Shown: positions 1 to 64,000 of the stretch, piece after piece
How positions within the stretch are numbered: position 1 is the first letter of the stretch
How the letters are laid out: each line of letters starts with the position of its first letter
Assembly (NCBI GenBank): GCA_964525635.1
Contig: CAZGJX010000008.1
Coordinates: 1-64,000, forward strand
Length of the DNA: 64,000 nucleotides
Origin: an uncultured archaeon
GTDB lineage: Archaea > Asgardarchaeota > Lokiarchaeia > Sigyniarchaeales > SOKP01
Direction of reading: 5' to 3'
Notes under the pieces: generated by a model
What the model saw: the letters and a program-made list of their open reading frames with translations, nothing else
Databases searched by the model: none
Told to the model about the DNA's origin: nothing
Translations under genes and position numbers: made by a program

Positions 1-404
1 AACATATCTTGATTCTACTCCCAATAGTTATTATTCAGATATAGGATTGAATCCAACTACAACCTATTATTACTGTGTGATTGCTGTTGATACGAACAAC
101 AACCCAAGTGCGCAATCCTCAGAAGAAAGCGCAACTACAGCTCTCGATGCAACACCACCCTCGGCGCCATCAGGACTTGTTGCCACCTCTGGTGGAGAGA
201 CCAGTATTAACCTTGACTGGAATAATAATACAGAACCTGATATTGATTATTATCGTGTATATCGAAGTACATCACCCGGATTTACTCCCGATGGATCAAC
301 ATATCTTGACTCTACTCCCAATAGTTATTATTCAGATACAGGATTGAATCCAACTACAACCTATTATTACTGTGTGATTGCTGTTGATACAAACAATAAT
401 CCGA
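1..404 (+). repeat. 297-bp-period direct repeat (one FN3 unit, 99 codons)
   Basis: 1..~107 recurs nearly identically at 298..~404. Confidence 0.95.
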
Positions 405-955
405 GTACTCCATCATTAGAAATAACTGTAAAAACTCTTAATATAGATTCTAATAATCAGGATTTATTATATATATCGATCACTATAATAATTTTAAGTG
501 CTATTGCTGTTTCTGTTCTTTCATTATATTCATTAGAATCCAAAAAGGCAAAGTTAGAAGATGAAATATCAGTTAAATTAAAAGCTAAAAAAATTGATTT
601 TAAGAAAAGTGCAAAACGTAAAAGATTTTCATTAGATAAAAGATATTGGAAACCTGAAATGAATGAGAAGATATGCAGTAAAGAAAATAAATCTATAAAA
701 ATTGACATTAACAATAATCAATTGCTTCAGATATTTAAAGAAAACCATATCCTTAAGAAAATAGATAAATCAAAAGATGTAAGAATAACTTTATTGGAAG
801 GAGATTTCTTTGATAAGGTGAACCAATTAAACTGGCAAGATGAAGATGAGAAACAAAATTTTATTAAAGAAATGCTTGCGTTATCACCAGATGAGAGAAA
901 ATTAATATTAGAAGAAATGTTGAGAGATTTAGATTTAAATCTACCTATAAAATAA
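2..955 (+). CDS. Single-pass surface protein, 5' partial: tandem fibronectin type III repeats, TM helix, basic linker and conserved cytoplasmic C-terminal domain
   Basis: Frame is open from position 2 (TYLDSTPNSYYSDIGLNP...). FN3 hallmarks (PSAPSGL, LDW, YRVYR, YSDTGL, YYYCVIAVD); TM LLYISITIIILSAIAVSVLSLY; tail LLEGDFFDKVNQLNW...ERKLILEEML. Confidence 0.85.
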   Translation, partial: TYLDSTPNSYYSDIGLNPTTTYYYCVIAVDTNNNPSAQSSEESATTALDATPPSAPSGLVATSGGETSINLDWNNNTEPDIDYYRVYRSTSPGFTPDGSTYLDSTPNSYYSDTGLNPTTTYYYCVIAVDTNNNPSTPSLEITVKTLNIDSNNQDLLYISITIIILSAIAVSVLSLYSLESKKAKLEDEISVKLKAKKIDFKKSAKRKRFSLDKRYWKPEMNEKICSKENKSIKIDINNNQLLQIFKENHILKKIDKSKDVRITLLEGDFFDKVNQLNWQDEDEKQNFIKEMLALSPDERKLILEEMLRDLDLNLPIK

Positions 956-983
956 AATATTTTTGGAGGTTGAATTATACAAA

Positions 984-1652
984 ATGGTTACTAATTTAGT
1001 AAAGCAAGAGGAACTAGTATATCAAATCATCCAAGAATATTTGAATAAAAATAGATATTTGCAGTTAAATGAAGTAATTCCCTTTATTAAAGCTAAATTA
1101 GCTAAAAAGAAAATAAATATAAATGAAACTGGGATCATTTCAATTTTATCTTCATTAGTTAAACGAAATATAATTGTAGAAGGCTCTAAATTACTCCAAG
1201 AAGATATTTTAAAGGTTCGAAAACGAAGGAGAATTTATGAATATATTCTGGAAAATCCAGGAGTATTTTATTATGATATTGTAAAAACATTAAATATTAG
1301 CAGCCATGTTGTAAGGTGGCACCTTAATATGCTTGTTCTTTTTAATTTTGTTAATAAAATAAAAATAGAAAATCATGATATTTATTTTGATGTTAGTATT
1401 AGTCAAAAGAAAGCAGAGGCAATATATTATATATCTAATGACAAATGCCGAAAGATCATCGAATATCTTAAAATTAATGATCATGGAATAACAAAAACTC
1501 AGCTTTCCAAAGATCTTAGTATGCACTTAAATACAATTTCAAAGTATTTAGAAGGTCTTGAGAATATTAGATTATTGATAAGAAAGAAATTTTCAAAGAA
1601 AACTCTTTATTTTTTAGAATTTAATAACTATAATTCTTTAATAAAAAACTAA
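984..1652 (+). CDS. Multi-winged-helix transcriptional regulator (COG3398-like double wHTH plus extra N-terminal helical/wHTH domain)
   Basis: RRRIYEYILENPG...VVRWHLNML and GITKTQLSKDLSMHLNTISKYL; GGAGGT at 965-970 favours ATG 984 over TTG 963. Confidence 0.8.
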   Translation: MVTNLVKQEELVYQIIQEYLNKNRYLQLNEVIPFIKAKLAKKKININETGIISILSSLVKRNIIVEGSKLLQEDILKVRKRRRIYEYILENPGVFYYDIVKTLNISSHVVRWHLNMLVLFNFVNKIKIENHDIYFDVSISQKKAEAIYYISNDKCRKIIEYLKINDHGITKTQLSKDLSMHLNTISKYLEGLENIRLLIRKKFSKKTLYFLEFNNYNSLIKN

Positions 1653-1845
1653 AAAATTATCTTTATTGCTAGAATATGTCTAAGGATTAAAATATATACT
1701 TTATTTAATAAATTATTAATTTCGATAATCAGACACAATTCTAAAAATTTGAATTTTGTTTCATTAATTGTTTACATTGTCAAAGACCTTAAATTTTAAT
1801 TGAATTAATAAAAGGATGAAATTAGATAATTAATTAAAATCTAAA

Positions 1846-2414
1846 TTGTTTAGGGAACTCATTCAATTTTTCTCCATAGCATTTTATATAACACTTTTAT
1901 CAATAATTTTATTATACCATATTTTTGAATTTATTCTAAATTAATTTAATAAAATATTATTTTTAGAGAAAAATAAAAAAGAAGATTATTAGAACCTGGA
2001 TTCTGGATTCCAAAATCAATTGAAAAAACTATGATAATAAAAAGAGATAATTTAAGAAAATTATATGATAATAAACTGTATGTTATCTTTGAAAAAAATC
2101 ATTTACGAGAGAAATTAGCTAAATTAAAGGATATAAAAATAACATTATTGGAAGGAGATTTTCTAAATAAAATTGAACAATTTAATTGGGAATATAAAAC
2201 AGAAAAACGTACTTTTGTTAAGGAAATGATTGCTTTATCACTAAGCGAGAGACGATTAGTTTTTGAAGATATGATGGAGGATATAGATTTAATTTTATAT
2301 AGCAAATAATTTTTTTTTAGAGGTATGATTTTAAATTATTGATAAGAAAAAAAATGTCAAATAAAATTCTCTATTTTTTAGAATTAATAGAATTATAATT
2401 CTTTATTAAAATAA
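1846..2414 (+). pseudogene. Decayed duplicate of the surface-protein tail plus wHTH cassette (contains ORF 2031..2309)
   Basis: 2031..2309 aligns with the C-terminal domain of ORF 2..955; homology extends upstream (KRRLLEPGFWIP vs KRKRFSLDKRYWKP); hydrophobic remnant at ~1846-1945; 2335-2414 matches the last ~80 nt of the wHTH gene (1571-1652). Confidence 0.75.
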
Positions 2415-2511
2415 TATATCCAATTCTTTTTAAGTATAATAATTTATATTGAAATCTTATATTTAATAAACACTAAATTATAATATTTATCGTTTCAGCA
2501 TTAGACTAATA

Positions 2512-2979
2512 ATGACTAGAATTATAAAAAAAAAAAATCTTAATGATTATATAAGAATTATATTTCATGATGAAGAATGGGAAAAAAGAGCAGAAGCTGC
2601 TAGAAAATTAGGATATTTACAAGATACTCGTGCAGTTAATTTGATGTGCCGTGCGCTTATTAATGAGAAGGATTATATGGTTATTAATCGAATCATAGAA
2701 GCTTTAGGAAGGCTAGGTAATCCAAAGGCTACTTTAGTTATTGTAAATAAACTTAAAGAAGAAATTAAAAACTTTTTAGAAAAAGAAAGTGTAGATAAAT
2801 ATAGAATAACTATTATATTAGAGAGTTTGATAAATATAAATGATAAAAGGGCTCTTTATATTATTGGGTTTTTTTTAAATTCACTAGATGATGATTTAAA
2901 ATCATTAACCAAGAAGGCTTTCGACAAGATCTTACCAAACTGGAGAGAATATAATAATGAAGAATTAAAAAATATATGA
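2512..2979 (+). CDS. HEAT-repeat (PBS lyase-like) protein
   Basis: KRAEAARKLGYLQDTRAV and IIEALGRLGNPKA repeats. Confidence 0.8.
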   Translation: MTRIIKKKNLNDYIRIIFHDEEWEKRAEAARKLGYLQDTRAVNLMCRALINEKDYMVINRIIEALGRLGNPKATLVIVNKLKEEIKNFLEKESVDKYRITIILESLININDKRALYIIGFFLNSLDDDLKSLTKKAFDKILPNWREYNNEELKNI

Positions 2980-3117
2980 ATTCATATTTAACTTCTATTA
3001 TAAAAAAAAATGTACCTTTCTAAAATTAGTCTTTTAGATATCAATATTTTAATAAAAAAATTAATTAAATTCTTAGGACCAAATAAATTAATAAGAATTC
3101 TTTGAAGGTAAGAGAAT

Positions 3118-4227
3118 TTGTCTAAAAAAAGGGTTGCTTGTTGGGATCTAGAAGGCCCTATTAGTATATTGGATTTTGCAGCAGATATAGGAAGATTGCT
3201 TAATAAAAAAATAGAGTTGGGTTTGGATAATTATGATATGGCAGATTTTTTCTTTATGATATCTCTCTATGATGATTATTTAATAGATACTCCAAAAATA
3301 AAAGAGAAATTAGGAATTTTAGATTATCAACCAGGTGATACCTTGAGATTGATGGCTCCTATATATGTATCATGTTTTTCAAATGAAGAATTAATTAACA
3401 TAGCAAAAAATAATACTGGTATTCTATCTGGTATAAAAGAATTAATAAATATAATAAAAAAAAAATGGGATATTTTTATAATTTCTACAAGTTACAATCA
3501 ATTTGCTCATCAAGTAACTGGTGAATTGGGAATAAAAAAAGATCATGTTTATTGTACAGATTTCCCTATAGAGAAATTAAAAAGTGATTCTTCAAATATT
3601 AAAGAAAAAATCAATATTCTTGTAAAAATAATATTTCAAAAATATCTTGATAATAATAAAAACCTTGAATTTGTTTTAGATGATTTAAATCATTTTTTTT
3701 GGGAAGATAATTCCTCCGATTATATAAATATAATGAACTCTATAGAGGTGAGAGGAGGAAAAAGGAAGGAGCTAGCTGTTGAACAAATCTCCAAGATTAC
3801 AAGGACACCTATTTCAGAGATGATCGCACTAGGTGATTCGATTACGGATATAAATATGTTAGACCGCCTTAAGAAAGAGAAGGGGATTGCAATCTCATTT
3901 AATGGAAATAAGTTTTCATTAAGATATGCAACTATTGCAGTAACATCTATAAATGGATTAGGTCTTCTTCCAATTTTCGAAAATTATAGTAATATTAAAG
4001 AATTTCTCGAGAATTGGGAATTTCAATTTCCTAAGTTTAAGAATAATCCAAAAAATATATCAAATGACTTAATTTCGACAAATTGCAGAGATTTCTATAT
4101 TAAATATAATTTTCTACCCGAAATTATTAATTTAAATAATAAATCAACTGAAGAATTAGAGAAAATTATATTAAAACAAGAAGATATGCGTAAAAAAGTG
4201 AGGGGTTGGGCGGGGAAATTAGGATAA
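3118..4227 (+). CDS. HAD-superfamily hydrolase, EhaR/COG4030-like
   Basis: WDLEGPIS motif I, IISTSY, GDSITD, ISFNGN. Confidence 0.8.
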   Translation: MSKKRVACWDLEGPISILDFAADIGRLLNKKIELGLDNYDMADFFFMISLYDDYLIDTPKIKEKLGILDYQPGDTLRLMAPIYVSCFSNEELINIAKNNTGILSGIKELINIIKKKWDIFIISTSYNQFAHQVTGELGIKKDHVYCTDFPIEKLKSDSSNIKEKINILVKIIFQKYLDNNKNLEFVLDDLNHFFWEDNSSDYINIMNSIEVRGGKRKELAVEQISKITRTPISEMIALGDSITDINMLDRLKKEKGIAISFNGNKFSLRYATIAVTSINGLGLLPIFENYSNIKEFLENWEFQFPKFKNNPKNISNDLISTNCRDFYIKYNFLPEIINLNNKSTEELEKIILKQEDMRKKVRGWAGKLG

Positions 4228-4231
4228 AATT

Positions 4232-4825
4232 TTATACTAATTCATTTCCCACATTTAAAAAATTATTTTTATAATACTCTAATCCTTTTTTAAGTTCTCG
4301 TCTTTTTTTAATGTTATGATAAAAAAGGTATATAATTGGTATAATAAAGAAAGCTAAATAATAAAATTTAATCTGATAAATATAAATAAAAAATAAAACA
4401 GATACCAATGAATATACAGCATATAGTGAGTTATATAGAAATAAATTCGATCTCCATTTAGAACTTTCCACAAATTTATTATCTTTTAAAGTATCATAAC
4501 ATGTACAACAAATTAATGGTATTTCAATGTTATTTTTCGCTTTATAGTATAATTTATGCATAACAGTAAACATTCTATCAATTTTATTTCCACATAATTT
4601 ACAATTAAAGTTTCTTTTCTTTAGACGATCATATTCAATTTGAAGAATTTCAGATTTTGGAAAATAACAATTATCATTATGAAAATGTGAACAAGTTTTA
4701 CAAGTTAGTTCTTTTTCTAACACTCGATCATTATAATAATCATCGAAAAATTCGTAATTTGAATGAATTTTGCAAATGACTCTTCCTTTCTTATCTATTT
4801 CAAAGGTTGGTTCTACGTGAGGCAT
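4232..4825 (-). CDS. Cys-rich putative zinc-binding membrane protein
   Basis: CKIH, CKTCSH, CKLC and CCTC motifs; two C-terminal hydrophobic helices. Confidence 0.65.
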   Translation of the reverse strand: MPHVEPTFEIDKKGRVICKIHSNYEFFDDYYNDRVLEKELTCKTCSHFHNDNCYFPKSEILQIEYDRLKKRNFNCKLCGNKIDRMFTVMHKLYYKAKNNIEIPLICCTCYDTLKDNKFVESSKWRSNLFLYNSLYAVYSLVSVLFFIYIYQIKFYYLAFFIIPIIYLFYHNIKKRRELKKGLEYYKNNFLNVGNELV

Positions 4826-5066
4826 GTCTCAATATAAATTATTCATATAGATTTTTATTATTATAAATTTCTAACTTATTAATAAATTAAAGCAAAATTA
4901 AAATTAAAAATCTATTCTAAATTTTAAATATCTTAATTACGATTTTATTTATATAAGATTAATTTAACTTTTATGAATTTTAAGTAATATACCAATTAAT
5001 AGAAAATTTAATAAATATCATAATTCTATATTACCTATATTTTACTTATTCAAGAATCGTTTTTAT

Positions 5067-6053
5067 ATGAAATATAGACCTCTTGGAAAAATAGATTTTA
5101 AGGTTTCAGAAATCTCTACTGGATGCTGGCAGTTAGGCGGTAGATGGGGAGAACCATTTGATGAAATATTAGCCCAAGATACTTTAGAGGCCTCATCTTC
5201 TAATGGAATAAACTTTTTTGATACTGCTGATATATATCGAGCTGGTGAAAGTGAGAGATTTTGTGGAAATTTTATTAATTCTACTAAGGAAAAGATTTTT
5301 TTAGCTACTAAATGTGGTAGAAGATTAAATCCACATAATGTAGAAGGATATAATGAAAAGAATATAAGAAAATTTGTTGATGATAGTCTCCAAAATATGC
5401 AAATCGAAACAATAGATCTGATCCAATTACACTGTCCTCCTACTGGTGTTTATTATAAACCAGAAGTATTTGATGTTTTAGATGCTTTAATTGATGAAGG
5501 TAAAATCCATAATTATGGAGTAAGTGTTGAAAAAGTAGAGGAAGCATTAAAAGCTATAGAATATCCTAATATATCAACCATTCAAATTATTTTTAATATT
5601 TTTCGCCAAAGACCTAGTGAATTATTTTTTAAGGAAGCTAAAAAAAAAAATATTGGAATTATTGTTAGAGTACCTTTAGCTAGTGGTTTATTGACTGGAA
5701 AATTAAACAAAAACACAGTATTTAAAGAGGGTGATCATAGAAATTTCAACAGAAATGGTGAAGCATTTGATAGAGGAGAAACATTTGCTGGAGTGGATTA
5801 TGAATTAGGATTAAAAGCAGTTGATGAATTAAAACAAGTTTTTGGGAATTTAGATAATTTAGCTCCATATTCTTTAAGATGGATTTTAATGTTTGATGCA
5901 GTCTCATGTATTATTCCAGGCGCAAGCCATGTTGGTCATGTAATTTCGAATATTGAAGCATCTGATTTACCTCCTTTTACCAATGATCAAATGAAGCAAG
6001 TTAAAGAAATTTATGAAAAATATATAAAAGATTCTGTTCATCATTTATGGTAA
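5067..6053 (+). CDS. Aldo/keto reductase
   Basis: GCWQLGG, FFDTADIY, ATKCG, IDLIQLH, PLASGLL, IIPG. Confidence 0.93.
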   Translation: MKYRPLGKIDFKVSEISTGCWQLGGRWGEPFDEILAQDTLEASSSNGINFFDTADIYRAGESERFCGNFINSTKEKIFLATKCGRRLNPHNVEGYNEKNIRKFVDDSLQNMQIETIDLIQLHCPPTGVYYKPEVFDVLDALIDEGKIHNYGVSVEKVEEALKAIEYPNISTIQIIFNIFRQRPSELFFKEAKKKNIGIIVRVPLASGLLTGKLNKNTVFKEGDHRNFNRNGEAFDRGETFAGVDYELGLKAVDELKQVFGNLDNLAPYSLRWILMFDAVSCIIPGASHVGHVISNIEASDLPPFTNDQMKQVKEIYEKYIKDSVHHLW

Positions 6054-6138
6054 TTCTTTTATAGTCTTATTCCAGAAAAAAGAATTTAAGATGCTCTAAA
6101 TTATTAAATTTTAATTTTAAAAAAAAACAAACAAAAAA

Positions 6139-7671
6139 ATGAAATATTATTTAACTGGAACAATAATTCTTAATAAAGATATTACGACGCATAAAATAAA
6201 AGTTTTAGAATATTTAAAGCAAGCTGAAAATGATATCCTAAAAAAACTCAAAGATCTAGATGAAATTAATTATAGATCGGAATATGAGCTTAAAAATGGT
6301 TCTTCTATCAGAATGAAAATAAATACTCATAAAAGATCAGCTCATATGATATTTTATCGAATAAGAAAATCTCTTGCTGAGTATTTAGGTAAAAATTTAC
6401 ATATTGGAATTAAATCATTAGAAATTGAGTTTTTAAGGATAATTTTTCAACTTGAGAAATTACCCCAAGATCCTTTAACAATACCCTTCGTTAAAAAATT
6501 AGAATTTGATGATGAAGAAAAAACTTGTTTAATCGAATTAGATAATGTTGATAAAAGGTTCATTACCCAAGGGAATGTTGAGAGAATTATAAAGAGGATT
6601 AAAGAAAAAATCGATTTATCTTATTATGAAGGCAAAGCAGAATATCATAAACTTATTTATAAAAGTCCTAAAAGAGAGATAAAAATAAAAAGCGATCCAA
6701 CAACAGAAATGGTTAATCTTAATTGGATTTCTCCCGCTTCTACAAAAGGAAAATGGATTTATTGGGCTCCAGCAACAAATATTTTCTATACTATGGAAAA
6801 AATTGTAGTTGAGGAGGTATTAAAACCTTTAGGATTTAATGAGATGATTAATTCTAATATCGTATCTGGAGAAGATGTTTGGATAAAAACGGGTCATTTA
6901 GAAGGAATGCCAATGGAAATCTATTATGTTGCTGAACCAAAAACAAGAAATGTCAAAGACTGGGAACCTTTTATAGATTTGGTTAAAATTACTCAAGAGA
7001 TTCCTTATGATGAATTTATGAAAATGATACAATTAAAACCTCTAAAAGGTCTTGTTTATGCTCAATGTCCATCCATTTATTGGGCATTAAAGGGAAAAAC
7101 AATAGCAAATGATTCATTTCCAATATTATTATTTGAAAAAACAACAAACTCCTTTAGATATGAATCAGGTGGAAGACATGGAATTGAGAGAGTCGATGAA
7201 TTCCATAGAATTGAAGTTGTGTTCATTGGTGAGCCAAAAGATCTATTAGAATTACAAAAAGAAATCCTTGATAAATATAAATATATCTTCAATGAGATTC
7301 TTGAAATAGAATGGCGAATGGCAAGTGTTACTCCGTTCTACATGCAGCAAGCAGGAGATATCTTTAGGGAAGGAGTTGAGGAAGGTCAGCTAGGAACATT
7401 AGATTATGAAGCATGGTTACCATATAGAGGAACAAGAGATGAGAGTGAGTGGTTGGAATTTCAAAATTTATCTATTGTTGGTGAGAAATATGTAAAAGCT
7501 TTCAATTTGAAGCACCAGAAAAATAAACTGATATGGAGTGGATGCACCGGTATTGGTTTAGAAAGATGGGTAGCGGTATTTTTAGCTCAGCATGGTTTCA
7601 ATATTGATGATTGGCCGAAAAATTTTAGAAAGTTTCTTCCCAAAATGCCAGATCAACTTAAATTTCTTTAA
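6139..7671 (+). CDS. serS: Seryl-tRNA synthetase, type 2 (methanogen-type)
   Basis: YAQCP, FRYESGGRHGIERVDEFHRIE, WLEFQNLS, WSGCTGIGLERW; long alpha/beta N-terminal domain. Confidence 0.92.
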   Translation: MKYYLTGTIILNKDITTHKIKVLEYLKQAENDILKKLKDLDEINYRSEYELKNGSSIRMKINTHKRSAHMIFYRIRKSLAEYLGKNLHIGIKSLEIEFLRIIFQLEKLPQDPLTIPFVKKLEFDDEEKTCLIELDNVDKRFITQGNVERIIKRIKEKIDLSYYEGKAEYHKLIYKSPKREIKIKSDPTTEMVNLNWISPASTKGKWIYWAPATNIFYTMEKIVVEEVLKPLGFNEMINSNIVSGEDVWIKTGHLEGMPMEIYYVAEPKTRNVKDWEPFIDLVKITQEIPYDEFMKMIQLKPLKGLVYAQCPSIYWALKGKTIANDSFPILLFEKTTNSFRYESGGRHGIERVDEFHRIEVVFIGEPKDLLELQKEILDKYKYIFNEILEIEWRMASVTPFYMQQAGDIFREGVEEGQLGTLDYEAWLPYRGTRDESEWLEFQNLSIVGEKYVKAFNLKHQKNKLIWSGCTGIGLERWVAVFLAQHGFNIDDWPKNFRKFLPKMPDQLKFL

Positions 7672-7920
7672 TTATCTTTGGAAATTCCTCTTCCAAAATT
7701 CTAATGAAAGAAATAAAATAATTTATCTATTATTTGTCTATTTTCTTGATAATAATGGATTTTAGATGTAAAAATATTATTTTTTTTTTAAATAGTTACA
7801 TAGGATTTTTTATAGATCTTAATATTATTAATAATAACATAGCAATTGGAAAAAAGTAAATACTTTATAATTTGATTATTATCCCATAAGGTTTTTTTCC
7901 AAAAAAAAGGGTTATTTAAC

Positions 7921-10900
7921 ATGGAATCAACATTCAATAATACCTATAAGGATGATGAGGTTCTTTTTAAACTTATATCTTCTATAGGAGATTGGATATG
8001 GTATATTGATCGAAAAGGAATTATTAGATATTGTAGTCCAACTATAGACAACCTAATTAATTTAACTCCAAATCAAATTATTGGTAATTCAATAAATAAG
8101 TATCTTTCAGATGAAATTACTAATGAAAAGATTATAGACATTATTTCAATTTCAGAAAAAACTATTAATGAAATAAATGTTAAAATAATTGATAATAAAG
8201 GCGATGAAATTCCCGTATTAATGTATACAGTTCCACAATTTGCCGAAGATGGAACTTATAGAGGATTTAGTGGAATAAACAAATTATGTAATAAAAAAGG
8301 AAAACAGCAAAAGTCTTTTGATCAAAAATCAATTCAAAAGATTCTATTTAAGAAATCTAAAGATCTAATCTGTCTTGTTGATTCATATAATAAGTATAAT
8401 ATTAAATTTATAAATGAAAATCAATTTTCAAAACAGTTATTTTACTCTTCTGAAGATCTTTTAGGAAAAAATCTATTAGATTTTATACATAATGACGATA
8501 AGGACCGAATTATTGAGATAATAAAAAGTAGAAAATTAAATGAAAAAGATAATAGAGAAATCAGAATAAAGAATCGTAAAAAAGAATTTATCTGGTTTGA
8601 AGTATTTAATAAAGATTTTCTAAATTATGATAGTTCTAAAGATATATTTATATTATTTAAAAATATCTCGACAATCAAAAAACTTCAAAAAGAAATAGAT
8701 GAACATAAAGAAAGATTTGAATGGTTATACAATGAAGTCCCCGAAATAAGATATTGGAAACTACTAATTCCAAAAAAAGCAATAACTGCAGTCCAGAAAT
8801 CACAGGAAATGTTAGAAAAAGTAATTGATAATATCCCTCAATATATTTTTTGGAAAGATAAAGAATTGAATTATCTTGGTTGTAACACGAATTTTTCTAA
8901 ATTAATTAATTTAGATAATCCTGACAATATTAGTGGGATAACAAATAAAAAAATCCCTCTATTTAAAAATTATCTAACGCAACATGAAAAAAAAGAAAAA
9001 GATGTTATTAAACATAATAGACCTAAGTTAGATTCCATTGAATCCTTAATACTCTCGAATGGGAAAAAAGCATATTTTAATATTAATAGAATTCCTTTAT
9101 TAGATTTGAATAATCAAGTTGTTGGACTATTATCAACATATGAAGATATCACCGATCGAAAAGATTCGGAAGAAAAATTAAAAGCTTCAGAAGAAAAATA
9201 TAGAAATATTTTAGAAAATATAAAAGAATGTTATTTTGAAACAGATTTAATTGGAAATATTACTTTCATCAATGATGCATTTTCTGAAGCTACTGGTTAT
9301 AAAAAATATGAGCTAATAGGAATGAATTTTTCTGATTTTTGTGATGATAAAAATAATGAAAAACTTCACAAAGCTTTTAATAAAGTCTATGTAAAAGAAA
9401 AAGGTATACGTGATGTTCAATATAAAGGGCATTTTAAAAATAATAAAGAAGTTGTTATAGAAAGTTCTGTTTATTTAAAAAAAGACTCTGAAGGTAAAAA
9501 GGTTGGGTTTTGTGGACTCTTAAGAATAATTACTGAAAAATATCTGCTCCAGCAAAAATTAAAAGAATCAGAGAATAAATATCGTATTATTTCCGAAAAT
9601 GCAAATGATTTTATAAGTATAATAAATGAAAAATTTGCATATGAATATATAAATGAGCTACCTCATTTAAAAGGAATGGGATATTCGAAAGAAGAATTGA
9701 TTGGAAAAAAATGTCTTGAATTTATTCATCCTGATGATATCAATACATCAATAAAAACATTAAATGAGGGTTTTTATAATAAAGAACCTGGTTGGGGGGA
9801 AGTTAGATTCAAACATAAAAATGGTAGTTGGATATGGATTGATGTCAAAGGAACTCCCTTTATTGATATTGATGGTAAATTAAAAGCTGTATTAATGGCT
9901 CGTGACATCACAGGAAGAAAGAAGACGGAGGAAAAATTAAAAGAATCTGAAGATAAACTTAAAAAACTTAACAAACAATTGGGAGAAAAAATTCTTGAAA
10001 GAACAAGAGAATTAAGAATTTCAGAAGAGAAATTTAGAACAATTACTGAACAATCCTTACTTGGTGTAGCGATTTTACAAAATAATTATGTTCTATACAC
10101 AAATTTAGCATTATCTAAAATGATTGGATACTCTGAAGAAGAATTAAGAAATTGGACACTAAAAGATTTAACTAAATGTTTTCATCCTTCTAATATCGTT
10201 TCTATACCTCTTATGATAAAAGAAATAGAAAACCTGGGTTTAGGTAATACTTTACAATATACTCTAAAAATTATAACAAGTGATAAAAATAATAAATATT
10301 TAGAATTATTTTTAAGAAGAATCCCATATAAATCAAGTTCAGCAATATTAATCTCTGCAGTAGATATAACAATTAAAAAAAAAGCAGAAATTAAATTGAT
10401 TGAATCAGAACGAAAGTTAAAACAACAAAATGAAGAATTAAAGAAACTTGATAAGCTAAAAACAGATTTTATTACAATGGCCGCTCATGAACTCAAAACA
10501 CCTTTAATTAGTATTTCTGGCTATGTCGATCTGATTATATTAAGGGAAAAAACCCTTAAAGAAGATATTAAAGAAGAATTAATGATAATCCTCAATAATT
10601 CAAAAAGACTGGAATCATATGTCGAGAAATTATTAGATGCTCTGAAAATAGATGCTAAAAAAATGGATTTTAAAATGATTAGAATAAAGGTTCCTGATAT
10701 CTTAAATACTTGTCTTACTGAATTGGAATATCAAATCAAGAAAAAAAATATTGAAATTAAATTAGAAGTAAATAATGATATTTCTCTAAATGTAGATCAT
10801 TTCAGGATTTCTCAAGTTTTTTCTAATTTAATAAATAATGCATTAAAATTCACTCCTTCAAATTGTGCTATCCAAATCTCAGATGAAATAAAAGATGATC

Positions 10901-11133
10901 TAATTATCTATAAAATTAAAGATAATGGAATAGGATTAACTCAAGATGAAATAAATAAGCTATTTGGCAAATTTATCATGTTAAATAATGATATTGAAAA
11001 TTTTTCAAAAGGAAGTGGTTTAGGTCTTTATATATCAAAAGGAATTATTGAAGCACATAAAGGCAAAATTTGGGTTGAATCCGAGGGAAAAAATAAAGGT
11101 TCAACATTTCACTTTAGTTTACCACTTCCATAA
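7921..11133 (+). CDS. Cytoplasmic multi-PAS sensor histidine kinase
   Basis: About six PAS/PAC repeats; H box AAHELKTPL, N box NLINNALKF, DNGIG, GSGLGLYI; no TM helix. Confidence 0.93.
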   Translation: MESTFNNTYKDDEVLFKLISSIGDWIWYIDRKGIIRYCSPTIDNLINLTPNQIIGNSINKYLSDEITNEKIIDIISISEKTINEINVKIIDNKGDEIPVLMYTVPQFAEDGTYRGFSGINKLCNKKGKQQKSFDQKSIQKILFKKSKDLICLVDSYNKYNIKFINENQFSKQLFYSSEDLLGKNLLDFIHNDDKDRIIEIIKSRKLNEKDNREIRIKNRKKEFIWFEVFNKDFLNYDSSKDIFILFKNISTIKKLQKEIDEHKERFEWLYNEVPEIRYWKLLIPKKAITAVQKSQEMLEKVIDNIPQYIFWKDKELNYLGCNTNFSKLINLDNPDNISGITNKKIPLFKNYLTQHEKKEKDVIKHNRPKLDSIESLILSNGKKAYFNINRIPLLDLNNQVVGLLSTYEDITDRKDSEEKLKASEEKYRNILENIKECYFETDLIGNITFINDAFSEATGYKKYELIGMNFSDFCDDKNNEKLHKAFNKVYVKEKGIRDVQYKGHFKNNKEVVIESSVYLKKDSEGKKVGFCGLLRIITEKYLLQQKLKESENKYRIISENANDFISIINEKFAYEYINELPHLKGMGYSKEELIGKKCLEFIHPDDINTSIKTLNEGFYNKEPGWGEVRFKHKNGSWIWIDVKGTPFIDIDGKLKAVLMARDITGRKKTEEKLKESEDKLKKLNKQLGEKILERTRELRISEEKFRTITEQSLLGVAILQNNYVLYTNLALSKMIGYSEEELRNWTLKDLTKCFHPSNIVSIPLMIKEIENLGLGNTLQYTLKIITSDKNNKYLELFLRRIPYKSSSAILISAVDITIKKKAEIKLIESERKLKQQNEELKKLDKLKTDFITMAAHELKTPLISISGYVDLIILREKTLKEDIKEELMIILNNSKRLESYVEKLLDALKIDAKKMDFKMIRIKVPDILNTCLTELEYQIKKKNIEIKLEVNNDISLNVDHFRISQVFSNLINNALKFTPSNCAIQISDEIKDDLIIYKIKDNGIGLTQDEINKLFGKFIMLNNDIENFSKGSGLGLYISKGIIEAHKGKIWVESEGKNKGSTFHFSLPLP

Positions 11134-11373
11134 TAATTCATTAAATAATTGATTTTACTTTTATTTAAAAAAATAATTTTCCATTTGTTATATACGTGTT
11201 ACAAGAGAATTTTAAAAGAACAATCTATAGAAAATTGTATTTGTATTTTTGATCAAGCTCCTGATAATCAAAAATTAAATTAATAACATCATTATTAAAT
11301 ATAATTTCATTTTAAATAAAGAGTTTAAAATAACAATATTCTATAAATAAAATTCAAGATGTTAAAAATGTGA

Positions 11374-11826
11374 AAAAGAAAACATTTAGGAATTGGTTTA
11401 CAAGTAATTATAATTACTATATTATTTGTAACATTATTTATACCTTTAATTGAAGGTTCTTATCGGGATTTAGACCATTTTACCGCTTATTTAGCAGGAA
11501 ATATGGAGTCAATATCATCATTACCTTTACGTCCAGCAAATATATTATTATTTGATATTCCAGTTTTAGGTGTTTTTTTTTTATATCTTGATATAATAAT
11601 TATAATGACTTTTTTGCTCTCATATTTCGCTGTATATAGTAAAAAAAAGATATATTCAATATTGGAAATAATTTTTGGAACTATAATGATGTTAAACTTT
11701 ATTATGTTTAGATTTATTGGACCTTATTTCATGGTAGCTCTATTACCTTTATTTGGATTTGGACTATTTATGTGTATAATAGTGAGTATTGGTTTTATTA
11801 TAATAGGGATATCCCAATTAAAATAA
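11374..11826 (+). CDS. Small multi-pass membrane protein; 5' end probably frameshifted (annotated ATG 11503)
   Basis: Frame is open from 11374 with an extra TM (HLGIGLQVIIITILFVTLFIPL); likely original start GTG 11370 is one base out of frame across an A-rich run. Confidence 0.5.
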   Translation, partial: KRKHLGIGLQVIIITILFVTLFIPLIEGSYRDLDHFTAYLAGNMESISSLPLRPANILLFDIPVLGVFFLYLDIIIIMTFLLSYFAVYSKKKIYSILEIIFGTIMMLNFIMFRFIGPYFMVALLPLFGFGLFMCIIVSIGFIIIGISQLK

Positions 11827-12013
11827 ATTTCTGTTTTTAATAATCCCAATTTTTATATTACATACAGATTACCTCATTATATATAATCTATCGTGAGACA
11901 CTGTTTCATGAATTATTAAAAAAAAATTGATATTTTTATACTCTATATTCTTTTAAATTTCCTGAGAACTTATATAAATTTAATATATATATAATAATTT
12001 AGTAAAACTTACA

Positions 12014-14203
12014 ATGGCAACTTTAATTATTGCTGAAAAAGCGAAAGCTGCAGAAGCTATTGCTGAATCATTTGGATCTATAAATATAATAGAAAAAAAC
12101 AAATTCCTCAAAATATATAAAGTTGTTAAACAAGAGACTTATGTTTTACCTTTAAGAGGACATATCCTTGAACATAGAAATTCAAAAGATTATGAAAGTT
12201 GGACAAAATCCAATCCAAGAGAAATAATCACAAATCCCGATGCCATTGAAAAAGTTCCGAAGTCCTATGCTTTTCCTTACATACAAGCCTTAAAAAAATA
12301 TGCAAAAATATGTAAATATTGTATAATAGGAACTGATGCTGACATAGAAGGATGTAATATTGGATTATTTGATGCATTACCATATGTAAAAAGTGTAAAT
12401 AAAGATATTATTGTCAAACAAATGTGGTTGAGTTCTTTAGAAAAAAAAGAAATTTTAAAAAAATTTAATAATCCTATTCCCCCTAAATGGAAATGGGCAG
12501 AATCAGGAGAAGCAAGAGCAATTATAGATGCAATTATAGGATTCTCAGCAACTAGACAAATAACTAAAATCATTAAACCTCTTTTACAAAGTATTAATCA
12601 TAAATTTACTTCTATAGGGAGAGTTCAAACATCCTTACTTTATTTAATCTATTTAAGAGATAAGGAAATTAAAGAATTTGTACCAGAACCATATTATACT
12701 ATTGAAGCGATGGTAAGTAGTAATAATTATCAATTTAAAGCATATCATGAATCGAATCCATTTAATAAAAATAAACGACAAGTTGCTGAAGAAATATATG
12801 AACGAATAAAGAATGAAAAAATCGCAAATATTATTGATAATTACACTAAGTCAACCAATTTGAATCCTCCAACTCCTTTAAATACATCGAAAGCATTAAT
12901 TCTATTAACAAAGTATCTTCATATAAACGCTAATTTAGCGTTAAATATCATGAATGACTTATATCTTAATAAAATCATAACTTATCCAAGAACTGATTCC
13001 GATGTTTATAAACCATCTTTTAACCATGAAAATATAATTTATAAATTTAAAAACCATTCTGATTATAGGATTTATACTCAAATTCTTATAAAAAATCAAA
13101 AATTTAAACCAACAATAGGTAAAAAAGATGCAGGAGATCATCCCCCTATCACTCCAATAGAGGCGCTAGAATTAAATAATACCAGACTTAAAAGTAAACT
13201 TCATTCTAAAGTATATAATTTGTTAGCAAGACATTATTTAGCACTATTTGGAGATAAAGCTGTAGAATCAAAAGTTTTTCTTAAATTATCAATTAAAAAT
13301 GAAATATTTAATTCTCAACTAGCTACATTAGTTTCGGAAGGATTTTTAGAAATTGTACCATTTCTAAAAAGAAAATATGATTCTCATATAAGAATATCTA
13401 GCAATTTTTTACCAATTAACGAAATAATATTTAATATAAAAGAGACAAAACCTAATCCAGAGTATACAGATACATCTTTACTAAGACTAATGGAAAAATA
13501 TAATTTAGGTACGAAATCAACAAGACCGGTGATTATACAAATTCTAGAAAAAAGAAGTTTAATATATAAAGAAAAAAGGAAATTTAAAATTAGTAATCTT
13601 GGTGTTTTCCTAATAGAAATACTAATTAAAATCTGGTTACCATTCCTAAAACCTGATTTTACCCGTATAATTGAAAACTTATTAGAAGATATCAAAGAAG
13701 GTAAAAAAACTAAAGAAGTTGTTATTAAAATAATTAGGAAAATATTTCTAAATCTTTTTGATAAACTTATAGAAAAAGAAAATCAAATTGCAAATAATAT
13801 AATAGAATTCAGTAAAAAGATTCCCAATCATAAAAATCTTAGAAATACAACTGATATTTTAACTTCCACAAATTGTCCTTTTTGTAGAAAAGAAAAAATG
13901 AAGTTGGTAAATCCTAAGAATAAGAGAAGATTTTTAATTTGTTTGAATTCAGAATGTAAGGAAAAATACATTTCCATTCCAAAAAAGGGAAGAATATATA
14001 TTTTAAAGAATTCCACCTGTTTAAAGTGTGGATTTAATATTTTCAAGATTGGATATAAAAAAAATGATAAATTACTGTACTATTATCTTTGTCCTTATTG
14101 TTGGAATATAGGTTTTAAAGAGAATAAATTAGAAAATGGATTTTGTTCTAATTGTCTTGATTATAGAATAGAAAAAAATAAATGTATAAAGAAAAAAATA
14201 TAA
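12014..14203 (+). CDS. topA: Type IA DNA topoisomerase (archaeal TopA/TopoIII) with C-terminal zinc ribbons
   Basis: IIAEK, TDADIEG (TOPRIM), SIGRVQT, ITYPRTD (catalytic Tyr), LGTKSTR; Cys-rich C-terminus. Confidence 0.95.
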   Translation: MATLIIAEKAKAAEAIAESFGSINIIEKNKFLKIYKVVKQETYVLPLRGHILEHRNSKDYESWTKSNPREIITNPDAIEKVPKSYAFPYIQALKKYAKICKYCIIGTDADIEGCNIGLFDALPYVKSVNKDIIVKQMWLSSLEKKEILKKFNNPIPPKWKWAESGEARAIIDAIIGFSATRQITKIIKPLLQSINHKFTSIGRVQTSLLYLIYLRDKEIKEFVPEPYYTIEAMVSSNNYQFKAYHESNPFNKNKRQVAEEIYERIKNEKIANIIDNYTKSTNLNPPTPLNTSKALILLTKYLHINANLALNIMNDLYLNKIITYPRTDSDVYKPSFNHENIIYKFKNHSDYRIYTQILIKNQKFKPTIGKKDAGDHPPITPIEALELNNTRLKSKLHSKVYNLLARHYLALFGDKAVESKVFLKLSIKNEIFNSQLATLVSEGFLEIVPFLKRKYDSHIRISSNFLPINEIIFNIKETKPNPEYTDTSLLRLMEKYNLGTKSTRPVIIQILEKRSLIYKEKRKFKISNLGVFLIEILIKIWLPFLKPDFTRIIENLLEDIKEGKKTKEVVIKIIRKIFLNLFDKLIEKENQIANNIIEFSKKIPNHKNLRNTTDILTSTNCPFCRKEKMKLVNPKNKRRFLICLNSECKEKYISIPKKGRIYILKNSTCLKCGFNIFKIGYKKNDKLLYYYLCPYCWNIGFKENKLENGFCSNCLDYRIEKNKCIKKKI

Positions 14204-14262
14204 AATCTTAAAAAACTAAGTTATATAATTATATGTTATATTAAGATTTATTAACGATTAAT

Positions 14263-14796
14263 ATGAATAAAATTGGATTTTTATCAGGAGTTATTACGAT
14301 TCTTTTATTATTCTTACCTTTTCTTCCAATAGGTATATATTTTTGGAATGAAACCACATCTTCCTTAGAATTGAATTCTTATATTAAATTTCCAGTTTCC
14401 CTACTTAATCTTAATAATACTAAAATATTCTTATGGGGTAGTACCAATGGAAATTCAATTACTTTCTGGTTCACTGATTGGTTTAATAATTTTTCTGTTA
14501 CTACTGTTATCACTTTTTTATTCCTTATTGTCTTAAGTATATTGGCAATTATCTTTTCATTCTTAGGATGTGTAAAAGAAAATCAGAAGGGGAGAAGATA
14601 TATGAGTTTCAATTTTTTTGCGATTTTTTTCATTATATTTTTCACAATCATAGGATTTACGATATATAGTGAAGAAATTTTTGGCAGTCAATTTGGTTTA
14701 TTAGAAATATATCAATATTTAGATACTGGTTTTTATATTTTGTTAATCAATTTTATTTTATCAATTATAGCATTCATTAAACATCCAATTAAATAA
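14263..14796 (+). CDS. Four-TM membrane protein
   Basis: Four hydrophobic helices, large first loop with FLWG, GFYILL before the last TM. Confidence 0.7.
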   Translation: MNKIGFLSGVITILLLFLPFLPIGIYFWNETTSSLELNSYIKFPVSLLNLNNTKIFLWGSTNGNSITFWFTDWFNNFSVTTVITFLFLIVLSILAIIFSFLGCVKENQKGRRYMSFNFFAIFFIIFFTIIGFTIYSEEIFGSQFGLLEIYQYLDTGFYILLINFILSIIAFIKHPIK

Positions 14797-14808
14797 GGTG
14801 AAAAGTAT

Positions 14809-15297
14809 ATGGCAAGAAAAATAGGAATAATTATTGGAATTATTGCTTTAATTTTATCATTTATAGGTACCATACCGATTTACCCAACTGAAAATATTGA
14901 AATAAATTTTAATATTTTTAAAATGAATAATGTAGAATATTTTCTCTGGGGATATGTAAACATTGATAATTCTTCTTTTTCATCCATGTTACTACATTTT
15001 CCAGAAAGTACTATAGGTATTCTTTTATGGGGATTAATGTTAATTATAGGACTTAATTCTATTATGACCTCAACTTCAAAAACTAAATATAATAATGCAA
15101 TTAAAGCAAATGCATTAAATATTCTATTTTCTGCTTTTCTTATATCATTTTATACTATTAATATTATAATTTTAGCTTCTGGTAATTTAATTACAGATTT
15201 TGGTGAAGTAGGACTTGGGTATTATCTACTCATAATAATTCTTATCCTAAATATAGTTGCTTTAAAATTACTTAGAAATAGTGAAATGATATCTTAA
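14809..15297 (+). CDS. Four-TM membrane protein, paralog of the upstream gene
   Basis: Same layout (FLWG, GLGYYLL); AGGTGA SD-like site just upstream. Confidence 0.7.
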   Translation: MARKIGIIIGIIALILSFIGTIPIYPTENIEINFNIFKMNNVEYFLWGYVNIDNSSFSSMLLHFPESTIGILLWGLMLIIGLNSIMTSTSKTKYNNAIKANALNILFSAFLISFYTINIIILASGNLITDFGEVGLGYYLLIIILILNIVALKLLRNSEMIS

Positions 15298-15311
15298 ATA
15301 TTCTCTATTTT

Positions 15312-15668
15312 TTATTTATATTGATATTTTGTATAAGCTGCTCTGGTTAATCCAACATAATTATCTGATAATTTATAATACATTTTTTCATTTACGACTT
15401 TTTTTTCGACGTAGTCATTTTTAACAACATGGTTTAGAGAATGTACTATCGTCCCTAAAGTCACAGAACCGACATATTTTTGCTTTTTTTTAGCAATTCT
15501 TATTAATTCTAATTCTGAATGCCATGCTCCATCCAATAAAGATCTCAAAATGTCATTCTTCACTGGTGTTTTAATGTCTTTAATTTTATTAAATAAAGTA
15601 TCATAATCAGGTTTATAATAATTTTTGATTAATTGTTTAGAATCATTATTTAAATCCAAATTTGTCAT
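15312..15668 (-). CDS. Small winged-helix-like protein
   Basis: ILRSLLDGAWHSELEL ... YVEKKVVNEKMYYKL wing pattern. Confidence 0.6.
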   Translation of the reverse strand: MTNLDLNNDSKQLIKNYYKPDYDTLFNKIKDIKTPVKNDILRSLLDGAWHSELELIRIAKKKQKYVGSVTLGTIVHSLNHVVKNDYVEKKVVNEKMYYKLSDNYVGLTRAAYTKYQYK

Positions 15669-15806
15669 ATATTTTTGTCACCTTTAATTAAATCTCTTTT
15701 CATATCACTATAATAAATGGATTTATATAACAAGATGTAATACAACAATATTACAATCTATTATAATTATTTATTAGGAGGAAAAAGGTAAAAAAATATA
15801 AAGTAA

Positions 15807-16922
15807 TTATAAAATATTCTCTGGAATTCCATTCTTATAATATTTCCCTCTTGAAATCCAATTTTGTGAGAATTCAGGGATCATAGCTAATATGGATCCC
15901 CCCGTCCAAACTGAATACGTTCTCTCACGGGGAGCAATTATTCGAATTATTTGATCTTTTTTTTTTCTTCTTATCAACTCAAGTTCAAGTTCTTGATATA
16001 ATCGGGCTTTCATATTTGGAAACATGGATGATCCTCCTGATAAGAATATATTATTCAATAATTCAGGCCTTATATCCAAATCACATTGTTCAATAACATC
16101 GATAATTATTTTAGGTAAAGAATCATGCTCCAATTCTGATGTAGGATTAAATAATAATTCAGGTACGATAAATCTTTCTTTACTTAGGGTAATAGTTGAT
16201 CCATCTGGTAAAGAATATTGTTTTTTATATTGCTCACTTCTCTTTAAATCTTCCTTATAATCTAATGATAAAAAACAGGCTTTCTCTTTTATAGCTCTCA
16301 CTATTTCTTTATGTATTGATGATTCCAAATTAAATCCTATTGAATCTTTAAGAACATCTCCCATATAACGAGTCAAAACTCTTCCGCCTATTTCTACAAT
16401 TCTAATTGCATGATTTAATTTATAACCCTCATAAATTGGAATAATTCTAGTACTACTATCACCAATTTCAACAACTAATCCTGTTTGGAATCCTCCAGAA
16501 TAAAGAGTCAACATAGAATCTAAAACTGGATAAAATGCCATACATTGATAATTTTCTAAAAATAATTGAAATAATCGTTTGATATCTTGTCGAGGAAACA
16601 TTGGATGTATAGCAAATAAAACATTAACTAGAGTTGGATCTACTCTCAAGTTATAAAAAATATAATCAATAATTTTCTCAAAAAATTTCCAATCTGTTAT
16701 TTTTCCCTCTTGAATTGGATATTCAATTTTATACAGACCTAAAGATTGTATTTCATCTCCAACATAAAGTTCCTGCTCATTTTTGGTAAATTGATCCTCA
16801 AATCCATGATATTTTGGTGTACCAACCATTGTAAAAAAGATCATTGAAGGATTATCTTCTCCAGAAAATCCACATTTGCTACTAAATTGCCCAATATCAA
16901 GAACAATTGTTAAATTTGGCAT
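15807..16922 (-). CDS. Actin-related protein (divergent Asgard actin family)
   Basis: LDIGQFSSKCGFSGEDNP, LYVGDE, EIGDSSTRIIPIYEGY, GGRVLT, YSLPDG, ERFIVPELLFNP, LSGGSSMFP, SVWTGGSILA. Confidence 0.95.
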   Translation of the reverse strand: MPNLTIVLDIGQFSSKCGFSGEDNPSMIFFTMVGTPKYHGFEDQFTKNEQELYVGDEIQSLGLYKIEYPIQEGKITDWKFFEKIIDYIFYNLRVDPTLVNVLFAIHPMFPRQDIKRLFQLFLENYQCMAFYPVLDSMLTLYSGGFQTGLVVEIGDSSTRIIPIYEGYKLNHAIRIVEIGGRVLTRYMGDVLKDSIGFNLESSIHKEIVRAIKEKACFLSLDYKEDLKRSEQYKKQYSLPDGSTITLSKERFIVPELLFNPTSELEHDSLPKIIIDVIEQCDLDIRPELLNNIFLSGGSSMFPNMKARLYQELELELIRRKKKDQIIRIIAPRERTYSVWTGGSILAMIPEFSQNWISRGKYYKNGIPENIL

Positions 16923-16971
16923 AATTGATAAAATTTTATATTTTAATATTTAGTATTATTAATAATATTAC

Positions 16972-17724
16972 TTATTCTAATATAATTTTTAGAGGTGTAT
17001 ATGTTGTATCGGGTATAAATGCTTCACCATATTTTACGTTAATTTCATTACCTCTTATACGTGCGGTACTCTCTGCCCAAAAAAATATCTGATCTAAAAC
17101 TTTCTTTTGAGAATTATAGAATTGATTGAAAATCTTTTTTTTTCTTTCCCAATGTTTTTCAATATCGACAATAATGTATATTGTTGTTTTTATATATTGG
17201 AATTTACATGAGGGAGATTCATAATAATAAACTGCTAGAGGAGTCCATTGTTTATTAGTTCCTCCATAGGCTTTTCCTGAAACAGAATGATATATACTTT
17301 CCCGAATAATAAATGAAAAATCCCGATGTATTCGATGAAAATCCATATAATGTGGCATTAAAATAACTTGAGGGCGGTATTCACGAATTAAGTTTGTAAT
17401 CCGAGCAATTTTTTTTCTATCTATACTGAGATTATTATAACCTAAATCTATTAAATTGCATTTTAATTCTTTAACGACTTCCCTTATTTCATTCTCTCGT
17501 AATTCGAAAATAGTATCTTTTTGGCTTTCTTGTGAATATCCTCCAATACCTTTTGTACCTAGAACTAAAGTGATATCAGAACCTAATTCCTGATATTTTA
17601 TTATTGTCCCTCCACATGAAATAATTTCGTCATCTGGATGACCTGCAAAAATCATAATTCGTTTTGGAATTATGAAAATATCAGAATTATCTTCAATTAT
17701 AAAATATTTTTTATTTTTATTCAT
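16972..17724 (-). CDS. PIG-L/LmbE family deacetylase
   Basis: AGHPDDE motif, RENE, DFHRIH, YGEAF. Confidence 0.88.
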   Translation of the reverse strand: MNKNKKYFIIEDNSDIFIIPKRIMIFAGHPDDEIISCGGTIIKYQELGSDITLVLGTKGIGGYSQESQKDTIFELRENEIREVVKELKCNLIDLGYNNLSIDRKKIARITNLIREYRPQVILMPHYMDFHRIHRDFSFIIRESIYHSVSGKAYGGTNKQWTPLAVYYYESPSCKFQYIKTTIYIIVDIEKHWERKKKIFNQFYNSQKKVLDQIFFWAESTARIRGNEINVKYGEAFIPDTTYTPLKIILE

Positions 17725-17976
17725 ATTTTAAAAATAATTGGTTTAAATGAAAGAATTGATATACAAAATTTATTATCTCAATAAAAATAAATCTTTTTAT
17801 TCATATTTAACTGAAATTATTTCCTATTGAGTATTATTAATTAATATTTTTAAATACTCTTAGGAATTAGTCATTTTTTAATAAAAACTCGTTGATTAAA
17901 AAATATTTGTTTAGTAAAAAGAATTTATTAATTTATTTTTTTAACAAAAGGAATATAAAGTTAAATTGAGATTTAA

Positions 17977-18621
17977 TTATTCTCCTCGCATTATCTTTTT
18001 TAGTCGATTTAATTCTTCCAGCATTTCATCTCTTAATGAACTTAATCCTCCTCCAGGCTTGGGGGCTATAGGTGCTTGAGGACTCATAGGTGGTGGCCCT
18101 CCTCCTCCCGGTGGTGCTCTAGGGGGACCTCCCCCTCCCGGTGGTGCTGAAGGTAATCTTGGTGCCGGAGGTAAATTTGAAGCTCTTGGTGGCCCTCCTC
18201 CTCCCGGTGGTGCTCTAGGGGGACCCGAAGAAGGTGGTGCTCTGGGTGGGCCTCCTCCTGGTGGGGCTCTAGGGGGACCCGAGGATGGTGCTCTTGGTGG
18301 TGCTGGGGGCGCGGTTGCAGGGCTGGCGATAATGGGTGGAGCAGAACCCGTCTGAGGTGAACCACTTAGAAGAGAAAATAGAGTACTCGCAGCGGCTGTT
18401 TTTACATTTGTTTGTGGAGCCACAACATGAGTAGAAGAGGTACTTACTGTTTTCACTTCTTCAGTTATTTCAACTTCTTTTAAATCTTTTTCTGCTTTAT
18501 TTAATGACTCAATAAAACCTCTAATATTTTTAACAGTATCTTCTAATTCATCAGTTAGTCCAACTAACCCTTTTTTTAAAAAACTTATAACCCGATTCAT
18601 TTTTTTTTTTTCAGAAACCAC
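17977..18621 (-). CDS. Coiled-coil / proline-rich / C-terminal helix protein (WH2- or VASP-tetramer-like end)
   Basis: GTG start after GAGG; N-terminal heptad helix; six PPRA repeats with Gly runs; ends RDEMLEELNRLKKIMRGE. Confidence 0.85.
   Translation of the reverse strand: MVSEKKKMNRVISFLKKGLVGLTDELEDTVKNIRGFIESLNKAEKDLKEVEITEEVKTVSTSSTHVVAPQTNVKTAAASTLFSLLSGSPQTGSAPPIIASPATAPPAPPRAPSSGPPRAPPGGGPPRAPPSSGPPRAPPGGGGPPRASNLPPAPRLPSAPPGGGGPPRAPPGGGGPPPMSPQAPIAPKPGGGLSSLRDEMLEELNRLKKIMRGE
18090..18310 (-). repeat. GC-rich degenerate tandem repeat encoding (G/S)nPPRAPP units
   Basis: Recurrent GGTGGTGCTCT and AGGGGGACC units on the + strand, strongly GC-rich versus the flanks. Confidence 0.85.
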
Positions 18622-18902
18622 GATTTTATCAAATCCTCAATGTTTTAGGAAAGTTAATTTATTTATAATAAGTATTATTTTAAATATATAATCCTTTAAT
18701 ATAAATTTATATATAATAAGTAAATATATTTTTTTAAATTTATTTTTATTTTTTTCTAATAATAGTATAGCTCTTCTGAATTTTAATTGATTATTAATTA
18801 CTAAAGATACTTTTTATATTTTTCAGCTCAATCTATAAAATTTCTTGTTTTTTTTTTCTATAATTAAAGTATAAAAATAATATATATATCAAAGGGCATT
18901 TC

Positions 18903-18926
18903 TTACCTATCTGATTTGGTAGGTAA
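18903..18926. promoter_or_regulatory. Inverted repeat TTACCTA-N10-TAGGTAA (operator or hairpin)
   Basis: Perfect 7-bp arms (9 bp with a G-U pair) in the divergent intergenic region 18622-19327. Confidence 0.35.
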
Positions 18927-19327
18927 AGGTTTTTATTTAAATTAATTGAAATGAAGTTTATTTATAATTCTTTCAATAATGAAATAGAAAAGAGTTAATT
19001 ATAAAATAAAGATATGGTAATATTAATTTTAGTCACATTATATAAAGAAATTTCTTTCTATATGTTTCAAATAATTATATAATATATTTCATTATTAATT
19101 GAAATTCAATCATCATATAAAATTACATCATCAATCATTATTAAAAGCTTACTGATAAATCAAAAAATAAAAATTTGTGATTTAATAAAATATTTAATTC
19201 TTTCTATGTTAAACAATAATATTAATAATAAAAATTAGTACTTATATTATTGATAGTAAAATATCTTTAAATGAGTAAATTAAACAAAATAGATTAAACA
19301 TAATATTTCCATAAAAGGTGATAAGTT

Positions 19328-19594
19328 ATAGGGAAAGCAGAACTTTTTGTAAAAAGAGTCTATGAAATTGTAAATGAGCTCAAGATACCCTTAATTGATG
19401 AGCGAGTATATGATAAAACCATTGTTACTAATAGAAATGCATTAGCAGTTGTAATATTTAAATTTGAAGAAGATGAATCTGTAATACGAGGATTTTTAGG
19501 ATTAGCTGAATATTTCCATAGTGTTATTTTAAAAAAAGATGATGAATTTTATATCCCACATTCATCGATATTATTTAAATTAGAAAGTGTCTAA
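19328..19594 (+). CDS. 88-aa hypothetical protein with ATA start (not in ORF track)
   Basis: AGGTGA at 19316-19321, ATA at 19328, open frame IGKAELFVKRVYEIVNELKIPLIDERVY...FKLESV, TAA 19592-19594; in-frame stop at 19322. Confidence 0.7.
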   Translation: MGKAELFVKRVYEIVNELKIPLIDERVYDKTIVTNRNALAVVIFKFEEDESVIRGFLGLAEYFHSVILKKDDEFYIPHSSILFKLESV

Positions 19595-19735
19595 ACTAAA
19601 TTTATTCTTTTTTTAATTTTTATTTTAAGGTATTTTATCATATGATATAGTTAATTTTAAAAATTTTAACCCAAACCATTTTTAGATTCCTTATTTCTAG
19701 TAAAGATAAGTAAAGCTTATTTTAAAAGAATAATT

Positions 19736-21222
19736 TTAAACTACTTCTTTTTCTGGAATATTATAATGACTGGTTGATCGATGGACTAATAAAAGATATA
19801 TTAAGATTCCCAAAATTAAAAGCAAGTACAAGTATCTTGGGAGTATTATTATGAATATAGAAATTGATATAAATAGTATAAAAAAGATCTTTTTTGTTTG
19901 GATATTTTCTGATTTAGTCTGAAAATGAAAACAAAACCAAATAAGAATTAAGGGAACGTGAAACACAAAATAATATTTAAATATTCCTCTCGTGAAAAAT
20001 AAATGACTAAGAAATGAAAGATATACTATTGCATCGATTAATTTCATTAAATTTAATTTTTTACTATACTTCCAATAAAACATCATAATTGTGAGAATTA
20101 TAGTTGATAAGATTAATCCCCATCCAGTAAATGTTAAAAATCCACAAATCCAAATTAATAAATGGGGTGCATCGATCATTATTAGGCTAGAGTACCAAAA
20201 CATTGGAGATAATATTCTAATATAAGTTGAATAGTCATTTGAAAATAAGTTTGAGGTTTGATTTGCAAAATATGAATTTATATAATTTTCAGGAAATAAA
20301 AAGATTCATGGTAATGATCCTATGAAGAAAATTAATCAGAGCAGTCCAATATATTTTAAAAATCGGCTAAAAAATTTTAAAATATTGACTCGATTTTTTC
20401 TACTATAATCTATTTTAAAATCTTTATGGTCCTGTTCTAAACTTTTAAATACTACGTAAATTAGAATTAGAGGAACAAGAAATATTATCGTCTGTTTTAT
20501 GAGTAAGAAAATTCCTAAAATAATTGTAGCAACATTATATCGTTTTAATGAAATATAATACAAAGTAAGCATGAAAAAAAGAGTAATTAATATGTATTTA
20601 GAAATAATGCTCCTGTATATAATTTATTTAAAGGAGAAAAAATAAATAGAATAAATCCCCATTTGGCAATCTTTTCATTAAAGATGTTTTTTAAAAATTT
20701 ATATAAAATAACTGGGGTTAAAAGATCTGCAATAAATAATGGTAGAAAAACTAAATCAATATTAATAATCCCTGGAGCTGAGATAATATATATAAATAGC
20801 GGAGGATAAAGAAGATCATATTTTGCGGGATCCATCTTATATTCTACCAAAATTGCCCAAGGATCTGGAATAATTTAATAAGTGTCTGCTAAGGTAATTT
20901 TATAAGGAGACCAAATTTCGGTTAAAATTGATTTAGGATCTGAATTATTAGCTAAAGCATCTGCTAATGTAATTTCATAAGGAGTCCAGGCTGGGTCATA
21001 TAATAATTTATAAGCATAACTTTGATACCAAAGTTCATAATCTCTATAAGGTTCGCATGTTGAATATAATATATTTACTAAAGGATTCAAATCGGGATTA
21101 TTAATTTCAGACACGATATTGATAAATATGATTCTAACTAAAATTCTTATAAGAATAGCAATTAAAAATAGCAATAATAGATTTTTTTTAGATTTAATGA
21201 AACTTATTATATTAATTTTCAT
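19736..21222 (-). pseudogene. Fragmented GT-C type (GT87/PIG-M-like) polytopic glycosyltransferase
   Basis: Four consecutive fragments; DYELWY and LYPPLF motifs; in-frame TAA at 20875, frameshift near 20580, in-frame TGAs at 20336 and 20306. Confidence 0.7.
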
Positions 21223-21422
21223 TTTCTTTTATATCTTTTAGTCAACCTTCTTATTTATAATCTGATTTAAATTTAATCTTCAATTATAAAAATATAATTT
21301 GGTTTTTACTCATAATTTTTATAATCATTTCCTTTATCTCTTAAAAAATGAATAAAACTTTTATATTTAGGGAAATATATAATTACAATTCTTTAATAAA
21401 AAATGTTAAATTGATTAATAAA

Positions 21423-22310
21423 ATGAAAAAAAATAGAATTATATCTATATTTTCATTAGGTCTAATTTTAGCTTTTTTAATAAATCCCACTTATTCTTTA
21501 GCTCAAACTGGTTATGTTGGAGTTGCTGTTGGTGATCAAAAGACATGGTACCTCGTTATACATGGTGCGGGAATAAAATCGCTTTTAGAAGATACAGGAG
21601 CTTATGATGAAATTCCTGAGCAATATAAATTCATCTTTGGAACTAATTATGATACTAGAGCTATAGCTACTGTTGAATCAATTTCAGATGAAATGACTGA
21701 AGAAAGTCTTAATTTTTATAATATAAATCTGTCTCTATCTGTTAGAGTCACAGTAGAGGGAGTTACAGAATTATATGTTGAAGATTTTATAGAAAAACTA
21801 ATAAATGGTGAATCAGGGGAACAAGAGATACCTACTATTGTTATGGATCCAAGTACTTCTAATTTCATATATAATCTGTATATTCTCACAAATACTACTG
21901 GATGTTTACCCGGATTAATAATGCCAGTTGGATTAGATTGGGATCAAGCTATTAATGATTTTAATGATATATTATCCTTATTACCAGTGGACATATTCCC
22001 ATTTGATCCTTCTGATCTCACTATAACTGCATTAAGTAATGGGTTTAAATTAAAATTAGCAGAAATGACAATATCTTCAGATGAAGGAGATATGATTATT
22101 AAATCAATAGAGATAACAGGAGTTTATGATTCAAATGGATGGTTATCTAAAATTACAGTATCTTATGGTGGTAAAATAATAATCTCTATGCAAGAGGATC
22201 CTGGCGGAATTCCTGGTTTTGACCTAATTGCATTTTTTGGAATTGGTGGATTAGTCTCTCTCTATTTAATTTTAATAGCAAATAAAAAAGCAAAAAATAA
22301 AAGATCATAA
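21423..22310 (+). CDS. Secreted/surface protein with C-terminal PGF-type (Loki-CTERM-like) sorting signal
   Basis: Signal peptide MKKNRIISIFSLGLILAFLINP (favours ATG 21423 over 21348); ends GGIPGFDLIAFFGIGGLVSLYLILIANKKAKNKRS. Confidence 0.8.
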   Translation: MKKNRIISIFSLGLILAFLINPTYSLAQTGYVGVAVGDQKTWYLVIHGAGIKSLLEDTGAYDEIPEQYKFIFGTNYDTRAIATVESISDEMTEESLNFYNINLSLSVRVTVEGVTELYVEDFIEKLINGESGEQEIPTIVMDPSTSNFIYNLYILTNTTGCLPGLIMPVGLDWDQAINDFNDILSLLPVDIFPFDPSDLTITALSNGFKLKLAEMTISSDEGDMIIKSIEITGVYDSNGWLSKITVSYGGKIIISMQEDPGGIPGFDLIAFFGIGGLVSLYLILIANKKAKNKRS

Positions 22311-22519
22311 TTTTCGTTTAATTGATTTTTTTTATTTAATCTATTATTTCTTAATTTTGATAAATACAATTTTCTTATTTCTTTTATCTATTTTTAATTT
22401 GTTTGTTTTTATCTGATTTGATTCTAACTTTATACAAAGCTATAAATTATAGAACAATATATGAATTTTGTATTATATTCTAATAAAAAAATTGATTTAT
22501 TTTTAACATTTTAAGTTAA

Positions 22520-24202
22520 ATGAGTCCTATAGATGATAAGCTTCTTGAAAAAATAAATAGTATGGAATTACAAAAAGCGGCTGAATTAATACTATCTACT
22601 TTAAAATCCATAAATTCTTGGGAAATTAAGAAATTATTAGTCGAAAAATTACAGGATATTAAAGATAATAATCATTTTCAAGAGATTAAAAATACTTATA
22701 TTAGTGAGACACATCCGCGTGTTAAAATTGGCCTAATCGAACTTCTTTATTTTTGTTATGGGGATCAAGGTAAAGGTTTTATTAAAACACAATATAAAAA
22801 AGAGAAAGATTGGAAAGTTAGAAAAGAAATAGTAAAATCAATAGGTGCCACTTTAAAAATTGAAGATGTTAGTTTTTTTATTGAAGCTTTAAAGGATTCG
22901 AATTTGGAAATAAAGGAAAATTCAATAATATTTTTAGGAAAAACAAGAAGTTCTAAAGCTTTTAATAGTATCATAGAACTTCTACAATATGGTAATATAG
23001 AGATTTTTGACAGTATTATTGATACTTTGGTAAAAATTATAAAGAAAAACAATATTGAACTTATAAATAATTATATTAATGAAAAAAATATCTATATAAG
23101 GAGAGCTATACCATTAGTATTGAAGAAAATAAAATCTGATAGTTCTATAATGATTTTATCTAATCTATTAAATGAGAATGATAATGCTATAAGAATTAAT
23201 GCACTTATAGCTTTAAAAAATAAAGTTAATAGTGATAATATAGAGTTAATACAACAAATTATCGAAATTCTAAATAATAGCAATCTGGCTGTAAAAAACA
23301 ATGCTATAGAAACTCTAGGGAGTATTAGGAATAAAATTGTGATAAAACCCCTTATAGATGTACTAAAGGAAAATGAAACAAAGACGAGAAAATTAGCAAT
23401 TAAATCACTTGCTAAAATATTGATGGATTTTAAAACAGATAAATCTATCTATCGATATTTAAATCATAGAAATATAAAAATCAGAGCCGGCATCATTAAA
23501 ATAATGGGATTAATTAAGGATAAAATTGCGTTAAAACAATTAATAAAAGCATTAAATAGTAAGAATACTAAAATTAGAAAAAATGCATCTAAAGCGATAA
23601 TAAAGATATCTGAAAATGAAATTCATGAAGACTTAATAACTGCTTTAAGAGCTGAAGAGTGGCAAATAAGGAGAGGTGTAGCAAAAATATTAGGTAAGAT
23701 AGGTAATAAAAATAGGAAAGAAGTTATTGAAGCACTCTTTCCTTTATTAGAGGATAAAAATAATAAAGTAAGAAGAGCGGTTATTAATTCATTAGCTAAA
23801 TTATATGATTTAGAAATTATTAGATATGCAAAAGACAGATTAAATGATAGAAATTGGAGAATCAGGAGATCTGTTGTGTCTTTATTATTGAAGATTGGAA
23901 CACAAGAATCTCTAGAATTATTAAGTGAATTTATAAATGATAGAGATGTGTATATAAGAAATTGGGTTATAAAATCTATAGGTAAATCAAAAAATATAGA
24001 AAATATCGATCCTTTAATTGATAAACTATATGATAAAGATGAAAAAACTAGAATTACAGCGATAAAAGCTTTGGGAAATATAGGAAATAAAAAGAGTATA
24101 AAGTCCTTGGCAGAACTATTGACTAATATTAATTGGTCTATAAAAAAAGAAGCAGAATTAGCTTTAAATAAAATAGATCCTGAATGGATGGAATATTTAT
24201 AA
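22520..24202 (+). CDS. Long HEAT-repeat protein
   Basis: Many ~31-aa repeats (VRRAVINSLAKL, TRITAIKALGNIG). Confidence 0.88.
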   Translation: MSPIDDKLLEKINSMELQKAAELILSTLKSINSWEIKKLLVEKLQDIKDNNHFQEIKNTYISETHPRVKIGLIELLYFCYGDQGKGFIKTQYKKEKDWKVRKEIVKSIGATLKIEDVSFFIEALKDSNLEIKENSIIFLGKTRSSKAFNSIIELLQYGNIEIFDSIIDTLVKIIKKNNIELINNYINEKNIYIRRAIPLVLKKIKSDSSIMILSNLLNENDNAIRINALIALKNKVNSDNIELIQQIIEILNNSNLAVKNNAIETLGSIRNKIVIKPLIDVLKENETKTRKLAIKSLAKILMDFKTDKSIYRYLNHRNIKIRAGIIKIMGLIKDKIALKQLIKALNSKNTKIRKNASKAIIKISENEIHEDLITALRAEEWQIRRGVAKILGKIGNKNRKEVIEALFPLLEDKNNKVRRAVINSLAKLYDLEIIRYAKDRLNDRNWRIRRSVVSLLLKIGTQESLELLSEFINDRDVYIRNWVIKSIGKSKNIENIDPLIDKLYDKDEKTRITAIKALGNIGNKKSIKSLAELLTNINWSIKKEAELALNKIDPEWMEYL

Positions 24203-24443
24203 CAATTACAAAAATCTATTGTTTAGTTTTTAATTCTTCTTAATTTTGCTTTAGATTTGAATGATATTTTGCTTTTTCTTTAATATTTTAAATTAAAAAA
24301 CATATAATAATAAAAATTAATAATATAATTCAAAATTAAATTACCATTATTCTTGGAAAATTTTTTTATTTCATTTAATATTATATATTATAAATAAAAA
24401 TGATTAGCATTAAATATATAATCATTAAGATAATGATAGGCGT

Positions 24444-25004
24444 TTGGAAATGGAGAGAAAAGATTCAAAATCTAGAATTATCAAAGAAACTTTTCCTCCA
24501 GAGATCTTATCCATTATTGGTTCGATATTAGCTGGCCTTATACTAACCTTAATTCTTTTACCTTTCAAAAGTTTCCCTAATCTAATTTTAATAATTCCCG
24601 CGCTTCTTTCATTGAGGGGGAATATTACTAGTCCTTTCAATGCAAGAACAGCAAGAGATTTAATTATAGGAGAATTCAATAATAGAAATCTTATAGAAAA
24701 TATTTTAGCAACATATATATTAGCTATGATTACAGCAGTTCTCATAGGTATATGTAGTCTTTTATTAGAGATCTTTTTTTTTAAATTGGGATTTATTTCT
24801 TTTGAACATTTTATATTTATTCCCTCTCTTTCAATGATTTTTACTTTATCTACCTCTATTCCTATTTCCATTATATTAAATTATTATGTCTTTAAATATG
24901 GTTTAAATCCAAATAATGTTATCCAACCATTTATGTCAGCAATAGAAGATTGTATAAATGTTATTTTTTTTTATATTACATTAATTATTTTAGGGGTGCA
25001 ATAA
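24444..25004 (+). CDS. MgtE-type integral membrane domain (divalent cation transporter half)
   Basis: PALLSLRGNI; GLNPNNVIQPFMSAIED. Confidence 0.8.
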   Translation: MEMERKDSKSRIIKETFPPEILSIIGSILAGLILTLILLPFKSFPNLILIIPALLSLRGNITSPFNARTARDLIIGEFNNRNLIENILATYILAMITAVLIGICSLLLEIFFFKLGFISFEHFIFIPSLSMIFTLSTSIPISIILNYYVFKYGLNPNNVIQPFMSAIEDCINVIFFYITLIILGVQ

Positions 25005-25005
25005 A

Positions 25006-25557
25006 TTGGATTATTTTAAAAAAATAATCAAAGAATCTATTATAATCATAATTATATCATCATTGATAGGAATAATAACTGGTACATTTTTATCTAATAA
25101 TCAAGAACTATTATATACAATACCCATTGTACTTCTATTGCTTCCATGCATAAATTCTTTAATTGGTGACATCTCGACTATTCTAATCTCAAGATTAACA
25201 ACACATTTATATCTTGGTACTATCCCTCCTAAAATCAAAATAACAAAAAGGCTATTAGAAGATTTTATTGGGCTCTTAATTACGATACTATTAAGTCTTT
25301 TAACACTCTTAATTATTGGTTATGCTATGGCTTATTCTACCAATTTACCAATTGTAAATCCTTTTATGATCTCTTTTATTATAATCCTCACCGTATTAAT
25401 TCTATTTGGATTAATATTTATGATAATGTTTATTAGTTCAATATTCATTTTTAAAAAAGGTAAAGATCCAAATAATTTTTTAATACCCTTTATCACATCA
25501 TTTATTGATTTCTTATCTCCTTTATTCATTATCATTTTTATCGTAATATTTATATAA
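25006..25557 (+). CDS. MgtE-type integral membrane domain (second half)
   Basis: PCINSLIGDI; GKDPNNFLIPFITSFID. Confidence 0.8.
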   Translation: MDYFKKIIKESIIIIIISSLIGIITGTFLSNNQELLYTIPIVLLLLPCINSLIGDISTILISRLTTHLYLGTIPPKIKITKRLLEDFIGLLITILLSLLTLLIIGYAMAYSTNLPIVNPFMISFIIILTVLILFGLIFMIMFISSIFIFKKGKDPNNFLIPFITSFIDFLSPLFIIIFIVIFI

Positions 25558-25595
25558 AATTAATAGTTAGAAGATTATTAGAGAAAAATAACAAA

Positions 25596-26843
25596 ATGAC
25601 ACCAATTAAAAAGAAATTTAAGTACCAACCGATCTCCCTAAAAGATATTTTGAAGCAAATGAAACAAAATATCGATTTAATGATAGATCTAGCATATAGT
25701 GCTATTAAATTCGGTAGTAAAGAATTAGCAAATGAAGTATATAAAATAGAACAAAAAATACATGAATTAACTTTTTTATTAAATTTTCAAATAATTCAAA
25801 CACAACCAGGAGGACTTGAAAAAGCTAAGAAATTAGAACCTATAGTTGTTATGGGTTATTCTATTGATAAAATTTCAGATGCTTTATCAGATATTGCTCG
25901 TGTAATTTTTATCAATAGTGATATTGCTTATTTTGCACAATTAATGTGGGATTATACTCCAGAACCAATTGTTAAAATTAAAGTGAAAGAAGGTAGTTGT
26001 TTTATAAATCAATTTAAAAAAGATATACATTTTCGTTCAAAACATGGTATTGATTTGATAGCTATAAGAAGAAAAAATCAATGGATTTTTAAAGAAAATA
26101 ATAAAATTCTACAAAATGATAATTTAATAGTAAAAGGTGAAATCGAACCAATAATGCAATTGAAAAAAGAATGTTATGACAATGAACCAATTTCTTTTAC
26201 TTTTGATAAGGAAATAAAAAAGTCTATTTTTGATATAAGTGATCCAGAAATTCAGGAAAAGTTTGAAGATATTAAAAAAACATATATCAAAATAACAGAT
26301 ATTTCAGAGACTATGACCGAATTGGCTCTTGCGGCTTTATTTTTCAATAATCTCGAAGTGGCTGAAGATGTTTTGGAAATGGAGGAATTAATGGATGGGC
26401 TTAATATAAATTTCGAAAAAGATTTATTAGACTTAGCCAGTAATCTTCAAAATCCTCGTGATTTAACAGGTATTCTAAGAATTGTATTTTCATGTGAGTT
26501 AATAGCAGATGCTGCTCAAAATATAGCAGAAAGTTTACTTAAAGGATTTAAACCACATAGAATCCTTCACCAAGCAATCTCAGAAACTTCTGAAATTGTT
26601 GTTAGAGAAATATTATCAGAAGATTCTTATTTTAGAGGAAAAACTTATCAACAATTACAAGACAGTCGATATAAAAGAGGATTTCATATTATAGCCTTAA
26701 AAAGAAAGAATAAATGGATTTATAGTTTTAAACAGAATTTTACTTTTGACAAAAACGATTTGATTATTGGTCTGGGTCCTAAAGAAACTGTTGAAGAATG
26801 GAGAAGATGTGTGAATCCAGCTAAATTTGCTGAAAAATCTTAA
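25596..26843 (+). CDS. Duplicated PhoU-like + TrkA-C (RCK_C) regulatory protein (COG3273-like)
   Basis: LMIDLAYSAI...ELANEV and MTELALAAL...EVAEDV; IAIRRKNQW and IIALKRKNKW. Confidence 0.82.
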   Translation: MTPIKKKFKYQPISLKDILKQMKQNIDLMIDLAYSAIKFGSKELANEVYKIEQKIHELTFLLNFQIIQTQPGGLEKAKKLEPIVVMGYSIDKISDALSDIARVIFINSDIAYFAQLMWDYTPEPIVKIKVKEGSCFINQFKKDIHFRSKHGIDLIAIRRKNQWIFKENNKILQNDNLIVKGEIEPIMQLKKECYDNEPISFTFDKEIKKSIFDISDPEIQEKFEDIKKTYIKITDISETMTELALAALFFNNLEVAEDVLEMEELMDGLNINFEKDLLDLASNLQNPRDLTGILRIVFSCELIADAAQNIAESLLKGFKPHRILHQAISETSEIVVREILSEDSYFRGKTYQQLQDSRYKRGFHIIALKRKNKWIYSFKQNFTFDKNDLIIGLGPKETVEEWRRCVNPAKFAEKS

Positions 26844-26879
26844 AGGTAGTTCAAAAATTGCAGGATAATTTTAAAGATA

Positions 26880-27743
26880 TTATGAAGATAATTTATTTAT
26901 AAGAGATTTTAAAGTGTTTAAATTAATAATATCTTCTTTTAAATCTTTTCCCTTAGGTGTTTCTAAAATTCCTGGTATATTTTTAAATCTCTTATCATTT
27001 AAAAAATATCTAAAAGGATTTTTCCCAATCTTTCCTTGCCCAATATGAGTATGTCTATCTTTTTTAGAATTTAATTCTCCTTCAGCATCATTTAAATGAA
27101 AAGCTTTTAAATATTTAATACCAATTATTTCATTAAATAAATCCCACATTTCATTATACTTATTTAAAGTTGTAAAATCATACCCAGCTACATAGGAATG
27201 ACATGTATCAAAGGTTATTCCTATCCTTTTTTTATCATTTAATTCATCGATAATCGAAATCATATGTTCAAATTTATAACCCAAATCATTTCCTTGACCT
27301 GCTGTTGTTTCAAGAAGAATAACAACATTAGATGACTTGGTTTCATTCATTAATTTAATTAATTGTTCAGAAATTCTTAATAATGCTTTAATATCATTTT
27401 CATCTTTATTCTTATTACCAGGATGCATATTTACATAATCAATGCCTAATTGGTCTGCTTTTATTAACTCATCTAACATTCCTTGATATGATTTTTGTTC
27501 TAATTCCTTATCTTGATTGGCAAGATTTATTAAATAACTATTATGTGAAACCAATGGCCATATATCATTATATTTTTCTTTGTTTTTTTTAAATTCTATA
27601 ATATCTTTTTTATCTAGGGGTTTGGATACCCAAGAACGAGCATTTCTAATAAATAGTTGAATAGTCTCACATCCTATAGATTTTCCTCTTTCAAAAGCGA
27701 GATGTTTCCCTCCTGCGATACTCATATGAGCTCCTAATCTCAA
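26880..27743 (-). CDS. nfo: Endonuclease IV
   Basis: GAHMSIAGG, HNSYLINL, HPG, LETTAGQG, DTCH, HLND, DRH, ILETP. Confidence 0.95.
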   Translation of the reverse strand: MRLGAHMSIAGGKHLAFERGKSIGCETIQLFIRNARSWVSKPLDKKDIIEFKKNKEKYNDIWPLVSHNSYLINLANQDKELEQKSYQGMLDELIKADQLGIDYVNMHPGNKNKDENDIKALLRISEQLIKLMNETKSSNVVILLETTAGQGNDLGYKFEHMISIIDELNDKKRIGITFDTCHSYVAGYDFTTLNKYNEMWDLFNEIIGIKYLKAFHLNDAEGELNSKKDRHTHIGQGKIGKNPFRYFLNDKRFKNIPGILETPKGKDLKEDIINLNTLKSLINKLSS

Positions 27744-27967
27744 TTAAATATCATCTCTATATTATTTTATTAAATTTTTTTTTATGTGATAAAATAATGA
27801 ATTGTGAATTTGAAAAAATTAATTATTATAATTGATATAAATAGATAAAATATTGATTTTATGCTATAATGAAGTGTATTATTGATTTTATAATTATTTT
27901 TCAAAACAATGAATGAATAATGTGTTATCAGATGGATATATATCTTTAAGATAAGAGATCTTTAATT

Positions 27968-28561
27968 ATGTATAAAAAGTTAAAAATCTATGACAAAAAG
28001 AATAAAATGATTAAGTTTAAAGCCAAGATTGAAATTTTATTGCGTTATATAGGAATAATATTAATTTTATTTAGTTTTATTTTTTCAATTATCTTGGATT
28101 TCTTTCTTTTTAATATTATATCCTATTGTATCCTTTTAATCATTATTATTCCTTTATTTCTGATAATGCTTCTTAATAAAATAGAATTTGAAATTATAGT
28201 TAGATATATAAACACTATATTAGTAATTATATCACTAAATTCTATAGTTATTTCAATTTTAACTATAAATCTCAATTATCTACAGAACATTTCACTCTTT
28301 ATAATAGCCATATTTTCAAATCTATTAATAATTATATGTTGGAATTATTCTTTTTCAATTTATAAGAAGAAAAAAATAATTTTTCTTATTTGTGGATTTC
28401 TATATTGCGTTCTTACAGCATTTTATAAATTAACTTTTATAATTCGATACACAATATGGTTAATAGGAATAATTCCTCTTTTTTTGATTATTTTAGGGAT
28501 ATTATTGATAATTATATGCGAATTTTCTATGAGATTGAAAAATTTATTTGATTGGCTTTAA
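27968..28561 (+). CDS. Multi-pass membrane protein, unknown function
   Basis: About six hydrophobic helices. Confidence 0.6.
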   Translation: MYKKLKIYDKKNKMIKFKAKIEILLRYIGIILILFSFIFSIILDFFLFNIISYCILLIIIIPLFLIMLLNKIEFEIIVRYINTILVIISLNSIVISILTINLNYLQNISLFIIAIFSNLLIIICWNYSFSIYKKKKIIFLICGFLYCVLTAFYKLTFIIRYTIWLIGIIPLFLIILGILLIIICEFSMRLKNLFDWL

Positions 28562-28640
28562 TTTTAATAATTTAAAATTTCCTTATAGCTAAATATATTT
28601 GGAAATCTTTATTCTGGATATTTTAATTCAAAAGAAAAAA

Positions 28641-30359
28641 TTAAAGATCTCTGTTAATCCAAAAATCTTCTAATTCTTGTTTTGAAAAGGTTACTTTTAA
28701 TTTAGTAGGTTCAGATTGTATATTACGAAAAAAGTTAGGTATCTCATTTAGTTTATTCGTTATACCAGCTTTTTGATTAAAATCTAATTCGGTTTTAATT
28801 ATATTTTTACCTATTTTGATTACTTCTTCCTGAGATAAATTAATCCCATACATTGTATTAATAGCTTTGGTTATTATATCCATATTTTCATAACTAGGAC
28901 CTATGAAATAACAACAACCCATAGAATCAAGAATTGCTGTATATATTTGTAATTCATATGATAATTCCAATTTACCTTTATTTTCAATTAATGACCCATA
29001 ATCTTTATCTTTTCTAGCAGATCTACCTGCAATAGCAGCCCCAGCGGTATGATCCGCTCCCATTGGTGAGGTGGCATAAGTAATACTCATTCCTTTAAAG
29101 ACTCTTGGATCATATGCAGAAATCGCTTGACCCTTAACATGAGGTACATTAGATATATTTAACTTACTTGCTAAAAAACATATACCATTTCCATATAAAT
29201 GACCTAAATCGGAACCTTTTTTAATTTCCTTAAGTATTTCCATAACTTTAGCAGCATCTCCCCATTTGATTTTCCTATTATCCATGGCAATACCAATAGT
29301 GGATCCAAATTCAATTGTATCAATTCCAATATCATCACACATATGATCTATATTCGCTATTTTATCCAAATTATCGATTTTTAAATTTGAACCATTCATA
29401 GCAATAGTTTCATATTCTAAACTTGACGTTAAATGATTTCCTTTACGATCTTTAATTAAATTTGAACACTTTATCACACATGTAGGACTACATGGTAGCC
29501 TATTTTTTCCTCCCCTTTTTACAATTAATTTATTTAATTTTTCCCCAGAGATCTTATCAATCTTTTTAAAATTTCCCCATTTATAATTTTTTGTAGGCAA
29601 TCCGCCAAGATTATTTATTGCTTTCATTAATATTGGAGTTCCGAATATGGAAAATGTCCGTCTAGTTGTTGCTAAATTCATAGAGAATGGTTTCGAAATA
29701 GATCGAAATCTCTTAATATCTTTAATTTTAACTAATGATTTTTTTGGAGGTAGAATTACAATTGCCTTAATTTTTTTTGATCCCATCACGGCTCCTAATC
29801 CTCCTCTCGCAGCATGACGTGAGGGAAATCCTTGTAAATCATTTACAGCAATGGTAGAAGCCCTCATTAAATGTTCTCCAGCAGGACCTATAGAAAAAAT
29901 ACCTATCCTTTTTCCATAGATATCATATAATTTTTTAACAAGTTCATAATTACCTAAATCCTTGAAATTATATGTCTTCTCAAAATCAATTGAATTACTG
30001 TCGATAATAATTATTTTCCATTCAGAAGATATATTTTTAAGAAATATAGCTCGAATTCCATGCTCAGCTAGCATTACGCCAGATCTTCCTCCTACATTAG
30101 CTTCTTTTATTCCATTAGTTAAAGGACTTTTTCCTCCAATTGATGTTCGTCCAGAATTAGGAAATGGACTTCCAGTTAATAAACCACTTGCTATAATTAA
30201 TATATTTTTTTCATTTAATGGATCACAATCAGCTGGGATTTTTTCATTGATAATTTCGGAAGTTAATCCTCTTCCTCCTAATAAAAAATATTTTGAAGTT
30301 GTATTAATTTCGGTTTTATTAATAGATTCTGTCTTAAGATCAATTTCTAATAAATTCAT
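28641..30359 (-). CDS. aor: Tungsten aldehyde:ferredoxin oxidoreductase family protein
   Basis: LGGRGL, KSPLT, IGPAGE, AARGGLGAVMGSKKIKA, CSPTCVIKC, EYET, GIDTI, GADH. Confidence 0.92.
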   Translation of the reverse strand: MNLLEIDLKTESINKTEINTTSKYFLLGGRGLTSEIINEKIPADCDPLNEKNILIIASGLLTGSPFPNSGRTSIGGKSPLTNGIKEANVGGRSGVMLAEHGIRAIFLKNISSEWKIIIIDSNSIDFEKTYNFKDLGNYELVKKLYDIYGKRIGIFSIGPAGEHLMRASTIAVNDLQGFPSRHAARGGLGAVMGSKKIKAIVILPPKKSLVKIKDIKRFRSISKPFSMNLATTRRTFSIFGTPILMKAINNLGGLPTKNYKWGNFKKIDKISGEKLNKLIVKRGGKNRLPCSPTCVIKCSNLIKDRKGNHLTSSLEYETIAMNGSNLKIDNLDKIANIDHMCDDIGIDTIEFGSTIGIAMDNRKIKWGDAAKVMEILKEIKKGSDLGHLYGNGICFLASKLNISNVPHVKGQAISAYDPRVFKGMSITYATSPMGADHTAGAAIAGRSARKDKDYGSLIENKGKLELSYELQIYTAILDSMGCCYFIGPSYENMDIITKAINTMYGINLSQEEVIKIGKNIIKTELDFNQKAGITNKLNEIPNFFRNIQSEPTKLKVTFSKQELEDFWINRDL

Positions 30360-30599
30360 ATTTTCTATTATGATATCATCTTATTTGTTTTTTTTTTTTA
30401 TTTTTTAAAAAAAATCCCTTTTTCAGATCTTACAATTATTTTATAGTTTCAATGAAGAAAATGCTATAATTATTAAGAAATTTCAGAATATTTATTAAGA
30501 TGTATTTTTCTTATTATTATAGGTAAGTGGTATTGTTGCTATTTTTTTTTAAAAAATAGTGATTATTATATTATCCAATTAAAATATAAGATTCAAGTT

Positions 30600-31526
30600 A
30601 TGAATGAAGAATTTCGTACTATATCAAAAAACCATAAGGAAAATAAGATTAATATTCAATTAAATAATTGCTGTAATGAGCCAAAGATTGAATATAGAGA
30701 TGGAAATAAAGTTTGTCTCAACTGTGGTATGATTTCTGGAAGAGCATTAGTTGGAAATGAAAGAAGAGCATTTAACATACAAGAAGTACATAATAGAAAA
30801 CGTACAGAACCAAAATGGAGAGAATTTGGTCCAAGAACCGTTCTTCCTCGCACAAAAAAAGATTCAAATGGTAAATCAATAAATCCCAAGGAACAAGCAT
30901 TATTTTCAAGATTATCAAAAATTCAAAATTCATTTATATCAAGTATAGAACGGAATTTTTGGGAAGCAAAACCGAAGTTAAAAATGATTGCATCCAAATT
31001 AAACATACCAGATTATATAGTTGAGACTGCCTGGAAAATATATTCATTGTCAACGAAAAAGAAATTAATTATGGGAAGATCAATAAATGGATTTATATCA
31101 GGATCCTTATATGTTGCTATAAGGGTTCATGACTTTCCAAGATTATTAGATGAGATATGTGATATCTCTTTAGTACCAAAAAAGACAATGCATAAATTAA
31201 TAGTATTAATTATAAAAGATATTTTGCCTGAATTAGGATTAAAATATCAAATAATTACTCCCCAAAGCTTAATTTTCCGATTTGGAAATGAACTTAATTT
31301 GAATATGCCTATCCAAAAGAAAGCTTTAGATATTCTACAAAATGCCTCTAGAAATGGATTAAAACAAGTTGGTAAAGATCCAAAAGGAATTGCTGCTGCT
31401 TGTGTCTATATTGTTGCTAAAAAAAATGGAGTGAAAGTAACTCAAACAAGGCTAGGGAAGATAGCAAAAATAACTGAAGTAACATTAAGGAGTAGAATAA
31501 AACAAATTAAAAATAAAATTAGTTAA
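30600..31526 (+). CDS. tfb: Transcription initiation factor IIB (TFB) paralog
   Basis: Zn ribbon VCLNCG, ERRAF, GRS, GKDPKGIAAACVY, ITEVTLRSR. Confidence 0.92.
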   Translation: MNEEFRTISKNHKENKINIQLNNCCNEPKIEYRDGNKVCLNCGMISGRALVGNERRAFNIQEVHNRKRTEPKWREFGPRTVLPRTKKDSNGKSINPKEQALFSRLSKIQNSFISSIERNFWEAKPKLKMIASKLNIPDYIVETAWKIYSLSTKKKLIMGRSINGFISGSLYVAIRVHDFPRLLDEICDISLVPKKTMHKLIVLIIKDILPELGLKYQIITPQSLIFRFGNELNLNMPIQKKALDILQNASRNGLKQVGKDPKGIAAACVYIVAKKNGVKVTQTRLGKIAKITEVTLRSRIKQIKNKIS

Positions 31527-32103
31527 TCTTCTTACCATATGATAATTGACTAGATTGTTTAAATTTTAATAACAATAGTAATCCCTTACTAGTTATATAT
31601 AAACTGTAAACTATTTCATAACTGGTTGATATAGATAAAAATAACCACATATAATAGATATATAAATGTAGATCATAATGGTGAATTGCAGTTCCCATAG
31701 TTATTAAATTGTTATTATCATTAATTTGAGATGCTTCTATTAAGTATATTAAATTGAATTTTATTATAGATATGATTAAAATTATCATTCCAATAAAAAA
31801 AATATGTAAAAAAAATGTATAATCATTAATTTTTGTTAAAGATCTTTTTATCATGAATATTCCAAGAATTAGGAAACATAATACAATAATAAAAAAACAA
31901 ATCCATAAAAGTGAGGTTGAAATAGTAACAATCTCTAAATTAAATATTAAAAAAATTAATGATGTTGAAGTTTCATTAATCTCTATTGGTATACTCAATA
32001 AAAATACTAAATTTAAAATCTCAAATATTGAAAATATGATAATGAATAATCCTCCGAACATTCTTATATTTATTTTAGAAAAATTTGGTTTCATTTTAAA
32101 CAA
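31519..32103 (-). CDS. Multi-pass membrane protein, unknown function
   Basis: About four hydrophobic helices; 8-nt convergent overlap with tfb. Confidence 0.6.
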   Translation of the reverse strand: MFKMKPNFSKINIRMFGGLFIIIFSIFEILNLVFLLSIPIEINETSTSLIFLIFNLEIVTISTSLLWICFFIIVLCFLILGIFMIKRSLTKINDYTFFLHIFFIGMIILIISIIKFNLIYLIEASQINDNNNLITMGTAIHHYDLHLYIYYMWLFLSISTSYEIVYSLYITSKGLLLLLKFKQSSQLSYGKKIN

Positions 32104-32297
32104 AATTTTTTTATTTTAGTGATAAAATTTATAAGCCAATTTATTATTTTTAATTTTGATTTTTATAATATTGATATTTAATATATTTGAATTCAAATAA
32201 AGTTTATACGTATTCTATTCAGATTTTTTTGTTAAGGACATATTAAGGATTAGCAGTTCCTTATGTGAGAGAAGAATCGATATAATAAATTGGGAAA

Positions 32298-33251
32298 ATG
32301 AAGTGTCCACATAATAATATAGGATATGAAGAAGGTTATCTCGTATGTCAAGATTGTGGATTAGTTTTAAGTGAAGAAATAAATTTTTATAAAGAAAGTT
32401 CTAAAGGAGAATATATATTTGAATCTCAAAGAGAATATGAAAGAAATATAAAAACGCAAGATTCAATAGCTATACAAGATCCTAAAGTTAAAGAAAAATA
32501 TGAAAAACTCCAAACTATCGATAAATGGTTTAGAGATTATAGAACTAGTTTTACTGAACAGAAAAAAATTATTGAATTGTTAAAAGGTTATGGAATTGGG
32601 TTGAATATTGACCAAGCTAAAATGCAAAATATAAAAGAAAGATATCTACGCTATAATAGAAAATATAAAAAAAATTATCAAAATATGGTAATAATATTTC
32701 TTAGTATTGTTTGGATGGAAATTAAAGATATAACAAATATTAGATTGGAGGAATATATTGAAGTTTGTAATGAATTGGGTCATAAGATAAATAAGAAAAT
32801 GTTAAATAACGCAATGCTTAAAGTATTAAAATCTGAAGATCGATGGAAAGATAAACTAGTTGATACTGATAATTTAGAAATAGATATAAAGAAAAAAATA
32901 AAGATTCTTTTTCAAAAAAATCTTAACGATATTCCTTTTGAAAGTATAAAAGGATATTTTATCGAGGAGGAAGGTTATAGTAAATTAAAGATAGAAATGC
33001 AATTAGTTTTAGATAAAATTTTAAAAAAGATAGAATATGAAAAAATTAAAAATCTTAACTATAAAGCTTTTACTGCTGGATTAATTTATTATATAAGTCA
33101 AACCTTAAAACCAGAATATAAAAAAATTTTTATTCAGAGCCTTATTGAAGAAGTTACCAGGTTTTCAAGTACAACTATTAGGAAAAAATATCATATACTT
33201 AAAGATCTACTTGGAAAACCTGAAGAATTAAAAACTCTTTTGGAATTGTAA
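32298..33251 (+). CDS. Highly divergent TFB-like protein (Zn ribbon plus two cyclin-like folds)
   Basis: CPH...GYLVCQDCGLVL; KAFTAGLIYYI; SSTTIRKKY. Confidence 0.75.
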   Translation: MKCPHNNIGYEEGYLVCQDCGLVLSEEINFYKESSKGEYIFESQREYERNIKTQDSIAIQDPKVKEKYEKLQTIDKWFRDYRTSFTEQKKIIELLKGYGIGLNIDQAKMQNIKERYLRYNRKYKKNYQNMVIIFLSIVWMEIKDITNIRLEEYIEVCNELGHKINKKMLNNAMLKVLKSEDRWKDKLVDTDNLEIDIKKKIKILFQKNLNDIPFESIKGYFIEEEGYSKLKIEMQLVLDKILKKIEYEKIKNLNYKAFTAGLIYYISQTLKPEYKKIFIQSLIEEVTRFSSTTIRKKYHILKDLLGKPEELKTLLEL

Positions 33252-33340
33252 TGTAAAAAATATCATATGTTTAATTCTTATTTATATTGGAAATCTGATA
33301 TATTTTGTCCTGTAAAAACTATAAATTTAATAAATGTAGA

Positions 33341-33374
33341 AATTATTAAAATTCTATAATTATTAAAATTCTAT
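33341..33374. repeat. Perfect 17-bp tandem duplication AATTATTAAAATTCTAT x2
   Basis: 33341-33357 equals 33358-33374, immediately upstream of the first P-type ATPase. Confidence 0.85.
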
Positions 33375-33384
33375 AAAGATTTTT

Positions 33385-36249
33385 TTGAAAAACATTAAAT
33401 CATATGGTATTGAAATGGCAAAGATATCAAATGAAAGAGAAGATTTTTTTTATCAAAATATTGATGAATTATTGAAAATATTTAATTCAGATCCTAACAA
33501 AGGATTATCAGATTCTCAAATAGAATCTAAATTAAATGAATTTGGTCCTAATGAATTACCAGAAGTAAAGAAAAATTTATGGCGAGTTTATTTAGCTCCT
33601 ATTTTTAATTTTCTTATTCTAATTTTGATAATATCTGGTATAGTTGTAGTTATTTTAGGATCTCCAACCCAAACTATGATTACTTTTACAGTTGTTATTA
33701 TAAATTCTATTGTAGCAATAATTCAGCAATTTAGAGCTCATAAAGCTTTAAAATCTCTTAAAGATATTACTGCTTTAAAGTCAATAATCATCAGAAACGG
33801 TAATGAAGATGAATTACCTTCAAAAGAACTAGTTCCTGGTGATATCATTATGTTAAGTCAAGGATCAAAAGTTCCTGCAGATGGACGTATTATTGAATTA
33901 ACCAATCTAACAGTCAATGAAGCTCCTCTAACTGGTGAGAGTGAGCCCGTAGAAAAAACTACTGAGGCTTTAGAAAAGAAAAGTCTTCCTCTTCAAAAAC
34001 AGAGAAATATGGTTTTTATGGGAACTTATATTAATACAGGAAGAGCAAAAGTATTAATAACTAAAACTGGAATTAATACTGAAATAGGTGAGATTTCTAT
34101 GTCCTTAAATAAAATGGGTGCTATTGAGGAAATTCCTTTAACGAGAAGGATGAATAAATTAGGACGTTTTCTTGGATTGATAGTTTTAATAAACTTAACA
34201 TTTTTGATTATTCATAAATTATTCATTCTACATGAATCCCCCGATAGTGCTATTACACAATCTATCATAAGAGCAATGAATATAATGCCTATAAATTTAC
34301 CACTCTTAGTAACTTTAGTATTGATAACAGGTGTTTTAAACATGGCTCAAAATGGAGTTATTATTAAAAACTTATCTGCTATAGAATCATTGGGGAGGGT
34401 GTCTGTAATTTGTTCAGACAAAACTGGTACAATTACAAAAAATGAAATGACAGTTGAAAAATTTTGGATAAATAGTGAAGAATTTGAAGTTTCTGGTTCG
34501 GGTTATGAAAGTGAAGGTTTTATCTCAAAAGATGGAAAAAATATTAGTTTTGATAATAATCTAACCTTTCAGAAATTTATAGATTCAATGGTTATAAATA
34601 ATCATGCTAAATTAGTATATGAGGATGTAAAGGTAAGAATTCAAGATATTAAAGTAAAACCAATAAGAAAAGCAATTGGATCTACCACAGAAGCTGCACT
34701 TTTAGTACTTGCAGAAAAAGCTGGTTTCAATGTTTATGATATTAAAAAAAAATATGAAGTTCTTAAAGAATTTTCTTTCAATTCAATTCTTAAAAGAATG
34801 ACAACTATCAGTAAATTAAATAATGAAGATTCTTATATTGCTTATTCTAAAGGAGCACCTGAAATATTATTGAGCTTATGTAGTCATATTAAAACAAATA
34901 GCGGAAAAGTATTAATAAATGATCAAATGAAAAGTGAAATAACTGAAGGAGTTAATAAACAGACAAATCAAGGATATAGAACTTTAGCTGTTGCATATAA
35001 AGACATAAATACTATAGATGATATAAAGAGAGAAGATATAGAAAAAGATTTGATTTTTTTGGGATTCCTTTCGATTATTGATCCTCCTCGAATAGGAGTT
35101 AAAGAAGCAGTAGAAAAATGTAAAACTGCAGATATTAAGGTAATTATGATTACGGGAGATCATCCTAATACAGCTAAAACCATTGCTACTGAAATGGGAA
35201 TATACAAAGAGGGTGACTTAGTTGTGGAAGGAAAAGAAATTAAACAACTTGATGATAATAATTTTTATAATACCTCTATTTTCGCTAGGGTTGCACCTGC
35301 TGATAAGGAAATAATTATAAGCAAACATCAAAAAAAGAAAAAAATAGTAGCTATGACAGGAGACGGTATAAATGATTCTCTAGCATTAAAACTTGCTAAC
35401 TGTGGTATAGCTATGGGTATAACTGGAACAGATGTTGCAAAAGATGCTTCTGATATGGTTATTTCTGATGATAACTTTACATCAATTGAAAAAGGAGTTA
35501 AGATAGGAAGAGGATTATTCTCAAAAATAAGGATTATCCTCTATTTCTTTATATGTTTAAATATTTTAGAAGGTACAATTATGTTCACATATGAATTTTT
35601 ACCAGGTTTTGATCTCTTTAGTTCTAATTGGCAACATATCTATATTTTTACAGTGGCACATACATTCCCCTCCCTTGCCCTTGTTGTTGATATTCCCCCA
35701 AAAGATATTATGAAAGAACCACCCAGAAATGAAGAAGAATTATTAAATAGAAATACTTTAATAATGTTAATAGTTCAAGCTGTTATCATTGGACTTTGTT
35801 TAGTTTTAGTTTTGGAACTTACCTTAAATAATATTATCCCTTTAAATGATTGGAATACCAATACAAATCTAAGCTTTTTGGATCCAGACGGAAATTTTCT
35901 AGATCAAAAAGCAAGGACTATGTTTATGACAACCCTTTTTATTTCAGAGACCACATTTATTTGGACTTTTAGACGACCCAATAAATCATTATTTAAAAGT
36001 ATTAAAGAGGATTTTTCAAAAAATTTGTTTATAATGTGCTTATTTACACTTTTAATTCATGTTCTATTAATCAATTTTTCTTTGAGTGTTAATACGGCTA
36101 TTAATGATGATCTAGGTTTAAATTTACAACTTAATTATATGTTTTTATCATTAACAGACTGGTTAATATGTATAGGTTTTGGGATTTTAGGGATTTTTTT
36201 AATTGAAATTTTTAAATTTGTATTTAGGAAAAAAAAGATTATTTTTTAA
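33385..36249 (+). CDS. P-type ATPase, P2A-like scaffold with atypical transport site
   Basis: TGES, DKTGT, KGAPE, MITGD, GDGIND intact; TM4 reads PINLP rather than PEGLP; start may be ATG 33415. Confidence 0.93.
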   Translation: MKNIKSYGIEMAKISNEREDFFYQNIDELLKIFNSDPNKGLSDSQIESKLNEFGPNELPEVKKNLWRVYLAPIFNFLILILIISGIVVVILGSPTQTMITFTVVIINSIVAIIQQFRAHKALKSLKDITALKSIIIRNGNEDELPSKELVPGDIIMLSQGSKVPADGRIIELTNLTVNEAPLTGESEPVEKTTEALEKKSLPLQKQRNMVFMGTYINTGRAKVLITKTGINTEIGEISMSLNKMGAIEEIPLTRRMNKLGRFLGLIVLINLTFLIIHKLFILHESPDSAITQSIIRAMNIMPINLPLLVTLVLITGVLNMAQNGVIIKNLSAIESLGRVSVICSDKTGTITKNEMTVEKFWINSEEFEVSGSGYESEGFISKDGKNISFDNNLTFQKFIDSMVINNHAKLVYEDVKVRIQDIKVKPIRKAIGSTTEAALLVLAEKAGFNVYDIKKKYEVLKEFSFNSILKRMTTISKLNNEDSYIAYSKGAPEILLSLCSHIKTNSGKVLINDQMKSEITEGVNKQTNQGYRTLAVAYKDINTIDDIKREDIEKDLIFLGFLSIIDPPRIGVKEAVEKCKTADIKVIMITGDHPNTAKTIATEMGIYKEGDLVVEGKEIKQLDDNNFYNTSIFARVAPADKEIIISKHQKKKKIVAMTGDGINDSLALKLANCGIAMGITGTDVAKDASDMVISDDNFTSIEKGVKIGRGLFSKIRIILYFFICLNILEGTIMFTYEFLPGFDLFSSNWQHIYIFTVAHTFPSLALVVDIPPKDIMKEPPRNEEELLNRNTLIMLIVQAVIIGLCLVLVLELTLNNIIPLNDWNTNTNLSFLDPDGNFLDQKARTMFMTTLFISETTFIWTFRRPNKSLFKSIKEDFSKNLFIMCLFTLLIHVLLINFSLSVNTAINDDLGLNLQLNYMFLSLTDWLICIGFGILGIFLIEIFKFVFRKKKIIF

Positions 36250-36370
36250 TAAGGCACTTTTTTCTAAAATTTTTTAAAGATAAGTTATTATTGTCTTATT
36301 ATAAAATAATTTTTGTTTATATTAAAGATCATTTATAATATATATATTAAATAAGTGTCACGGTAGATTT

Positions 36371-39301
36371 TTGATGGGAAAAAACTATTATAATTTAGAA
36401 CTTGCAGAGATCTATGAAGAACTTAAAACTAATATAGAAAATGGATTAACAGAGCAAGAAGCAAAAAATCGGTTAGAATATTATGGCCCTAATGAATTAC
36501 CTAAAATTTCTAGGGGGTTTATTAAAATATATTTAGCTCCACTATTCAATTGGCTTATTGTTATATATTTAATTGGAGCACTACTTCTATTTTTAGCCAC
36601 TTTTTTTGGATCTGAAGGTGATTTTGTTGTTATTGGAGTTACTCTTGGAATTGTCCTTTTAAACTGTTTTGTAGCAATAATACAACAATATAGAGCTACA
36701 AAAAAACTGAAAGCTTTACGGGAATTGACTGCTCCAACAACTAAAGTAATAAGAAATGGTCTAAAACGAGAAATTCCTACGAAAGAAGTTGTAATTGGAG
36801 ATATTTTAGTATTAGCTCAAGGAGATCGTATTCCAGCAGATGGAAGAATAATAAAAGGTTCGAATTTAGAATTAAATGAAGCATCTTTAACAGGAGAAAG
36901 TGAACCTGTCAGAAAGAATCTTGATGGCAATCCTATAAATGGAGCATTAGCTATTCAGGATAGAAAAAATATGGTATTCTATGGTACTTTTGTAACTATG
37001 GGTAATGGACTCGCAATAACTGTTAAAACTGGTGGATTTACAGAAATAGGTCAGATCTCAAAGGGATTAGATGAGGCAGGAACTAGTGAAATTCCAATAA
37101 GAAAAAAAATGAATAATTTTGGTAAATGGCTTGGATTGGGAGTCATAATATTATGGGGTATTATTTTTTTGTATAAGATCATCAGTGAATTAATAATAAA
37201 TGAAGTTATAGAAATAGATTATTTAGTGGATGGATTTTTTAACAGTCTAAATTCAGCTCTTGATCTCCTTCCATTGAATATTCCACTTCTTACAACACTA
37301 ATATTAATAACTGGTGTTCTTGCAATGGCCCATAAGAGAGTAATTATAAGAAATCTTGCCTCCGTAGATAGTTTAGGTCGTGTTAGTGTAGTTTGTTCTG
37401 ATAAAACAGGGACATTAACAAAAAATCAAATGTGTGTACAGCATATTTGGAGTAATGGGTCAATATTTAAAGTAACTGGGAGTGGATACACACCTGAAGG
37501 AGAGATTATTTCAATAGATGATCCAAAAAATCCAAAATATGTTAAACACATTGAAGATTTTCCATATTTAAAGTTATTATTAGTGTCTGGATTTCTAAAT
37601 AATAACTCTGCGTTAGTTAAATCTCAGGTTGAGACTATAGGGAGGGATATTAAAATTGTTGACAATTGGAAAGTAATAGGTTCACCAACTGAAGGTGCTT
37701 TAGTAGTTCTTTTTCAAAAAAGTATGGGTGATTATTTATTAGAGGATTATGAATTAATCGAAGAATTTCCATTTGATTCTTCTCTTAAGAGAATGACTAA
37801 AATATATAAAAAAGATGAAATATTTTATTCTTTTACTAAGGGTGCTAGTGAAATTCTAATTCCAAGATGTTCAAAAATATATTATAAAAATACAGAAATA
37901 GAATTTTATGATGACTTAAGAGAAGAGGTTCAAAATAACATCTTGAAATATGCTTCACAAGGATATCGTATTTTAAGTTTATGCTATAAACATTTCTATA
38001 TGATGCCTCATCATAATAAAGGAGATAGAGATCAATTTGAAACAGAATTAATATATTTAGGGTTTATAACTATATTAGATCCCCCTCGAGAAGGTGTAAA
38101 GAAATCTGTTGATCAATGTCATCAAGCTGGAGTTAATGTAATTATGATTACAGGAGATTCAAATGTGACAGCTAAAGCTATAGCGAGTCAAATTTCAATA
38201 TTAAAAAATATTGAAGATAAAGTAGCTGAAGGCAAAGATGTTAATGAAATTGAATCATTTGAAGAATTTAATCGTATTAAAGTATTTTCTAGAGTGTCAC
38301 CAAAACATAAAGAAGATATTATAAAACGTTATCAAGAAGAGAAAAGAGTAGTAGCAATGACAGGAGATGGTGTGAACGATACATTAGCTTTAAATATGGC
38401 CGATTGTGGTATTGCTATGGGAATACAAGGAACAGATGTTGCTAAGGAAGCTTCAGATATGGTTATTTCTGATGATTCATTCAATTCTATTGTTAGTGGA
38501 ATTCATCAAGGAAGAGGTATTTTTGCTAAAATCCGAGCAATAGTGTTTTTTTTTATTTGTATAAATGTATTTGAAGGTCTTGTTCAGTTAATTTTAGCTG
38601 TTGTTTTAGACTTACCTTATTGGATTGATCGGTATGCTGGTTTTTATTGGCAATGGATATTTCTTACTTTAACTTTGCATGTCTTACCCGGATTTGTTTT
38701 AACATTTGATAAGATTTCTAATGATGTTATGAAAGAAAAACCAAGAGACTCAGAAGAAATATTAAGTAAGAACACTTTGAAATTAATGATTGCTTTTGGT
38801 GCTTTGTTAGCTTTATGTATGATTATTACGTATTTTATTGTTTCAACGGGATTATATCCTGTATGGGAAGAAAATTATAATTTTGGAAATATGAATGATG
38901 ATTATCTTTCTGTTACTAATGTATTTCAAGGTCCTGGTGCCGAAATGTTAGTACCCTCAAAATCATTAACAATGCTAATGTTAACCTTATTTTTCTGTGA
39001 AAACTTTCTAGTTTTACAGATTAGACGTCCTAATAAATCATTATTCAAAAGTTTAAAAGAAGACAGAACGAAATTCATGATTTTCACACCACTATTCCTA
39101 TTTTTCATTTTTGCTTCATTAATATATATTCCAAACCTTCAACTTAATTTAGCAGAATGGACAAAAAGTTTGGATGTTAATTTCATGTTTATGTATCTAA
39201 CATGGATGGATTGGTTGGTCTGTATCTCAATATCTTCAATATGTATTGGAACTTTTGAAATCATCAAATATATATCTCGAAAGAATAATATTGTTTTTTA
39301 A
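36371..39301 (+). CDS. P-type ATPase, tandem paralog with atypical transport site
   Basis: TGES, DKTGT, KGASE, MITGD, GDGVND; TM4 reads PLNIP. Confidence 0.93.
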   Translation: MMGKNYYNLELAEIYEELKTNIENGLTEQEAKNRLEYYGPNELPKISRGFIKIYLAPLFNWLIVIYLIGALLLFLATFFGSEGDFVVIGVTLGIVLLNCFVAIIQQYRATKKLKALRELTAPTTKVIRNGLKREIPTKEVVIGDILVLAQGDRIPADGRIIKGSNLELNEASLTGESEPVRKNLDGNPINGALAIQDRKNMVFYGTFVTMGNGLAITVKTGGFTEIGQISKGLDEAGTSEIPIRKKMNNFGKWLGLGVIILWGIIFLYKIISELIINEVIEIDYLVDGFFNSLNSALDLLPLNIPLLTTLILITGVLAMAHKRVIIRNLASVDSLGRVSVVCSDKTGTLTKNQMCVQHIWSNGSIFKVTGSGYTPEGEIISIDDPKNPKYVKHIEDFPYLKLLLVSGFLNNNSALVKSQVETIGRDIKIVDNWKVIGSPTEGALVVLFQKSMGDYLLEDYELIEEFPFDSSLKRMTKIYKKDEIFYSFTKGASEILIPRCSKIYYKNTEIEFYDDLREEVQNNILKYASQGYRILSLCYKHFYMMPHHNKGDRDQFETELIYLGFITILDPPREGVKKSVDQCHQAGVNVIMITGDSNVTAKAIASQISILKNIEDKVAEGKDVNEIESFEEFNRIKVFSRVSPKHKEDIIKRYQEEKRVVAMTGDGVNDTLALNMADCGIAMGIQGTDVAKEASDMVISDDSFNSIVSGIHQGRGIFAKIRAIVFFFICINVFEGLVQLILAVVLDLPYWIDRYAGFYWQWIFLTLTLHVLPGFVLTFDKISNDVMKEKPRDSEEILSKNTLKLMIAFGALLALCMIITYFIVSTGLYPVWEENYNFGNMNDDYLSVTNVFQGPGAEMLVPSKSLTMLMLTLFFCENFLVLQIRRPNKSLFKSLKEDRTKFMIFTPLFLFFIFASLIYIPNLQLNLAEWTKSLDVNFMFMYLTWMDWLVCISISSICIGTFEIIKYISRKNNIVF

Positions 39302-39487
39302 TCAAATTTTTTTTTTAAATTTTAATCTTAAAAAACACCAATTTAGTATTCCTATAATTTATTGACTATTTTTCAATAATTAAATAATTATATTTAATCT
39401 AAAGAATTTAATACAAGAAAAATAATATGAAATTAATTTCCCGTAAAGGATAAAGTTTAAAAATATTGGAATAAAAAAATCTCTTTT

Positions 39488-40261
39488 TTACATAAATCCC
39501 TGACAAAATGAATCAACATTTGTCCCTAAAATTGAATGATTATAACCCCCTTCAAGAATAGCATATCTTCTACTTTGACACAGTTTATCTGAATATGTTT
39601 TAATTAAATAACCCAATTCTTTAAAATCCTCTGGATATAATAAATTGCCCCAATCATCAATTCTCTGGTCAAATCCAGCACTTATAGCAAAAATATCAAT
39701 ATTTTTTAATCTCTCTAAATACTCTTTCACTTGTTTTATATAATTTACGCGATCACTCGCATTTGGATTTAAAATATCGACTTGGAATTGTTTCTTTTTT
39801 TTTGAAAAAATGTTGACCGTACCATCCCCAAAATGAAGGTCGAAATCAAGTATGAAAGCAGATTTTATTTTTCTTTCCGAAAATAATTTTAATAAGCTTA
39901 TACTCATATTATTGAAATAACAAAAACCCCAACTTGAGTCTGCTGAAACATGATGACCAGGGGGTCTTATTACACCAAAAGAAGGATTCTTTTTATAAGC
40001 TTCCTCTGCTACCTGAATTGCTCCTCCTACTGCCAGAGCAGATAATTTAAATAATAAAGGAATTTTTTTAATATAATCTAGATGTTTATGAGTATGAGCT
40101 CTCAATATATCTTCATCTTTAGCAGATTCTGGAGTTATTATTTCATAGATTTCAAGTTTACTTTTTATTATTTTTATAATTTCATCTAATCTACCAAGGG
40201 AGGTAGCTGGATCTATAGTATATTCTGAATTATAGAATTTTTCATGAAAAATTATTTTCAT
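39488..40261 (-). CDS. Histone deacetylase (Zn-dependent) family protein
   Basis: RPPGHH, GFCYFNN, DFDLHFGDGT, SAGFD, LEGGY. Confidence 0.92.
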   Translation of the reverse strand: MKIIFHEKFYNSEYTIDPATSLGRLDEIIKIIKSKLEIYEIITPESAKDEDILRAHTHKHLDYIKKIPLLFKLSALAVGGAIQVAEEAYKKNPSFGVIRPPGHHVSADSSWGFCYFNNMSISLLKLFSERKIKSAFILDFDLHFGDGTVNIFSKKKKQFQVDILNPNASDRVNYIKQVKEYLERLKNIDIFAISAGFDQRIDDWGNLLYPEDFKELGYLIKTYSDKLCQSRRYAILEGGYNHSILGTNVDSFCQGFM

Positions 40262-40274
40262 AAATCATAGACAC

Positions 40275-41133
40275 TCATTCTTTTAATTTACTTAGTCTAA
40301 ATCCAGTGATTTGTCCTCTAATCCTTTTGTATTTCTCAATATCTCTAGTTCTTTTTAATACATATATTGTATTTTGAGGACAACTATTGAAACAACATAC
40401 ACATAAAGTACAATCTTCACCAAACTCTATGATATTATCTTCTTATAATTTATTTAATGATATATTGCTGGTAGGATAATATTGAACACATAATCCGCAT
40501 GAATTACATAAGATTGAATCACATTTAAAATAGTTCTTTAAACGTTTTTCAAAAGTTTTTGAACCAATACGTTGAATCCATCCTATGAATCTTGATAGAG
40601 GATCTTTTCTCATAGTCCATTTTTTATCCCCTATTATATATTCAACATATTTGTCTATTTTTTTTTCAGCTTTATTAAATATTTTTTCTTGTTTTTCTTT
40701 ATCCCAAGTCATTAATCTTGGCGTCTGGGGTAAATTGTTTAATGATCGTATATTAATTGCTTGTCTTATCAAAAAACCGCATTTTTTCAAAATTTTTTTC
40801 ATTTTTAATGGTGTATCACCATTAAACATAGCCATTGTATCATAAATAAAAGCCTTTTTTTTTATAATATCATTTTTTAAAAGATATACATAAATTATTC
40901 TTTATCCAAGATTTCATTATCCCAGGTATATTAGAACTATATAGGGGATAGCCAATTCCAATAAGATCTTTTGATTTTAATATATTTGGAATGAGAATAT
41001 TCCATTCAAGGTCATTGCGCTCAATAGAATAAACATCTACTTGATTCTCTTTTTCAATTAATTTAGTTCTTATTTTTTCCGTAACCCACCATGTATTTCC
41101 AGTTCCACTAAAATAAAAAATTGCAATCTTCAT
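40275..41133 (-). pseudogene. EFR1-type flavodoxin-ferredoxin fusion, disrupted
   Basis: YFSGTGNT N-terminus; break near 40870; first cluster motif damaged (CNSCGLCVQYYP); in-frame TAA at 40443 followed by CTLCVCCFNSCP and stop at 40275. Confidence 0.8.
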
Positions 41134-41144
41134 TATTTTTAATT

Positions 41145-41735
41145 CTAACAATTAAATGGTTTACATAAAATTGCTTTTACTTTTAAATCCATAAATTCGC
41201 TTGTAGGTGCAGGTTTTATAAGGCAAACTGTATCTGCTCCTTTTCCTGTCCCTGCAATACAAAGAATATCTCGATTAAGATCAGCAATTAATCCGTTATC
41301 AACAGCCATTGTTGCTATTTCAATACAGACTTTAATTCCTTGACCAAATTGTTGTCTAATAACTTTAGCAAATAAATCTACAAAAATACAAGGTTCTTTA
41401 TTTATTCTAATACTTCTTTCAATCCCACTCATTGAATGAGTACCACTTATAAATCTTAATCCTTTTTCCTTTAATTCTTGCATTTTATTTTCATCAAATT
41501 CTTGCCTTATTGAACTTCCAGCAAAATAATAAGAATGTGTAACAATTATTAAGTTAAATAATTCAAGATTAAATTTTGCTAAAGCTTTCTCTGCCGTATT
41601 ACCTCTTGTACTTGCAATTACAATATCTTTAATATTAAATTGATTTGCATACTTATTGGCGATTTCCAAGGCTTTATCTGTATTTTCAAAACCTCGATTT
41701 TCAAAATAAGTTACTTCTAATTTTAAATCATTCAT
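41145..41735 (-). CDS. Pyruvate kinase C-terminal-like domain protein (COG1751 family)
   Basis: YFENRGFENT, VIASTRG, VTH, FGQGIKVCIEI, AGTGKGADT. Confidence 0.85.
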   Translation of the reverse strand: MNDLKLEVTYFENRGFENTDKALEIANKYANQFNIKDIVIASTRGNTAEKALAKFNLELFNLIIVTHSYYFAGSSIRQEFDENKMQELKEKGLRFISGTHSMSGIERSIRINKEPCIFVDLFAKVIRQQFGQGIKVCIEIATMAVDNGLIADLNRDILCIAGTGKGADTVCLIKPAPTSEFMDLKVKAILCKPFNC

Positions 41736-41809
41736 AAGAATTTATCAGTAATTTATATAATTATATTAAAATAAATTAACCTACAATATAATTTAACTTT
41801 TTAGATACA

Positions 41810-42745
41810 TCAAAATGGAAATCTACTCATTTTATCTATTGTCTCTGAATCATATTGAGTAACGGCATGTGAAGCAATTGGTACAATACAACCACAATTT
41901 TCACACAATAATGGACTATTTCCCATAACACAGAATTTTCTCCTTCCATTTGGATAATAACACTTTACACGATCCCTTTTGAAAATACATGAGGAAACAA
42001 ATTCTTTGTTAATATATAATTCCCACATTTTTTTTGAAATAAGTAGAAAATCTCCATATTCTCTCAATAATTTATAGATGGATTTCGTGACTTTTTTTAA
42101 TATTTCACCTTTAAGAAGTAGAGGGTCGTTAGGATATCCTGTATACGTTAAAAAGAATAACCCAGAAACTCCAATATCGTATCCTATTTTAACAACTTCT
42201 TGTATTTCTTTATAATTCATTTTTGTAATTGTTGTTGATATTAAGACTCTTTTATCATTCTTAATATTGTCAATAACTTTGTCAAATATGTTTGCTCCCC
42301 TTATTTTATTGTGAGTTTCTTTATTGCCATCAAGACTTACCCAATAAATAGGTTGTTTTTTAACCTTAAAGATAGGTAATTTGATTATTCCATTTGATGC
42401 TATCTGGACACTTGGGAATATTTCAACTGCTTTTTGTATCAAATTCATTCTTAAAGTTGGTTCACCTCCAGTTAGAGCGGCACTGCGTATACCTAATTTT
42501 CTATGATATTTAAAAATCTGAAGCCATTTTTGATCATCTAATTCATTATTATTTCCTGGGATTTTACCATAAAGTTCTTTAACAGAAGATTGAAAATAGC
42601 AATGGTTACATCTTAAATTACATTGCCAAGTTAAGTCATAATTAACTGCTATTGGAATCTTTAAAAACTGAGCTTTTAATAATTGTAGACCTAAAAGGCT
42701 TCCTCTTTTAAAAACATCTTTATTAAGATACTTTAATACATTCAC
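41810..42745 (-). CDS. Radical SAM protein
   Basis: CNLRCNHC, TGGEP, VSLDG, Cys-rich C-terminus. Confidence 0.9.
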   Translation of the reverse strand: MNVLKYLNKDVFKRGSLLGLQLLKAQFLKIPIAVNYDLTWQCNLRCNHCYFQSSVKELYGKIPGNNNELDDQKWLQIFKYHRKLGIRSAALTGGEPTLRMNLIQKAVEIFPSVQIASNGIIKLPIFKVKKQPIYWVSLDGNKETHNKIRGANIFDKVIDNIKNDKRVLISTTITKMNYKEIQEVVKIGYDIGVSGLFFLTYTGYPNDPLLLKGEILKKVTKSIYKLLREYGDFLLISKKMWELYINKEFVSSCIFKRDRVKCYYPNGRRKFCVMGNSPLLCENCGCIVPIASHAVTQYDSETIDKMSRFPF

Positions 42746-43027
42746 TTTTGATAACCATTAAATTAAAGTAATAAAAGAATCAAATTAATGATTTTAAACA
42801 AAAATAAAAACTTAATCATATTTAACTCTTTTTTAGAATTAAATAAATATTAATAAAAATATGTCACTAAAGTTGTTTTTTTTCAATAAAAGAAATATCA
42901 AGAATAGAAACATCAGTTTTTTATGGAAAAATTAATTATTTTTAAAAAATTAGTTTAATTATATTCATTTATATATAGTTAACTATACATGAAAAAAAAT
43001 AATTAAAATTACAGTGAGAAAATAAAA

Positions 43028-43312
43028 ATGCCTAAAGATAAGGATGAAAATGCTGTCTTTATTGGTCGAAGACCAACCATGAATTATGTAATGGCTGCAA
43101 TGATGATTTTAAATAAAGGAGAAGATGCAACAGTAAAAGCTAGAGGTAAAGCAATTTCCTATGCGGTAGATGTATGCGAGATTTTAAAGAATCGATTTCT
43201 TAAAGGTACAGAATATGGTGAAATTCGAATATCAACTGAAAACCTAAAGAATGAAAATGGTTCCACCAACAACGTTAGTTCCATTGAAATCGTACTCAGC
43301 GCACCTAAATAA
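43028..43312 (+). CDS. albA: Chromatin protein Alba
   Basis: VFIGRRPTMNYV, VKARGKAISYAVDV, VSSIEIVL. Confidence 0.93.
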   Translation: MPKDKDENAVFIGRRPTMNYVMAAMMILNKGEDATVKARGKAISYAVDVCEILKNRFLKGTEYGEIRISTENLKNENGSTNNVSSIEIVLSAPK

Positions 43313-43488
43313 GAAAATTTCAATGAAATTCGTTATACTACTGATTCTCCATAATATTTTCTTTTTTTATTTTTAAGAAATTGGATTCAACATTCCAACA
43401 GAAATATTTAAATTTTTTTCTGTATGTTTAAAACTTAAGAACTCCCATTTTTTCACTTATAAAAAAACTAAAATAATAATAATCCAAA

Positions 43489-44460
43489 ATGCCTGAAAGT
43501 AATGCTATTTTAAACGATATTAATCGTGTTTTCATTCCATGTAGAACCATTTTAGAAATGGAAGTTTTAACATCTCTTTTTTTAGAGAGAAAGAATTACT
43601 CTAAAATTAAAGATATCCCAAACTCACATCCTTCAAGTAAAAAATTAATAAAGTTGTACAACGTTAAGAGCATCGATTCCTTAGAAAGAATAATAAAACA
43701 CTTTATTGATGTTATTGTAAAGAAATTAAAACCCATAGTTATGTATCAACGGAACTTCCATGATAGATTCAGAATGGGAAATATTGTTGCCAATTCAAAA
43801 ACACGCTTATGTTTATTATTAGCATTGCATCGTTTAAAGATAAAATTTCTAATCATAATGGATTTCCTTGAGAAATTTAAAAGAGATCGATTTAGTTTAA
43901 TTAAATTTCAAACACTTAATGTCATAGACTTGAATTTTACAGAAGTTTTTTATGATTATTATTGTGAAAAAAATAAAATGAATTTAAAATTAATGCTTTC
44001 GACCAAACGAACATCAGAAAGAGTAAGTAGATTAATAGATCAATCTAAAACAATTACTAGTGACGATATAATTAATGCTCTTTGTTTCAAATCCCATATA
44101 AACGATAACGACCGAATAAAGTTTGTTATGAGAGAGATTAAAGCTTCAATCTTCATATGTAAAATTATGTTTGCAAAAATGGATGTTTATCATCCTTTCT
44201 CAATAGGAAAAGAACTTGATATTGATTATGAAGAAATGATGGTTAGCCAAGATTTTATACCCGTATTAGTACCAGCATTAGGTAAATGTATGTTAGAAAA
44301 AAATTTTTCACAACTTGAACAATGTATTCAAGCTTTTAATTTTATGATAAAAAACGCACTAGATGGTATTAATTACGCAATTGAAATTGCTACTGGTGGA
44401 GCGGTTGTTTTAGAACAAAATGAGATGATTTTTACAACAGGTAATATATTTAATGTGTGA
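43489..44460 (+). CDS. Hypothetical protein (soluble, largely helical)
   Basis: 323-aa ORF; no motif recognised. Confidence 0.6.
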   Translation: MPESNAILNDINRVFIPCRTILEMEVLTSLFLERKNYSKIKDIPNSHPSSKKLIKLYNVKSIDSLERIIKHFIDVIVKKLKPIVMYQRNFHDRFRMGNIVANSKTRLCLLLALHRLKIKFLIIMDFLEKFKRDRFSLIKFQTLNVIDLNFTEVFYDYYCEKNKMNLKLMLSTKRTSERVSRLIDQSKTITSDDIINALCFKSHINDNDRIKFVMREIKASIFICKIMFAKMDVYHPFSIGKELDIDYEEMMVSQDFIPVLVPALGKCMLEKNFSQLEQCIQAFNFMIKNALDGINYAIEIATGGAVVLEQNEMIFTTGNIFNV

Positions 44461-44599
44461 AATACATCTATTTAAAAAGAGGAGCTTCCTACACATTCTC
44501 AACCGTTTCGACTTGATATTTAAATTTAAATCTTACAATTCAAGTTAATTATATAAATAAATCATTATAATTTAGAGGCCTGTGGATTCGCTCTATAAT

Positions 44600-45646
44600 T
44601 TAATAAAGATCTATAGACTTATAGATTTCTCTTGCAATAGAAGAAAACATGTCCATAACATTTTTTCCTGTTAAAGCTGAAGTTTCAATATATTTTAAAT
44701 TCAGTTCGTTTGCTAACTCCATTGCTAATTTTCTGTTTACTTTTCTTTTTTCTTTAAGATCATTTTTATTACCAATTAGATAACCGATTATTTTGAACCG
44801 TCCTTTTAAATTATTCTCAATATCCTGGTACCATTGTTTAATTTTCTCAAAAGATTTATAATTTGTTAAATCAAACACCAATAACACCCCTTCGGCTCCT
44901 TGGTAAAAGTGTATCCGCATTTTGGAAAATTTACTCTGCCCGGCAATATCCCATAGAACGAGTTTTATAATCTTTTCATCAACTTTAAATGCCTTTTGAG
45001 TTACATTTACTCCTAGTGTTGGTATATAAGTTCTAGTAAATGCATTATTGGTAAATCTTAATATTGTTGATGTTTTTCCTACTCTTGGATCACCACACAC
45101 AACTATTTTAAATTTATAATCAATGATTTCATCTCTTAAATCTTCTAATCCTGGGAATTCTTCAGATTGGCCTCGTATAAGTTCTTTATCTCTCAGGTCC
45201 TGTAATACATATCTTAATTTAATTTCTAAATTATTCACTTCTTCTTTGATTTTCTTTACATCATTATTTAATAATTCTAAATTTATTATTTTAATAATTA
45301 TTTCATCGAAAACTGATTCTAAATATTCTCTTGCTTTATAAAAAATTAAGTCATCTGCTTCATGAAATAATAGAATTATAGCTGATCTACCAAAGTATCC
45401 TCTTCTGGTTTTATCAGTCCATTTTAAAAATTTAATCATTCCTTTTAAATTTCGTGATGGAAAGGGTAATATAATTAATTCCTTGGGAATATAACTTTCT
45501 TCGCCAGTAAGTAGGGAAACTGCTTTAATACCACATAGAATCCTCAGTTGTTCATCTAAATTAGAGGGACTCCACACTAGTGGGTTTGTTCCTTTTATAT
45601 CGTGAAATTCTATATATATTATCCCTTTTATTAAACTTTCTATCAT
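44600..45646 (-). CDS. Rab-like small GTPase with N-terminal longin/uDENN-like domain
   Basis: G1 GDPRVGKTS, G2 PTLG, G3 WDIAGQ, G4 NKND, G5 ETSA; N-terminus IIYIEFHDIKGTNP. Confidence 0.88.
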   Translation of the reverse strand: MIESLIKGIIYIEFHDIKGTNPLVWSPSNLDEQLRILCGIKAVSLLTGEESYIPKELIILPFPSRNLKGMIKFLKWTDKTRRGYFGRSAIILLFHEADDLIFYKAREYLESVFDEIIIKIINLELLNNDVKKIKEEVNNLEIKLRYVLQDLRDKELIRGQSEEFPGLEDLRDEIIDYKFKIVVCGDPRVGKTSTILRFTNNAFTRTYIPTLGVNVTQKAFKVDEKIIKLVLWDIAGQSKFSKMRIHFYQGAEGVLLVFDLTNYKSFEKIKQWYQDIENNLKGRFKIIGYLIGNKNDLKEKRKVNRKLAMELANELNLKYIETSALTGKNVMDMFSSIAREIYKSIDLY

Positions 45647-45937
45647 TTCAAGTTATCTCTTCATTAAATTTGAGTATTAATGCTATTCTATGCTTATTTT
45701 TATTTTTTTAATAATCTTAAATATATTTTAATTTATTAAAATTGTAATTTAAAAATATTTATCGTATTTATTTAAAATAAAGATATAAGATTATCTATAT
45801 ATATATTAGTGCTATCGATTACTTAATTGATGTTTTTCTAATTACATCTATAAATTTTTATTTAAAATCAATTTTTGCTTTATAATAATAAGCTAATTCC
45901 TAAATTTAACTTAAATAATGAAAATGTATTTATAGAT

Positions 45938-46219
45938 TTAATCTTTAATGTTTTCCAGTAGAGATAATATTCTATAAATTGTTGTTCTTGCGTGAAAGGG
46001 AATATTAGGGTCTTGAGATAAATCATCTACTAAATATATAACATTACTAGCGATAACACCGGGAGTTTCCTCTTCCTTATGTAATTCATTAATTCCTTCC
46101 TGTGCTATTCTCTTTATATTTCTAGGAACAGAACGATCTTTCATCATTCCATTTAATAATTTCTCAACATTATCAAATGCTTTTAAAATATCTTCTGTAA
46201 ATCCCTTTTCCCTTGACAT
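45938..46219 (-). CDS. UPF0147 family protein
   Basis: DRSVPRNIKR; DPNIPFHARTTI. Confidence 0.9.
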   Translation of the reverse strand: MSREKGFTEDILKAFDNVEKLLNGMMKDRSVPRNIKRIAQEGINELHKEEETPGVIASNVIYLVDDLSQDPNIPFHARTTIYRILSLLENIKD

Positions 46220-46469
46220 TTTTAAATCCCTTTATATGATTTACTTTTAAATTAATATTTTTATTTTAAATCTTGATATTGAATATTAAAAATAAAATTT
46301 ATTTTTTTTCCTTTTTAAAACTAAAATAACAAAAATAAGTAAATTTAATGAAAGAGATATTTATTAGAATTATTGATATATTGGAAGTTTTTATAATTAA
46401 TTATAATAAATGAAAAAACAATTTTTATATAAAACATAATAATGAATTCTACTTATAAACTAATTTATG

Positions 46470-46997
46470 TTAATTAATACTTAAAAATTTTTCAAATATT
46501 TTATAATCTTCTTGGGTATATAAACATATAATTACTTTCTCAATGTTAGTAGTTTTTTTTTTCAAATATTTTTTTATAGTAGAAATCATTATTTTTGCAC
46601 ATCTCTGAATTGGAAAACCAAAAATTCCAGTAGATATAGCGGGGAAAGTTATCGATTTAAGATGATATTCCTCCATAAGTTTAAGGCTGTTTAATACAGC
46701 ATTTTTCAATTTAATATCTTCATTTCCTTCACCCATTTTTGGTCCTGCAGCATGTATAACATAATTTGCTTTTAATTTTCCACCATTAGTTATGACCGCC
46801 TGTCCAACTAAAATAGGAGCCTTCTCAATTGCTTCTTCTTGAATTTTGGAACCTCCCTTTCTTAGAATTGCCCCAGCTACACCTCCCCCCATAATTAATT
46901 GAGTATTTGCTGGATTTACAATCACATCAGTACTAAATTCTGTAATATCACCTTCGATAATTTCAATTTCAGAATTATTTATTGTTATTTCCTTCAT
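46470..46997 (-). CDS. Macro domain (ADP-ribose binding/hydrolase) protein
   Basis: GDIT, IVNPAN, GGGVAGAI, VIHA, FPAISTGIFGFP. Confidence 0.93.
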   Translation of the reverse strand: MKEITINNSEIEIIEGDITEFSTDVIVNPANTQLIMGGGVAGAILRKGGSKIQEEAIEKAPILVGQAVITNGGKLKANYVIHAAGPKMGEGNEDIKLKNAVLNSLKLMEEYHLKSITFPAISTGIFGFPIQRCAKIMISTIKKYLKKKTTNIEKVIICLYTQEDYKIFEKFLSIN

Positions 46998-47063
46998 TTT
47001 CTATTTAAATATATGAATTTTTAGCATTTTTATTTTAAATATAAATGATAATAAAAAAAAAAC

Positions 47064-47768
47064 TTAATTTTCATTGGTTTCTTTAGATTTTTTGAAAATT
47101 TCATCAAGTTTCGCCCGATCTTCATCAGTCATCTTACTCATTGCTTCCATATTTTGACGCATCAAATCCATAACAACTTTTCGAGATAAAATTTGATTAA
47201 AGACAGGTAAAGAAATTCTTATACGAGTTAACTCATAATTCATTTTTTGAGCTATATCTCTCATATCTTTTAATTCTTCCTTAGACATTCCTTCTTCACC
47301 TATGCCAGGGCAATCAGTATCGACAATCGTAAAGTTTGTGCCATTATATTCTAAAGGATAAGTTCGACAACTTAAAGGGCGATTTTCATAAACTAAACAT
47401 TCTTTTTTTTCCTTATTATATAAAGGACATTTCTCTTCCAATAGATCTTCGATAGAAGTTCCTTTAAGAATATTATCTGCATTTTTTTCATCTTTCTCTT
47501 GAGATAGAAAGGGTTTTAAGATAAGATCCATGGTTCCATTAGAATTGGTATTTATTTCCAAATATGAGAAAAAGTTTTCTAAAACACCATTTCTTGCCCA
47601 TGTTTCAAGATCCCATTGAGTTATTGGGATAGGTCCTCGTTTAAGACAACAAGCGTCACAACGAGTACATTTAAAAGTAAATTTTACTTTTTTTTTCTTG
47701 GATTCTTCATCGAAATCTTTTTTTTCCTCATTAATTTCCTTTGATTCTTCTTCTTTTTCATCTGACAT
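47064..47768 (-). CDS. YkgJ family cysteine-cluster protein
   Basis: CTRCDACC, CPLY, CLVYENRPLSCRTYP. Confidence 0.88.
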   Translation of the reverse strand: MSDEKEEESKEINEEKKDFDEESKKKKVKFTFKCTRCDACCLKRGPIPITQWDLETWARNGVLENFFSYLEINTNSNGTMDLILKPFLSQEKDEKNADNILKGTSIEDLLEEKCPLYNKEKKECLVYENRPLSCRTYPLEYNGTNFTIVDTDCPGIGEEGMSKEELKDMRDIAQKMNYELTRIRISLPVFNQILSRKVVMDLMRQNMEAMSKMTDEDRAKLDEIFKKSKETNEN

Positions 47769-47916
47769 ATAGATTTCTCTTTAACTTTTATTCAGATCGA
47801 GAATATTAAATTATTTTTCATTTCTGTTTATTATTCATTTTAAAAAAAGTTTATTCATAAATATTATTAAATCCTCTATATTTTAAGATATAAAATTCAA
47901 ATGGTTTTTTTAAGTC

Positions 47917-49005
47917 ATGTCTTTTAATGAAGATTTTATACTTATTAAAAAATTAACTGAAACTCAAAGTTGCAGTGGGAATGAAAATAAAATACGTGAA
48001 CTGATTATAGAAAATGTCAAAAATGATTGCGACAAATTAGAAGTTGATTATTTAGGTAATTTATTTTGTTATATATATGGAGAAGCAAGTACAACAAATA
48101 AAAAACTTAACATATTGCTAGATTCCCATATGGATGAAATTGGATTTATTGTTCGGTTTATAGATAAAAAAGGATTCATTAGATTTTCTCAAGTAGGAGC
48201 CCAAAATCTAAGGATTTTACCTGGTCAAACAGTAACTATTCATTCTAATTCAGGTGAAGATATTATCGGAATAATCGGTGAAAAACCTATTCATTTATTA
48301 AATAATGAAGAAAGGAAGAAAGTAAACAAAGCTGATGATTTATTTATTGATATAGGAATGTCAAGTGATAAAGAAGTGAAAAAATATATTGCTGTTGGAG
48401 ATTATATAACTTTAAAGCAAGAATGCATTTCATTTACGGGAAAAAAGAGAATATTTTCAAAAGCTTTTGACGACAGAGCTGGATGTTTTATACTTATTAA
48501 ATTAATTAAAGAATTTATTCATCTTAAAAAAGATCTAGATAAAAATATTATATTTTTATTCGCATCCCAAGAAGAAATTGGTGTAAGAGGTGCGACAGTA
48601 GGTTCTTATAAAATTGATCCTGATATTGGAATTGCGGTCGAAGTAACCCACTCAATTGATTACCCTGGAATAAGTAAGGAAAAATATTATGACTGTTCTT
48701 TAGGATCTGGTGCTTCAATTAGTATAGGTCCCAATATATTTCCAAAACTATCAAAAACCTTTATTAATATTGCAAAAGAAGAAAATATACCCTATATTCT
48801 AGAAGCAGAGCCTCGTCAAGCCCCTAATGATGCAAGAGCAATCCAAATCACTAAAAAGGGAATTCCATCATCGATTATATCTGTCCCATTGAGATACATG
48901 CATACAAATATCGAAACTATAGAATATGAGGATATTTTAAGTTGTATAAAACTATTAAAAATGTTCCTCTTGATGGATTTATGCAATATTCTAAACTATG
49001 AGTAA
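47917..49005 (+). CDS. M42 family aminopeptidase
   Basis: SHMDEIG, KAFDDRAG, QEEIGVRGA, RYMHT. Confidence 0.93.
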   Translation: MSFNEDFILIKKLTETQSCSGNENKIRELIIENVKNDCDKLEVDYLGNLFCYIYGEASTTNKKLNILLDSHMDEIGFIVRFIDKKGFIRFSQVGAQNLRILPGQTVTIHSNSGEDIIGIIGEKPIHLLNNEERKKVNKADDLFIDIGMSSDKEVKKYIAVGDYITLKQECISFTGKKRIFSKAFDDRAGCFILIKLIKEFIHLKKDLDKNIIFLFASQEEIGVRGATVGSYKIDPDIGIAVEVTHSIDYPGISKEKYYDCSLGSGASISIGPNIFPKLSKTFINIAKEENIPYILEAEPRQAPNDARAIQITKKGIPSSIISVPLRYMHTNIETIEYEDILSCIKLLKMFLLMDLCNILNYE

Positions 49006-49014
49006 TATTTAAGA

Positions 49015-49614
49015 TTAATCTGATATAAAAAGTTCTTTTTTTTTTATCATCTTTCCTAAGTTTACCAATGCTGTTTCTATCAATTCTTTTTTATTAATTC
49101 CAGTTAGTACCACCTTTCCAGTACTAAATATTAAGAAAACAGAAGTGAATGGTTTATAAATTTTATATATTATTCCAGGAAAAATCTCCGGTTCATACAT
49201 AGCATTCTCAAGTTTTAAAGATGCTAAATTGAGATCAATATTTCGAAAATAATTAGCTGTAATGACAATATTCACTACCTCTGTTTTAATTGAATTAATA
49301 TCTATATTTATATCAAAAGTATGTTCCTTATTTAACATTGATATAAGTCTTTCAACTACTATATTGATATGTTCAAAATGGATTAAACCTGTTAAGATAA
49401 TATTGCCATTTTTAAATATTATCACAACACATTTAGGTTTTAGAAATCTCATGAAGAGTCCAGGAAAATTTTTAGAATTATAATTTGAGTTTTCTATTTT
49501 TTTGAAAATAAGATTTAGATCGATAATTTTATGTAAGCTAGATTTAACTACAATATTTTGAATAGTATAAGTTAATTCATTATTTTTCTCTTCTGAGATT
49601 CCTTCAACTGCCAT
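49015..49614 (-). CDS. tbp: TATA-box binding protein (divergent paralog)
   Basis: Two repeats: NIV...FPGL...IFKNGNIILTG and NIV...YEPEIFPGIIY...LIFSTGKVVLTG. Confidence 0.9.
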   Translation of the reverse strand: MAVEGISEEKNNELTYTIQNIVVKSSLHKIIDLNLIFKKIENSNYNSKNFPGLFMRFLKPKCVVIIFKNGNIILTGLIHFEHINIVVERLISMLNKEHTFDINIDINSIKTEVVNIVITANYFRNIDLNLASLKLENAMYEPEIFPGIIYKIYKPFTSVFLIFSTGKVVLTGINKKELIETALVNLGKMIKKKELFISD

Positions 49615-49885
49615 TAAATTTCATTTATTAGAAAATTAGGTGTAATAATTATATAAAAATAATTAGGACAGCATTATATTTAATTCTTGGTTTCAATATT
49701 TTTTAGATTATGAATATTAAAAATCCAGACAAAAAGAATGTGTTGTTTGAATTTTGTAATAATTTATCTATATTTATCATTCCCAAATTATATTTAAAAT
49801 ATGTTTAATAAATATTCCAAGTAAATTTTTTAATTATTATAAATTTAAATTTGTACAAGTTAACAAAATTAGAATTGACTATTTT

Positions 49886-51598
49886 ATGAAAAAAGGATTA
49901 CTAAAAAAAATATTATTTGCTGTTCTTTATTCTTTAAATTTAATTATAGGTTTCTTTATTGGCTATTTTCAAGCAGAATCACAATCAGAAATATCATTAA
50001 TTTCATTTAGTATAGTTCTTCCAGTTTTATTATTAATTATCATAATTCTAACTATTTTATTTATGAAAGGAAATCGAATTAAAACAAAATATGTTATTTA
50101 TATTTTAATTTATTTCATATTAAACTTATTTTTTGGGCTTGTAATTGGTTTCAGTATACCACTAATGACGGGATTTAATCCTGAGAATATGGGGTATGTT
50201 ATGATTCCTTTATTATGTGTACTAAATTATAATATAGTTGATAGATTGGATATCTATATTAAAGAAAATCTATCCCCTGATAAATTAAATAAAGATCTAG
50301 ATAAAGGAGAAGAATTAGTTACAGATAAACCTAGGCAAGATTTTTATAGAAAAAGGAATTTTTTGAGGAATTTAGGATTTTGGGGATTATTTTCAGGAAA
50401 TTTATTGTTAGCATTTATCTTTGGTTATATTATAAGTAGAATTTTTCCATCTATCCCATATCTTTTAACTCTATTGATTCTTTTAATCCCATTTTCTATT
50501 ATTATAGCTATTTTAACTAAACTAATTATAAAAGGAAATCAAATAGAAATAAAATATAAATGCTATATATTTGTTTATTTTCTATCCAATCTTATAGTTG
50601 CCTTTTTAATTGGTTATAACTTAGCTATTGTAGATATAAAAGATGTAGAAATAATTGGATATTTGATGATCCCTCTGTTATGTCTAATTAATCTTAGTAT
50701 AATTAATAGGTTAGATTTATATATAAAAGACCATAGTTCTTTAAATGGAGAGAACAATGAGCTAATAACTAGAAAATTACCTATAATTGAATATGAAGGA
50801 AAAAACTATATTTTTTCAATTGAATCTTTAATTATATTAGGAATAGGAGCTCCATTTTTAGTTTTATTAATCTATTTCTTCTTTGCATGGGAATGGAACT
50901 ATTGGTTACATGAAATTGTTATAAAACAAACAACATTTTTCTTAAATTGGTTTTTTGACATGGGAGTTACTTTAATATATCTCCCAGGAGAATATAATCC
51001 TTGGAAGTTTAATATACCCGGTACACCAAATATAATCAGCTTAGAAACATTTTGCACCGGAATTCAAGCAATATGTATTTTTGTAGGGATCTTTCTTTTA
51101 ACTCCACATTCAAAAGATACAAAAACTAGACAAAGCACAATCTGGAGAAAAGTAAAAGGAATTATTATCTCATCGATAATATTTTATGTTGTTAATATAC
51201 TTCGAATGATTATTCAACTATATCTCTATTACCTTGGATATCCATGGAATGATATACATTATTCAATAAGCGTGGCAAGCTCATTTATCGCAGCAGTAAT
51301 TGTTTTATTGATGCATAAATGGGTTCCAGAATTTATACTTAGTTTTATTTACGTCTTCAGTCTTATAAAGGGAGGTTCTAAACCTAAAAATAAAAAAGTA
51401 AAAGTCTTAGTATGCTCAAATTGTAGTGCAGTTGCTATAAATTTAAAACAAAAAACTTGTCAGAATTGTGGATTAATGTTAGTTAAATCAACTGGTATTA
51501 AATGCTCTGAATGTGGAACTATATCTCCTAATAAAGAACAACTAGTTTGTGAAAAATGTGGGGCAGAGATACGTAGTCTAAAAAAACGCAAGAATTAA
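49886..51598 (+). CDS. Archaeosortase/exosortase-family transpeptidase with duplicated N-terminal membrane domain and C-terminal double zinc ribbon
   Basis: Catalytic Cys (FCTG), Arg (NILRM), His (DIHY); two ~120-aa hydrophobic repeats ending MIPLLC...RLD(I/L)YIK; CSNC/CQNC/CSEC/CEKC. Confidence 0.85.
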   Translation: MKKGLLKKILFAVLYSLNLIIGFFIGYFQAESQSEISLISFSIVLPVLLLIIIILTILFMKGNRIKTKYVIYILIYFILNLFFGLVIGFSIPLMTGFNPENMGYVMIPLLCVLNYNIVDRLDIYIKENLSPDKLNKDLDKGEELVTDKPRQDFYRKRNFLRNLGFWGLFSGNLLLAFIFGYIISRIFPSIPYLLTLLILLIPFSIIIAILTKLIIKGNQIEIKYKCYIFVYFLSNLIVAFLIGYNLAIVDIKDVEIIGYLMIPLLCLINLSIINRLDLYIKDHSSLNGENNELITRKLPIIEYEGKNYIFSIESLIILGIGAPFLVLLIYFFFAWEWNYWLHEIVIKQTTFFLNWFFDMGVTLIYLPGEYNPWKFNIPGTPNIISLETFCTGIQAICIFVGIFLLTPHSKDTKTRQSTIWRKVKGIIISSIIFYVVNILRMIIQLYLYYLGYPWNDIHYSISVASSFIAAVIVLLMHKWVPEFILSFIYVFSLIKGGSKPKNKKVKVLVCSNCSAVAINLKQKTCQNCGLMLVKSTGIKCSECGTISPNKEQLVCEKCGAEIRSLKKRKN

Positions 51599-51697
51599 TT
51601 ATTATTTTTTTAATTTATTAAAAAAAAACCAAAAACTAATTAAACTTTATCAATTAGCATTAAACATCTTATGTTCAAATAATAATTAAAATATATT

Positions 51698-52600
51698 ATG
51701 CTAAATTTTGAAAAAGACCAAAAAACCCAAAAGATTTATAATGTCAATCTTGGAGGAAATGTCGGGGAGAATCCTATTGCTGCTATAGCTAGTGTCTTTT
51801 ATTCTAAACATAAAGCTCTTCTCGATGAAAAAACTGGTAAAATAAATAAGAAATTAATTGAAAAAGAATTAAATGAATTCTTAGATATAATAGATGCAAC
51901 AGGGATTCAAGCAATAATTGATGTTGTTGGGGCTACTCCAAAAGCTCTTCTTAAGGAATGCGTCTATATTGCTGATAATATTGATTTTCCTTTTTTAGTT
52001 GATGGTCTAAATGATGAAATTAGAATCCCAGCCATGAAAGACTTGAAAGAAATTGGATTATTAGATAGAGCTATACTCAATAGTATTGATGAAAATACAT
52101 CAGATGAGACTCTAAATAAAATTCGTGAAATCGGAGTTAAAAATGCGGTGCTATTAACTTTTAGTACAAGACATGTTTTTCCCCAACAAAAAATTGAATT
52201 ATTAGAAAATGTTTTGATTCCTAAGGCAGAAAAAGTAAATATTAAAAATATTATAATAGATACAGCTGTTTTAGATTTACCATCAATGGGTATAAATTTT
52301 GAAACCGTTAAATTGGTAAAAGAAAGATTTGGTTTACCAGCAGGCTATGCTCCTTCAAATGCTATTTTTGGATGGGAATTTATAAGAAAATATGGAGATG
52401 AGGCCAAATGTGGAGCAATTGCATCTATTATGGTTAATTGTGTTAATGCGGGGAGTGATTTTGTTCTATTTGGTCCCATTAAATTTGCTAAATGTATAGT
52501 ACCATCTATTGCATTAGTATCTGGAATTAATTCCTATTATAGAAAGAGAATTCTAAGAAAAGAAATTTCCAACAGAGAATTTATAAAACATATTTTTTAA
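51698..52600 (+). CDS. mtrH: MtrH-family pterin-dependent methyltransferase (stand-alone)
   Basis: FEKDQK, GGNVGENP, SVFYSKH, PFLVDG, ILNSI, IIDTAVLD, GLPAGYAPSNA, GSDFVLFGPI. Confidence 0.85.
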   Translation: MLNFEKDQKTQKIYNVNLGGNVGENPIAAIASVFYSKHKALLDEKTGKINKKLIEKELNEFLDIIDATGIQAIIDVVGATPKALLKECVYIADNIDFPFLVDGLNDEIRIPAMKDLKEIGLLDRAILNSIDENTSDETLNKIREIGVKNAVLLTFSTRHVFPQQKIELLENVLIPKAEKVNIKNIIIDTAVLDLPSMGINFETVKLVKERFGLPAGYAPSNAIFGWEFIRKYGDEAKCGAIASIMVNCVNAGSDFVLFGPIKFAKCIVPSIALVSGINSYYRKRILRKEISNREFIKHIF

Positions 52601-54102
52601 GATATATAAGTTAAGAGTAAATCTTTAATTCGATTTGTAAAATCTATTAATAATCTATCTATTTTTTCTTTTTTATCAACAGTATCGACTAAAAATAAAA
52701 TATGTAAATTTGTTTCAAAAATATCTAATTTTTTAATAAGGACAAATGAATTTGCTAATTTAAATATAGCTTTATCCTTTTTAAGTGCTTTAAACTTATG
52801 GAATATCTTATATAACATAGTAAACTGGGGGGCAGTTATTTCAAAAATATCTTGCAGAATTTCTTTTTTTTCTTCATTTTCCATTAAATTACCTGCCTTA
52901 TATGAATAAAAATCAGCTATAACTAATCCATCGTCACTTAATAATAGTGTTATATACACATCAGTTTTTTTGGAAAATTTTTTGAGATTATGAATTATTA
53001 AATCTCTATTTGGACTTAATTTTGATATTCCAGAGGAAAAAGCTCTTAGAATAGTTGTAATTTCAAAAATACTAGTAATATAAAAATCGAATTTTTTGTC
53101 TGTTGATAAATTAGCAATTTGAGATTTTAAATTCTTTATATTTTGTTTAATTTCTTTTGATTCTAATATATCCATATCACCTTTAGAGAAAATAAACACC
53201 ATTGGTGTATTTTGATCTAATTCTTTTTCTAATACATTGTTGATGTTTTTTAAATAATCTAAACTCTCTTTGAATCTCTCTTTATTTTTAATATCAATAA
53301 AATAAAAAATTAAATCTGTTTCATAGAGATATATATCTGATTTAACTAGATATTTATCCCTTGAGCTAGATTGACCACCTAAATCCCATAAAATTAATGA
53401 TGCTCCTAAGGCTTGGATGGATTGAACACTTGCTCCTCGTGTTGGTTTTAATCTCATTAATTTTGAGAATTTCCTATCAACTGTCAATAGAAAAGAAGTT
53501 TTCCCAGAGTCATCAAGACCAGCTAGAATTATTTTCATTTTTCTTTGAGTTGAAGCTGGGGTTATTGGTTGTTTTTCTATTTGAATTAAATCTTTAATGA
53601 ATTTTTTAAAAAAAGGTCTAACTTCTTCTTCATCCAAAAATCCATCAATTAGTATTTTGTCAAAATCATCAAAAAAGCTCTCTACAATATTTTGAATTCG
53701 CTTATAATTATTATATAAAAAATTACGTTTATTCTCATCAATTAAAATTGAAAATGCCGTTTCAATTGGCTTAATTTTAGTATTTATTTGCAAGTAATGG
53801 AAATAAGTTAATGATGTAAGGTTGAAATCTGGATATGGAATTATTGCAAAATATTTGAATTCCTTTATATTATTTCTATCTGGGATAATTTCATCTGTTA
53901 ATAAAAGACTTAGATTTTTAATAGCAATTTGCATATAATCTCGAAAGGTTAATGATAATAAGTTTTTTCTTTTCTTTGACTTGGGTTCTATATGTATATC
54001 AGGAACCATTTGAGGATAAACATATTTTGGTTGAGGTCCTAATTCATCGTGGATACAAAAAACAAAACCTTTTATTATTGATGATGAGAGTTCTTTTTCC
54101 AT
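52597..54102 (-). CDS. Longin/uDENN-like domain + Arf/Rag-like GTPase + roadblock-like domain fusion
   Basis: FVFCIHDELGPQP; GLDDSGKTS, PTRG, WDLGGQ, SKGD, ITSI; C-terminal LLLSDDGLVIA. Confidence 0.82.
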   Translation of the reverse strand: MEKELSSSIIKGFVFCIHDELGPQPKYVYPQMVPDIHIEPKSKKRKNLLSLTFRDYMQIAIKNLSLLLTDEIIPDRNNIKEFKYFAIIPYPDFNLTSLTYFHYLQINTKIKPIETAFSILIDENKRNFLYNNYKRIQNIVESFFDDFDKILIDGFLDEEEVRPFFKKFIKDLIQIEKQPITPASTQRKMKIILAGLDDSGKTSFLLTVDRKFSKLMRLKPTRGASVQSIQALGASLILWDLGGQSSSRDKYLVKSDIYLYETDLIFYFIDIKNKERFKESLDYLKNINNVLEKELDQNTPMVFIFSKGDMDILESKEIKQNIKNLKSQIANLSTDKKFDFYITSIFEITTILRAFSSGISKLSPNRDLIIHNLKKFSKKTDVYITLLLSDDGLVIADFYSYKAGNLMENEEKKEILQDIFEITAPQFTMLYKIFHKFKALKKDKAIFKLANSFVLIKKLDIFETNLHILFLVDTVDKKEKIDRLLIDFTNRIKDLLLTYIS

Positions 54103-54300
54103 TTTTATTACTTTGTATTTTTATATAAATCTAAAATGTTTTTTATTTATTTTATTAGGTATAAGTTTAAATTAATAAGTTTATTTGGCAATTAAAAAAA
54201 TTTACAGATTTTTTAAAATGTAATTAAAAATTAATTAGAATATTTATAATTGTATTTTTGAAGGAAAAAAAAAGGTTAATTAGAGTTTAAAATAATAAAG

Positions 54301-55257
54301 ATGTTAAAAAAAATAGCAGAGACTATTAGAGAAAATAAAAAATTAATAGTTAAAAAAGAAATTTATCCAATAGTTAATTTTATTGATGCAAACTCCTATA
54401 AAAATAGTAGAATTTTTTCAAGTATAGGAGAAGATAGTGCAGCAATCAAAAATGGGGATAAATACATATTAATGACCACTGATAGAATTAAAACTTCTTT
54501 TATTAATAATAATCCTTTTGGGGCAGGATTTAGTTCTATTTTGGTAAGTGTTGATGATATTTATGCTTGTGGAGGATTTCCAATCGCAGCAAGTATAATT
54601 CTCTCTTATAAAGATGATATTATTGGAAAACAAATTATGGAGGGTATTTGTGAGGGATCTAAGAAGTTTAAGGTCCCAGTTATTAGAGGTCATACGAATC
54701 TTGGTGGTGAAAATGAATTAAGTTCAACAATTATAGGAGAAATAAAAAAAGACAATTATATTTCTGCGTGTGGAGCAAAGGTTAACGATAAAATCATTTT
54801 AGCTGTTGATTTTAATGGAAAAATTGGAAAAACAAATAAATATATTTATGATACTACAACCTTTAAGAGTTCTGAGAGAATTCTCTATAAAAGAGAAAGT
54901 ATGAATATTATAGCAAAAAAAAAGATTGTTAATGCATCAAAAGATATTTCAAATGGGGGAATATTTGGAACATTAATACAATTAATTAAATTTTCTGGGC
55001 TTGGAGCTGAAATTTATATTGATAATATAGAAATACCACCCATATTAATTGAATTAAATTACGATTTAAATATGTTTTCAAAAATGTATTTAACTACTTC
55101 ATTTATTTTGACAGCTCCTGAAGAAAAATGCAAAACAATTATTGAAGTTTTTAAAGACCATGGAATGAAGGCACATATAATTGGAAATATAACGAAAAAT
55201 AAAGAAATCTTAAGAATTTATAATAAAAAAGGTGTTATGGAAACAATCAGTTTCTAA
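54301..55257 (+). CDS. AIR synthase (PurM)-superfamily protein, COG2144-like
   Basis: GEDSAAI, VDDIYACGGFP, GHT, KDISNGG. Confidence 0.82.
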   Translation: MLKKIAETIRENKKLIVKKEIYPIVNFIDANSYKNSRIFSSIGEDSAAIKNGDKYILMTTDRIKTSFINNNPFGAGFSSILVSVDDIYACGGFPIAASIILSYKDDIIGKQIMEGICEGSKKFKVPVIRGHTNLGGENELSSTIIGEIKKDNYISACGAKVNDKIILAVDFNGKIGKTNKYIYDTTTFKSSERILYKRESMNIIAKKKIVNASKDISNGGIFGTLIQLIKFSGLGAEIYIDNIEIPPILIELNYDLNMFSKMYLTTSFILTAPEEKCKTIIEVFKDHGMKAHIIGNITKNKEILRIYNKKGVMETISF

Positions 55258-55445
55258 GTGTTTTAAGAAGAAGAGATCTTTTAATACACCAATTATTTTT
55301 GATGATAAAAACCTGATTAAAAAAAAAAGGATTAAGAAAATATCTGAAAAATATTAATAAAATTTTAATATATGATAAAATATTATTTTTTTATAGATCG
55401 CGATAATAAAATTTCATCAATCCATAAATAAGGATAAAATTTTTT

Positions 55446-56621
55446 ATGAGAAAAAATAAAATTAAAAATAATATATTTAAGTTATTTATATTTCTATTAT
55501 TAGTTAATACTCTTATTTTTCTCAATTTTAATAAATTTACATATTTTAATAATGAATCTATTGCTTTAATAAATCCTCATATAAATTCAATAATTCTTAC
55601 CAATACAACTGTATTATCTGATGGGTACAGTGGAAACTATTGGAATGATGGAATAAGTGAGGAAACAATATAATTATTGATGAAACAGGTAAAATACATT
55701 TAGTTTTAGAGGATAGTACTAATGGACGTTTTGGGGACTGACAGTGAAATAATGTATATTTCATCTATAAATGGGATAGATTGGTTAAATCCTATAGTTA
55801 TTTTAGATGGATACAATAATTATTATTGGAATACCGGAAAAAGTTTTTCTCCAGATATAACAGTAGATAATGAAAGTAATATTCATGCTGTATGGACCGA
55901 TCATACAAAGGGATTTTGGGATAATGATACTGAAATCTTATATTTAGTTAGTCAATATGAATATGAAGACCTAATATGGGATGAAATTCCATTAGATCAA
56001 AGAATTGCTTATAGTAAAAGTTTTTCTTATGATATAAATGCTTCTGATCCTACAGGGATTACGTATTATTGGATTAATGATACTTTAAATTTTGATATAG
56101 AAATAAATGGTATTATTACTAACAACTCAATTTTAGACGTAGGAATTTATTGGATTGAAGTACGTGTTTATGATTGTGATGATAATTATTATAGTGCAAA
56201 TATTAAAATCACTGTATTTAAATCACCTAAAAAAGATATTTTTCCAATTTTAAATATTGCATTAATAAATGGAGCTTTAATTGGGGCCTCTGGCTTCGCA
56301 TTATTTTATTTACATAAAAAAAATCTATTTACTAAAATAGGTTTCAAAAGTAAAACAGGTCCTAAAAAATTACCCATAAAGCCTATTAGGGGCCAAAATG
56401 TTTTGTCGAAATTAGTTCAAGAGAATATAATAGATAATTTAAGTAATATTAAGGGTCTTAAGTTAACCAGTTTTAACAGAAAAGATATAGCATTTATAGA
56501 TCAATTTCAATGGGATCAAAATGAGAGAACCGAATTTTTATATGATTTAGCTTTTTTCTCAGAGAAGAAGCGCCAAAAAATCTTCAATGAGTTGAAATTT
56601 TATCAAAATAATTTGAATTAA
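55446..56621 (+). pseudogene. Frameshifted single-pass surface protein (propeller-like repeats, Ig-like domain, TM, conserved cytoplasmic tail)
   Basis: Signal peptide; repeat SDG...YWN-G-S...D...IH-V-D-T-G...D-EI-Y is split over three frames between ~55660 and ~55740; TM ILNIALINGALIGASGFALFYL; tail IDQFQWDQNERTEFL...KRQKIFNEL. Confidence 0.75.
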
Positions 56622-56646
56622 AAAATCAAATAGGATAGATATAAAA

Positions 56647-57327
56647 ATGCATATTAAACTTACTCATCAAGAGAATTTGATTCTAAATATTGTTCAACAA
56701 CATCTAGAAAAAAAGAGAGAGTTCAATATGAAAAAATTATTATCATTAATTCAAATTAGATTCAGATTAAGTAATATTAATGTTAATAAAAATGGGATAC
56801 AAAATATATTAAGATCATTAATTAAGAAAAATTTTGTTGTAGAAGGGTCAAAATTAGTAAAAACTAACATATTAAATAATCAAAAAAGAAGAATAATATT
56901 TAAATATATAACGAATCATCCAGGAACTTATTTCCTTGAAATTGTTAAAGATTTAAATTTAAATTTTAATGTAGTTATTTGGCATTTAAATATTTTGGAA
57001 AAATTCACACTAGTTAAAAGAAAACAAATTGAAAATCGTTATATATATTTTAATAATCAAATAGATTTTAAACAAGTTAAGCAAATACATTTCTTGGAAA
57101 GAAATAAAACAATTAAGATAATCAACTTTCTCAAACAAAATAATAATGGTATAACTAAAACTAAATTAGCTGAATATCTTAATATGCATTATAATACAAT
57201 TAAAAAGTATATTGATAAAATGGAGCAATATGATCTTTTAAATAAAAAATATGAATCAAATAAACTACTATATTTATTGAATTTGGAAAATTATAAACAA
57301 GCAAAATCTGAATTTAATTTGGAGTAA
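56647..57327 (+). CDS. Multi-winged-helix transcriptional regulator, paralog of 984..1652
   Basis: Shared VEGSKL, PG, VV-WHL, GITKT, L-MH-NTI-KY motifs along the full length. Confidence 0.85.
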   Translation: MHIKLTHQENLILNIVQQHLEKKREFNMKKLLSLIQIRFRLSNINVNKNGIQNILRSLIKKNFVVEGSKLVKTNILNNQKRRIIFKYITNHPGTYFLEIVKDLNLNFNVVIWHLNILEKFTLVKRKQIENRYIYFNNQIDFKQVKQIHFLERNKTIKIINFLKQNNNGITKTKLAEYLNMHYNTIKKYIDKMEQYDLLNKKYESNKLLYLLNLENYKQAKSEFNLE

Positions 57328-57532
57328 AAACATTTTTATTTATTTATTATATCTAAATTTAAGTTTTTCAATATTAAATTAAGTTTAAACTAAAACTATA
57401 ATAATATAGAAATTATGTATCTATTCATTAGATAGAAAAAATTATTAAATAAAAAAATCTTTTGAGATTAAATAACCGTAAAAATTCTATATATATGAAT
57501 AAATTCTAAAAAAAAAATCAAATATTATTTAT

Positions 57533-58246
57533 ATGTTAGTTAAAAAATTAAATTTTTATATATTATCTTTGTTTATTACATTAATATTTTTATCCAGTTT
57601 TGTTTCATATTTTATATCTTCTAACAATTTTATTGGTTATGGAAATTATAATACACAAAATCAAGATATCAAAATATCTCAAGGAATGAACAATCATTCA
57701 GTGAATTATATCTTTCCAAAAATAATCTGGATTGAATGTCAGGTTGAAATCACAATTAAATCTAATCAAAGTGGAGAAATAAATATTTTTATGGATGATT
57801 TTGGCAGTAATGATACTTTTGATGCTATAAATCAAAATTTCACGTTAGTTGGATATAATCAAAGTCAAACATTTATAATAAAAACTCAAGCAAAATTATC
57901 CACTTTTCCTGGAAAATATAATTTTATTTTAAGTATATCTGGTCTTTTTTATGAAATCGTATTGTTTGAATCTATTTTAGTAATGGGATATATTTTGATG
58001 TTTCTTTTCATTGGGGTGATTGGAATTCCTTTCACTATAATATTAATAAAAAAGTTTAAAACTAAGGAGGATGTCTCCAAAAAACCAATTCCACATACAA
58101 AATCTTATGAAACTATTGAAGGTCTAACTGCAAAAAAAATTATGTGCCCAAAATGTCAAGAAATTATTCCGGAAGGATTATCATTATGTCCCGAATGTGG
58201 TGATAGAATTCCAGAGTTTTTACGTTATTCAAGTCCAACATCTTAA
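57533..58246 (+). CDS. Membrane protein with Ig-like ectodomain and cytoplasmic zinc ribbon
   Basis: N-terminal signal/TM, beta-rich region with PGKY, TM, CPKC...CPECG. Confidence 0.72.
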   Translation: MLVKKLNFYILSLFITLIFLSSFVSYFISSNNFIGYGNYNTQNQDIKISQGMNNHSVNYIFPKIIWIECQVEITIKSNQSGEINIFMDDFGSNDTFDAINQNFTLVGYNQSQTFIIKTQAKLSTFPGKYNFILSISGLFYEIVLFESILVMGYILMFLFIGVIGIPFTIILIKKFKTKEDVSKKPIPHTKSYETIEGLTAKKIMCPKCQEIIPEGLSLCPECGDRIPEFLRYSSPTS

Positions 58247-58268
58247 TCAATAAAAATTTAAAAAAAAA

Positions 58269-58769
58269 TTGAGAGAAATGATAAATTTAGAAGTTAGAAT
58301 TCCTGATACTCCAGGAAGTTTAATAGAATTAATACAACCAATTTCTAACAATGGAGGAAATATTTTTGGAATACTTCATCATCATGATAAAAAAATAAAT
58401 AATATGATTCCAGTGAATATTTCTTTTGAATTAAATGAAGAATTGAAAGAGAAAAGATTGGAAGATATTAAAAATCAACTCTTGAAAAATAAAATTCAAA
58501 TAGATAATGTTAGTTCAGGAGTAGAGAAACATCATCTAATTGTTATATTAACGGGACATGTATTTGATACTGATATAGTTGATACAATAAAAAGATTAGC
58601 TTCTAAAAATATTAAAGTATCCGAATTGCAGGCTAAAATTACAGAAATATCTGAAGTTAGTAATGTAAAATTAAAAATAGATTTTCCTGAATCAATTACT
58701 AAAGATCAAATGCTTGATGAATTAAATAAAATATGTAATGAAAAAAATCTAATTCTTATTAGATCTTAA
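58269..58769 (+). CDS. Double ACT-domain allosteric regulator of homoserine dehydrogenase (COG2061-like)
   Basis: DTPGSL...PIS..GGNI; GHVFDTDIVDTI; adjacent to hom. Confidence 0.85.
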   Translation: MREMINLEVRIPDTPGSLIELIQPISNNGGNIFGILHHHDKKINNMIPVNISFELNEELKEKRLEDIKNQLLKNKIQIDNVSSGVEKHHLIVILTGHVFDTDIVDTIKRLASKNIKVSELQAKITEISEVSNVKLKIDFPESITKDQMLDELNKICNEKNLILIRS

Positions 58770-58920
58770 ATATTAAGTTTATTTTATAATAGATAATAAA
58801 CTCATATATTGAATCTTATATTAAGGTTACATTTAAATTCAGATAAAAAATTTATCCAATTTTTTATTAACTATTATAAAAAAATTAAATTGGAATTAAA
58901 CATCCTAATTGTTATTAATT

Positions 58921-59940
58921 ATGGAAATCAAAATTGGATTAATAGGGAAAGGGAATGTAGGTACATCCTTTATCGATTTATTAAAAAGAAAAGAAAATTA
59001 TTTGATAAATAGTTATGGAATAAGGATTAAAGTCATTGCTATTTTTGAATATGATGGTGCTTTAATAAATGAAAAAGGTTTGGATTTATCAAAGATAATA
59101 GAGAAGAAAGAAAATTTTAGAATCCTTGAGGATTGGAAAAATAATATAAAAGCAATAGAACATATCTCAAAATTGGGATTAGATATTTGCATAGATACAA
59201 CTCCGACAAATTCAGAAACAGGAGAACCTGCACAGAGTCATATTAGAGAAGCACTTATAAATAATATTAATTTTATATCATCTAGTAAGGGTCCTTTTTA
59301 TTTAAAATATGAAGAAATACATGATTTGGCAAAAAAAACAGGTACATCTATAAAATATGAAGCAACTGTAGCCTCTTGTGTACCTGTTTTATCTATTAAA
59401 AATTCTTTAATTGGAAATGAAATTTTAAGTATAACAGCTATATTAAATGGAACATCAAATTATATTTTAAGTCGTATGACTTCTGAAGGAGTATCATTTT
59501 CAGTTGCTCTAAAAGAGGCACAAGAATTAGGTTATGCTGAAGCAGATCCTACTCTAGACATTGAAGGATATGATGCAGCAGGAAAATTAGTTATTTTGGC
59601 AAATGAATTATTGAATTGGTCAAAAACAATTAAAGATGTTAAAATCAAAGGTATAACAAAAATTACACCTCAAGCAATAGATTTGGCAAAAACTGATGGA
59701 TATATAATAAAACATTTAGCCATTGCGGAAAATAATACCTTAATTGTTGAGCCACGATTAATTGAGATTAATTCCCCTCTAAATATTGGTGGAACCTTAA
59801 ATGTGGTTGAATTTCAAACTAAATATGGTGGCCCTATTATAATTATGGGGAGAGGTGCTGGAGGTTATGAAGCAGCATCAGCAATATTAAATGACCTAAT
59901 TAACATTTTAAAATTGAGAAATAAACTTAAAAAGGCATAA
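58921..59940 (+). CDS. hom: Homoserine dehydrogenase
   Basis: GKGNVG, YEATV, ILNGTSNYIL, GYAEADPTLDIEGYDAAGK, GRGAGG. Confidence 0.95.
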   Translation: MEIKIGLIGKGNVGTSFIDLLKRKENYLINSYGIRIKVIAIFEYDGALINEKGLDLSKIIEKKENFRILEDWKNNIKAIEHISKLGLDICIDTTPTNSETGEPAQSHIREALINNINFISSSKGPFYLKYEEIHDLAKKTGTSIKYEATVASCVPVLSIKNSLIGNEILSITAILNGTSNYILSRMTSEGVSFSVALKEAQELGYAEADPTLDIEGYDAAGKLVILANELLNWSKTIKDVKIKGITKITPQAIDLAKTDGYIIKHLAIAENNTLIVEPRLIEINSPLNIGGTLNVVEFQTKYGGPIIIMGRGAGGYEAASAILNDLINILKLRNKLKKA

Positions 59941-59998
59941 TCAAGTTTTAATTTAACATCATTTATTTTTATTTAAAATTATAAAATAATCATTATAT

Positions 59999-60565
59999 TT
60001 GAGGATTTTAATGAAATTTGATTTTAAAAAAGAGTGTAAAGGAATAATATCAATAATATGTGGAAGTGAGATAGATAAGGATACAGAAGAGAAAGCAATT
60101 GAAATAGGGCGTCTCTTGGCAAAAAATAATTATGTTATCTCATGTGGAGGATTATTTGGAGCTATGGAAGCAGTTTGTAAAGGAGCAAAGGAAGAAGGAG
60201 GTTTAACTATAGGGATTATTCCCCATAAAGAAAAAAGTACTGCTAATAAATATATAGATATTGCAATCCCCGTCCCATTTTCTCAAGCAAGAAACATAGT
60301 TGTTGTATTAAGTGGCGATATTTGTGTAGCTATAGGAGGAAAAGCTGGGACGCTCTCTGAAATGTGTTTTGCATGGATTTATGGTAAACCCCTAATCGCT
60401 TTATCTAGTGTTGATGGATGGTCATCAAAATTAGCTAATCAAAAAATAGACGATAGAAGACCAGATTTAATATATAGTGCCAAAAATCCTCAGGAAGTTT
60501 TAAATATAATCCTAGAATTATCTAAAAAAAATAATTTTAAAGACTTAAGCTTTAAAGATTTTTAA
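59999..60565 (+). CDS. LOG family protein (TIGR00725-like)
   Basis: CGGLFGAMEAVCKGA, ARN, GGKAGTLSE. Confidence 0.88.
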   Translation: MRILMKFDFKKECKGIISIICGSEIDKDTEEKAIEIGRLLAKNNYVISCGGLFGAMEAVCKGAKEEGGLTIGIIPHKEKSTANKYIDIAIPVPFSQARNIVVVLSGDICVAIGGKAGTLSEMCFAWIYGKPLIALSSVDGWSSKLANQKIDDRRPDLIYSAKNPQEVLNIILELSKKNNFKDLSFKDF

Positions 60566-60982
60566 ATAATTATTATTCAAGAAAAAAAAAGTATTAATAT
60601 TAATATTGATATTTATATCTAATTCTCCCTGTCATATTCTGTATTGGCAGCCTCCACAATACAAATCATACAAAATCCTACAATCATTAAAGGAATCCTA
60701 AGAGCTAAAAGATCGTATATGCTACTCCCCCCATGATTACCAAAACCAGTACTATAATCATATATAGTATATATTTTGGGGAAATATTTCTTATAATTCT
60801 CATGGATAAAATATATTCTCTAATAATATAAATATATTATATATTTTATTTTTTTAAATTATAAACTTAACACATATCATTGGGAGGATTATATTCTTGA
60901 TTAGTAATCAAAGAAATATTATTTCTGGTTATAATTTATAACATAACTTTTTTGGTAAATAATCATTAAAAAAAACATTATT

Positions 60983-62332
60983 ATGTTTCATTCAACGAAT
61001 TATAATACAGAAGATGTGGATTTTAAAACAGCGATTCTAAGGGGTCAAGCCTTAGATAAAGGATTATATATGCTTAATGAGATCCCCAAATTGGAAGAGA
61101 AGCAGATATATTCATTTAAAGATCTAAAATTTACTGAGATTGGATATAATGTGCTTTCTAAAGTAATAAAAGAAAGTATACCTGAAAAGGATCTTAGAAA
61201 AATTATAGATGATGCATTAAATTTTGATGTACCTATTGAACAAATTTCAGATAATGATTATATGTGTTTTTTAGATAGGGGACCAACTTGTAGCTTTAAG
61301 GATTTTGGTGCTCGTACTTTAGCAAGAATTATGGGATATTTTCTAAAAAAAGAGGATAAAAATATAATCATTTTAACGGCTACTTCAGGAGATACTGGTG
61401 GTGCAGTCGCCCAAGCTTTTTATGAGATGGATAGAATAAAAGTCATAGTTTTATATCCTAAGGAAGAGATAAGTGATTTACAAAGAAAACAAATGACAAC
61501 TCTAGGAAAAAACATAACAGCTATAGGTATTAATGGTAAATTTGATGATTGTCAAAGATATGCGAAAAAAGCATTCGCAGATAATGATTTAAAAGAATTA
61601 AATCTAACTTCAGCGAATTCTATAAATTTCGGTAGGTTATTACCACAAACTCTTTATTACTTTTGGAGTTATTCACGCATAATAGAGAAAAAAACTGAAG
61701 AAGTTATTTTTTCTGTTCCTTCTGGGAATTTTGGTAATTTAATGGGAGGATTAATAGCATATAACATGGGACTTCCAGTTAGAAAATTCATTGCGGCAGT
61801 TAACGAGAATGATGAATTTCCTGTATTTTTAAATACAGGTAATTATAAAAAAGTTGAGCCTTCTAAAAATTGCATCTCCAATGCTATGAATGTTGGACAT
61901 CCTTCCAATCTTGCTCGTCTGATTGATTTATATGATGGACAGATTGATGAAATAGGAAAAATCAATAAACAACCAAATATAAAGAAAATGAAACAAGATA
62001 TCATATCATATTCTATTAATAATGAGCTAACTAAAGATAATATTAAAGATTTCTATAGGAAACAGAATAAAATTATTGAACCTCATGGAGCTGTAGGATG
62101 GGCGGCTCTTCAAATCTATAGAAATGAATTTCCAAAATTTAAAAATTACAAATCAATAACTCTAGAGACGGCAGATCCTGCTAAATTTCCTGAAGAAATA
62201 ATAAATTTAATTAATATTATACCTAAATTACCTAAATCTTTAAAATTGATCCAAAAAAAAGAAGAATTCCCTAATCCAACTGAAATAAGGAGTTATTTAG
62301 AATTTAAAAATTATTTAAAAATTAGTTATTAA
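60983..62332 (+). CDS. thrC: Threonine synthase
   Basis: GPTCSFKDFG (PLP Lys), ATSGDTGG, NSINFGRLLPQ, VPSGNFGN, EPHGA, ADPAKF. Confidence 0.95.
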   Translation: MFHSTNYNTEDVDFKTAILRGQALDKGLYMLNEIPKLEEKQIYSFKDLKFTEIGYNVLSKVIKESIPEKDLRKIIDDALNFDVPIEQISDNDYMCFLDRGPTCSFKDFGARTLARIMGYFLKKEDKNIIILTATSGDTGGAVAQAFYEMDRIKVIVLYPKEEISDLQRKQMTTLGKNITAIGINGKFDDCQRYAKKAFADNDLKELNLTSANSINFGRLLPQTLYYFWSYSRIIEKKTEEVIFSVPSGNFGNLMGGLIAYNMGLPVRKFIAAVNENDEFPVFLNTGNYKKVEPSKNCISNAMNVGHPSNLARLIDLYDGQIDEIGKINKQPNIKKMKQDIISYSINNELTKDNIKDFYRKQNKIIEPHGAVGWAALQIYRNEFPKFKNYKSITLETADPAKFPEEIINLINIIPKLPKSLKLIQKKEEFPNPTEIRSYLEFKNYLKISY

Positions 62333-62427
62333 TTTGAATAAGAATTTTATTAAAAATTATATAAATCTTTATTTTGTTTGGTTTTTATTATTATTTTAAT
62401 TCATTATTATTTAAATAAGATTTTACA

Positions 62428-63372
62428 ATGGAGTTTTTAAAAGAACCAGATGAAAGTCAAAAGATCCTATTTACGGGACTTGATGGCGCAGGAAAAACCT
62501 CAATAATAATGGCATTAAAGAGGGAATTTTCAAAGATTGCCATACTAACCCCTACTCGGGGCGCACAAAGAAGAATTTTTGACTTTTTGGGAAAAAGTAT
62601 ATCAGAATGGGATTTAGGTGGTCAAAAATTATATCGTATTGCCTATCTAAGAAATCCAAATAAATACTTTGATAATACAGAAATTGCTATTTATGTTATA
62701 GATATTCAAGATAAAGAGAGAATTAAAGAATCAATTAATTATCTTCAAGATGTAATTAAAAAATTTAAAGAATTAGAAATAAAACCACCAATATATTTAT
62801 TTTTTCATAAATTTGATCCTGCATTGGAAAAAAGCGCTTATAATGAGTATACAGATATAATAACGGAATTAAAACAACAAATAAATAAAACAACGAAATA
62901 TAAAGACTTATTGTTTTATAATACATCTATATATGATTTACCATCATTAATTAAAGCAATGTCTGAAATCTTTTTAACATTATATCCTAAATCCGAATTA
63001 ATAGATAAAACTATAAAACAATTTGCTAAGAAAATCGAATCTGAAGGTGTAGTGGTAATAGATGATAATTCTCTACAAATTGGTGGTTTTTTTAAAAATG
63101 ATAATATTAAAGAAATCTTAAATTCATCAACACCCTATTTTTTAACCCTTAATGACAGTTTTAAAGTTGCTGAAAAGAGAAATTCATCATTATTGAATAC
63201 AGAGAATCAAGTAATGGTTAAACGAAATAATAAATATTTTATTTTCAAGCAAATATCATTAAAAAAGGAATTTTCTCCATATTATTTATTATTAGTAAAA
63301 GAGAAACCAGAGTATAATAAAGAAGATATTGATTCACTTTCAATATTGTTAAAGGAAATTTTATATAAATAA
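62428..63372 (+). CDS. Rag/Gtr-like (Arf superfamily) GTPase with C-terminal roadblock-like domain
   Basis: GLDGAGKTS, PTRG, WDLGGQ, HKFD, TSIYD; VVVIDDNSLQIG. Confidence 0.85.
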   Translation: MEFLKEPDESQKILFTGLDGAGKTSIIMALKREFSKIAILTPTRGAQRRIFDFLGKSISEWDLGGQKLYRIAYLRNPNKYFDNTEIAIYVIDIQDKERIKESINYLQDVIKKFKELEIKPPIYLFFHKFDPALEKSAYNEYTDIITELKQQINKTTKYKDLLFYNTSIYDLPSLIKAMSEIFLTLYPKSELIDKTIKQFAKKIESEGVVVIDDNSLQIGGFFKNDNIKEILNSSTPYFLTLNDSFKVAEKRNSSLLNTENQVMVKRNNKYFIFKQISLKKEFSPYYLLLVKEKPEYNKEDIDSLSILLKEILYK

Positions 63373-63623
63373 GGAAATTTCTATTTCTTAAAATTTTTTC
63401 TTTCTATATCCAAATATATATACTCTTAAAGATTTTAAATAAAAATCTTTTTCTCTGGAGAGAAATTAATATATATGTGAATTTGTATATATTTATTGAA
63501 GAAAAGTTATTTCTAATTAATTAATAGATCTAATTTATCAAGAGAGAATAGAAAAATAAAATTAAATTATTAAATAAATATATTATAGATTATATATAAT
63601 ACAGGAAAATTATAAGGAGATAA

Positions 63624-64000
63624 GTGGATTTGATTATTTGTACTAACTGTGGCTCTGTTAATGCGGATGATGAAGGAAGAGTTTGCAGAAAATGTGGTGC
63701 ATTTCTTCCTATATCCTCTAAAGCACCTCGTCTGAAAATTTCATCAAATAAAAAAAAACCTAAAACGCATATAAAAGGAAAAGAAAAAAAAAAATCAGAA
63801 ATAAAAATTCCTAATAATGCTAACCTAGAAATGATAGGAGAAACTAATATTTTTTATAACAAAAAAACTGAAAAATCTAAAAAGCAAATGCAACTTCAAG
63901 AGATTCCTAAACAAGATGAAGTTGAAATCAAGGATAAAAAAAAAGATTATTATATACCCGAAAAAACTGAAAAAAGTAAACAAATTTTAGAAGAGATCGA
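63624..64000 (+). CDS. Zinc-ribbon protein, 3' partial (not in ORF track)
   Basis: GGAGA then GTG 63624 (or TTG 63630); CTNCG...CRKCG; frame stays open to the window end. Confidence 0.75.
   Translation, partial: MDLIICTNCGSVNADDEGRVCRKCGAFLPISSKAPRLKISSNKKKPKTHIKGKEKKKSEIKIPNNANLEMIGETNIFYNKKTEKSKKQMQLQEIPKQDEVEIKDKKKDYYIPEKTEKSKQILEEI

Follow-up and report, generated by a model that had tools for sequence, protein, structure and literature searches.

Two loci in a 64,000-nt stretch of Lokiarchaeia DNA (contig CAZGJX010000008.1; hereafter, the window) raise the question of whether a surface protein and the regulator encoded next to it together form a transmembrane signalling system. Little is known about archaeal transmembrane signalling beyond two-component systems and chemotaxis, and no receptor-to-gene pathway of Asgard archaea was found in the literature searched. 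The explanation that we favour, and hold to be moderately probable, is kinase-free transmembrane polysaccharide sensing, in which a regulator would be docked on the receptor tail, the ectodomain would provide the input and a promoter element would serve as the output. The domain family, gene linkage, gene fusions, dead GH9 sites and promoter element described below were all computed here.

Each locus pairs a single-pass surface protein with one of two paralogous winged helix-turn-helix (wHTH) regulators, as a sequence-only reading of the window had claimed in placing the genes within about 30 nt of each other; the gaps are 7 nt in pair 1 and 25 nt in pair 2 (Table 1), and the ~53 kb separating the two loci are unrelated housekeeping DNA. 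The sensor 1 ORF is truncated 5' by the contig end. It contains an FN3 match (PF00041, E 1.6e-9), a transmembrane segment (TM) at aa 155-173 (nt 464-520) and the tail at aa 232-313. The missing N-terminus is probably on contig C222, where an 882-aa ORF encodes a signal peptide, a catalytically dead GH9 domain, CBM3 and FN3, the FN3 DNA being 94% identical to positions 1-408 of the window. The ectodomain of sensor 2 matched no Pfam family. This sensor had been read as one intact ORF, which did not hold up: its frame shifts and then returns between ~55665 and ~55735, at short homopolymer runs, and the break reflects either a pseudogene or an assembly error. A mini-intron at this position was considered and dropped because the 70-nt middle piece encodes a normal repeat unit in another frame. 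Sensor 2 and its closest paralog, on C12, both look broken in this genome, and their regulators are intact. A repeat search around pair 2 returned AT-rich noise only.

Table 1. Features of the receptor-regulator loci, in window coordinates.
Feature	Position	Strand	Description
Sensor 1, C-terminal part	2..955	+	FN3 repeats, one TM, Lys-rich linker, tail
Tail domain 1	695..940	+	~80-aa cytoplasmic domain; own-genome HMM E 5.9e-29
Regulator 1	963..1652	+	Triple winged-helix protein, 229 aa; HTH_24 27 bits
Copy 3 promoter element and TATA box	1862..1890	+	TTCAATTTTTCTCCATA, 3-nt spacer, TATA box TTTTATATAA
Copy 3 tail-only ORF	2031..2309	+	Intact, 92 aa, no TM; HMM E 1.3e-25
Regulator remnant of copy 3	2328..2411	+	Last ~28 codons of regulator gene
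Sensor 2	55446..56621	+	Signal peptide, propeller-like repeats, Ig-like part, TM, tail; two compensating frameshifts
Tail domain 2	56376..56615	+	Leave-one-out profile E 1e-16
Regulator 2	56647..57327	+	Triple winged-helix protein, 226 aa; 43% identical to regulator 1

The C-terminal cytoplasmic domain said to be common to both sensors was recovered, at ~80 aa. Compared pairwise, tails 1 and 2 display weak likeness (E 2e-4), and tail 2 scores at E 0.016 against a profile built solely from tails 1 and 3; against a 117-sequence profile from which it was excluded, it scores 60.5 bits in a match that covers profile positions 4-79 of 81 (E-value in Table 1). The family is defined by profile A2 (118 sequences). 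In an AF2 model of tail 1 (pLDDT 82), two short helices are followed by a three-helix bundle. No named family had been recognized for this domain, and we likewise found no match in Pfam at E up to 0.1 and no relative in NCBIfam, the best PDB hit by sequence profile having E 0.72. Fold searches yielded nothing in the PDB at E up to 0.001 with Foldseek, generic three-helix bundles only with VIA-align wide (best Z 5.5), TM scores below 0.5 in the ESM Atlas by shape and no usable match there by features; these negatives do not establish a new fold. This genome encodes 15 tail domains in 14 ORFs, and all long tail ORFs encode, in this order, a signal peptide, an ectodomain, one TM, a basic linker and, as the very C-terminal end, the tail. 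Among 1.84 billion proteins, tail matches form 303 clusters, and 145 of 162 tail domains finish no more than 15 aa from the C-terminus of the protein. The receptor-regulator system is largely confined to one Lokiarchaeia family. Within the tail family, the most widely conserved protein has ~266 aa, a TM hairpin and no ectodomain, and for this reason anchoring rather than sensing may be the ancestral role of the tail.

The outer parts of the receptors vary widely, in keeping with the ectodomain diversity that had been anticipated; they are mostly of putative sugar-binding type and include GH9-CBM3-FN3 arrays, a right-handed beta-helix, propellers and lectin-like domains. We take the Asp of DAGD to be the GH9 catalytic base and the Glu of NNEIA to be the catalytic acid; with Cel9G (1G87) as the reference for catalytic residues, both are replaced in 3/3 GH9 receptors. 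DAGDH reads DGSGS in C75, DDDGY in C33 and DGSNN in C222, and the NNEIA Glu is Ser in C75 and Arg in both C33 and C222. Genes near the modules code for dockerin proteins, cohesin proteins and a GH5 cellulase.

Tails usually have a wHTH gene as neighbour, as the sequence-only reading had supposed. In this genome, 11/14 tail ORFs adjoin a paralogous regulator; three tails stand alone, and the sensor on C110 is without a regulator on its contig. In 41 related genomes, a family regulator accompanies 66 of 95 tails; it starts no more than 400 nt downstream on the same strand in 44 cases, lies upstream in 18 and is otherwise within 6 kb in 4. Of the 47 regulators with a score of 200 bits or more, 41 are within 6 kb of a tail. 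The pairing is kept in other families of the order, weak tails included (L033-L035). Receptor and regulator can also share one chain: ectodomain, TM, tail and regulator are fused in four ORFs (1000-1553 aa; one relative), and fused receptor-tail-regulator proteins form seven clusters in the public set, three of them from other assemblies. A word search with regulator 1 returned no longer (fused) relatives, whereas a fused-protein query did recover them. Strong regulators that lack a tail bear two N-terminal TM segments in five of six cases. Tail and regulator distances co-varied in the congruence check that had been proposed, with a Mantel r of 0.75 for 34 pairs (a value reached in 0/5000 permutations) and of 0.47 for the paralogous pairs of this genome (n=10, 13/5000 permutations), although both linkage and co-divergence are expected for adjacent genes even without contact.

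A third copy had been described as decayed, with the same gene order. The order stands, as a tail ORF followed by a regulator remnant, but the copy is more than a decayed one: it retains a family promoter element with a TATA box, and its tail ORF is intact. Tail 3 is 52% identical to tail 1. Two alignments place copy 3 on pair 1 (2085-2324 against 731-970, 72.5% identity; 2328-2411 against 1564-1646, 84.5% identity), and ~590 nt of the regulator have therefore been deleted. The stretch at 1866-1940 was at one point taken for a TM remnant, a designation that was withdrawn, as it represents a promoter element and TATA box. The tail-only ORF begins 142 nt downstream of this element, and over 38 nt the copy 3 promoter shares 89% identity with that of the C33 GH9 sensor.

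The module promoter element, TTCAaTTTTTsTCCATA, is located directly upstream of the TATA box, a position typical of archaeal activators. Nine exact occurrences of the 17-mer are present in the genome, every one at a module locus, and the GH5-dockerin cellulase has an exact copy in its promoter. Composites of motif and TATA box number 19 in the genome versus 1-2 in shuffles, the motif having been built partly from the same sites that were afterwards counted. Downstream of them are genes for sensors, for a short regulator and for proteins with signal peptides, among these some of PKD/ChitinaseA_N type and of cohesin/PKD type. No convincing copy of the element was found upstream of pair 2.

The two regulators of the window align over 206 aa (E 2e-53; identity in Table 1). 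A model of regulator 1 (pLDDT 93.9) confirms the extra N-terminal domain that had been noticed, which appears as a third, winged-helix-like domain (wH1, aa 1-78) ahead of wH2 (86-143) and wH3 (160-218). wH1 is restricted to the tail-linked clade, and matches to the regulator core only (profile positions 68-216) never adjoin a tail. Both regulators exceed the Pfam gathering score for HTH_24 (27.0 and 28.4 bits for regulators 1 and 2, respectively, with a cut-off of 21.9), and regulator 2 that for HTH_11 (25.3 bits, cut-off 25); from these wHTH family matches we infer DNA binding. The sigma-70 family is absent from the Pfam and NCBIfam matches of both regulators, which comprise wHTH families only, and Trans_reg_C has no match in them. 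With 24.7-30.9 bits versus cut-offs of 100 and 55, the regulators are not members of NF033789 or NF033788 (SdpR / ArsR-SmtB repressors). PF24266 scores of 24.5 and 29.0 bits compare with a gathering score of 31, and most homologs have precomputed PF24266 matches. In likeness to COG3398 or HVO_0163-type proteins (PF24266), wH2 and wH3 match the N-terminal HTH model of that family, whereas the tail-linked clade adds the N-terminal winged helix. No function for HVO_0163 was found in the literature searched, the sole trace being one mention in an acetylome paper (PMC10294847).

Contact between tail and regulator, which had been proposed for the cognate partners, is also predicted by modelling. The cognate complex reached an ipSAE of 0.75 (0.75, 0.76 and 0.74 in three runs) versus 0.01 for the best of three controls, none of them a non-cognate tail-regulator pair; the score, obtained with unpaired alignments, expresses model confidence, and the mark that it passes is reached by 58/80 solved complexes and 2/110 mismatched pairs. 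At least 85% of contacts are common to the runs, with a partner pLDDT of at least 72. On the regulator, the predicted interface is made up of wH1, as the sequence-only reading had guessed, together with helix 3 of wH2. It includes the near-invariant VEGSKL (72-77) and the invariant W119 of the regulator as well as the near-invariant F60 of the tail, while tail R72 falls outside the interface list. Conservation of the interface was not counted as support because the enrichment is mild (11/37 conserved regulator positions at the interface vs ~7 expected).

We hypothesize that the receptor is a type-I single-pass surface protein whose outer part has been exchanged between copies, and that its tail would dock wH1 and helix 3 of wH2 of the regulator encoded by the adjacent gene, keeping that regulator at the membrane. 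Binding of an extracellular polysaccharide would alter the state of the docked regulator, through release or clustering, and with its wH3 free the regulator may then act on promoters bearing the element before the TATA box. It would target the modules' own genes and others nearby whose products are secreted or cellulosome-like. Within this scheme, we infer the sensing of a ligand, the binding of DNA, and both the sign and the direction of regulation.

Such docking need not be reversible if the regulator is tethered constitutively in the style of ToxR or CadC, binding DNA at the membrane and responding to clustering or a conformational signal, with the tail as an adaptor rather than an inhibitor. 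Covalent fusions and directly TM-anchored regulators occur in the same clade and suit a tether at least equally well. Moreover, wH3, which has the invariant H188, T191 and K194 on its recognition helix and is the likelier DNA reader, lies free outside the predicted interface, and tandem tails (12/150 proteins) could hold a regulator dimer. Most members are nevertheless encoded by two separate genes, so that binding could be reversible, and both the stable short regulators without wH3 (C33, G001 and G003) and the free tail-only ORFs better fit titration or release; we rate a constitutive tether as unlikely.

Less probable again, and in our judgement doubtful, is a role for the triple-winged-helix protein outside transcription, as an adaptor or scaffold in the cytoplasm that would dock on surface-protein tails and might, for instance, organise or turn over surface enzyme complexes. 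HTH_24 and, for regulator 2, HTH_11 above their Pfam cut-offs, single domains that superpose on ArsR-type repressors (1.4 A over 80 residues) and the co-occurrence of the promoter element with the modules argue against it. Nonetheless, the whole-chain fold neighbours are tandem-winged-helix scaffolds (SelB WH2-4, ESCRT-II, Rpc34 and ScpB), such that the modelled regulator resembles scaffolds as much as regulators; the most conserved wH2 helix (W119, H120) makes a protein contact in the model, and the conserved ~266-aa tail protein has a weak ubiquitin-like match. That the genes are plain operon neighbours, the regulator controlling the adjacent surface-protein gene without contact and the tail serving sorting, oligomerisation or other anchoring, would suit how common local autoregulators are beside their target genes and a linkage and co-divergence that adjacency alone predicts, but is very improbable given a complex model far above its controls, in-frame tail-regulator fusions, TM-anchored regulators that replace the tail, and the absence of tails beside regulators that lack wH1.

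The docked, polysaccharide-responsive regulator that we favour resembles, by analogy and in function only, the SigI/RsgI biomass-sensing pairs of Clostridium (Acetivibrio) thermocellum (PMC10328401, PMC6582324, PMC4711584). Both systems have many paralogous adjacent pairs per genome (11 in this genome), a single-pass sensor with a swapped polysaccharide-binding outer module (CBM3, GH-like or PA14 in RsgI), and a small domain in the cytoplasm to which a dedicated transcription protein is bound, here by prediction. The targets of SigI are cellulosome and secreted-enzyme genes, and dockerin, cohesin and GH5 genes adjoin the modules here. The parts, however, are not homologous: the partner is a triple winged-helix protein rather than a sigma-70-family sigma-I factor, and the archaeal docking domain is without RsgI_N or any other Pfam match. 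The topology is reversed, in that the outer domain is at the N-terminus and the docking domain at the C-terminus; an autoproteolytic juxtamembrane domain is lacking, as is any sign of intramembrane proteolysis, and the host is an archaeon with TBP/TFB promoters.

Membrane proteins sequester a soluble (w)HTH repressor in SdpI/SdpR of Bacillus subtilis and in Mlc/PtsG of E. coli. The present modules have in common with them the (predicted) membrane capture of a (w)HTH regulator, and ArsR/SdpR matches are sub-threshold here (24.7-28.1 bits for NF033789, cut-off 100). Their captors, by contrast, are polytopic transporters or immunity proteins with no large ectodomains, in single systems and not in expanded families. 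The fused and 2-TM-anchored forms are, like ToxR and CadC, single-chain membrane proteins with a wHTH output, whereas ToxR and CadC begin with an OmpR-type wHTH and end in a periplasmic sensor, an order that is reversed here; in addition, the wHTH here is ArsR/Lrp-like and triplicate, and most members are split over two genes.

As a broader and more tentative proposal, Asgard archaea may possess a kinase-free form of signalling in which an undescribed docking tail and a triple-winged-helix factor, split or fused, control a cellulosome-like secretome through a TATA-abutting element. If true, Asgard archaea would have their first defined receptor-to-promoter pathway, one convergent with anti-sigma/sigma signalling but working on eukaryote-like TBP/TFB machinery; the anti-sigma logic seems to have been reinvented there from unrelated parts. 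As a clean candidate for a new protein family, the tail domain would mark receptors that are now annotated merely as 'beta-helix repeat protein' or 'hypothetical'. The module offers a pathway open to testing, from input domain and docking domain to regulator and candidate operator, and it suggests that some Lokiarchaeia would sense and degrade plant-type polysaccharides with cohesin/dockerin proteins.

Two loci of the window encode a single-pass surface protein (sensor) that ends in a tail of ~80 aa, followed by a winged-helix regulator (pairs 1 and 2). The window corresponds to C8:1-64000 in an assembly that comprises 4.45 Mb at 26.8% G+C, and the near homologs of the window's proteins carry the NCBI names Promethearchaeota or Candidatus Lokiarchaeota archaeon. 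The two regulators are 43% identical (E 2e-53). Direct pairwise comparison of the two tails was weak (E 2e-4), and tail 2 was recovered at E 1e-16 by a family profile of 117 sequences built without it, which bears out the sequence-only reading that both loci consist of a surface protein and a paralogous regulator with a common tail. One correction concerns the span 1-57327 given there: the 53 kb separating the loci hold unrelated genes, which code for a HAD hydrolase, an AIR-synthase-like protein, a Rag/Arf-like GTPase and a subunit of the MtrH methyltransferase type.

Gene order and tail were as proposed in pair 2, but sensor 2 is not a single intact ORF: its frame shifts near 55665 and shifts back near 55735, both at short homopolymer runs. 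The interruption is a pair of frameshifts, real or assembly-derived, and not an intron, because the stretch in between codes for a regular repeat unit. The gene directly 3' of regulator 2 may encode a further kind of surface-to-cytoplasm protein or be a target gene. The closest paralog of sensor 2, on contig C12, extends upstream in frame through a TGA that falls exactly at a Trp of the repeat consensus (..IHVVW.. vs ..VYIV*S..) and represents a nonsense mutation or a more unusual feature; in this propeller-type subfamily both sensors are interrupted and both regulators are intact. Copy 3, previously described as a third, decayed module, does consist of a tail (52% identical to tail 1) and a regulator remnant, the last ~28 codons of the gene, with the counterpart of pair-1 coordinates 970 to 1564 absent through a deletion of ~590 nt; its promoter and intact ORF, however, are retained. 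It is one of three free-standing tail-only ORFs of 92-98 aa without transmembrane (TM) segments, of which at least this one is preceded by a regulated-type promoter, and which could be soluble decoys for regulators or deletion remnants.

Coordinates of module components and neighboring features (L, extracted loci of this and related genomes; C, contigs of the window's genome, G000)
Feature	Coordinates	Strand	Remarks
Sensor 1	window 2..955	+	5' end cut by contig end; FN3 repeats, one TM segment (aa 155-173), Lys-rich linker, ~80-aa terminal domain
Regulator 1	window 963..1652	+	winged-helix, 229 aa; starts 7 nt past sensor 1
Copy 3 tail	window 2031..2309	+	tail-only ORF
Tail-only ORF	G000:C39:18152-18445	-	
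Tail-only ORF	G000:C10:8715-8999	+	
Rag/Arf-like GTPase	window 52597..54102	-	501 aa, long N-terminal extension
Sensor 2	window 55446..56621	+	surface-protein gene; 25-nt gap to regulator 2
Regulator 2	window 56647..57327	+	226 aa; paralog of regulator 1
Single-pass protein	window 57533..58246	+	signal peptide, unassigned ~150-aa outer part, TM segment, cytoplasmic zinc-ribbon (DZR-like) tail
C12 sensor extension	L002 (G000:C12), ~C12:21600-21900	-	upstream of 340-aa sensor ORF
Short regulators	L004:3684-4172; L003:5159-5590; L008:2480-2947	-; +; +	orthologs in relatives G001 and G003
Type I dockerin on GH5 cellulase and on beta-propeller protein; cohesin-like domain on PKD protein	L001:6795-8531; L007:6479-8005; L009:6722-8374		contigs C10, C75, C110
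Ras-family small GTPase	L004:8671-9234 (G000:C33:32670-33224)	-	just upstream of C33 GH9 sensor, behind near-copy of promoter element
Tail protein of ~266-280 aa	L048:1780-2577	-	example; also L021, L025, L028

The tail is a real domain family of restricted distribution. When all ORFs of the genome were searched iteratively with HMMs, 15 tail domains were identified in 14 ORFs, and the long members are uniform in layout: a signal or anchor at the N-terminus, an ectodomain that reaches up to 1,300 aa, a single TM segment, a basic linker and, at the extreme C-terminus, the tail. Across 1.84 billion representative proteins, only 303 clusters matched the tail profile; the tail ends within 15 residues of the C-terminus in 145 of 162 domains, and tandem double tails occur in 12 of 150 proteins. 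Among 301 genomes of the phylum, it was found in 56 of 68 from the window's own family, one of seven from a second family and, as weak matches, two of four from a third, and was not found in the remaining 221 genomes searched. The domain has no Pfam family, NCBIfam family or PDB sequence relative, and its AF2 model (pLDDT 82), two short helices and a three-helix bundle, matched only generic helical bundles.

Same-family regulators adjoin 11 of the genome's 14 tail ORFs, immediately downstream in eight and upstream in three, two of which also have a second, short regulator. Two whole-genome searches, both covering one set of 41 genomes, were merged (95 tail matches): a family regulator started no more than 400 nt downstream on the same strand for 44 tails, lay upstream within 6 kb for 18, and was within 6 kb for four more; the 28 tails without a regulator include weak matches and several close to a contig end, at a distance of a few hundred bases. 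Conversely, 41 of 47 regulators scoring at least 200 bits have a tail within 6 kb. The pairing extends to further genera and to further families of the order, also where the tail match is weak. The regulator comprises three successive winged-helix domains (wH1-wH3), and the extra N-terminal domain noted earlier proved real: it is wH1. None of the proteins in these genomes that match the wH2-wH3 core only (profile positions 68-216) adjoins a tail, and therefore the extra domain marks the tail-linked clade. Short regulators (144-163 aa) lack wH3 and retain just wH1 and wH2, the part predicted to bind the tail; the C33 short regulator is conserved with a length of 159 aa in two sister genomes.

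Receptor ectodomains of the genome include GH9 (with CBM3) and FN3 domains (C33 and C75) and right-handed beta-helices (C10, C13, C82 and C110), with others of no known family. Of 39 long database members, 13 have beta-helices, five SBBP propellers, three Laminin_G_3 domains and two sialidase-type CBMs; PQQ or WD40-type propellers or GH9 occur in others. A third GH9 receptor lies on the 3-kb contig C222, whose FN3 DNA is 94% identical to window 1-408; C222 very probably supplies the missing N-terminus of sensor 1, and regulator 1 groups with the regulators of the other GH9 receptors in the regulator tree. In all three GH9 receptors the catalytic Asp of the DAGD motif and the catalytic Glu are replaced (alignment to Cel9G, 1G87). 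These domains would serve in binding and not in catalysis. Neighboring genes of the modules code for a dockerin-bearing GH5 cellulase, a dockerin-bearing propeller protein, cohesin/PKD proteins and additional beta-helix proteins. A literature search found no paper describing dockerin/cohesin cellulosome-like parts for Asgard archaea.

The regulator was modeled with pLDDT 93.9 as a long N-terminal helix with wH1 (residues 1-78), wH2 (86-143) and wH3 (160-218). Complex prediction for pair 1, run with our own alignments, gave an ipSAE of 0.75 for the cognate complex (runs 0.75, 0.76 and 0.74) against 0.01 for the best of three controls; among solved complexes 58 of 80 reached this mark, and among mismatched pairs 2 of 110 did. 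The score expresses the confidence of a model. Runs agreed in at least 85% of contacts, with partner pLDDT of at least 72, and to our knowledge no similar complex is known, so that a pass from model memory is unlikely. On the regulator, the predicted interface involves wH1 20-39 and 55-77 (with the near-invariant VEGSKL) and helix 3 of wH2 (113-126, with the invariant W119); on the tail, it involves the strand region ~35-37 and helices 49-85, including the near-invariant F60, with R72 outside the residues listed as touching. The third domain, wH3, whose recognition helix carries invariant H188, T191 and K194, lies outside the interface. The model therefore supports docking of tail and regulator, a narrower claim than blockage of DNA binding by the tail.

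In one relative, four ORFs of 1000-1553 aa encode signal peptide, beta-helix ectodomain, TM segment, tail and regulator in a single frame. Seven such fused clusters occur in the public collection, and they represent a diverged, genuine subfamily, since three derive from other assemblies and mutual identity is 51-57%. Of the six strong regulators that have no tail nearby, five are forms of 377-390 aa with two N-terminal TM segments. In the regulator tree the fused forms are one clade, sister to the TM-anchored forms, and both are nested in the group with the regulator downstream; upstream arrangements form a separate clade. Three modes of membrane attachment therefore occur among regulators of this family: a tail from the adjacent gene, fusion C-terminal to a tail, or TM segments of the regulator itself.

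We consider it fairly probable that the tail would act as a docking domain keeping the regulator at the membrane, that the outer domain would bind polysaccharide, that the ligand-bound state would alter the availability or oligomeric state of the regulator, and that the regulator would act on promoters with the element, both in its own module and at secreted-enzyme genes nearby. As to mechanism, the chief alternative is a ToxR-like tether that is permanent; the fusions and the free wH3 fit this alternative at least as well, and we judge it rather unlikely overall. A non-transcriptional adaptor role of the regulator is improbable, and it is very improbable that sensor and regulator are mere operon neighbors. 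Two observations argue against over-reading the docking and sensing mechanism: two sensors of the genome look broken, and the most widespread tail protein, with one copy per genome in two genera, has a TM hairpin and the tail mid-chain without an ectodomain. Its C-terminal stretch matches the ubiquitin family weakly (PF00240, E 8.5e-5, below the cut-off), as well as Rad23, and its regulator adjoins directly upstream.

Comparison of module upstream regions revealed a shared block, TTCA[AC]T[TA]TTT[GC]TCCA[TA]A. It has exactly nine sites in the genome, all at module loci (window 1862, C10 twice, C33 once, C110 five times), a count that is partly circular as the pattern was derived from some of these sites; a TATA box follows each by 3-5 nt. 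With two mismatches allowed and a TATA-like box required, 19 sites were found versus 1-2 in shuffled genomes; three sites on C110, and the majority of those obtained with mismatches plus a TATA-like box, had not been part of the training set. Downstream ORFs encode sensors, a short regulator, the Ras-like GTPase by the C33 sensor and signal-peptide proteins. Variants precede the C222 (pair-1) sensor and occur on both strands of the divergent C75 promoter region; the upstream comparison within the window gave no convincing copy before pair 2. Archaeal activators usually bind just upstream, abutting the TATA/BRE region. By analogy, the element would be an activator-type site. Distances between tails are correlated with those between regulators (r 0.75 over 34 pairs; 0.47 over 10 paralogous pairs of the genome), which reflects inheritance as units, not contact.

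Among known systems, the SigI/RsgI set of Clostridium thermocellum (PMC10328401, PMC6582324, PMC4711584) comes closest: it shares the logic and even the types of sensor module and target. No part is homologous, however, the topology is reversed in the module, and there is no sign in it of the autoproteolytic step. SdpI/SdpR, Mlc/PtsG and ToxR/CadC each share single features with it. No account of the tail, the tail-regulator pair or the promoter element turned up in full-text searches. The module would belong with the transcription proteins that are held at the membrane, with parts from undescribed families in Asgard archaea.

Follow-up and report, generated by a model that had tools for sequence, protein, structure and literature searches.

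The gene at 17977..18621 on the minus strand of the window, i.e. the 64,000-nucleotide stretch of archaeal DNA that was analysed, encodes a 214-aa protein of an undescribed family, which has the layout of a small actin-assembly factor, yet is no recognisable WH2, VASP or WASP relative. The family is Asgard-restricted and strongly conserved, and no paper describing it was found in the literature. With slightly better than even confidence, we interpret the protein as a member of a modular adaptor family that works as a multivalent tether.

In such a tether, the 45-residue N-terminal helix would self-associate. Together with the LFxLLSG segment behind it, this helix probably pairs with an 88-residue companion protein, p88, as their co-distribution and gene neighbourhood suggest. 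The Pro/Gly arm of about 100 residues, predicted to be disordered, would act as a flexible spacer carrying one conserved LPPxPKLPP motif, and the last 19 residues, an amphipathic helix, would dock with their conserved face on a very conserved partner. The same end helix is found on other Asgard proteins and would then be a portable docking module. Among the candidates for the partner, actin (Lokiactin) ranks first, albeit as a tentative one that we would sooner doubt than accept.

Architecture and conservation of the family

The gene is present as a single copy in the genome and runs from a GTG start to a TAA stop. The GTG start gives MVS..., in agreement with the conserved N-terminus of the homologues (MVSKEQKK). 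The first-pass annotation had described an open reading frame with a long N-terminal helix, the segment ASTLFSLLSG, six PPRA units and a terminal GGGLSSLRDEMLEELNRLKKIMRGE, and all of these are present in the translation. It is not a chance open reading frame, because more than 196 homologues, every one from Asgard MAGs, were found with near-invariant N- and C-terminal helices. The family was present in 187 of 400 Asgard genomes and in at least nine GTDB families. The window protein contains all four of its elements (long N-terminal helix, LFxLLSG, proline arm and terminal LRxEMLxELxRLKxIM helix), is 50-64% identical to homologues over its full length and matches the family profile with E 1.3e-84.

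An AlphaFold2 model of the protein, built with 28 homologues, predicted helices at residues 4-48, 74-85 and 193-211 with a disordered arm in between. The heptad-like N-terminal helix (residues 4-48; 18478..18612, minus strand, as are the following features) was predicted with a pLDDT of 80-90 and is conserved, with K7, R10, V11, F14, K17, G18, L19, L22, D24, L26, T29, I33, F36, S39, L40, K42, A43, D46 and L47 invariant within f1, the GTDB family of the window. It gave only sub-threshold Pfam matches (DUF948, E 0.0028). The short helix AASTLFSLLSG (residues 74-85; 18367..18402) was modelled with low confidence (pLDDT about 50) and is conserved: across the phylum, L81 never varies and L85 reaches 94% conservation. 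The arm (residues 93-189; 18055..18345) contains the six PPRA units, and its length and repeat number differ among homologues. It includes the short motif LPPAPRLP (18151..18174), for which the homologue alignment gave the consensus NLPPAPKLPP with L150, P151, A153 and P154 nearly invariant; the form in family f3 is LPPPPK[LM]PP.

The candidate docking helix lies within residues 190-214 (17980..18054), and its modelled part, residues 193-211, had a pLDDT of about 90. The motif [LIV]xxL[RKQ]xEM[LM]xE[LIM]xR[LI]Kx[IL][MF] is near-invariant, and L196, E199, M200, E203, R206 and K208 do not vary among 33 sequences of nine GTDB families. On a helical wheel, the invariant and near-invariant residues fell at 280-140 degrees and the variable ones at 160-260 degrees. 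This gives a near-invariant face of about 220 degrees composed of L196, M200, L204, L207 and M211 and flanked by E199, E203, R206 and K208. A profile of the end helix matched 54 protein clusters only among 1.84 billion. An ESCRT MIM1-type motif was considered for this helix and dropped by eye, its leucine/arginine spacing being a misfit to that motif.

Searches for known domains returned little. Pfam searches with the full-length protein and with its head, middle and tail yielded only sub-threshold coiled-coil-like matches (DUF948, Flagellin_C, DUF1664), and profile searches of the PDB with the tail and the whole family gave chance matches alone (DC-SIGNR neck repeats, encapsulin cargo signal, MED7).

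Gene neighbourhood and the p88 companion

Downstream of the target gene and on the same strand lie a PIG-L family deacetylase gene (16972..17724; PF02585, E 1.6e-20), a gene for a divergent actin paralogue of 371 aa (15807..16922; PF00022, E 1.1e-86, 291 bits) and a 118-aa open reading frame of no known family and without a Pfam match (15312..15668). The gaps between them are 252, 49 and 138 nt, respectively. The order from the target through PIG-L to an actin-related gene on one strand, as first annotated, was borne out by the open reading frames and the two Pfam matches. The paralogue is not Lokiactin; a separate Lokiactin, encoded in the same genome and scoring 443 bits against PF00022, shares 40% identity with it. 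On the other side, an AT-rich intergenic region of 706 nt (18622..19327) separates the target gene from the divergently oriented p88 gene (19328..19594, plus strand, a stop-to-stop frame).

The actin paralogue adjoins the target in 77 of 80 f1 loci. Within f1, the 118-aa open reading frame (76/80), a topoisomerase gene (72/80), p88 (71/80) and PIG-L (53/80), the last a facultative insert in the cluster, are also neighbours. As the topoisomerase gene is as constant as actin here, the gene order may simply be inherited, which weakens it as an argument for a function in actin assembly. The linkage to actin that had been expected across Asgard genomes did not extend beyond f1, with no actin paralogue beside the target in any of 19 loci from eight other families, where the neighbours, p88 apart, were housekeeping genes (RpiA, tRNA-intron endonuclease, PhoU-like, ABC ATPases). 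Orthologues of the actin paralogue were found in f1 and f3 only, i.e. in the window's order only. Because the adjacency is confined to f1 and the orthologues to f1 and f3, while the target family is found in many more families, action together with the neighbouring Arp-like protein, as first proposed, is excluded as the general role of the family. The adjacency is a lineage-specific gene order and not the defining context of the family, and outside one family no evidence is to be read from gene order beside actin.

The companion shared across families is p88. It was also found nearby in f5, f7, f19 and f27, with changing orientations, and its family-level distribution mirrors that of the head-bearing form, p88 being missing where the arm and helix alone are kept. 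This co-distribution is consistent with pairing between p88 and the head, although related genomes are non-independent samples and p88 is usually non-adjacent in f3 (adjacent in just one of eight loci). The p88 frame has no ATG, GTG or TTG start and would begin with ATA, 6 nt after GGTGA. Its AlphaFold2 model had a pLDDT of 87.5. Clear fold relatives were not found with Foldseek against the PDB (best E 0.1) or with VIA wide (best Z 4.0); an Atlas shape search returned nothing beyond partial overlaps with segments of large, unrelated proteins, and a language-model atlas gave no usable match.

Comparison with actin regulators

The first-pass annotation had proposed the architecture of an actin nucleation factor, with a helix followed by a WH2-like LKK. 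Its general layout of a helix, a proline arm and a conserved end helix, resembling that of Ena/VASP, holds, whereas the specific WH2 and WASP claims do not. PF02205 (WH2) did not match the whole protein at E<=1 or, in two members, the C-terminal 50 residues at E<=10, and Pfam gave no EVH1 or PF08776 (VASP_tetra) match for the whole protein and the tail. Even at E<=10, no WH2, VASP_tetra or WASP model matched the isolated tail, and among PDB chains the tail profile matched none of WH2, VASP or thymosin. The family is not homologous to WH2, Ena/VASP or WASP.

What the family shares with WH2 is that a triplet resembling L-K/R-K/R lies close to a short amphipathic helix. In WH2, however, LKK[TV] is an extended segment after the helix, whereas the R-L-K-x-I-M of the family lies within the helix with no T/V following; in the AlphaFold2 model, R-L-K-x sits inside the one continuous helix, residues 193-211. 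Across the phylum the segment reads R-[LI]-K-[KSERA]-[IL]-[MFI], so that the third position of the supposed LKK varies and is followed by I/L, not T/V. The VCA region of WASP/WAVE proteins engages Arp2/3 through an acidic tail, which contains a conserved tryptophan and follows a central helix. The window protein has neither the acidic tail nor the tryptophan and ends in ...KKIMRGE. Among Asgard proteins, a WH2-like motif (LKDV/LVDV/LRRV) is known from two-domain gelsolins (PMC9433394; PMC13716822).

Of the other readings, the one that survives best, unlikely as we judge it, is that of an Ena/VASP-like actin assembly factor that promotes filament elongation, bundling or tethering, which is the earlier idea minus its Arp2/3-type step. 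The N-terminal helix would then oligomerise, the proline arm would recruit profilin-actin, and the end helix would bind the barbed-end groove of Lokiactin or the filament side. Ena/VASP proteins combine a proline-rich region with an EVH2 region that comprises a G-actin site, an F-actin site (259-278) and a tetramerisation helix (PMC10340426). Both have an oligomerising helix (putative in our family), a stretch rich in proline and an amphipathic basic helix preceded by glycine, but the order of the parts is reversed, with the oligomerising helix of the family N-terminal, and the family has no EVH1 and no G-actin site. In one register, the tail aligns with the F-actin site of human VASP (259-278) so that L, E-M, L and R coincide, which covers four of the six invariant positions. 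This likeness is weak and was chosen after the fact: the site scored 13.2 bits against the family matrix, which 1.4% of shuffles reach, as do 2.6e-4 of 184,078 random 20-aa windows from the genome's proteome, or about one in 10 VASP-sized proteins.

The layout also parallels that of arcadin-2, the crenactin regulator of Pyrobaculum, whose C-terminal helix binds the hydrophobic groove of crenactin (PDB 5LY3; PMC5173319). Both are archaeal proteins of about 200 residues with a conserved C-terminal helix, which would be the active part in our family as it is in arcadin-2, and the arcadin-2 gene lies beside its actin homologue, an adjacency that the family has in f1 only. The comparison is one of layout; the tryptophan on which the binding of arcadin-2 depends (the solved peptide has 17 residues) is absent from the family, and arcadin-2 has no proline arm.

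An actin-directed function is also favoured by a second helix-bearing gene of the same genome, located 0.8 kb from a gelsolin-domain gene, and by the extreme conservation expected of the partner, since Lokiactin is such a protein. The distribution of the family argues against it. Lokiactin is present in f13, f15 and f21, yet the family was found there in 1/31, 0/12 and 0/6 genomes, respectively. With respect to profilin, proline motifs are bound by some Asgard profilins, but Loki and Odin profilins showed no polyproline binding (PMC8410842), and the arm consists of PPKAP units rather than long proline runs such as the GPPPPP of Ena/VASP. Besides profilins and gelsolins, the literature lists as Asgard actin regulators only an ARF GTPase and BAR proteins, which came from a pull-down, and it notes that Asgard cells move without the help of formins or Ena/VASP (PMC13716822).

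The formaldehyde-crosslinked Lokiactin pull-down from Lokiarchaeum ossiferum (PMC13716822) also counts against Ena/VASP-like activity, as the tags GNAMCCOK_00618-00623, which bracket the L. ossiferum orthologue, were absent among the enrichment-sorted rows listed. The exact sequence of this orthologue was not in the protein collection, and it was placed by genome position (at about 729.4-730.2 kb of the L. ossiferum chromosome) and the molecular weights of the flanking proteins at GNAMCCOK_00620 or 00621, plus or minus one. GNAMCCOK_00621 is abundant in the L. ossiferum proteome and may correspond to the adjacent adenylosuccinate-synthetase-sized gene instead of the orthologue.

Reuse of the terminal helix in other Asgard proteins

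An exhaustive profile search revealed the end helix in several other contexts, although a word-index search for longer tail-bearing proteins had found none. It is present in proteins that combine a Ras/Roc-like GTPase domain, a proline-rich part, the helix and a zinc domain (P0131, P0171, P0168), and it precedes a conserved CxxC...CCxC domain that a further C-terminal domain follows. Two or three tandem copies were found ahead of the zinc domain, and three tandem copies alone. The helix is also contained in a fusion of a transmembrane segment, the whole protein and a TIR domain, and in f9 and f31 it is carried by membrane-anchored coiled-coil proteins. An N-terminal transmembrane helix is present in these f9 and f31 variants and in P0147. 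Such reuse argues for a portable docking module. The zinc-domain family is, however, nearly confined to f1 (125 of 134 genomes) and far narrower than the helix family, so the portable-module picture may reflect late, lineage-specific reuse; because of this confinement, the zinc domain was dismissed as a general partner of the end helix.

These fusions suggest a further reading, improbable in our view, in which the protein serves a small-GTPase or membrane system as its adaptor. The end helix would be a recruitment signal common to Ras/Arf-like GTPase-zinc-domain proteins and membrane-anchored proteins, and the target would tether a GTPase-linked or membrane-remodelling machine and not actin. 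Consistent with this, the same genome has a p88 paralogue that is separated by a single gene, and by about 1 kb, from a longin-like gene, the Fuz_longin_1 match of the latter being weak (E 5.6e-4). Besides the narrow distribution of the zinc-domain family, it is opposed by the gene order, since no GTPase gene was among the conserved neighbours of the target in loci across families and the three helix-zinc-domain loci of other lineages that were examined had metabolic neighbours only.

Least likely, and to our mind very doubtful, is that the end helix serves homo- or hetero-oligomerisation, much as the tetramerisation helix of VASP does, and links helix-bearing proteins to one another. Its 19 amphipathic residues with a hydrophobic spacing of the a/d type, the conserved E199, E203, R206 and K208 that could make inter-helix salt bridges, and the presence of several different helix-bearing proteins in one genome, sometimes with tandem copies, would suit it. 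For a stable coiled coil, however, this is a short helix, the 45-residue N-terminal helix is already suited to oligomerisation, most genomes outside f1 have one helix-bearing gene only, and VASP_tetra did not match. From the residues alone, a docking helix and an oligomerisation helix would look the same.

The modular tether that we favour has design analogues in the FtsZ C-terminal peptide and the archaeal ribosomal stalk protein P1, which are tethered docking peptides on flexible arms. They follow the same logic, in which conserved partners are recruited by an invariant peptide at the end of a disordered spacer that extends from an oligomeric head. Their sequences and partners are unrelated to those of the family, and the analogy is one of design only.

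The recurrence of the end helix in GTPase/zinc-domain proteins, its tandem copies and its membrane-anchored variants are new here. It is a long shot that Asgard archaea have in this family their missing factor for the assembly or tethering of actin filaments, an oligomer whose end helix grips Lokiactin while the arm feeds in profilin-actin; if true, Ena/VASP-type polymerases would have had a functional forerunner here before eukaryotes, or the same function would have been invented independently. With members in about half of the Asgard genomes, the family is a testable candidate for a further layer of Asgard cell organisation. If the end helix binds actin, it would bear on the origin of regulated actin assembly before eukaryotes; if it binds another partner, it would represent a new recruitment signal reused on Asgard GTPases and membrane-anchored proteins.

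The proline-arm protein and its family

In this strongly AT-rich stretch (G+C ~25%; parent Asgard genome 4.45 Mb), the proline-arm gene occupies 17977..18621 on the minus strand as an ORF of 214 residues. Its GTG start codon gives MVS..., in agreement with the MVSKEQKK start conserved in the alignment of homologues. All features listed in the first-pass annotation were found in the translated ORF: a heptad-like N-terminus, the segment ASTLFSLLSG, a Pro/Gly stretch of ~100 residues with six PPRA units, and the tail GGGLSSLRDEMLEELNRLKKIMRGE. In an AlphaFold2 model built with 28 homologues, helices were predicted at residues 4-48 (long, pLDDT 80-90), 74-85 (weak) and 193-211 (the terminal helix, confident), and the arm before the last of these was disordered. 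A run of twelve A at 18600..18611 (minus strand) covers codons 4-8 (E-K-K-K-M), where slippage or a sequencing error is possible; the reading frame is intact across it.

A word-index search retrieved over 196 homologues, 176-267 residues long, each from Asgard MAGs and none with a Pfam domain. Aligned members of the closest group showed almost no variation in the head (residues 1-90), in a central NLPPAPKLPP motif or anywhere in the tail, and differed in their number of PPKAP units. The family was detected by profile search in 187 of 400 Asgard genomes, including 117/134 in f1 (the GTDB family of the window's own genome), 14/14 in f3 (which includes a genome matching Lokiarchaeum ossiferum), 14/19 in f19, 4/4 in f27, 3/3 in f5, 2/2 in f7 and 3/3 in f26. 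The same search gave weaker, tail-only matches in f9, f11, f16, f18, f28, f29 and f31, and f13, f15, f21, f24 and f25 were essentially without the family. We conclude that the gene is real and that the family is conserved and Asgard-specific; no published description of it was found in the literature searched.

Divergent to this gene is p88, a very conserved companion of 88 residues (frame 19325..19594, plus strand), which standard ORF callers overlook. The frame has no ATG, GTG or TTG start and is read from an ATA at 19328, 6 nt past GGTGA. Among 81 matches (72 from f1), the start position held ATG (29), ATT (18), ATA (6), ATC (2) or TTG (6), and seven loci had an in-frame TAG about eight codons into the gene. 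It adjoined the proline-arm gene in 71/80 f1 loci, lay 0.2-1.6 kb away in f5, f7, f19 and f27 (convergent or co-directional), and in f3 was near, at ~3 kb, in one locus of eight. By genome, p88 occurred in 122/134 of f1, 13/14 of f3, 16/19 of f19, 3/3 of f26 and 4/4 of f27, among others, paralleling the head-bearing protein. It was absent from f9, f11, f16, f18, f28 and f29, where only the arm and helix were matched, and p88 would therefore more likely partner the head than the terminal helix. Its predicted model was confident (pLDDT 87.5), and structure searches found no clear structural relative. Second copies were present in many f1 genomes; that of the window's own genome, nearly as conserved (contig 69, ~7947..8204 in locus L140, minus strand), has no adjoining proline-arm gene and lies ~1 kb from a weakly longin-like gene.

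The terminal helix

Across members of nine families, L196, E199, M200, E203, R206 and K208 were invariant, and R197, L201, L204, L207, I210 and M211 nearly so. On a helical wheel these conserved residues span 280 to 140 degrees, and the variable residues (198, 202, 205, 209, 212) fall at 160-260 degrees. Such an arrangement would suit a helix seated in a groove or bundle by one broad face.

When 1.84 billion proteins were searched exhaustively with a profile of the last 32 residues, only 54 clusters matched at E<=1e-3, and every named match was an Asgard archaeon. The helix was found in several architectures: behind a Ras/Roc-like GTPase and proline stretch and before a conserved zinc-type domain (CxxCGxxNH ... 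GIPCCxC); as two or three copies preceding the zinc domain, with another domain at the C-terminus; as three tandem copies in one protein; and in a fusion of a transmembrane helix, a whole proline-arm-type protein and a TIR domain. In f9 and f31 relatives, the arm and helix are mounted on a membrane-anchored coiled coil. The terminal helix is thus a portable module in Asgard proteins. The LRxEMLxELxRLKxIM helix recurs in clusters P0131, P0136, P0142, P0156, P0167, P0169, P0171 and P0147, and the zinc-type domain is undescribed. Loci L135, L138 and L139 (f31, f9) encode only the arm and terminal helix behind an N-terminal transmembrane helix and a different coiled coil, and share a neighbouring ribose-5-phosphate isomerase gene.

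The window's genome carries one helix-plus-zinc-domain gene (156 aa; contig 24, 7370..7840 in locus L182, minus strand). A gelsolin-domain gene of the GelX type (5356..6537, plus strand) lies 0.8 kb from it, and a small winged-helix-like ORF occupies the interval. Three helix-plus-zinc loci of other lineages had metabolic genes only as neighbours and no gelsolin gene, and few genomes outside f1 have the zinc domain at all; the adjacency is therefore treated as an anecdote.

The tail had been proposed to be a WH2-like motif, or a VASP-like helix, of a nucleation-promoting factor. Pfam models of WH2, VASP and WASP matched neither the whole protein nor the isolated tail, even at E<=10, and the tail profile matched no PDB chain bearing WH2, VASP, WASP or thymosin at that threshold. 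The F-actin site of human VASP, in the sequence given by PMC10340426, aligned with the tail in a sensible register, matching 4/6 invariant residues. Its score of 13.2 bits was attained by 1.4% of shuffles and by 2.6e-4 of the 184,078 20-residue windows of this genome's proteome, about one window per ten VASP-sized proteins; being so common by chance, the likeness is a lead rather than evidence of relationship. Across members, the motif taken for LKK reads R-[LI]-K-x, and its third residue may be any of K, S, E, R and A. The next residue is I/L, not T/V, and the motif lies inside the predicted terminal helix, not behind it. The protein also lacks an acidic, tryptophan-bearing tail.

Gene order, actin and a proposed tether

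The proline-arm gene is followed, on its own strand, by a PIG-L deacetylase gene (16972..17724), an actin-fold gene (15807..16922) and a 118-aa ORF. An AT-rich gap of 252 nt, longer than is usual within an operon, precedes PIG-L, so putative co-transcription is doubtful. The actin paralogue is distinct from Lokiactin (288 bits against the actin model, versus 443 for the genome's Lokiactin) and 40% identical to it. The genome collection supplied 80 species-level loci, all behaving like f1, in which the order was strikingly constant. After the divergent p88 and the proline-arm gene come PIG-L (in 53 loci), the actin paralogue (77), the 118-aa ORF (76) and, in convergent orientation, a topoisomerase (72). 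Since the topoisomerase keeps its place as reliably as actin does, this order may reflect no more than inheritance.

None of these four downstream genes lay within 8 kb in 19 loci of f3, f4, f5, f7, f9, f19, f27 and f31. The proposed linkage to actin thus holds within f1 and is not conserved in the eight other families. Orthologues of the paralogue (E<=1e-110, >=48% identity) were found only in f1 (77/88 genomes) and f3 (6/8, 44-71 kb from the proline-arm gene), and in 0/245 genomes of other families; conversely, f13, f15 and f21 have Lokiactin but miss the proline-arm family. Contig DATKTW010000083.1, labelled 'Candidatus Nanopelagicaceae bacterium', carries a full Asgard-type locus (p88, proline-arm gene, PIG-L, actin paralogue, topoisomerase), and its bin is probably mislabelled or contaminated.

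A crosslinked Lokiactin pull-down has been published for L. ossiferum (bioRxiv 10.1101/2025.11.30.690169, now PMC13716822). Its locus tags are collinear with the genome, and collinearity together with flanking-protein masses (00612, listed 36.98 versus computed 37.01 kDa; 00613, 50.04 versus 50.07 kDa) assigns tag 00620 or 00621 to the orthologue. Tags 00618-00623 were all missing from the pull-down sheet, which is ordered by enrichment and was covered to below a ratio of zero (PMC13716822). This absence is modest evidence against stable Lokiactin association under those conditions. The proline arm gives few usable peptides, and weak or transient binders escape pull-downs.

Separately, GNAMCCOK_00612 (L. 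ossiferum 708410..709402; 8410..9402, minus strand, in locus L172), a 330-aa coiled-coil protein that ends in a zinc ribbon and belongs to no Pfam family, was significantly enriched with Lokiactin (log2 ratio 1.91, adjusted p 0.012) and is not mentioned by name in PMC13716822. Its gene is separated by one other from a RagA/Arf-like GTPase gene, at a distance of ~1.8 kb; the window's genome has no homologue of GNAMCCOK_00612.

The protein is best read as a modular tether, in which the head would oligomerise, probably together with p88, the proline arm would be the flexible part, and the terminal helix would dock onto a highly conserved partner. The single candidate that still looks most attractive as that partner is actin, but the evidence for it consists of design analogy, a weak motif likeness and a gene order limited to one family.
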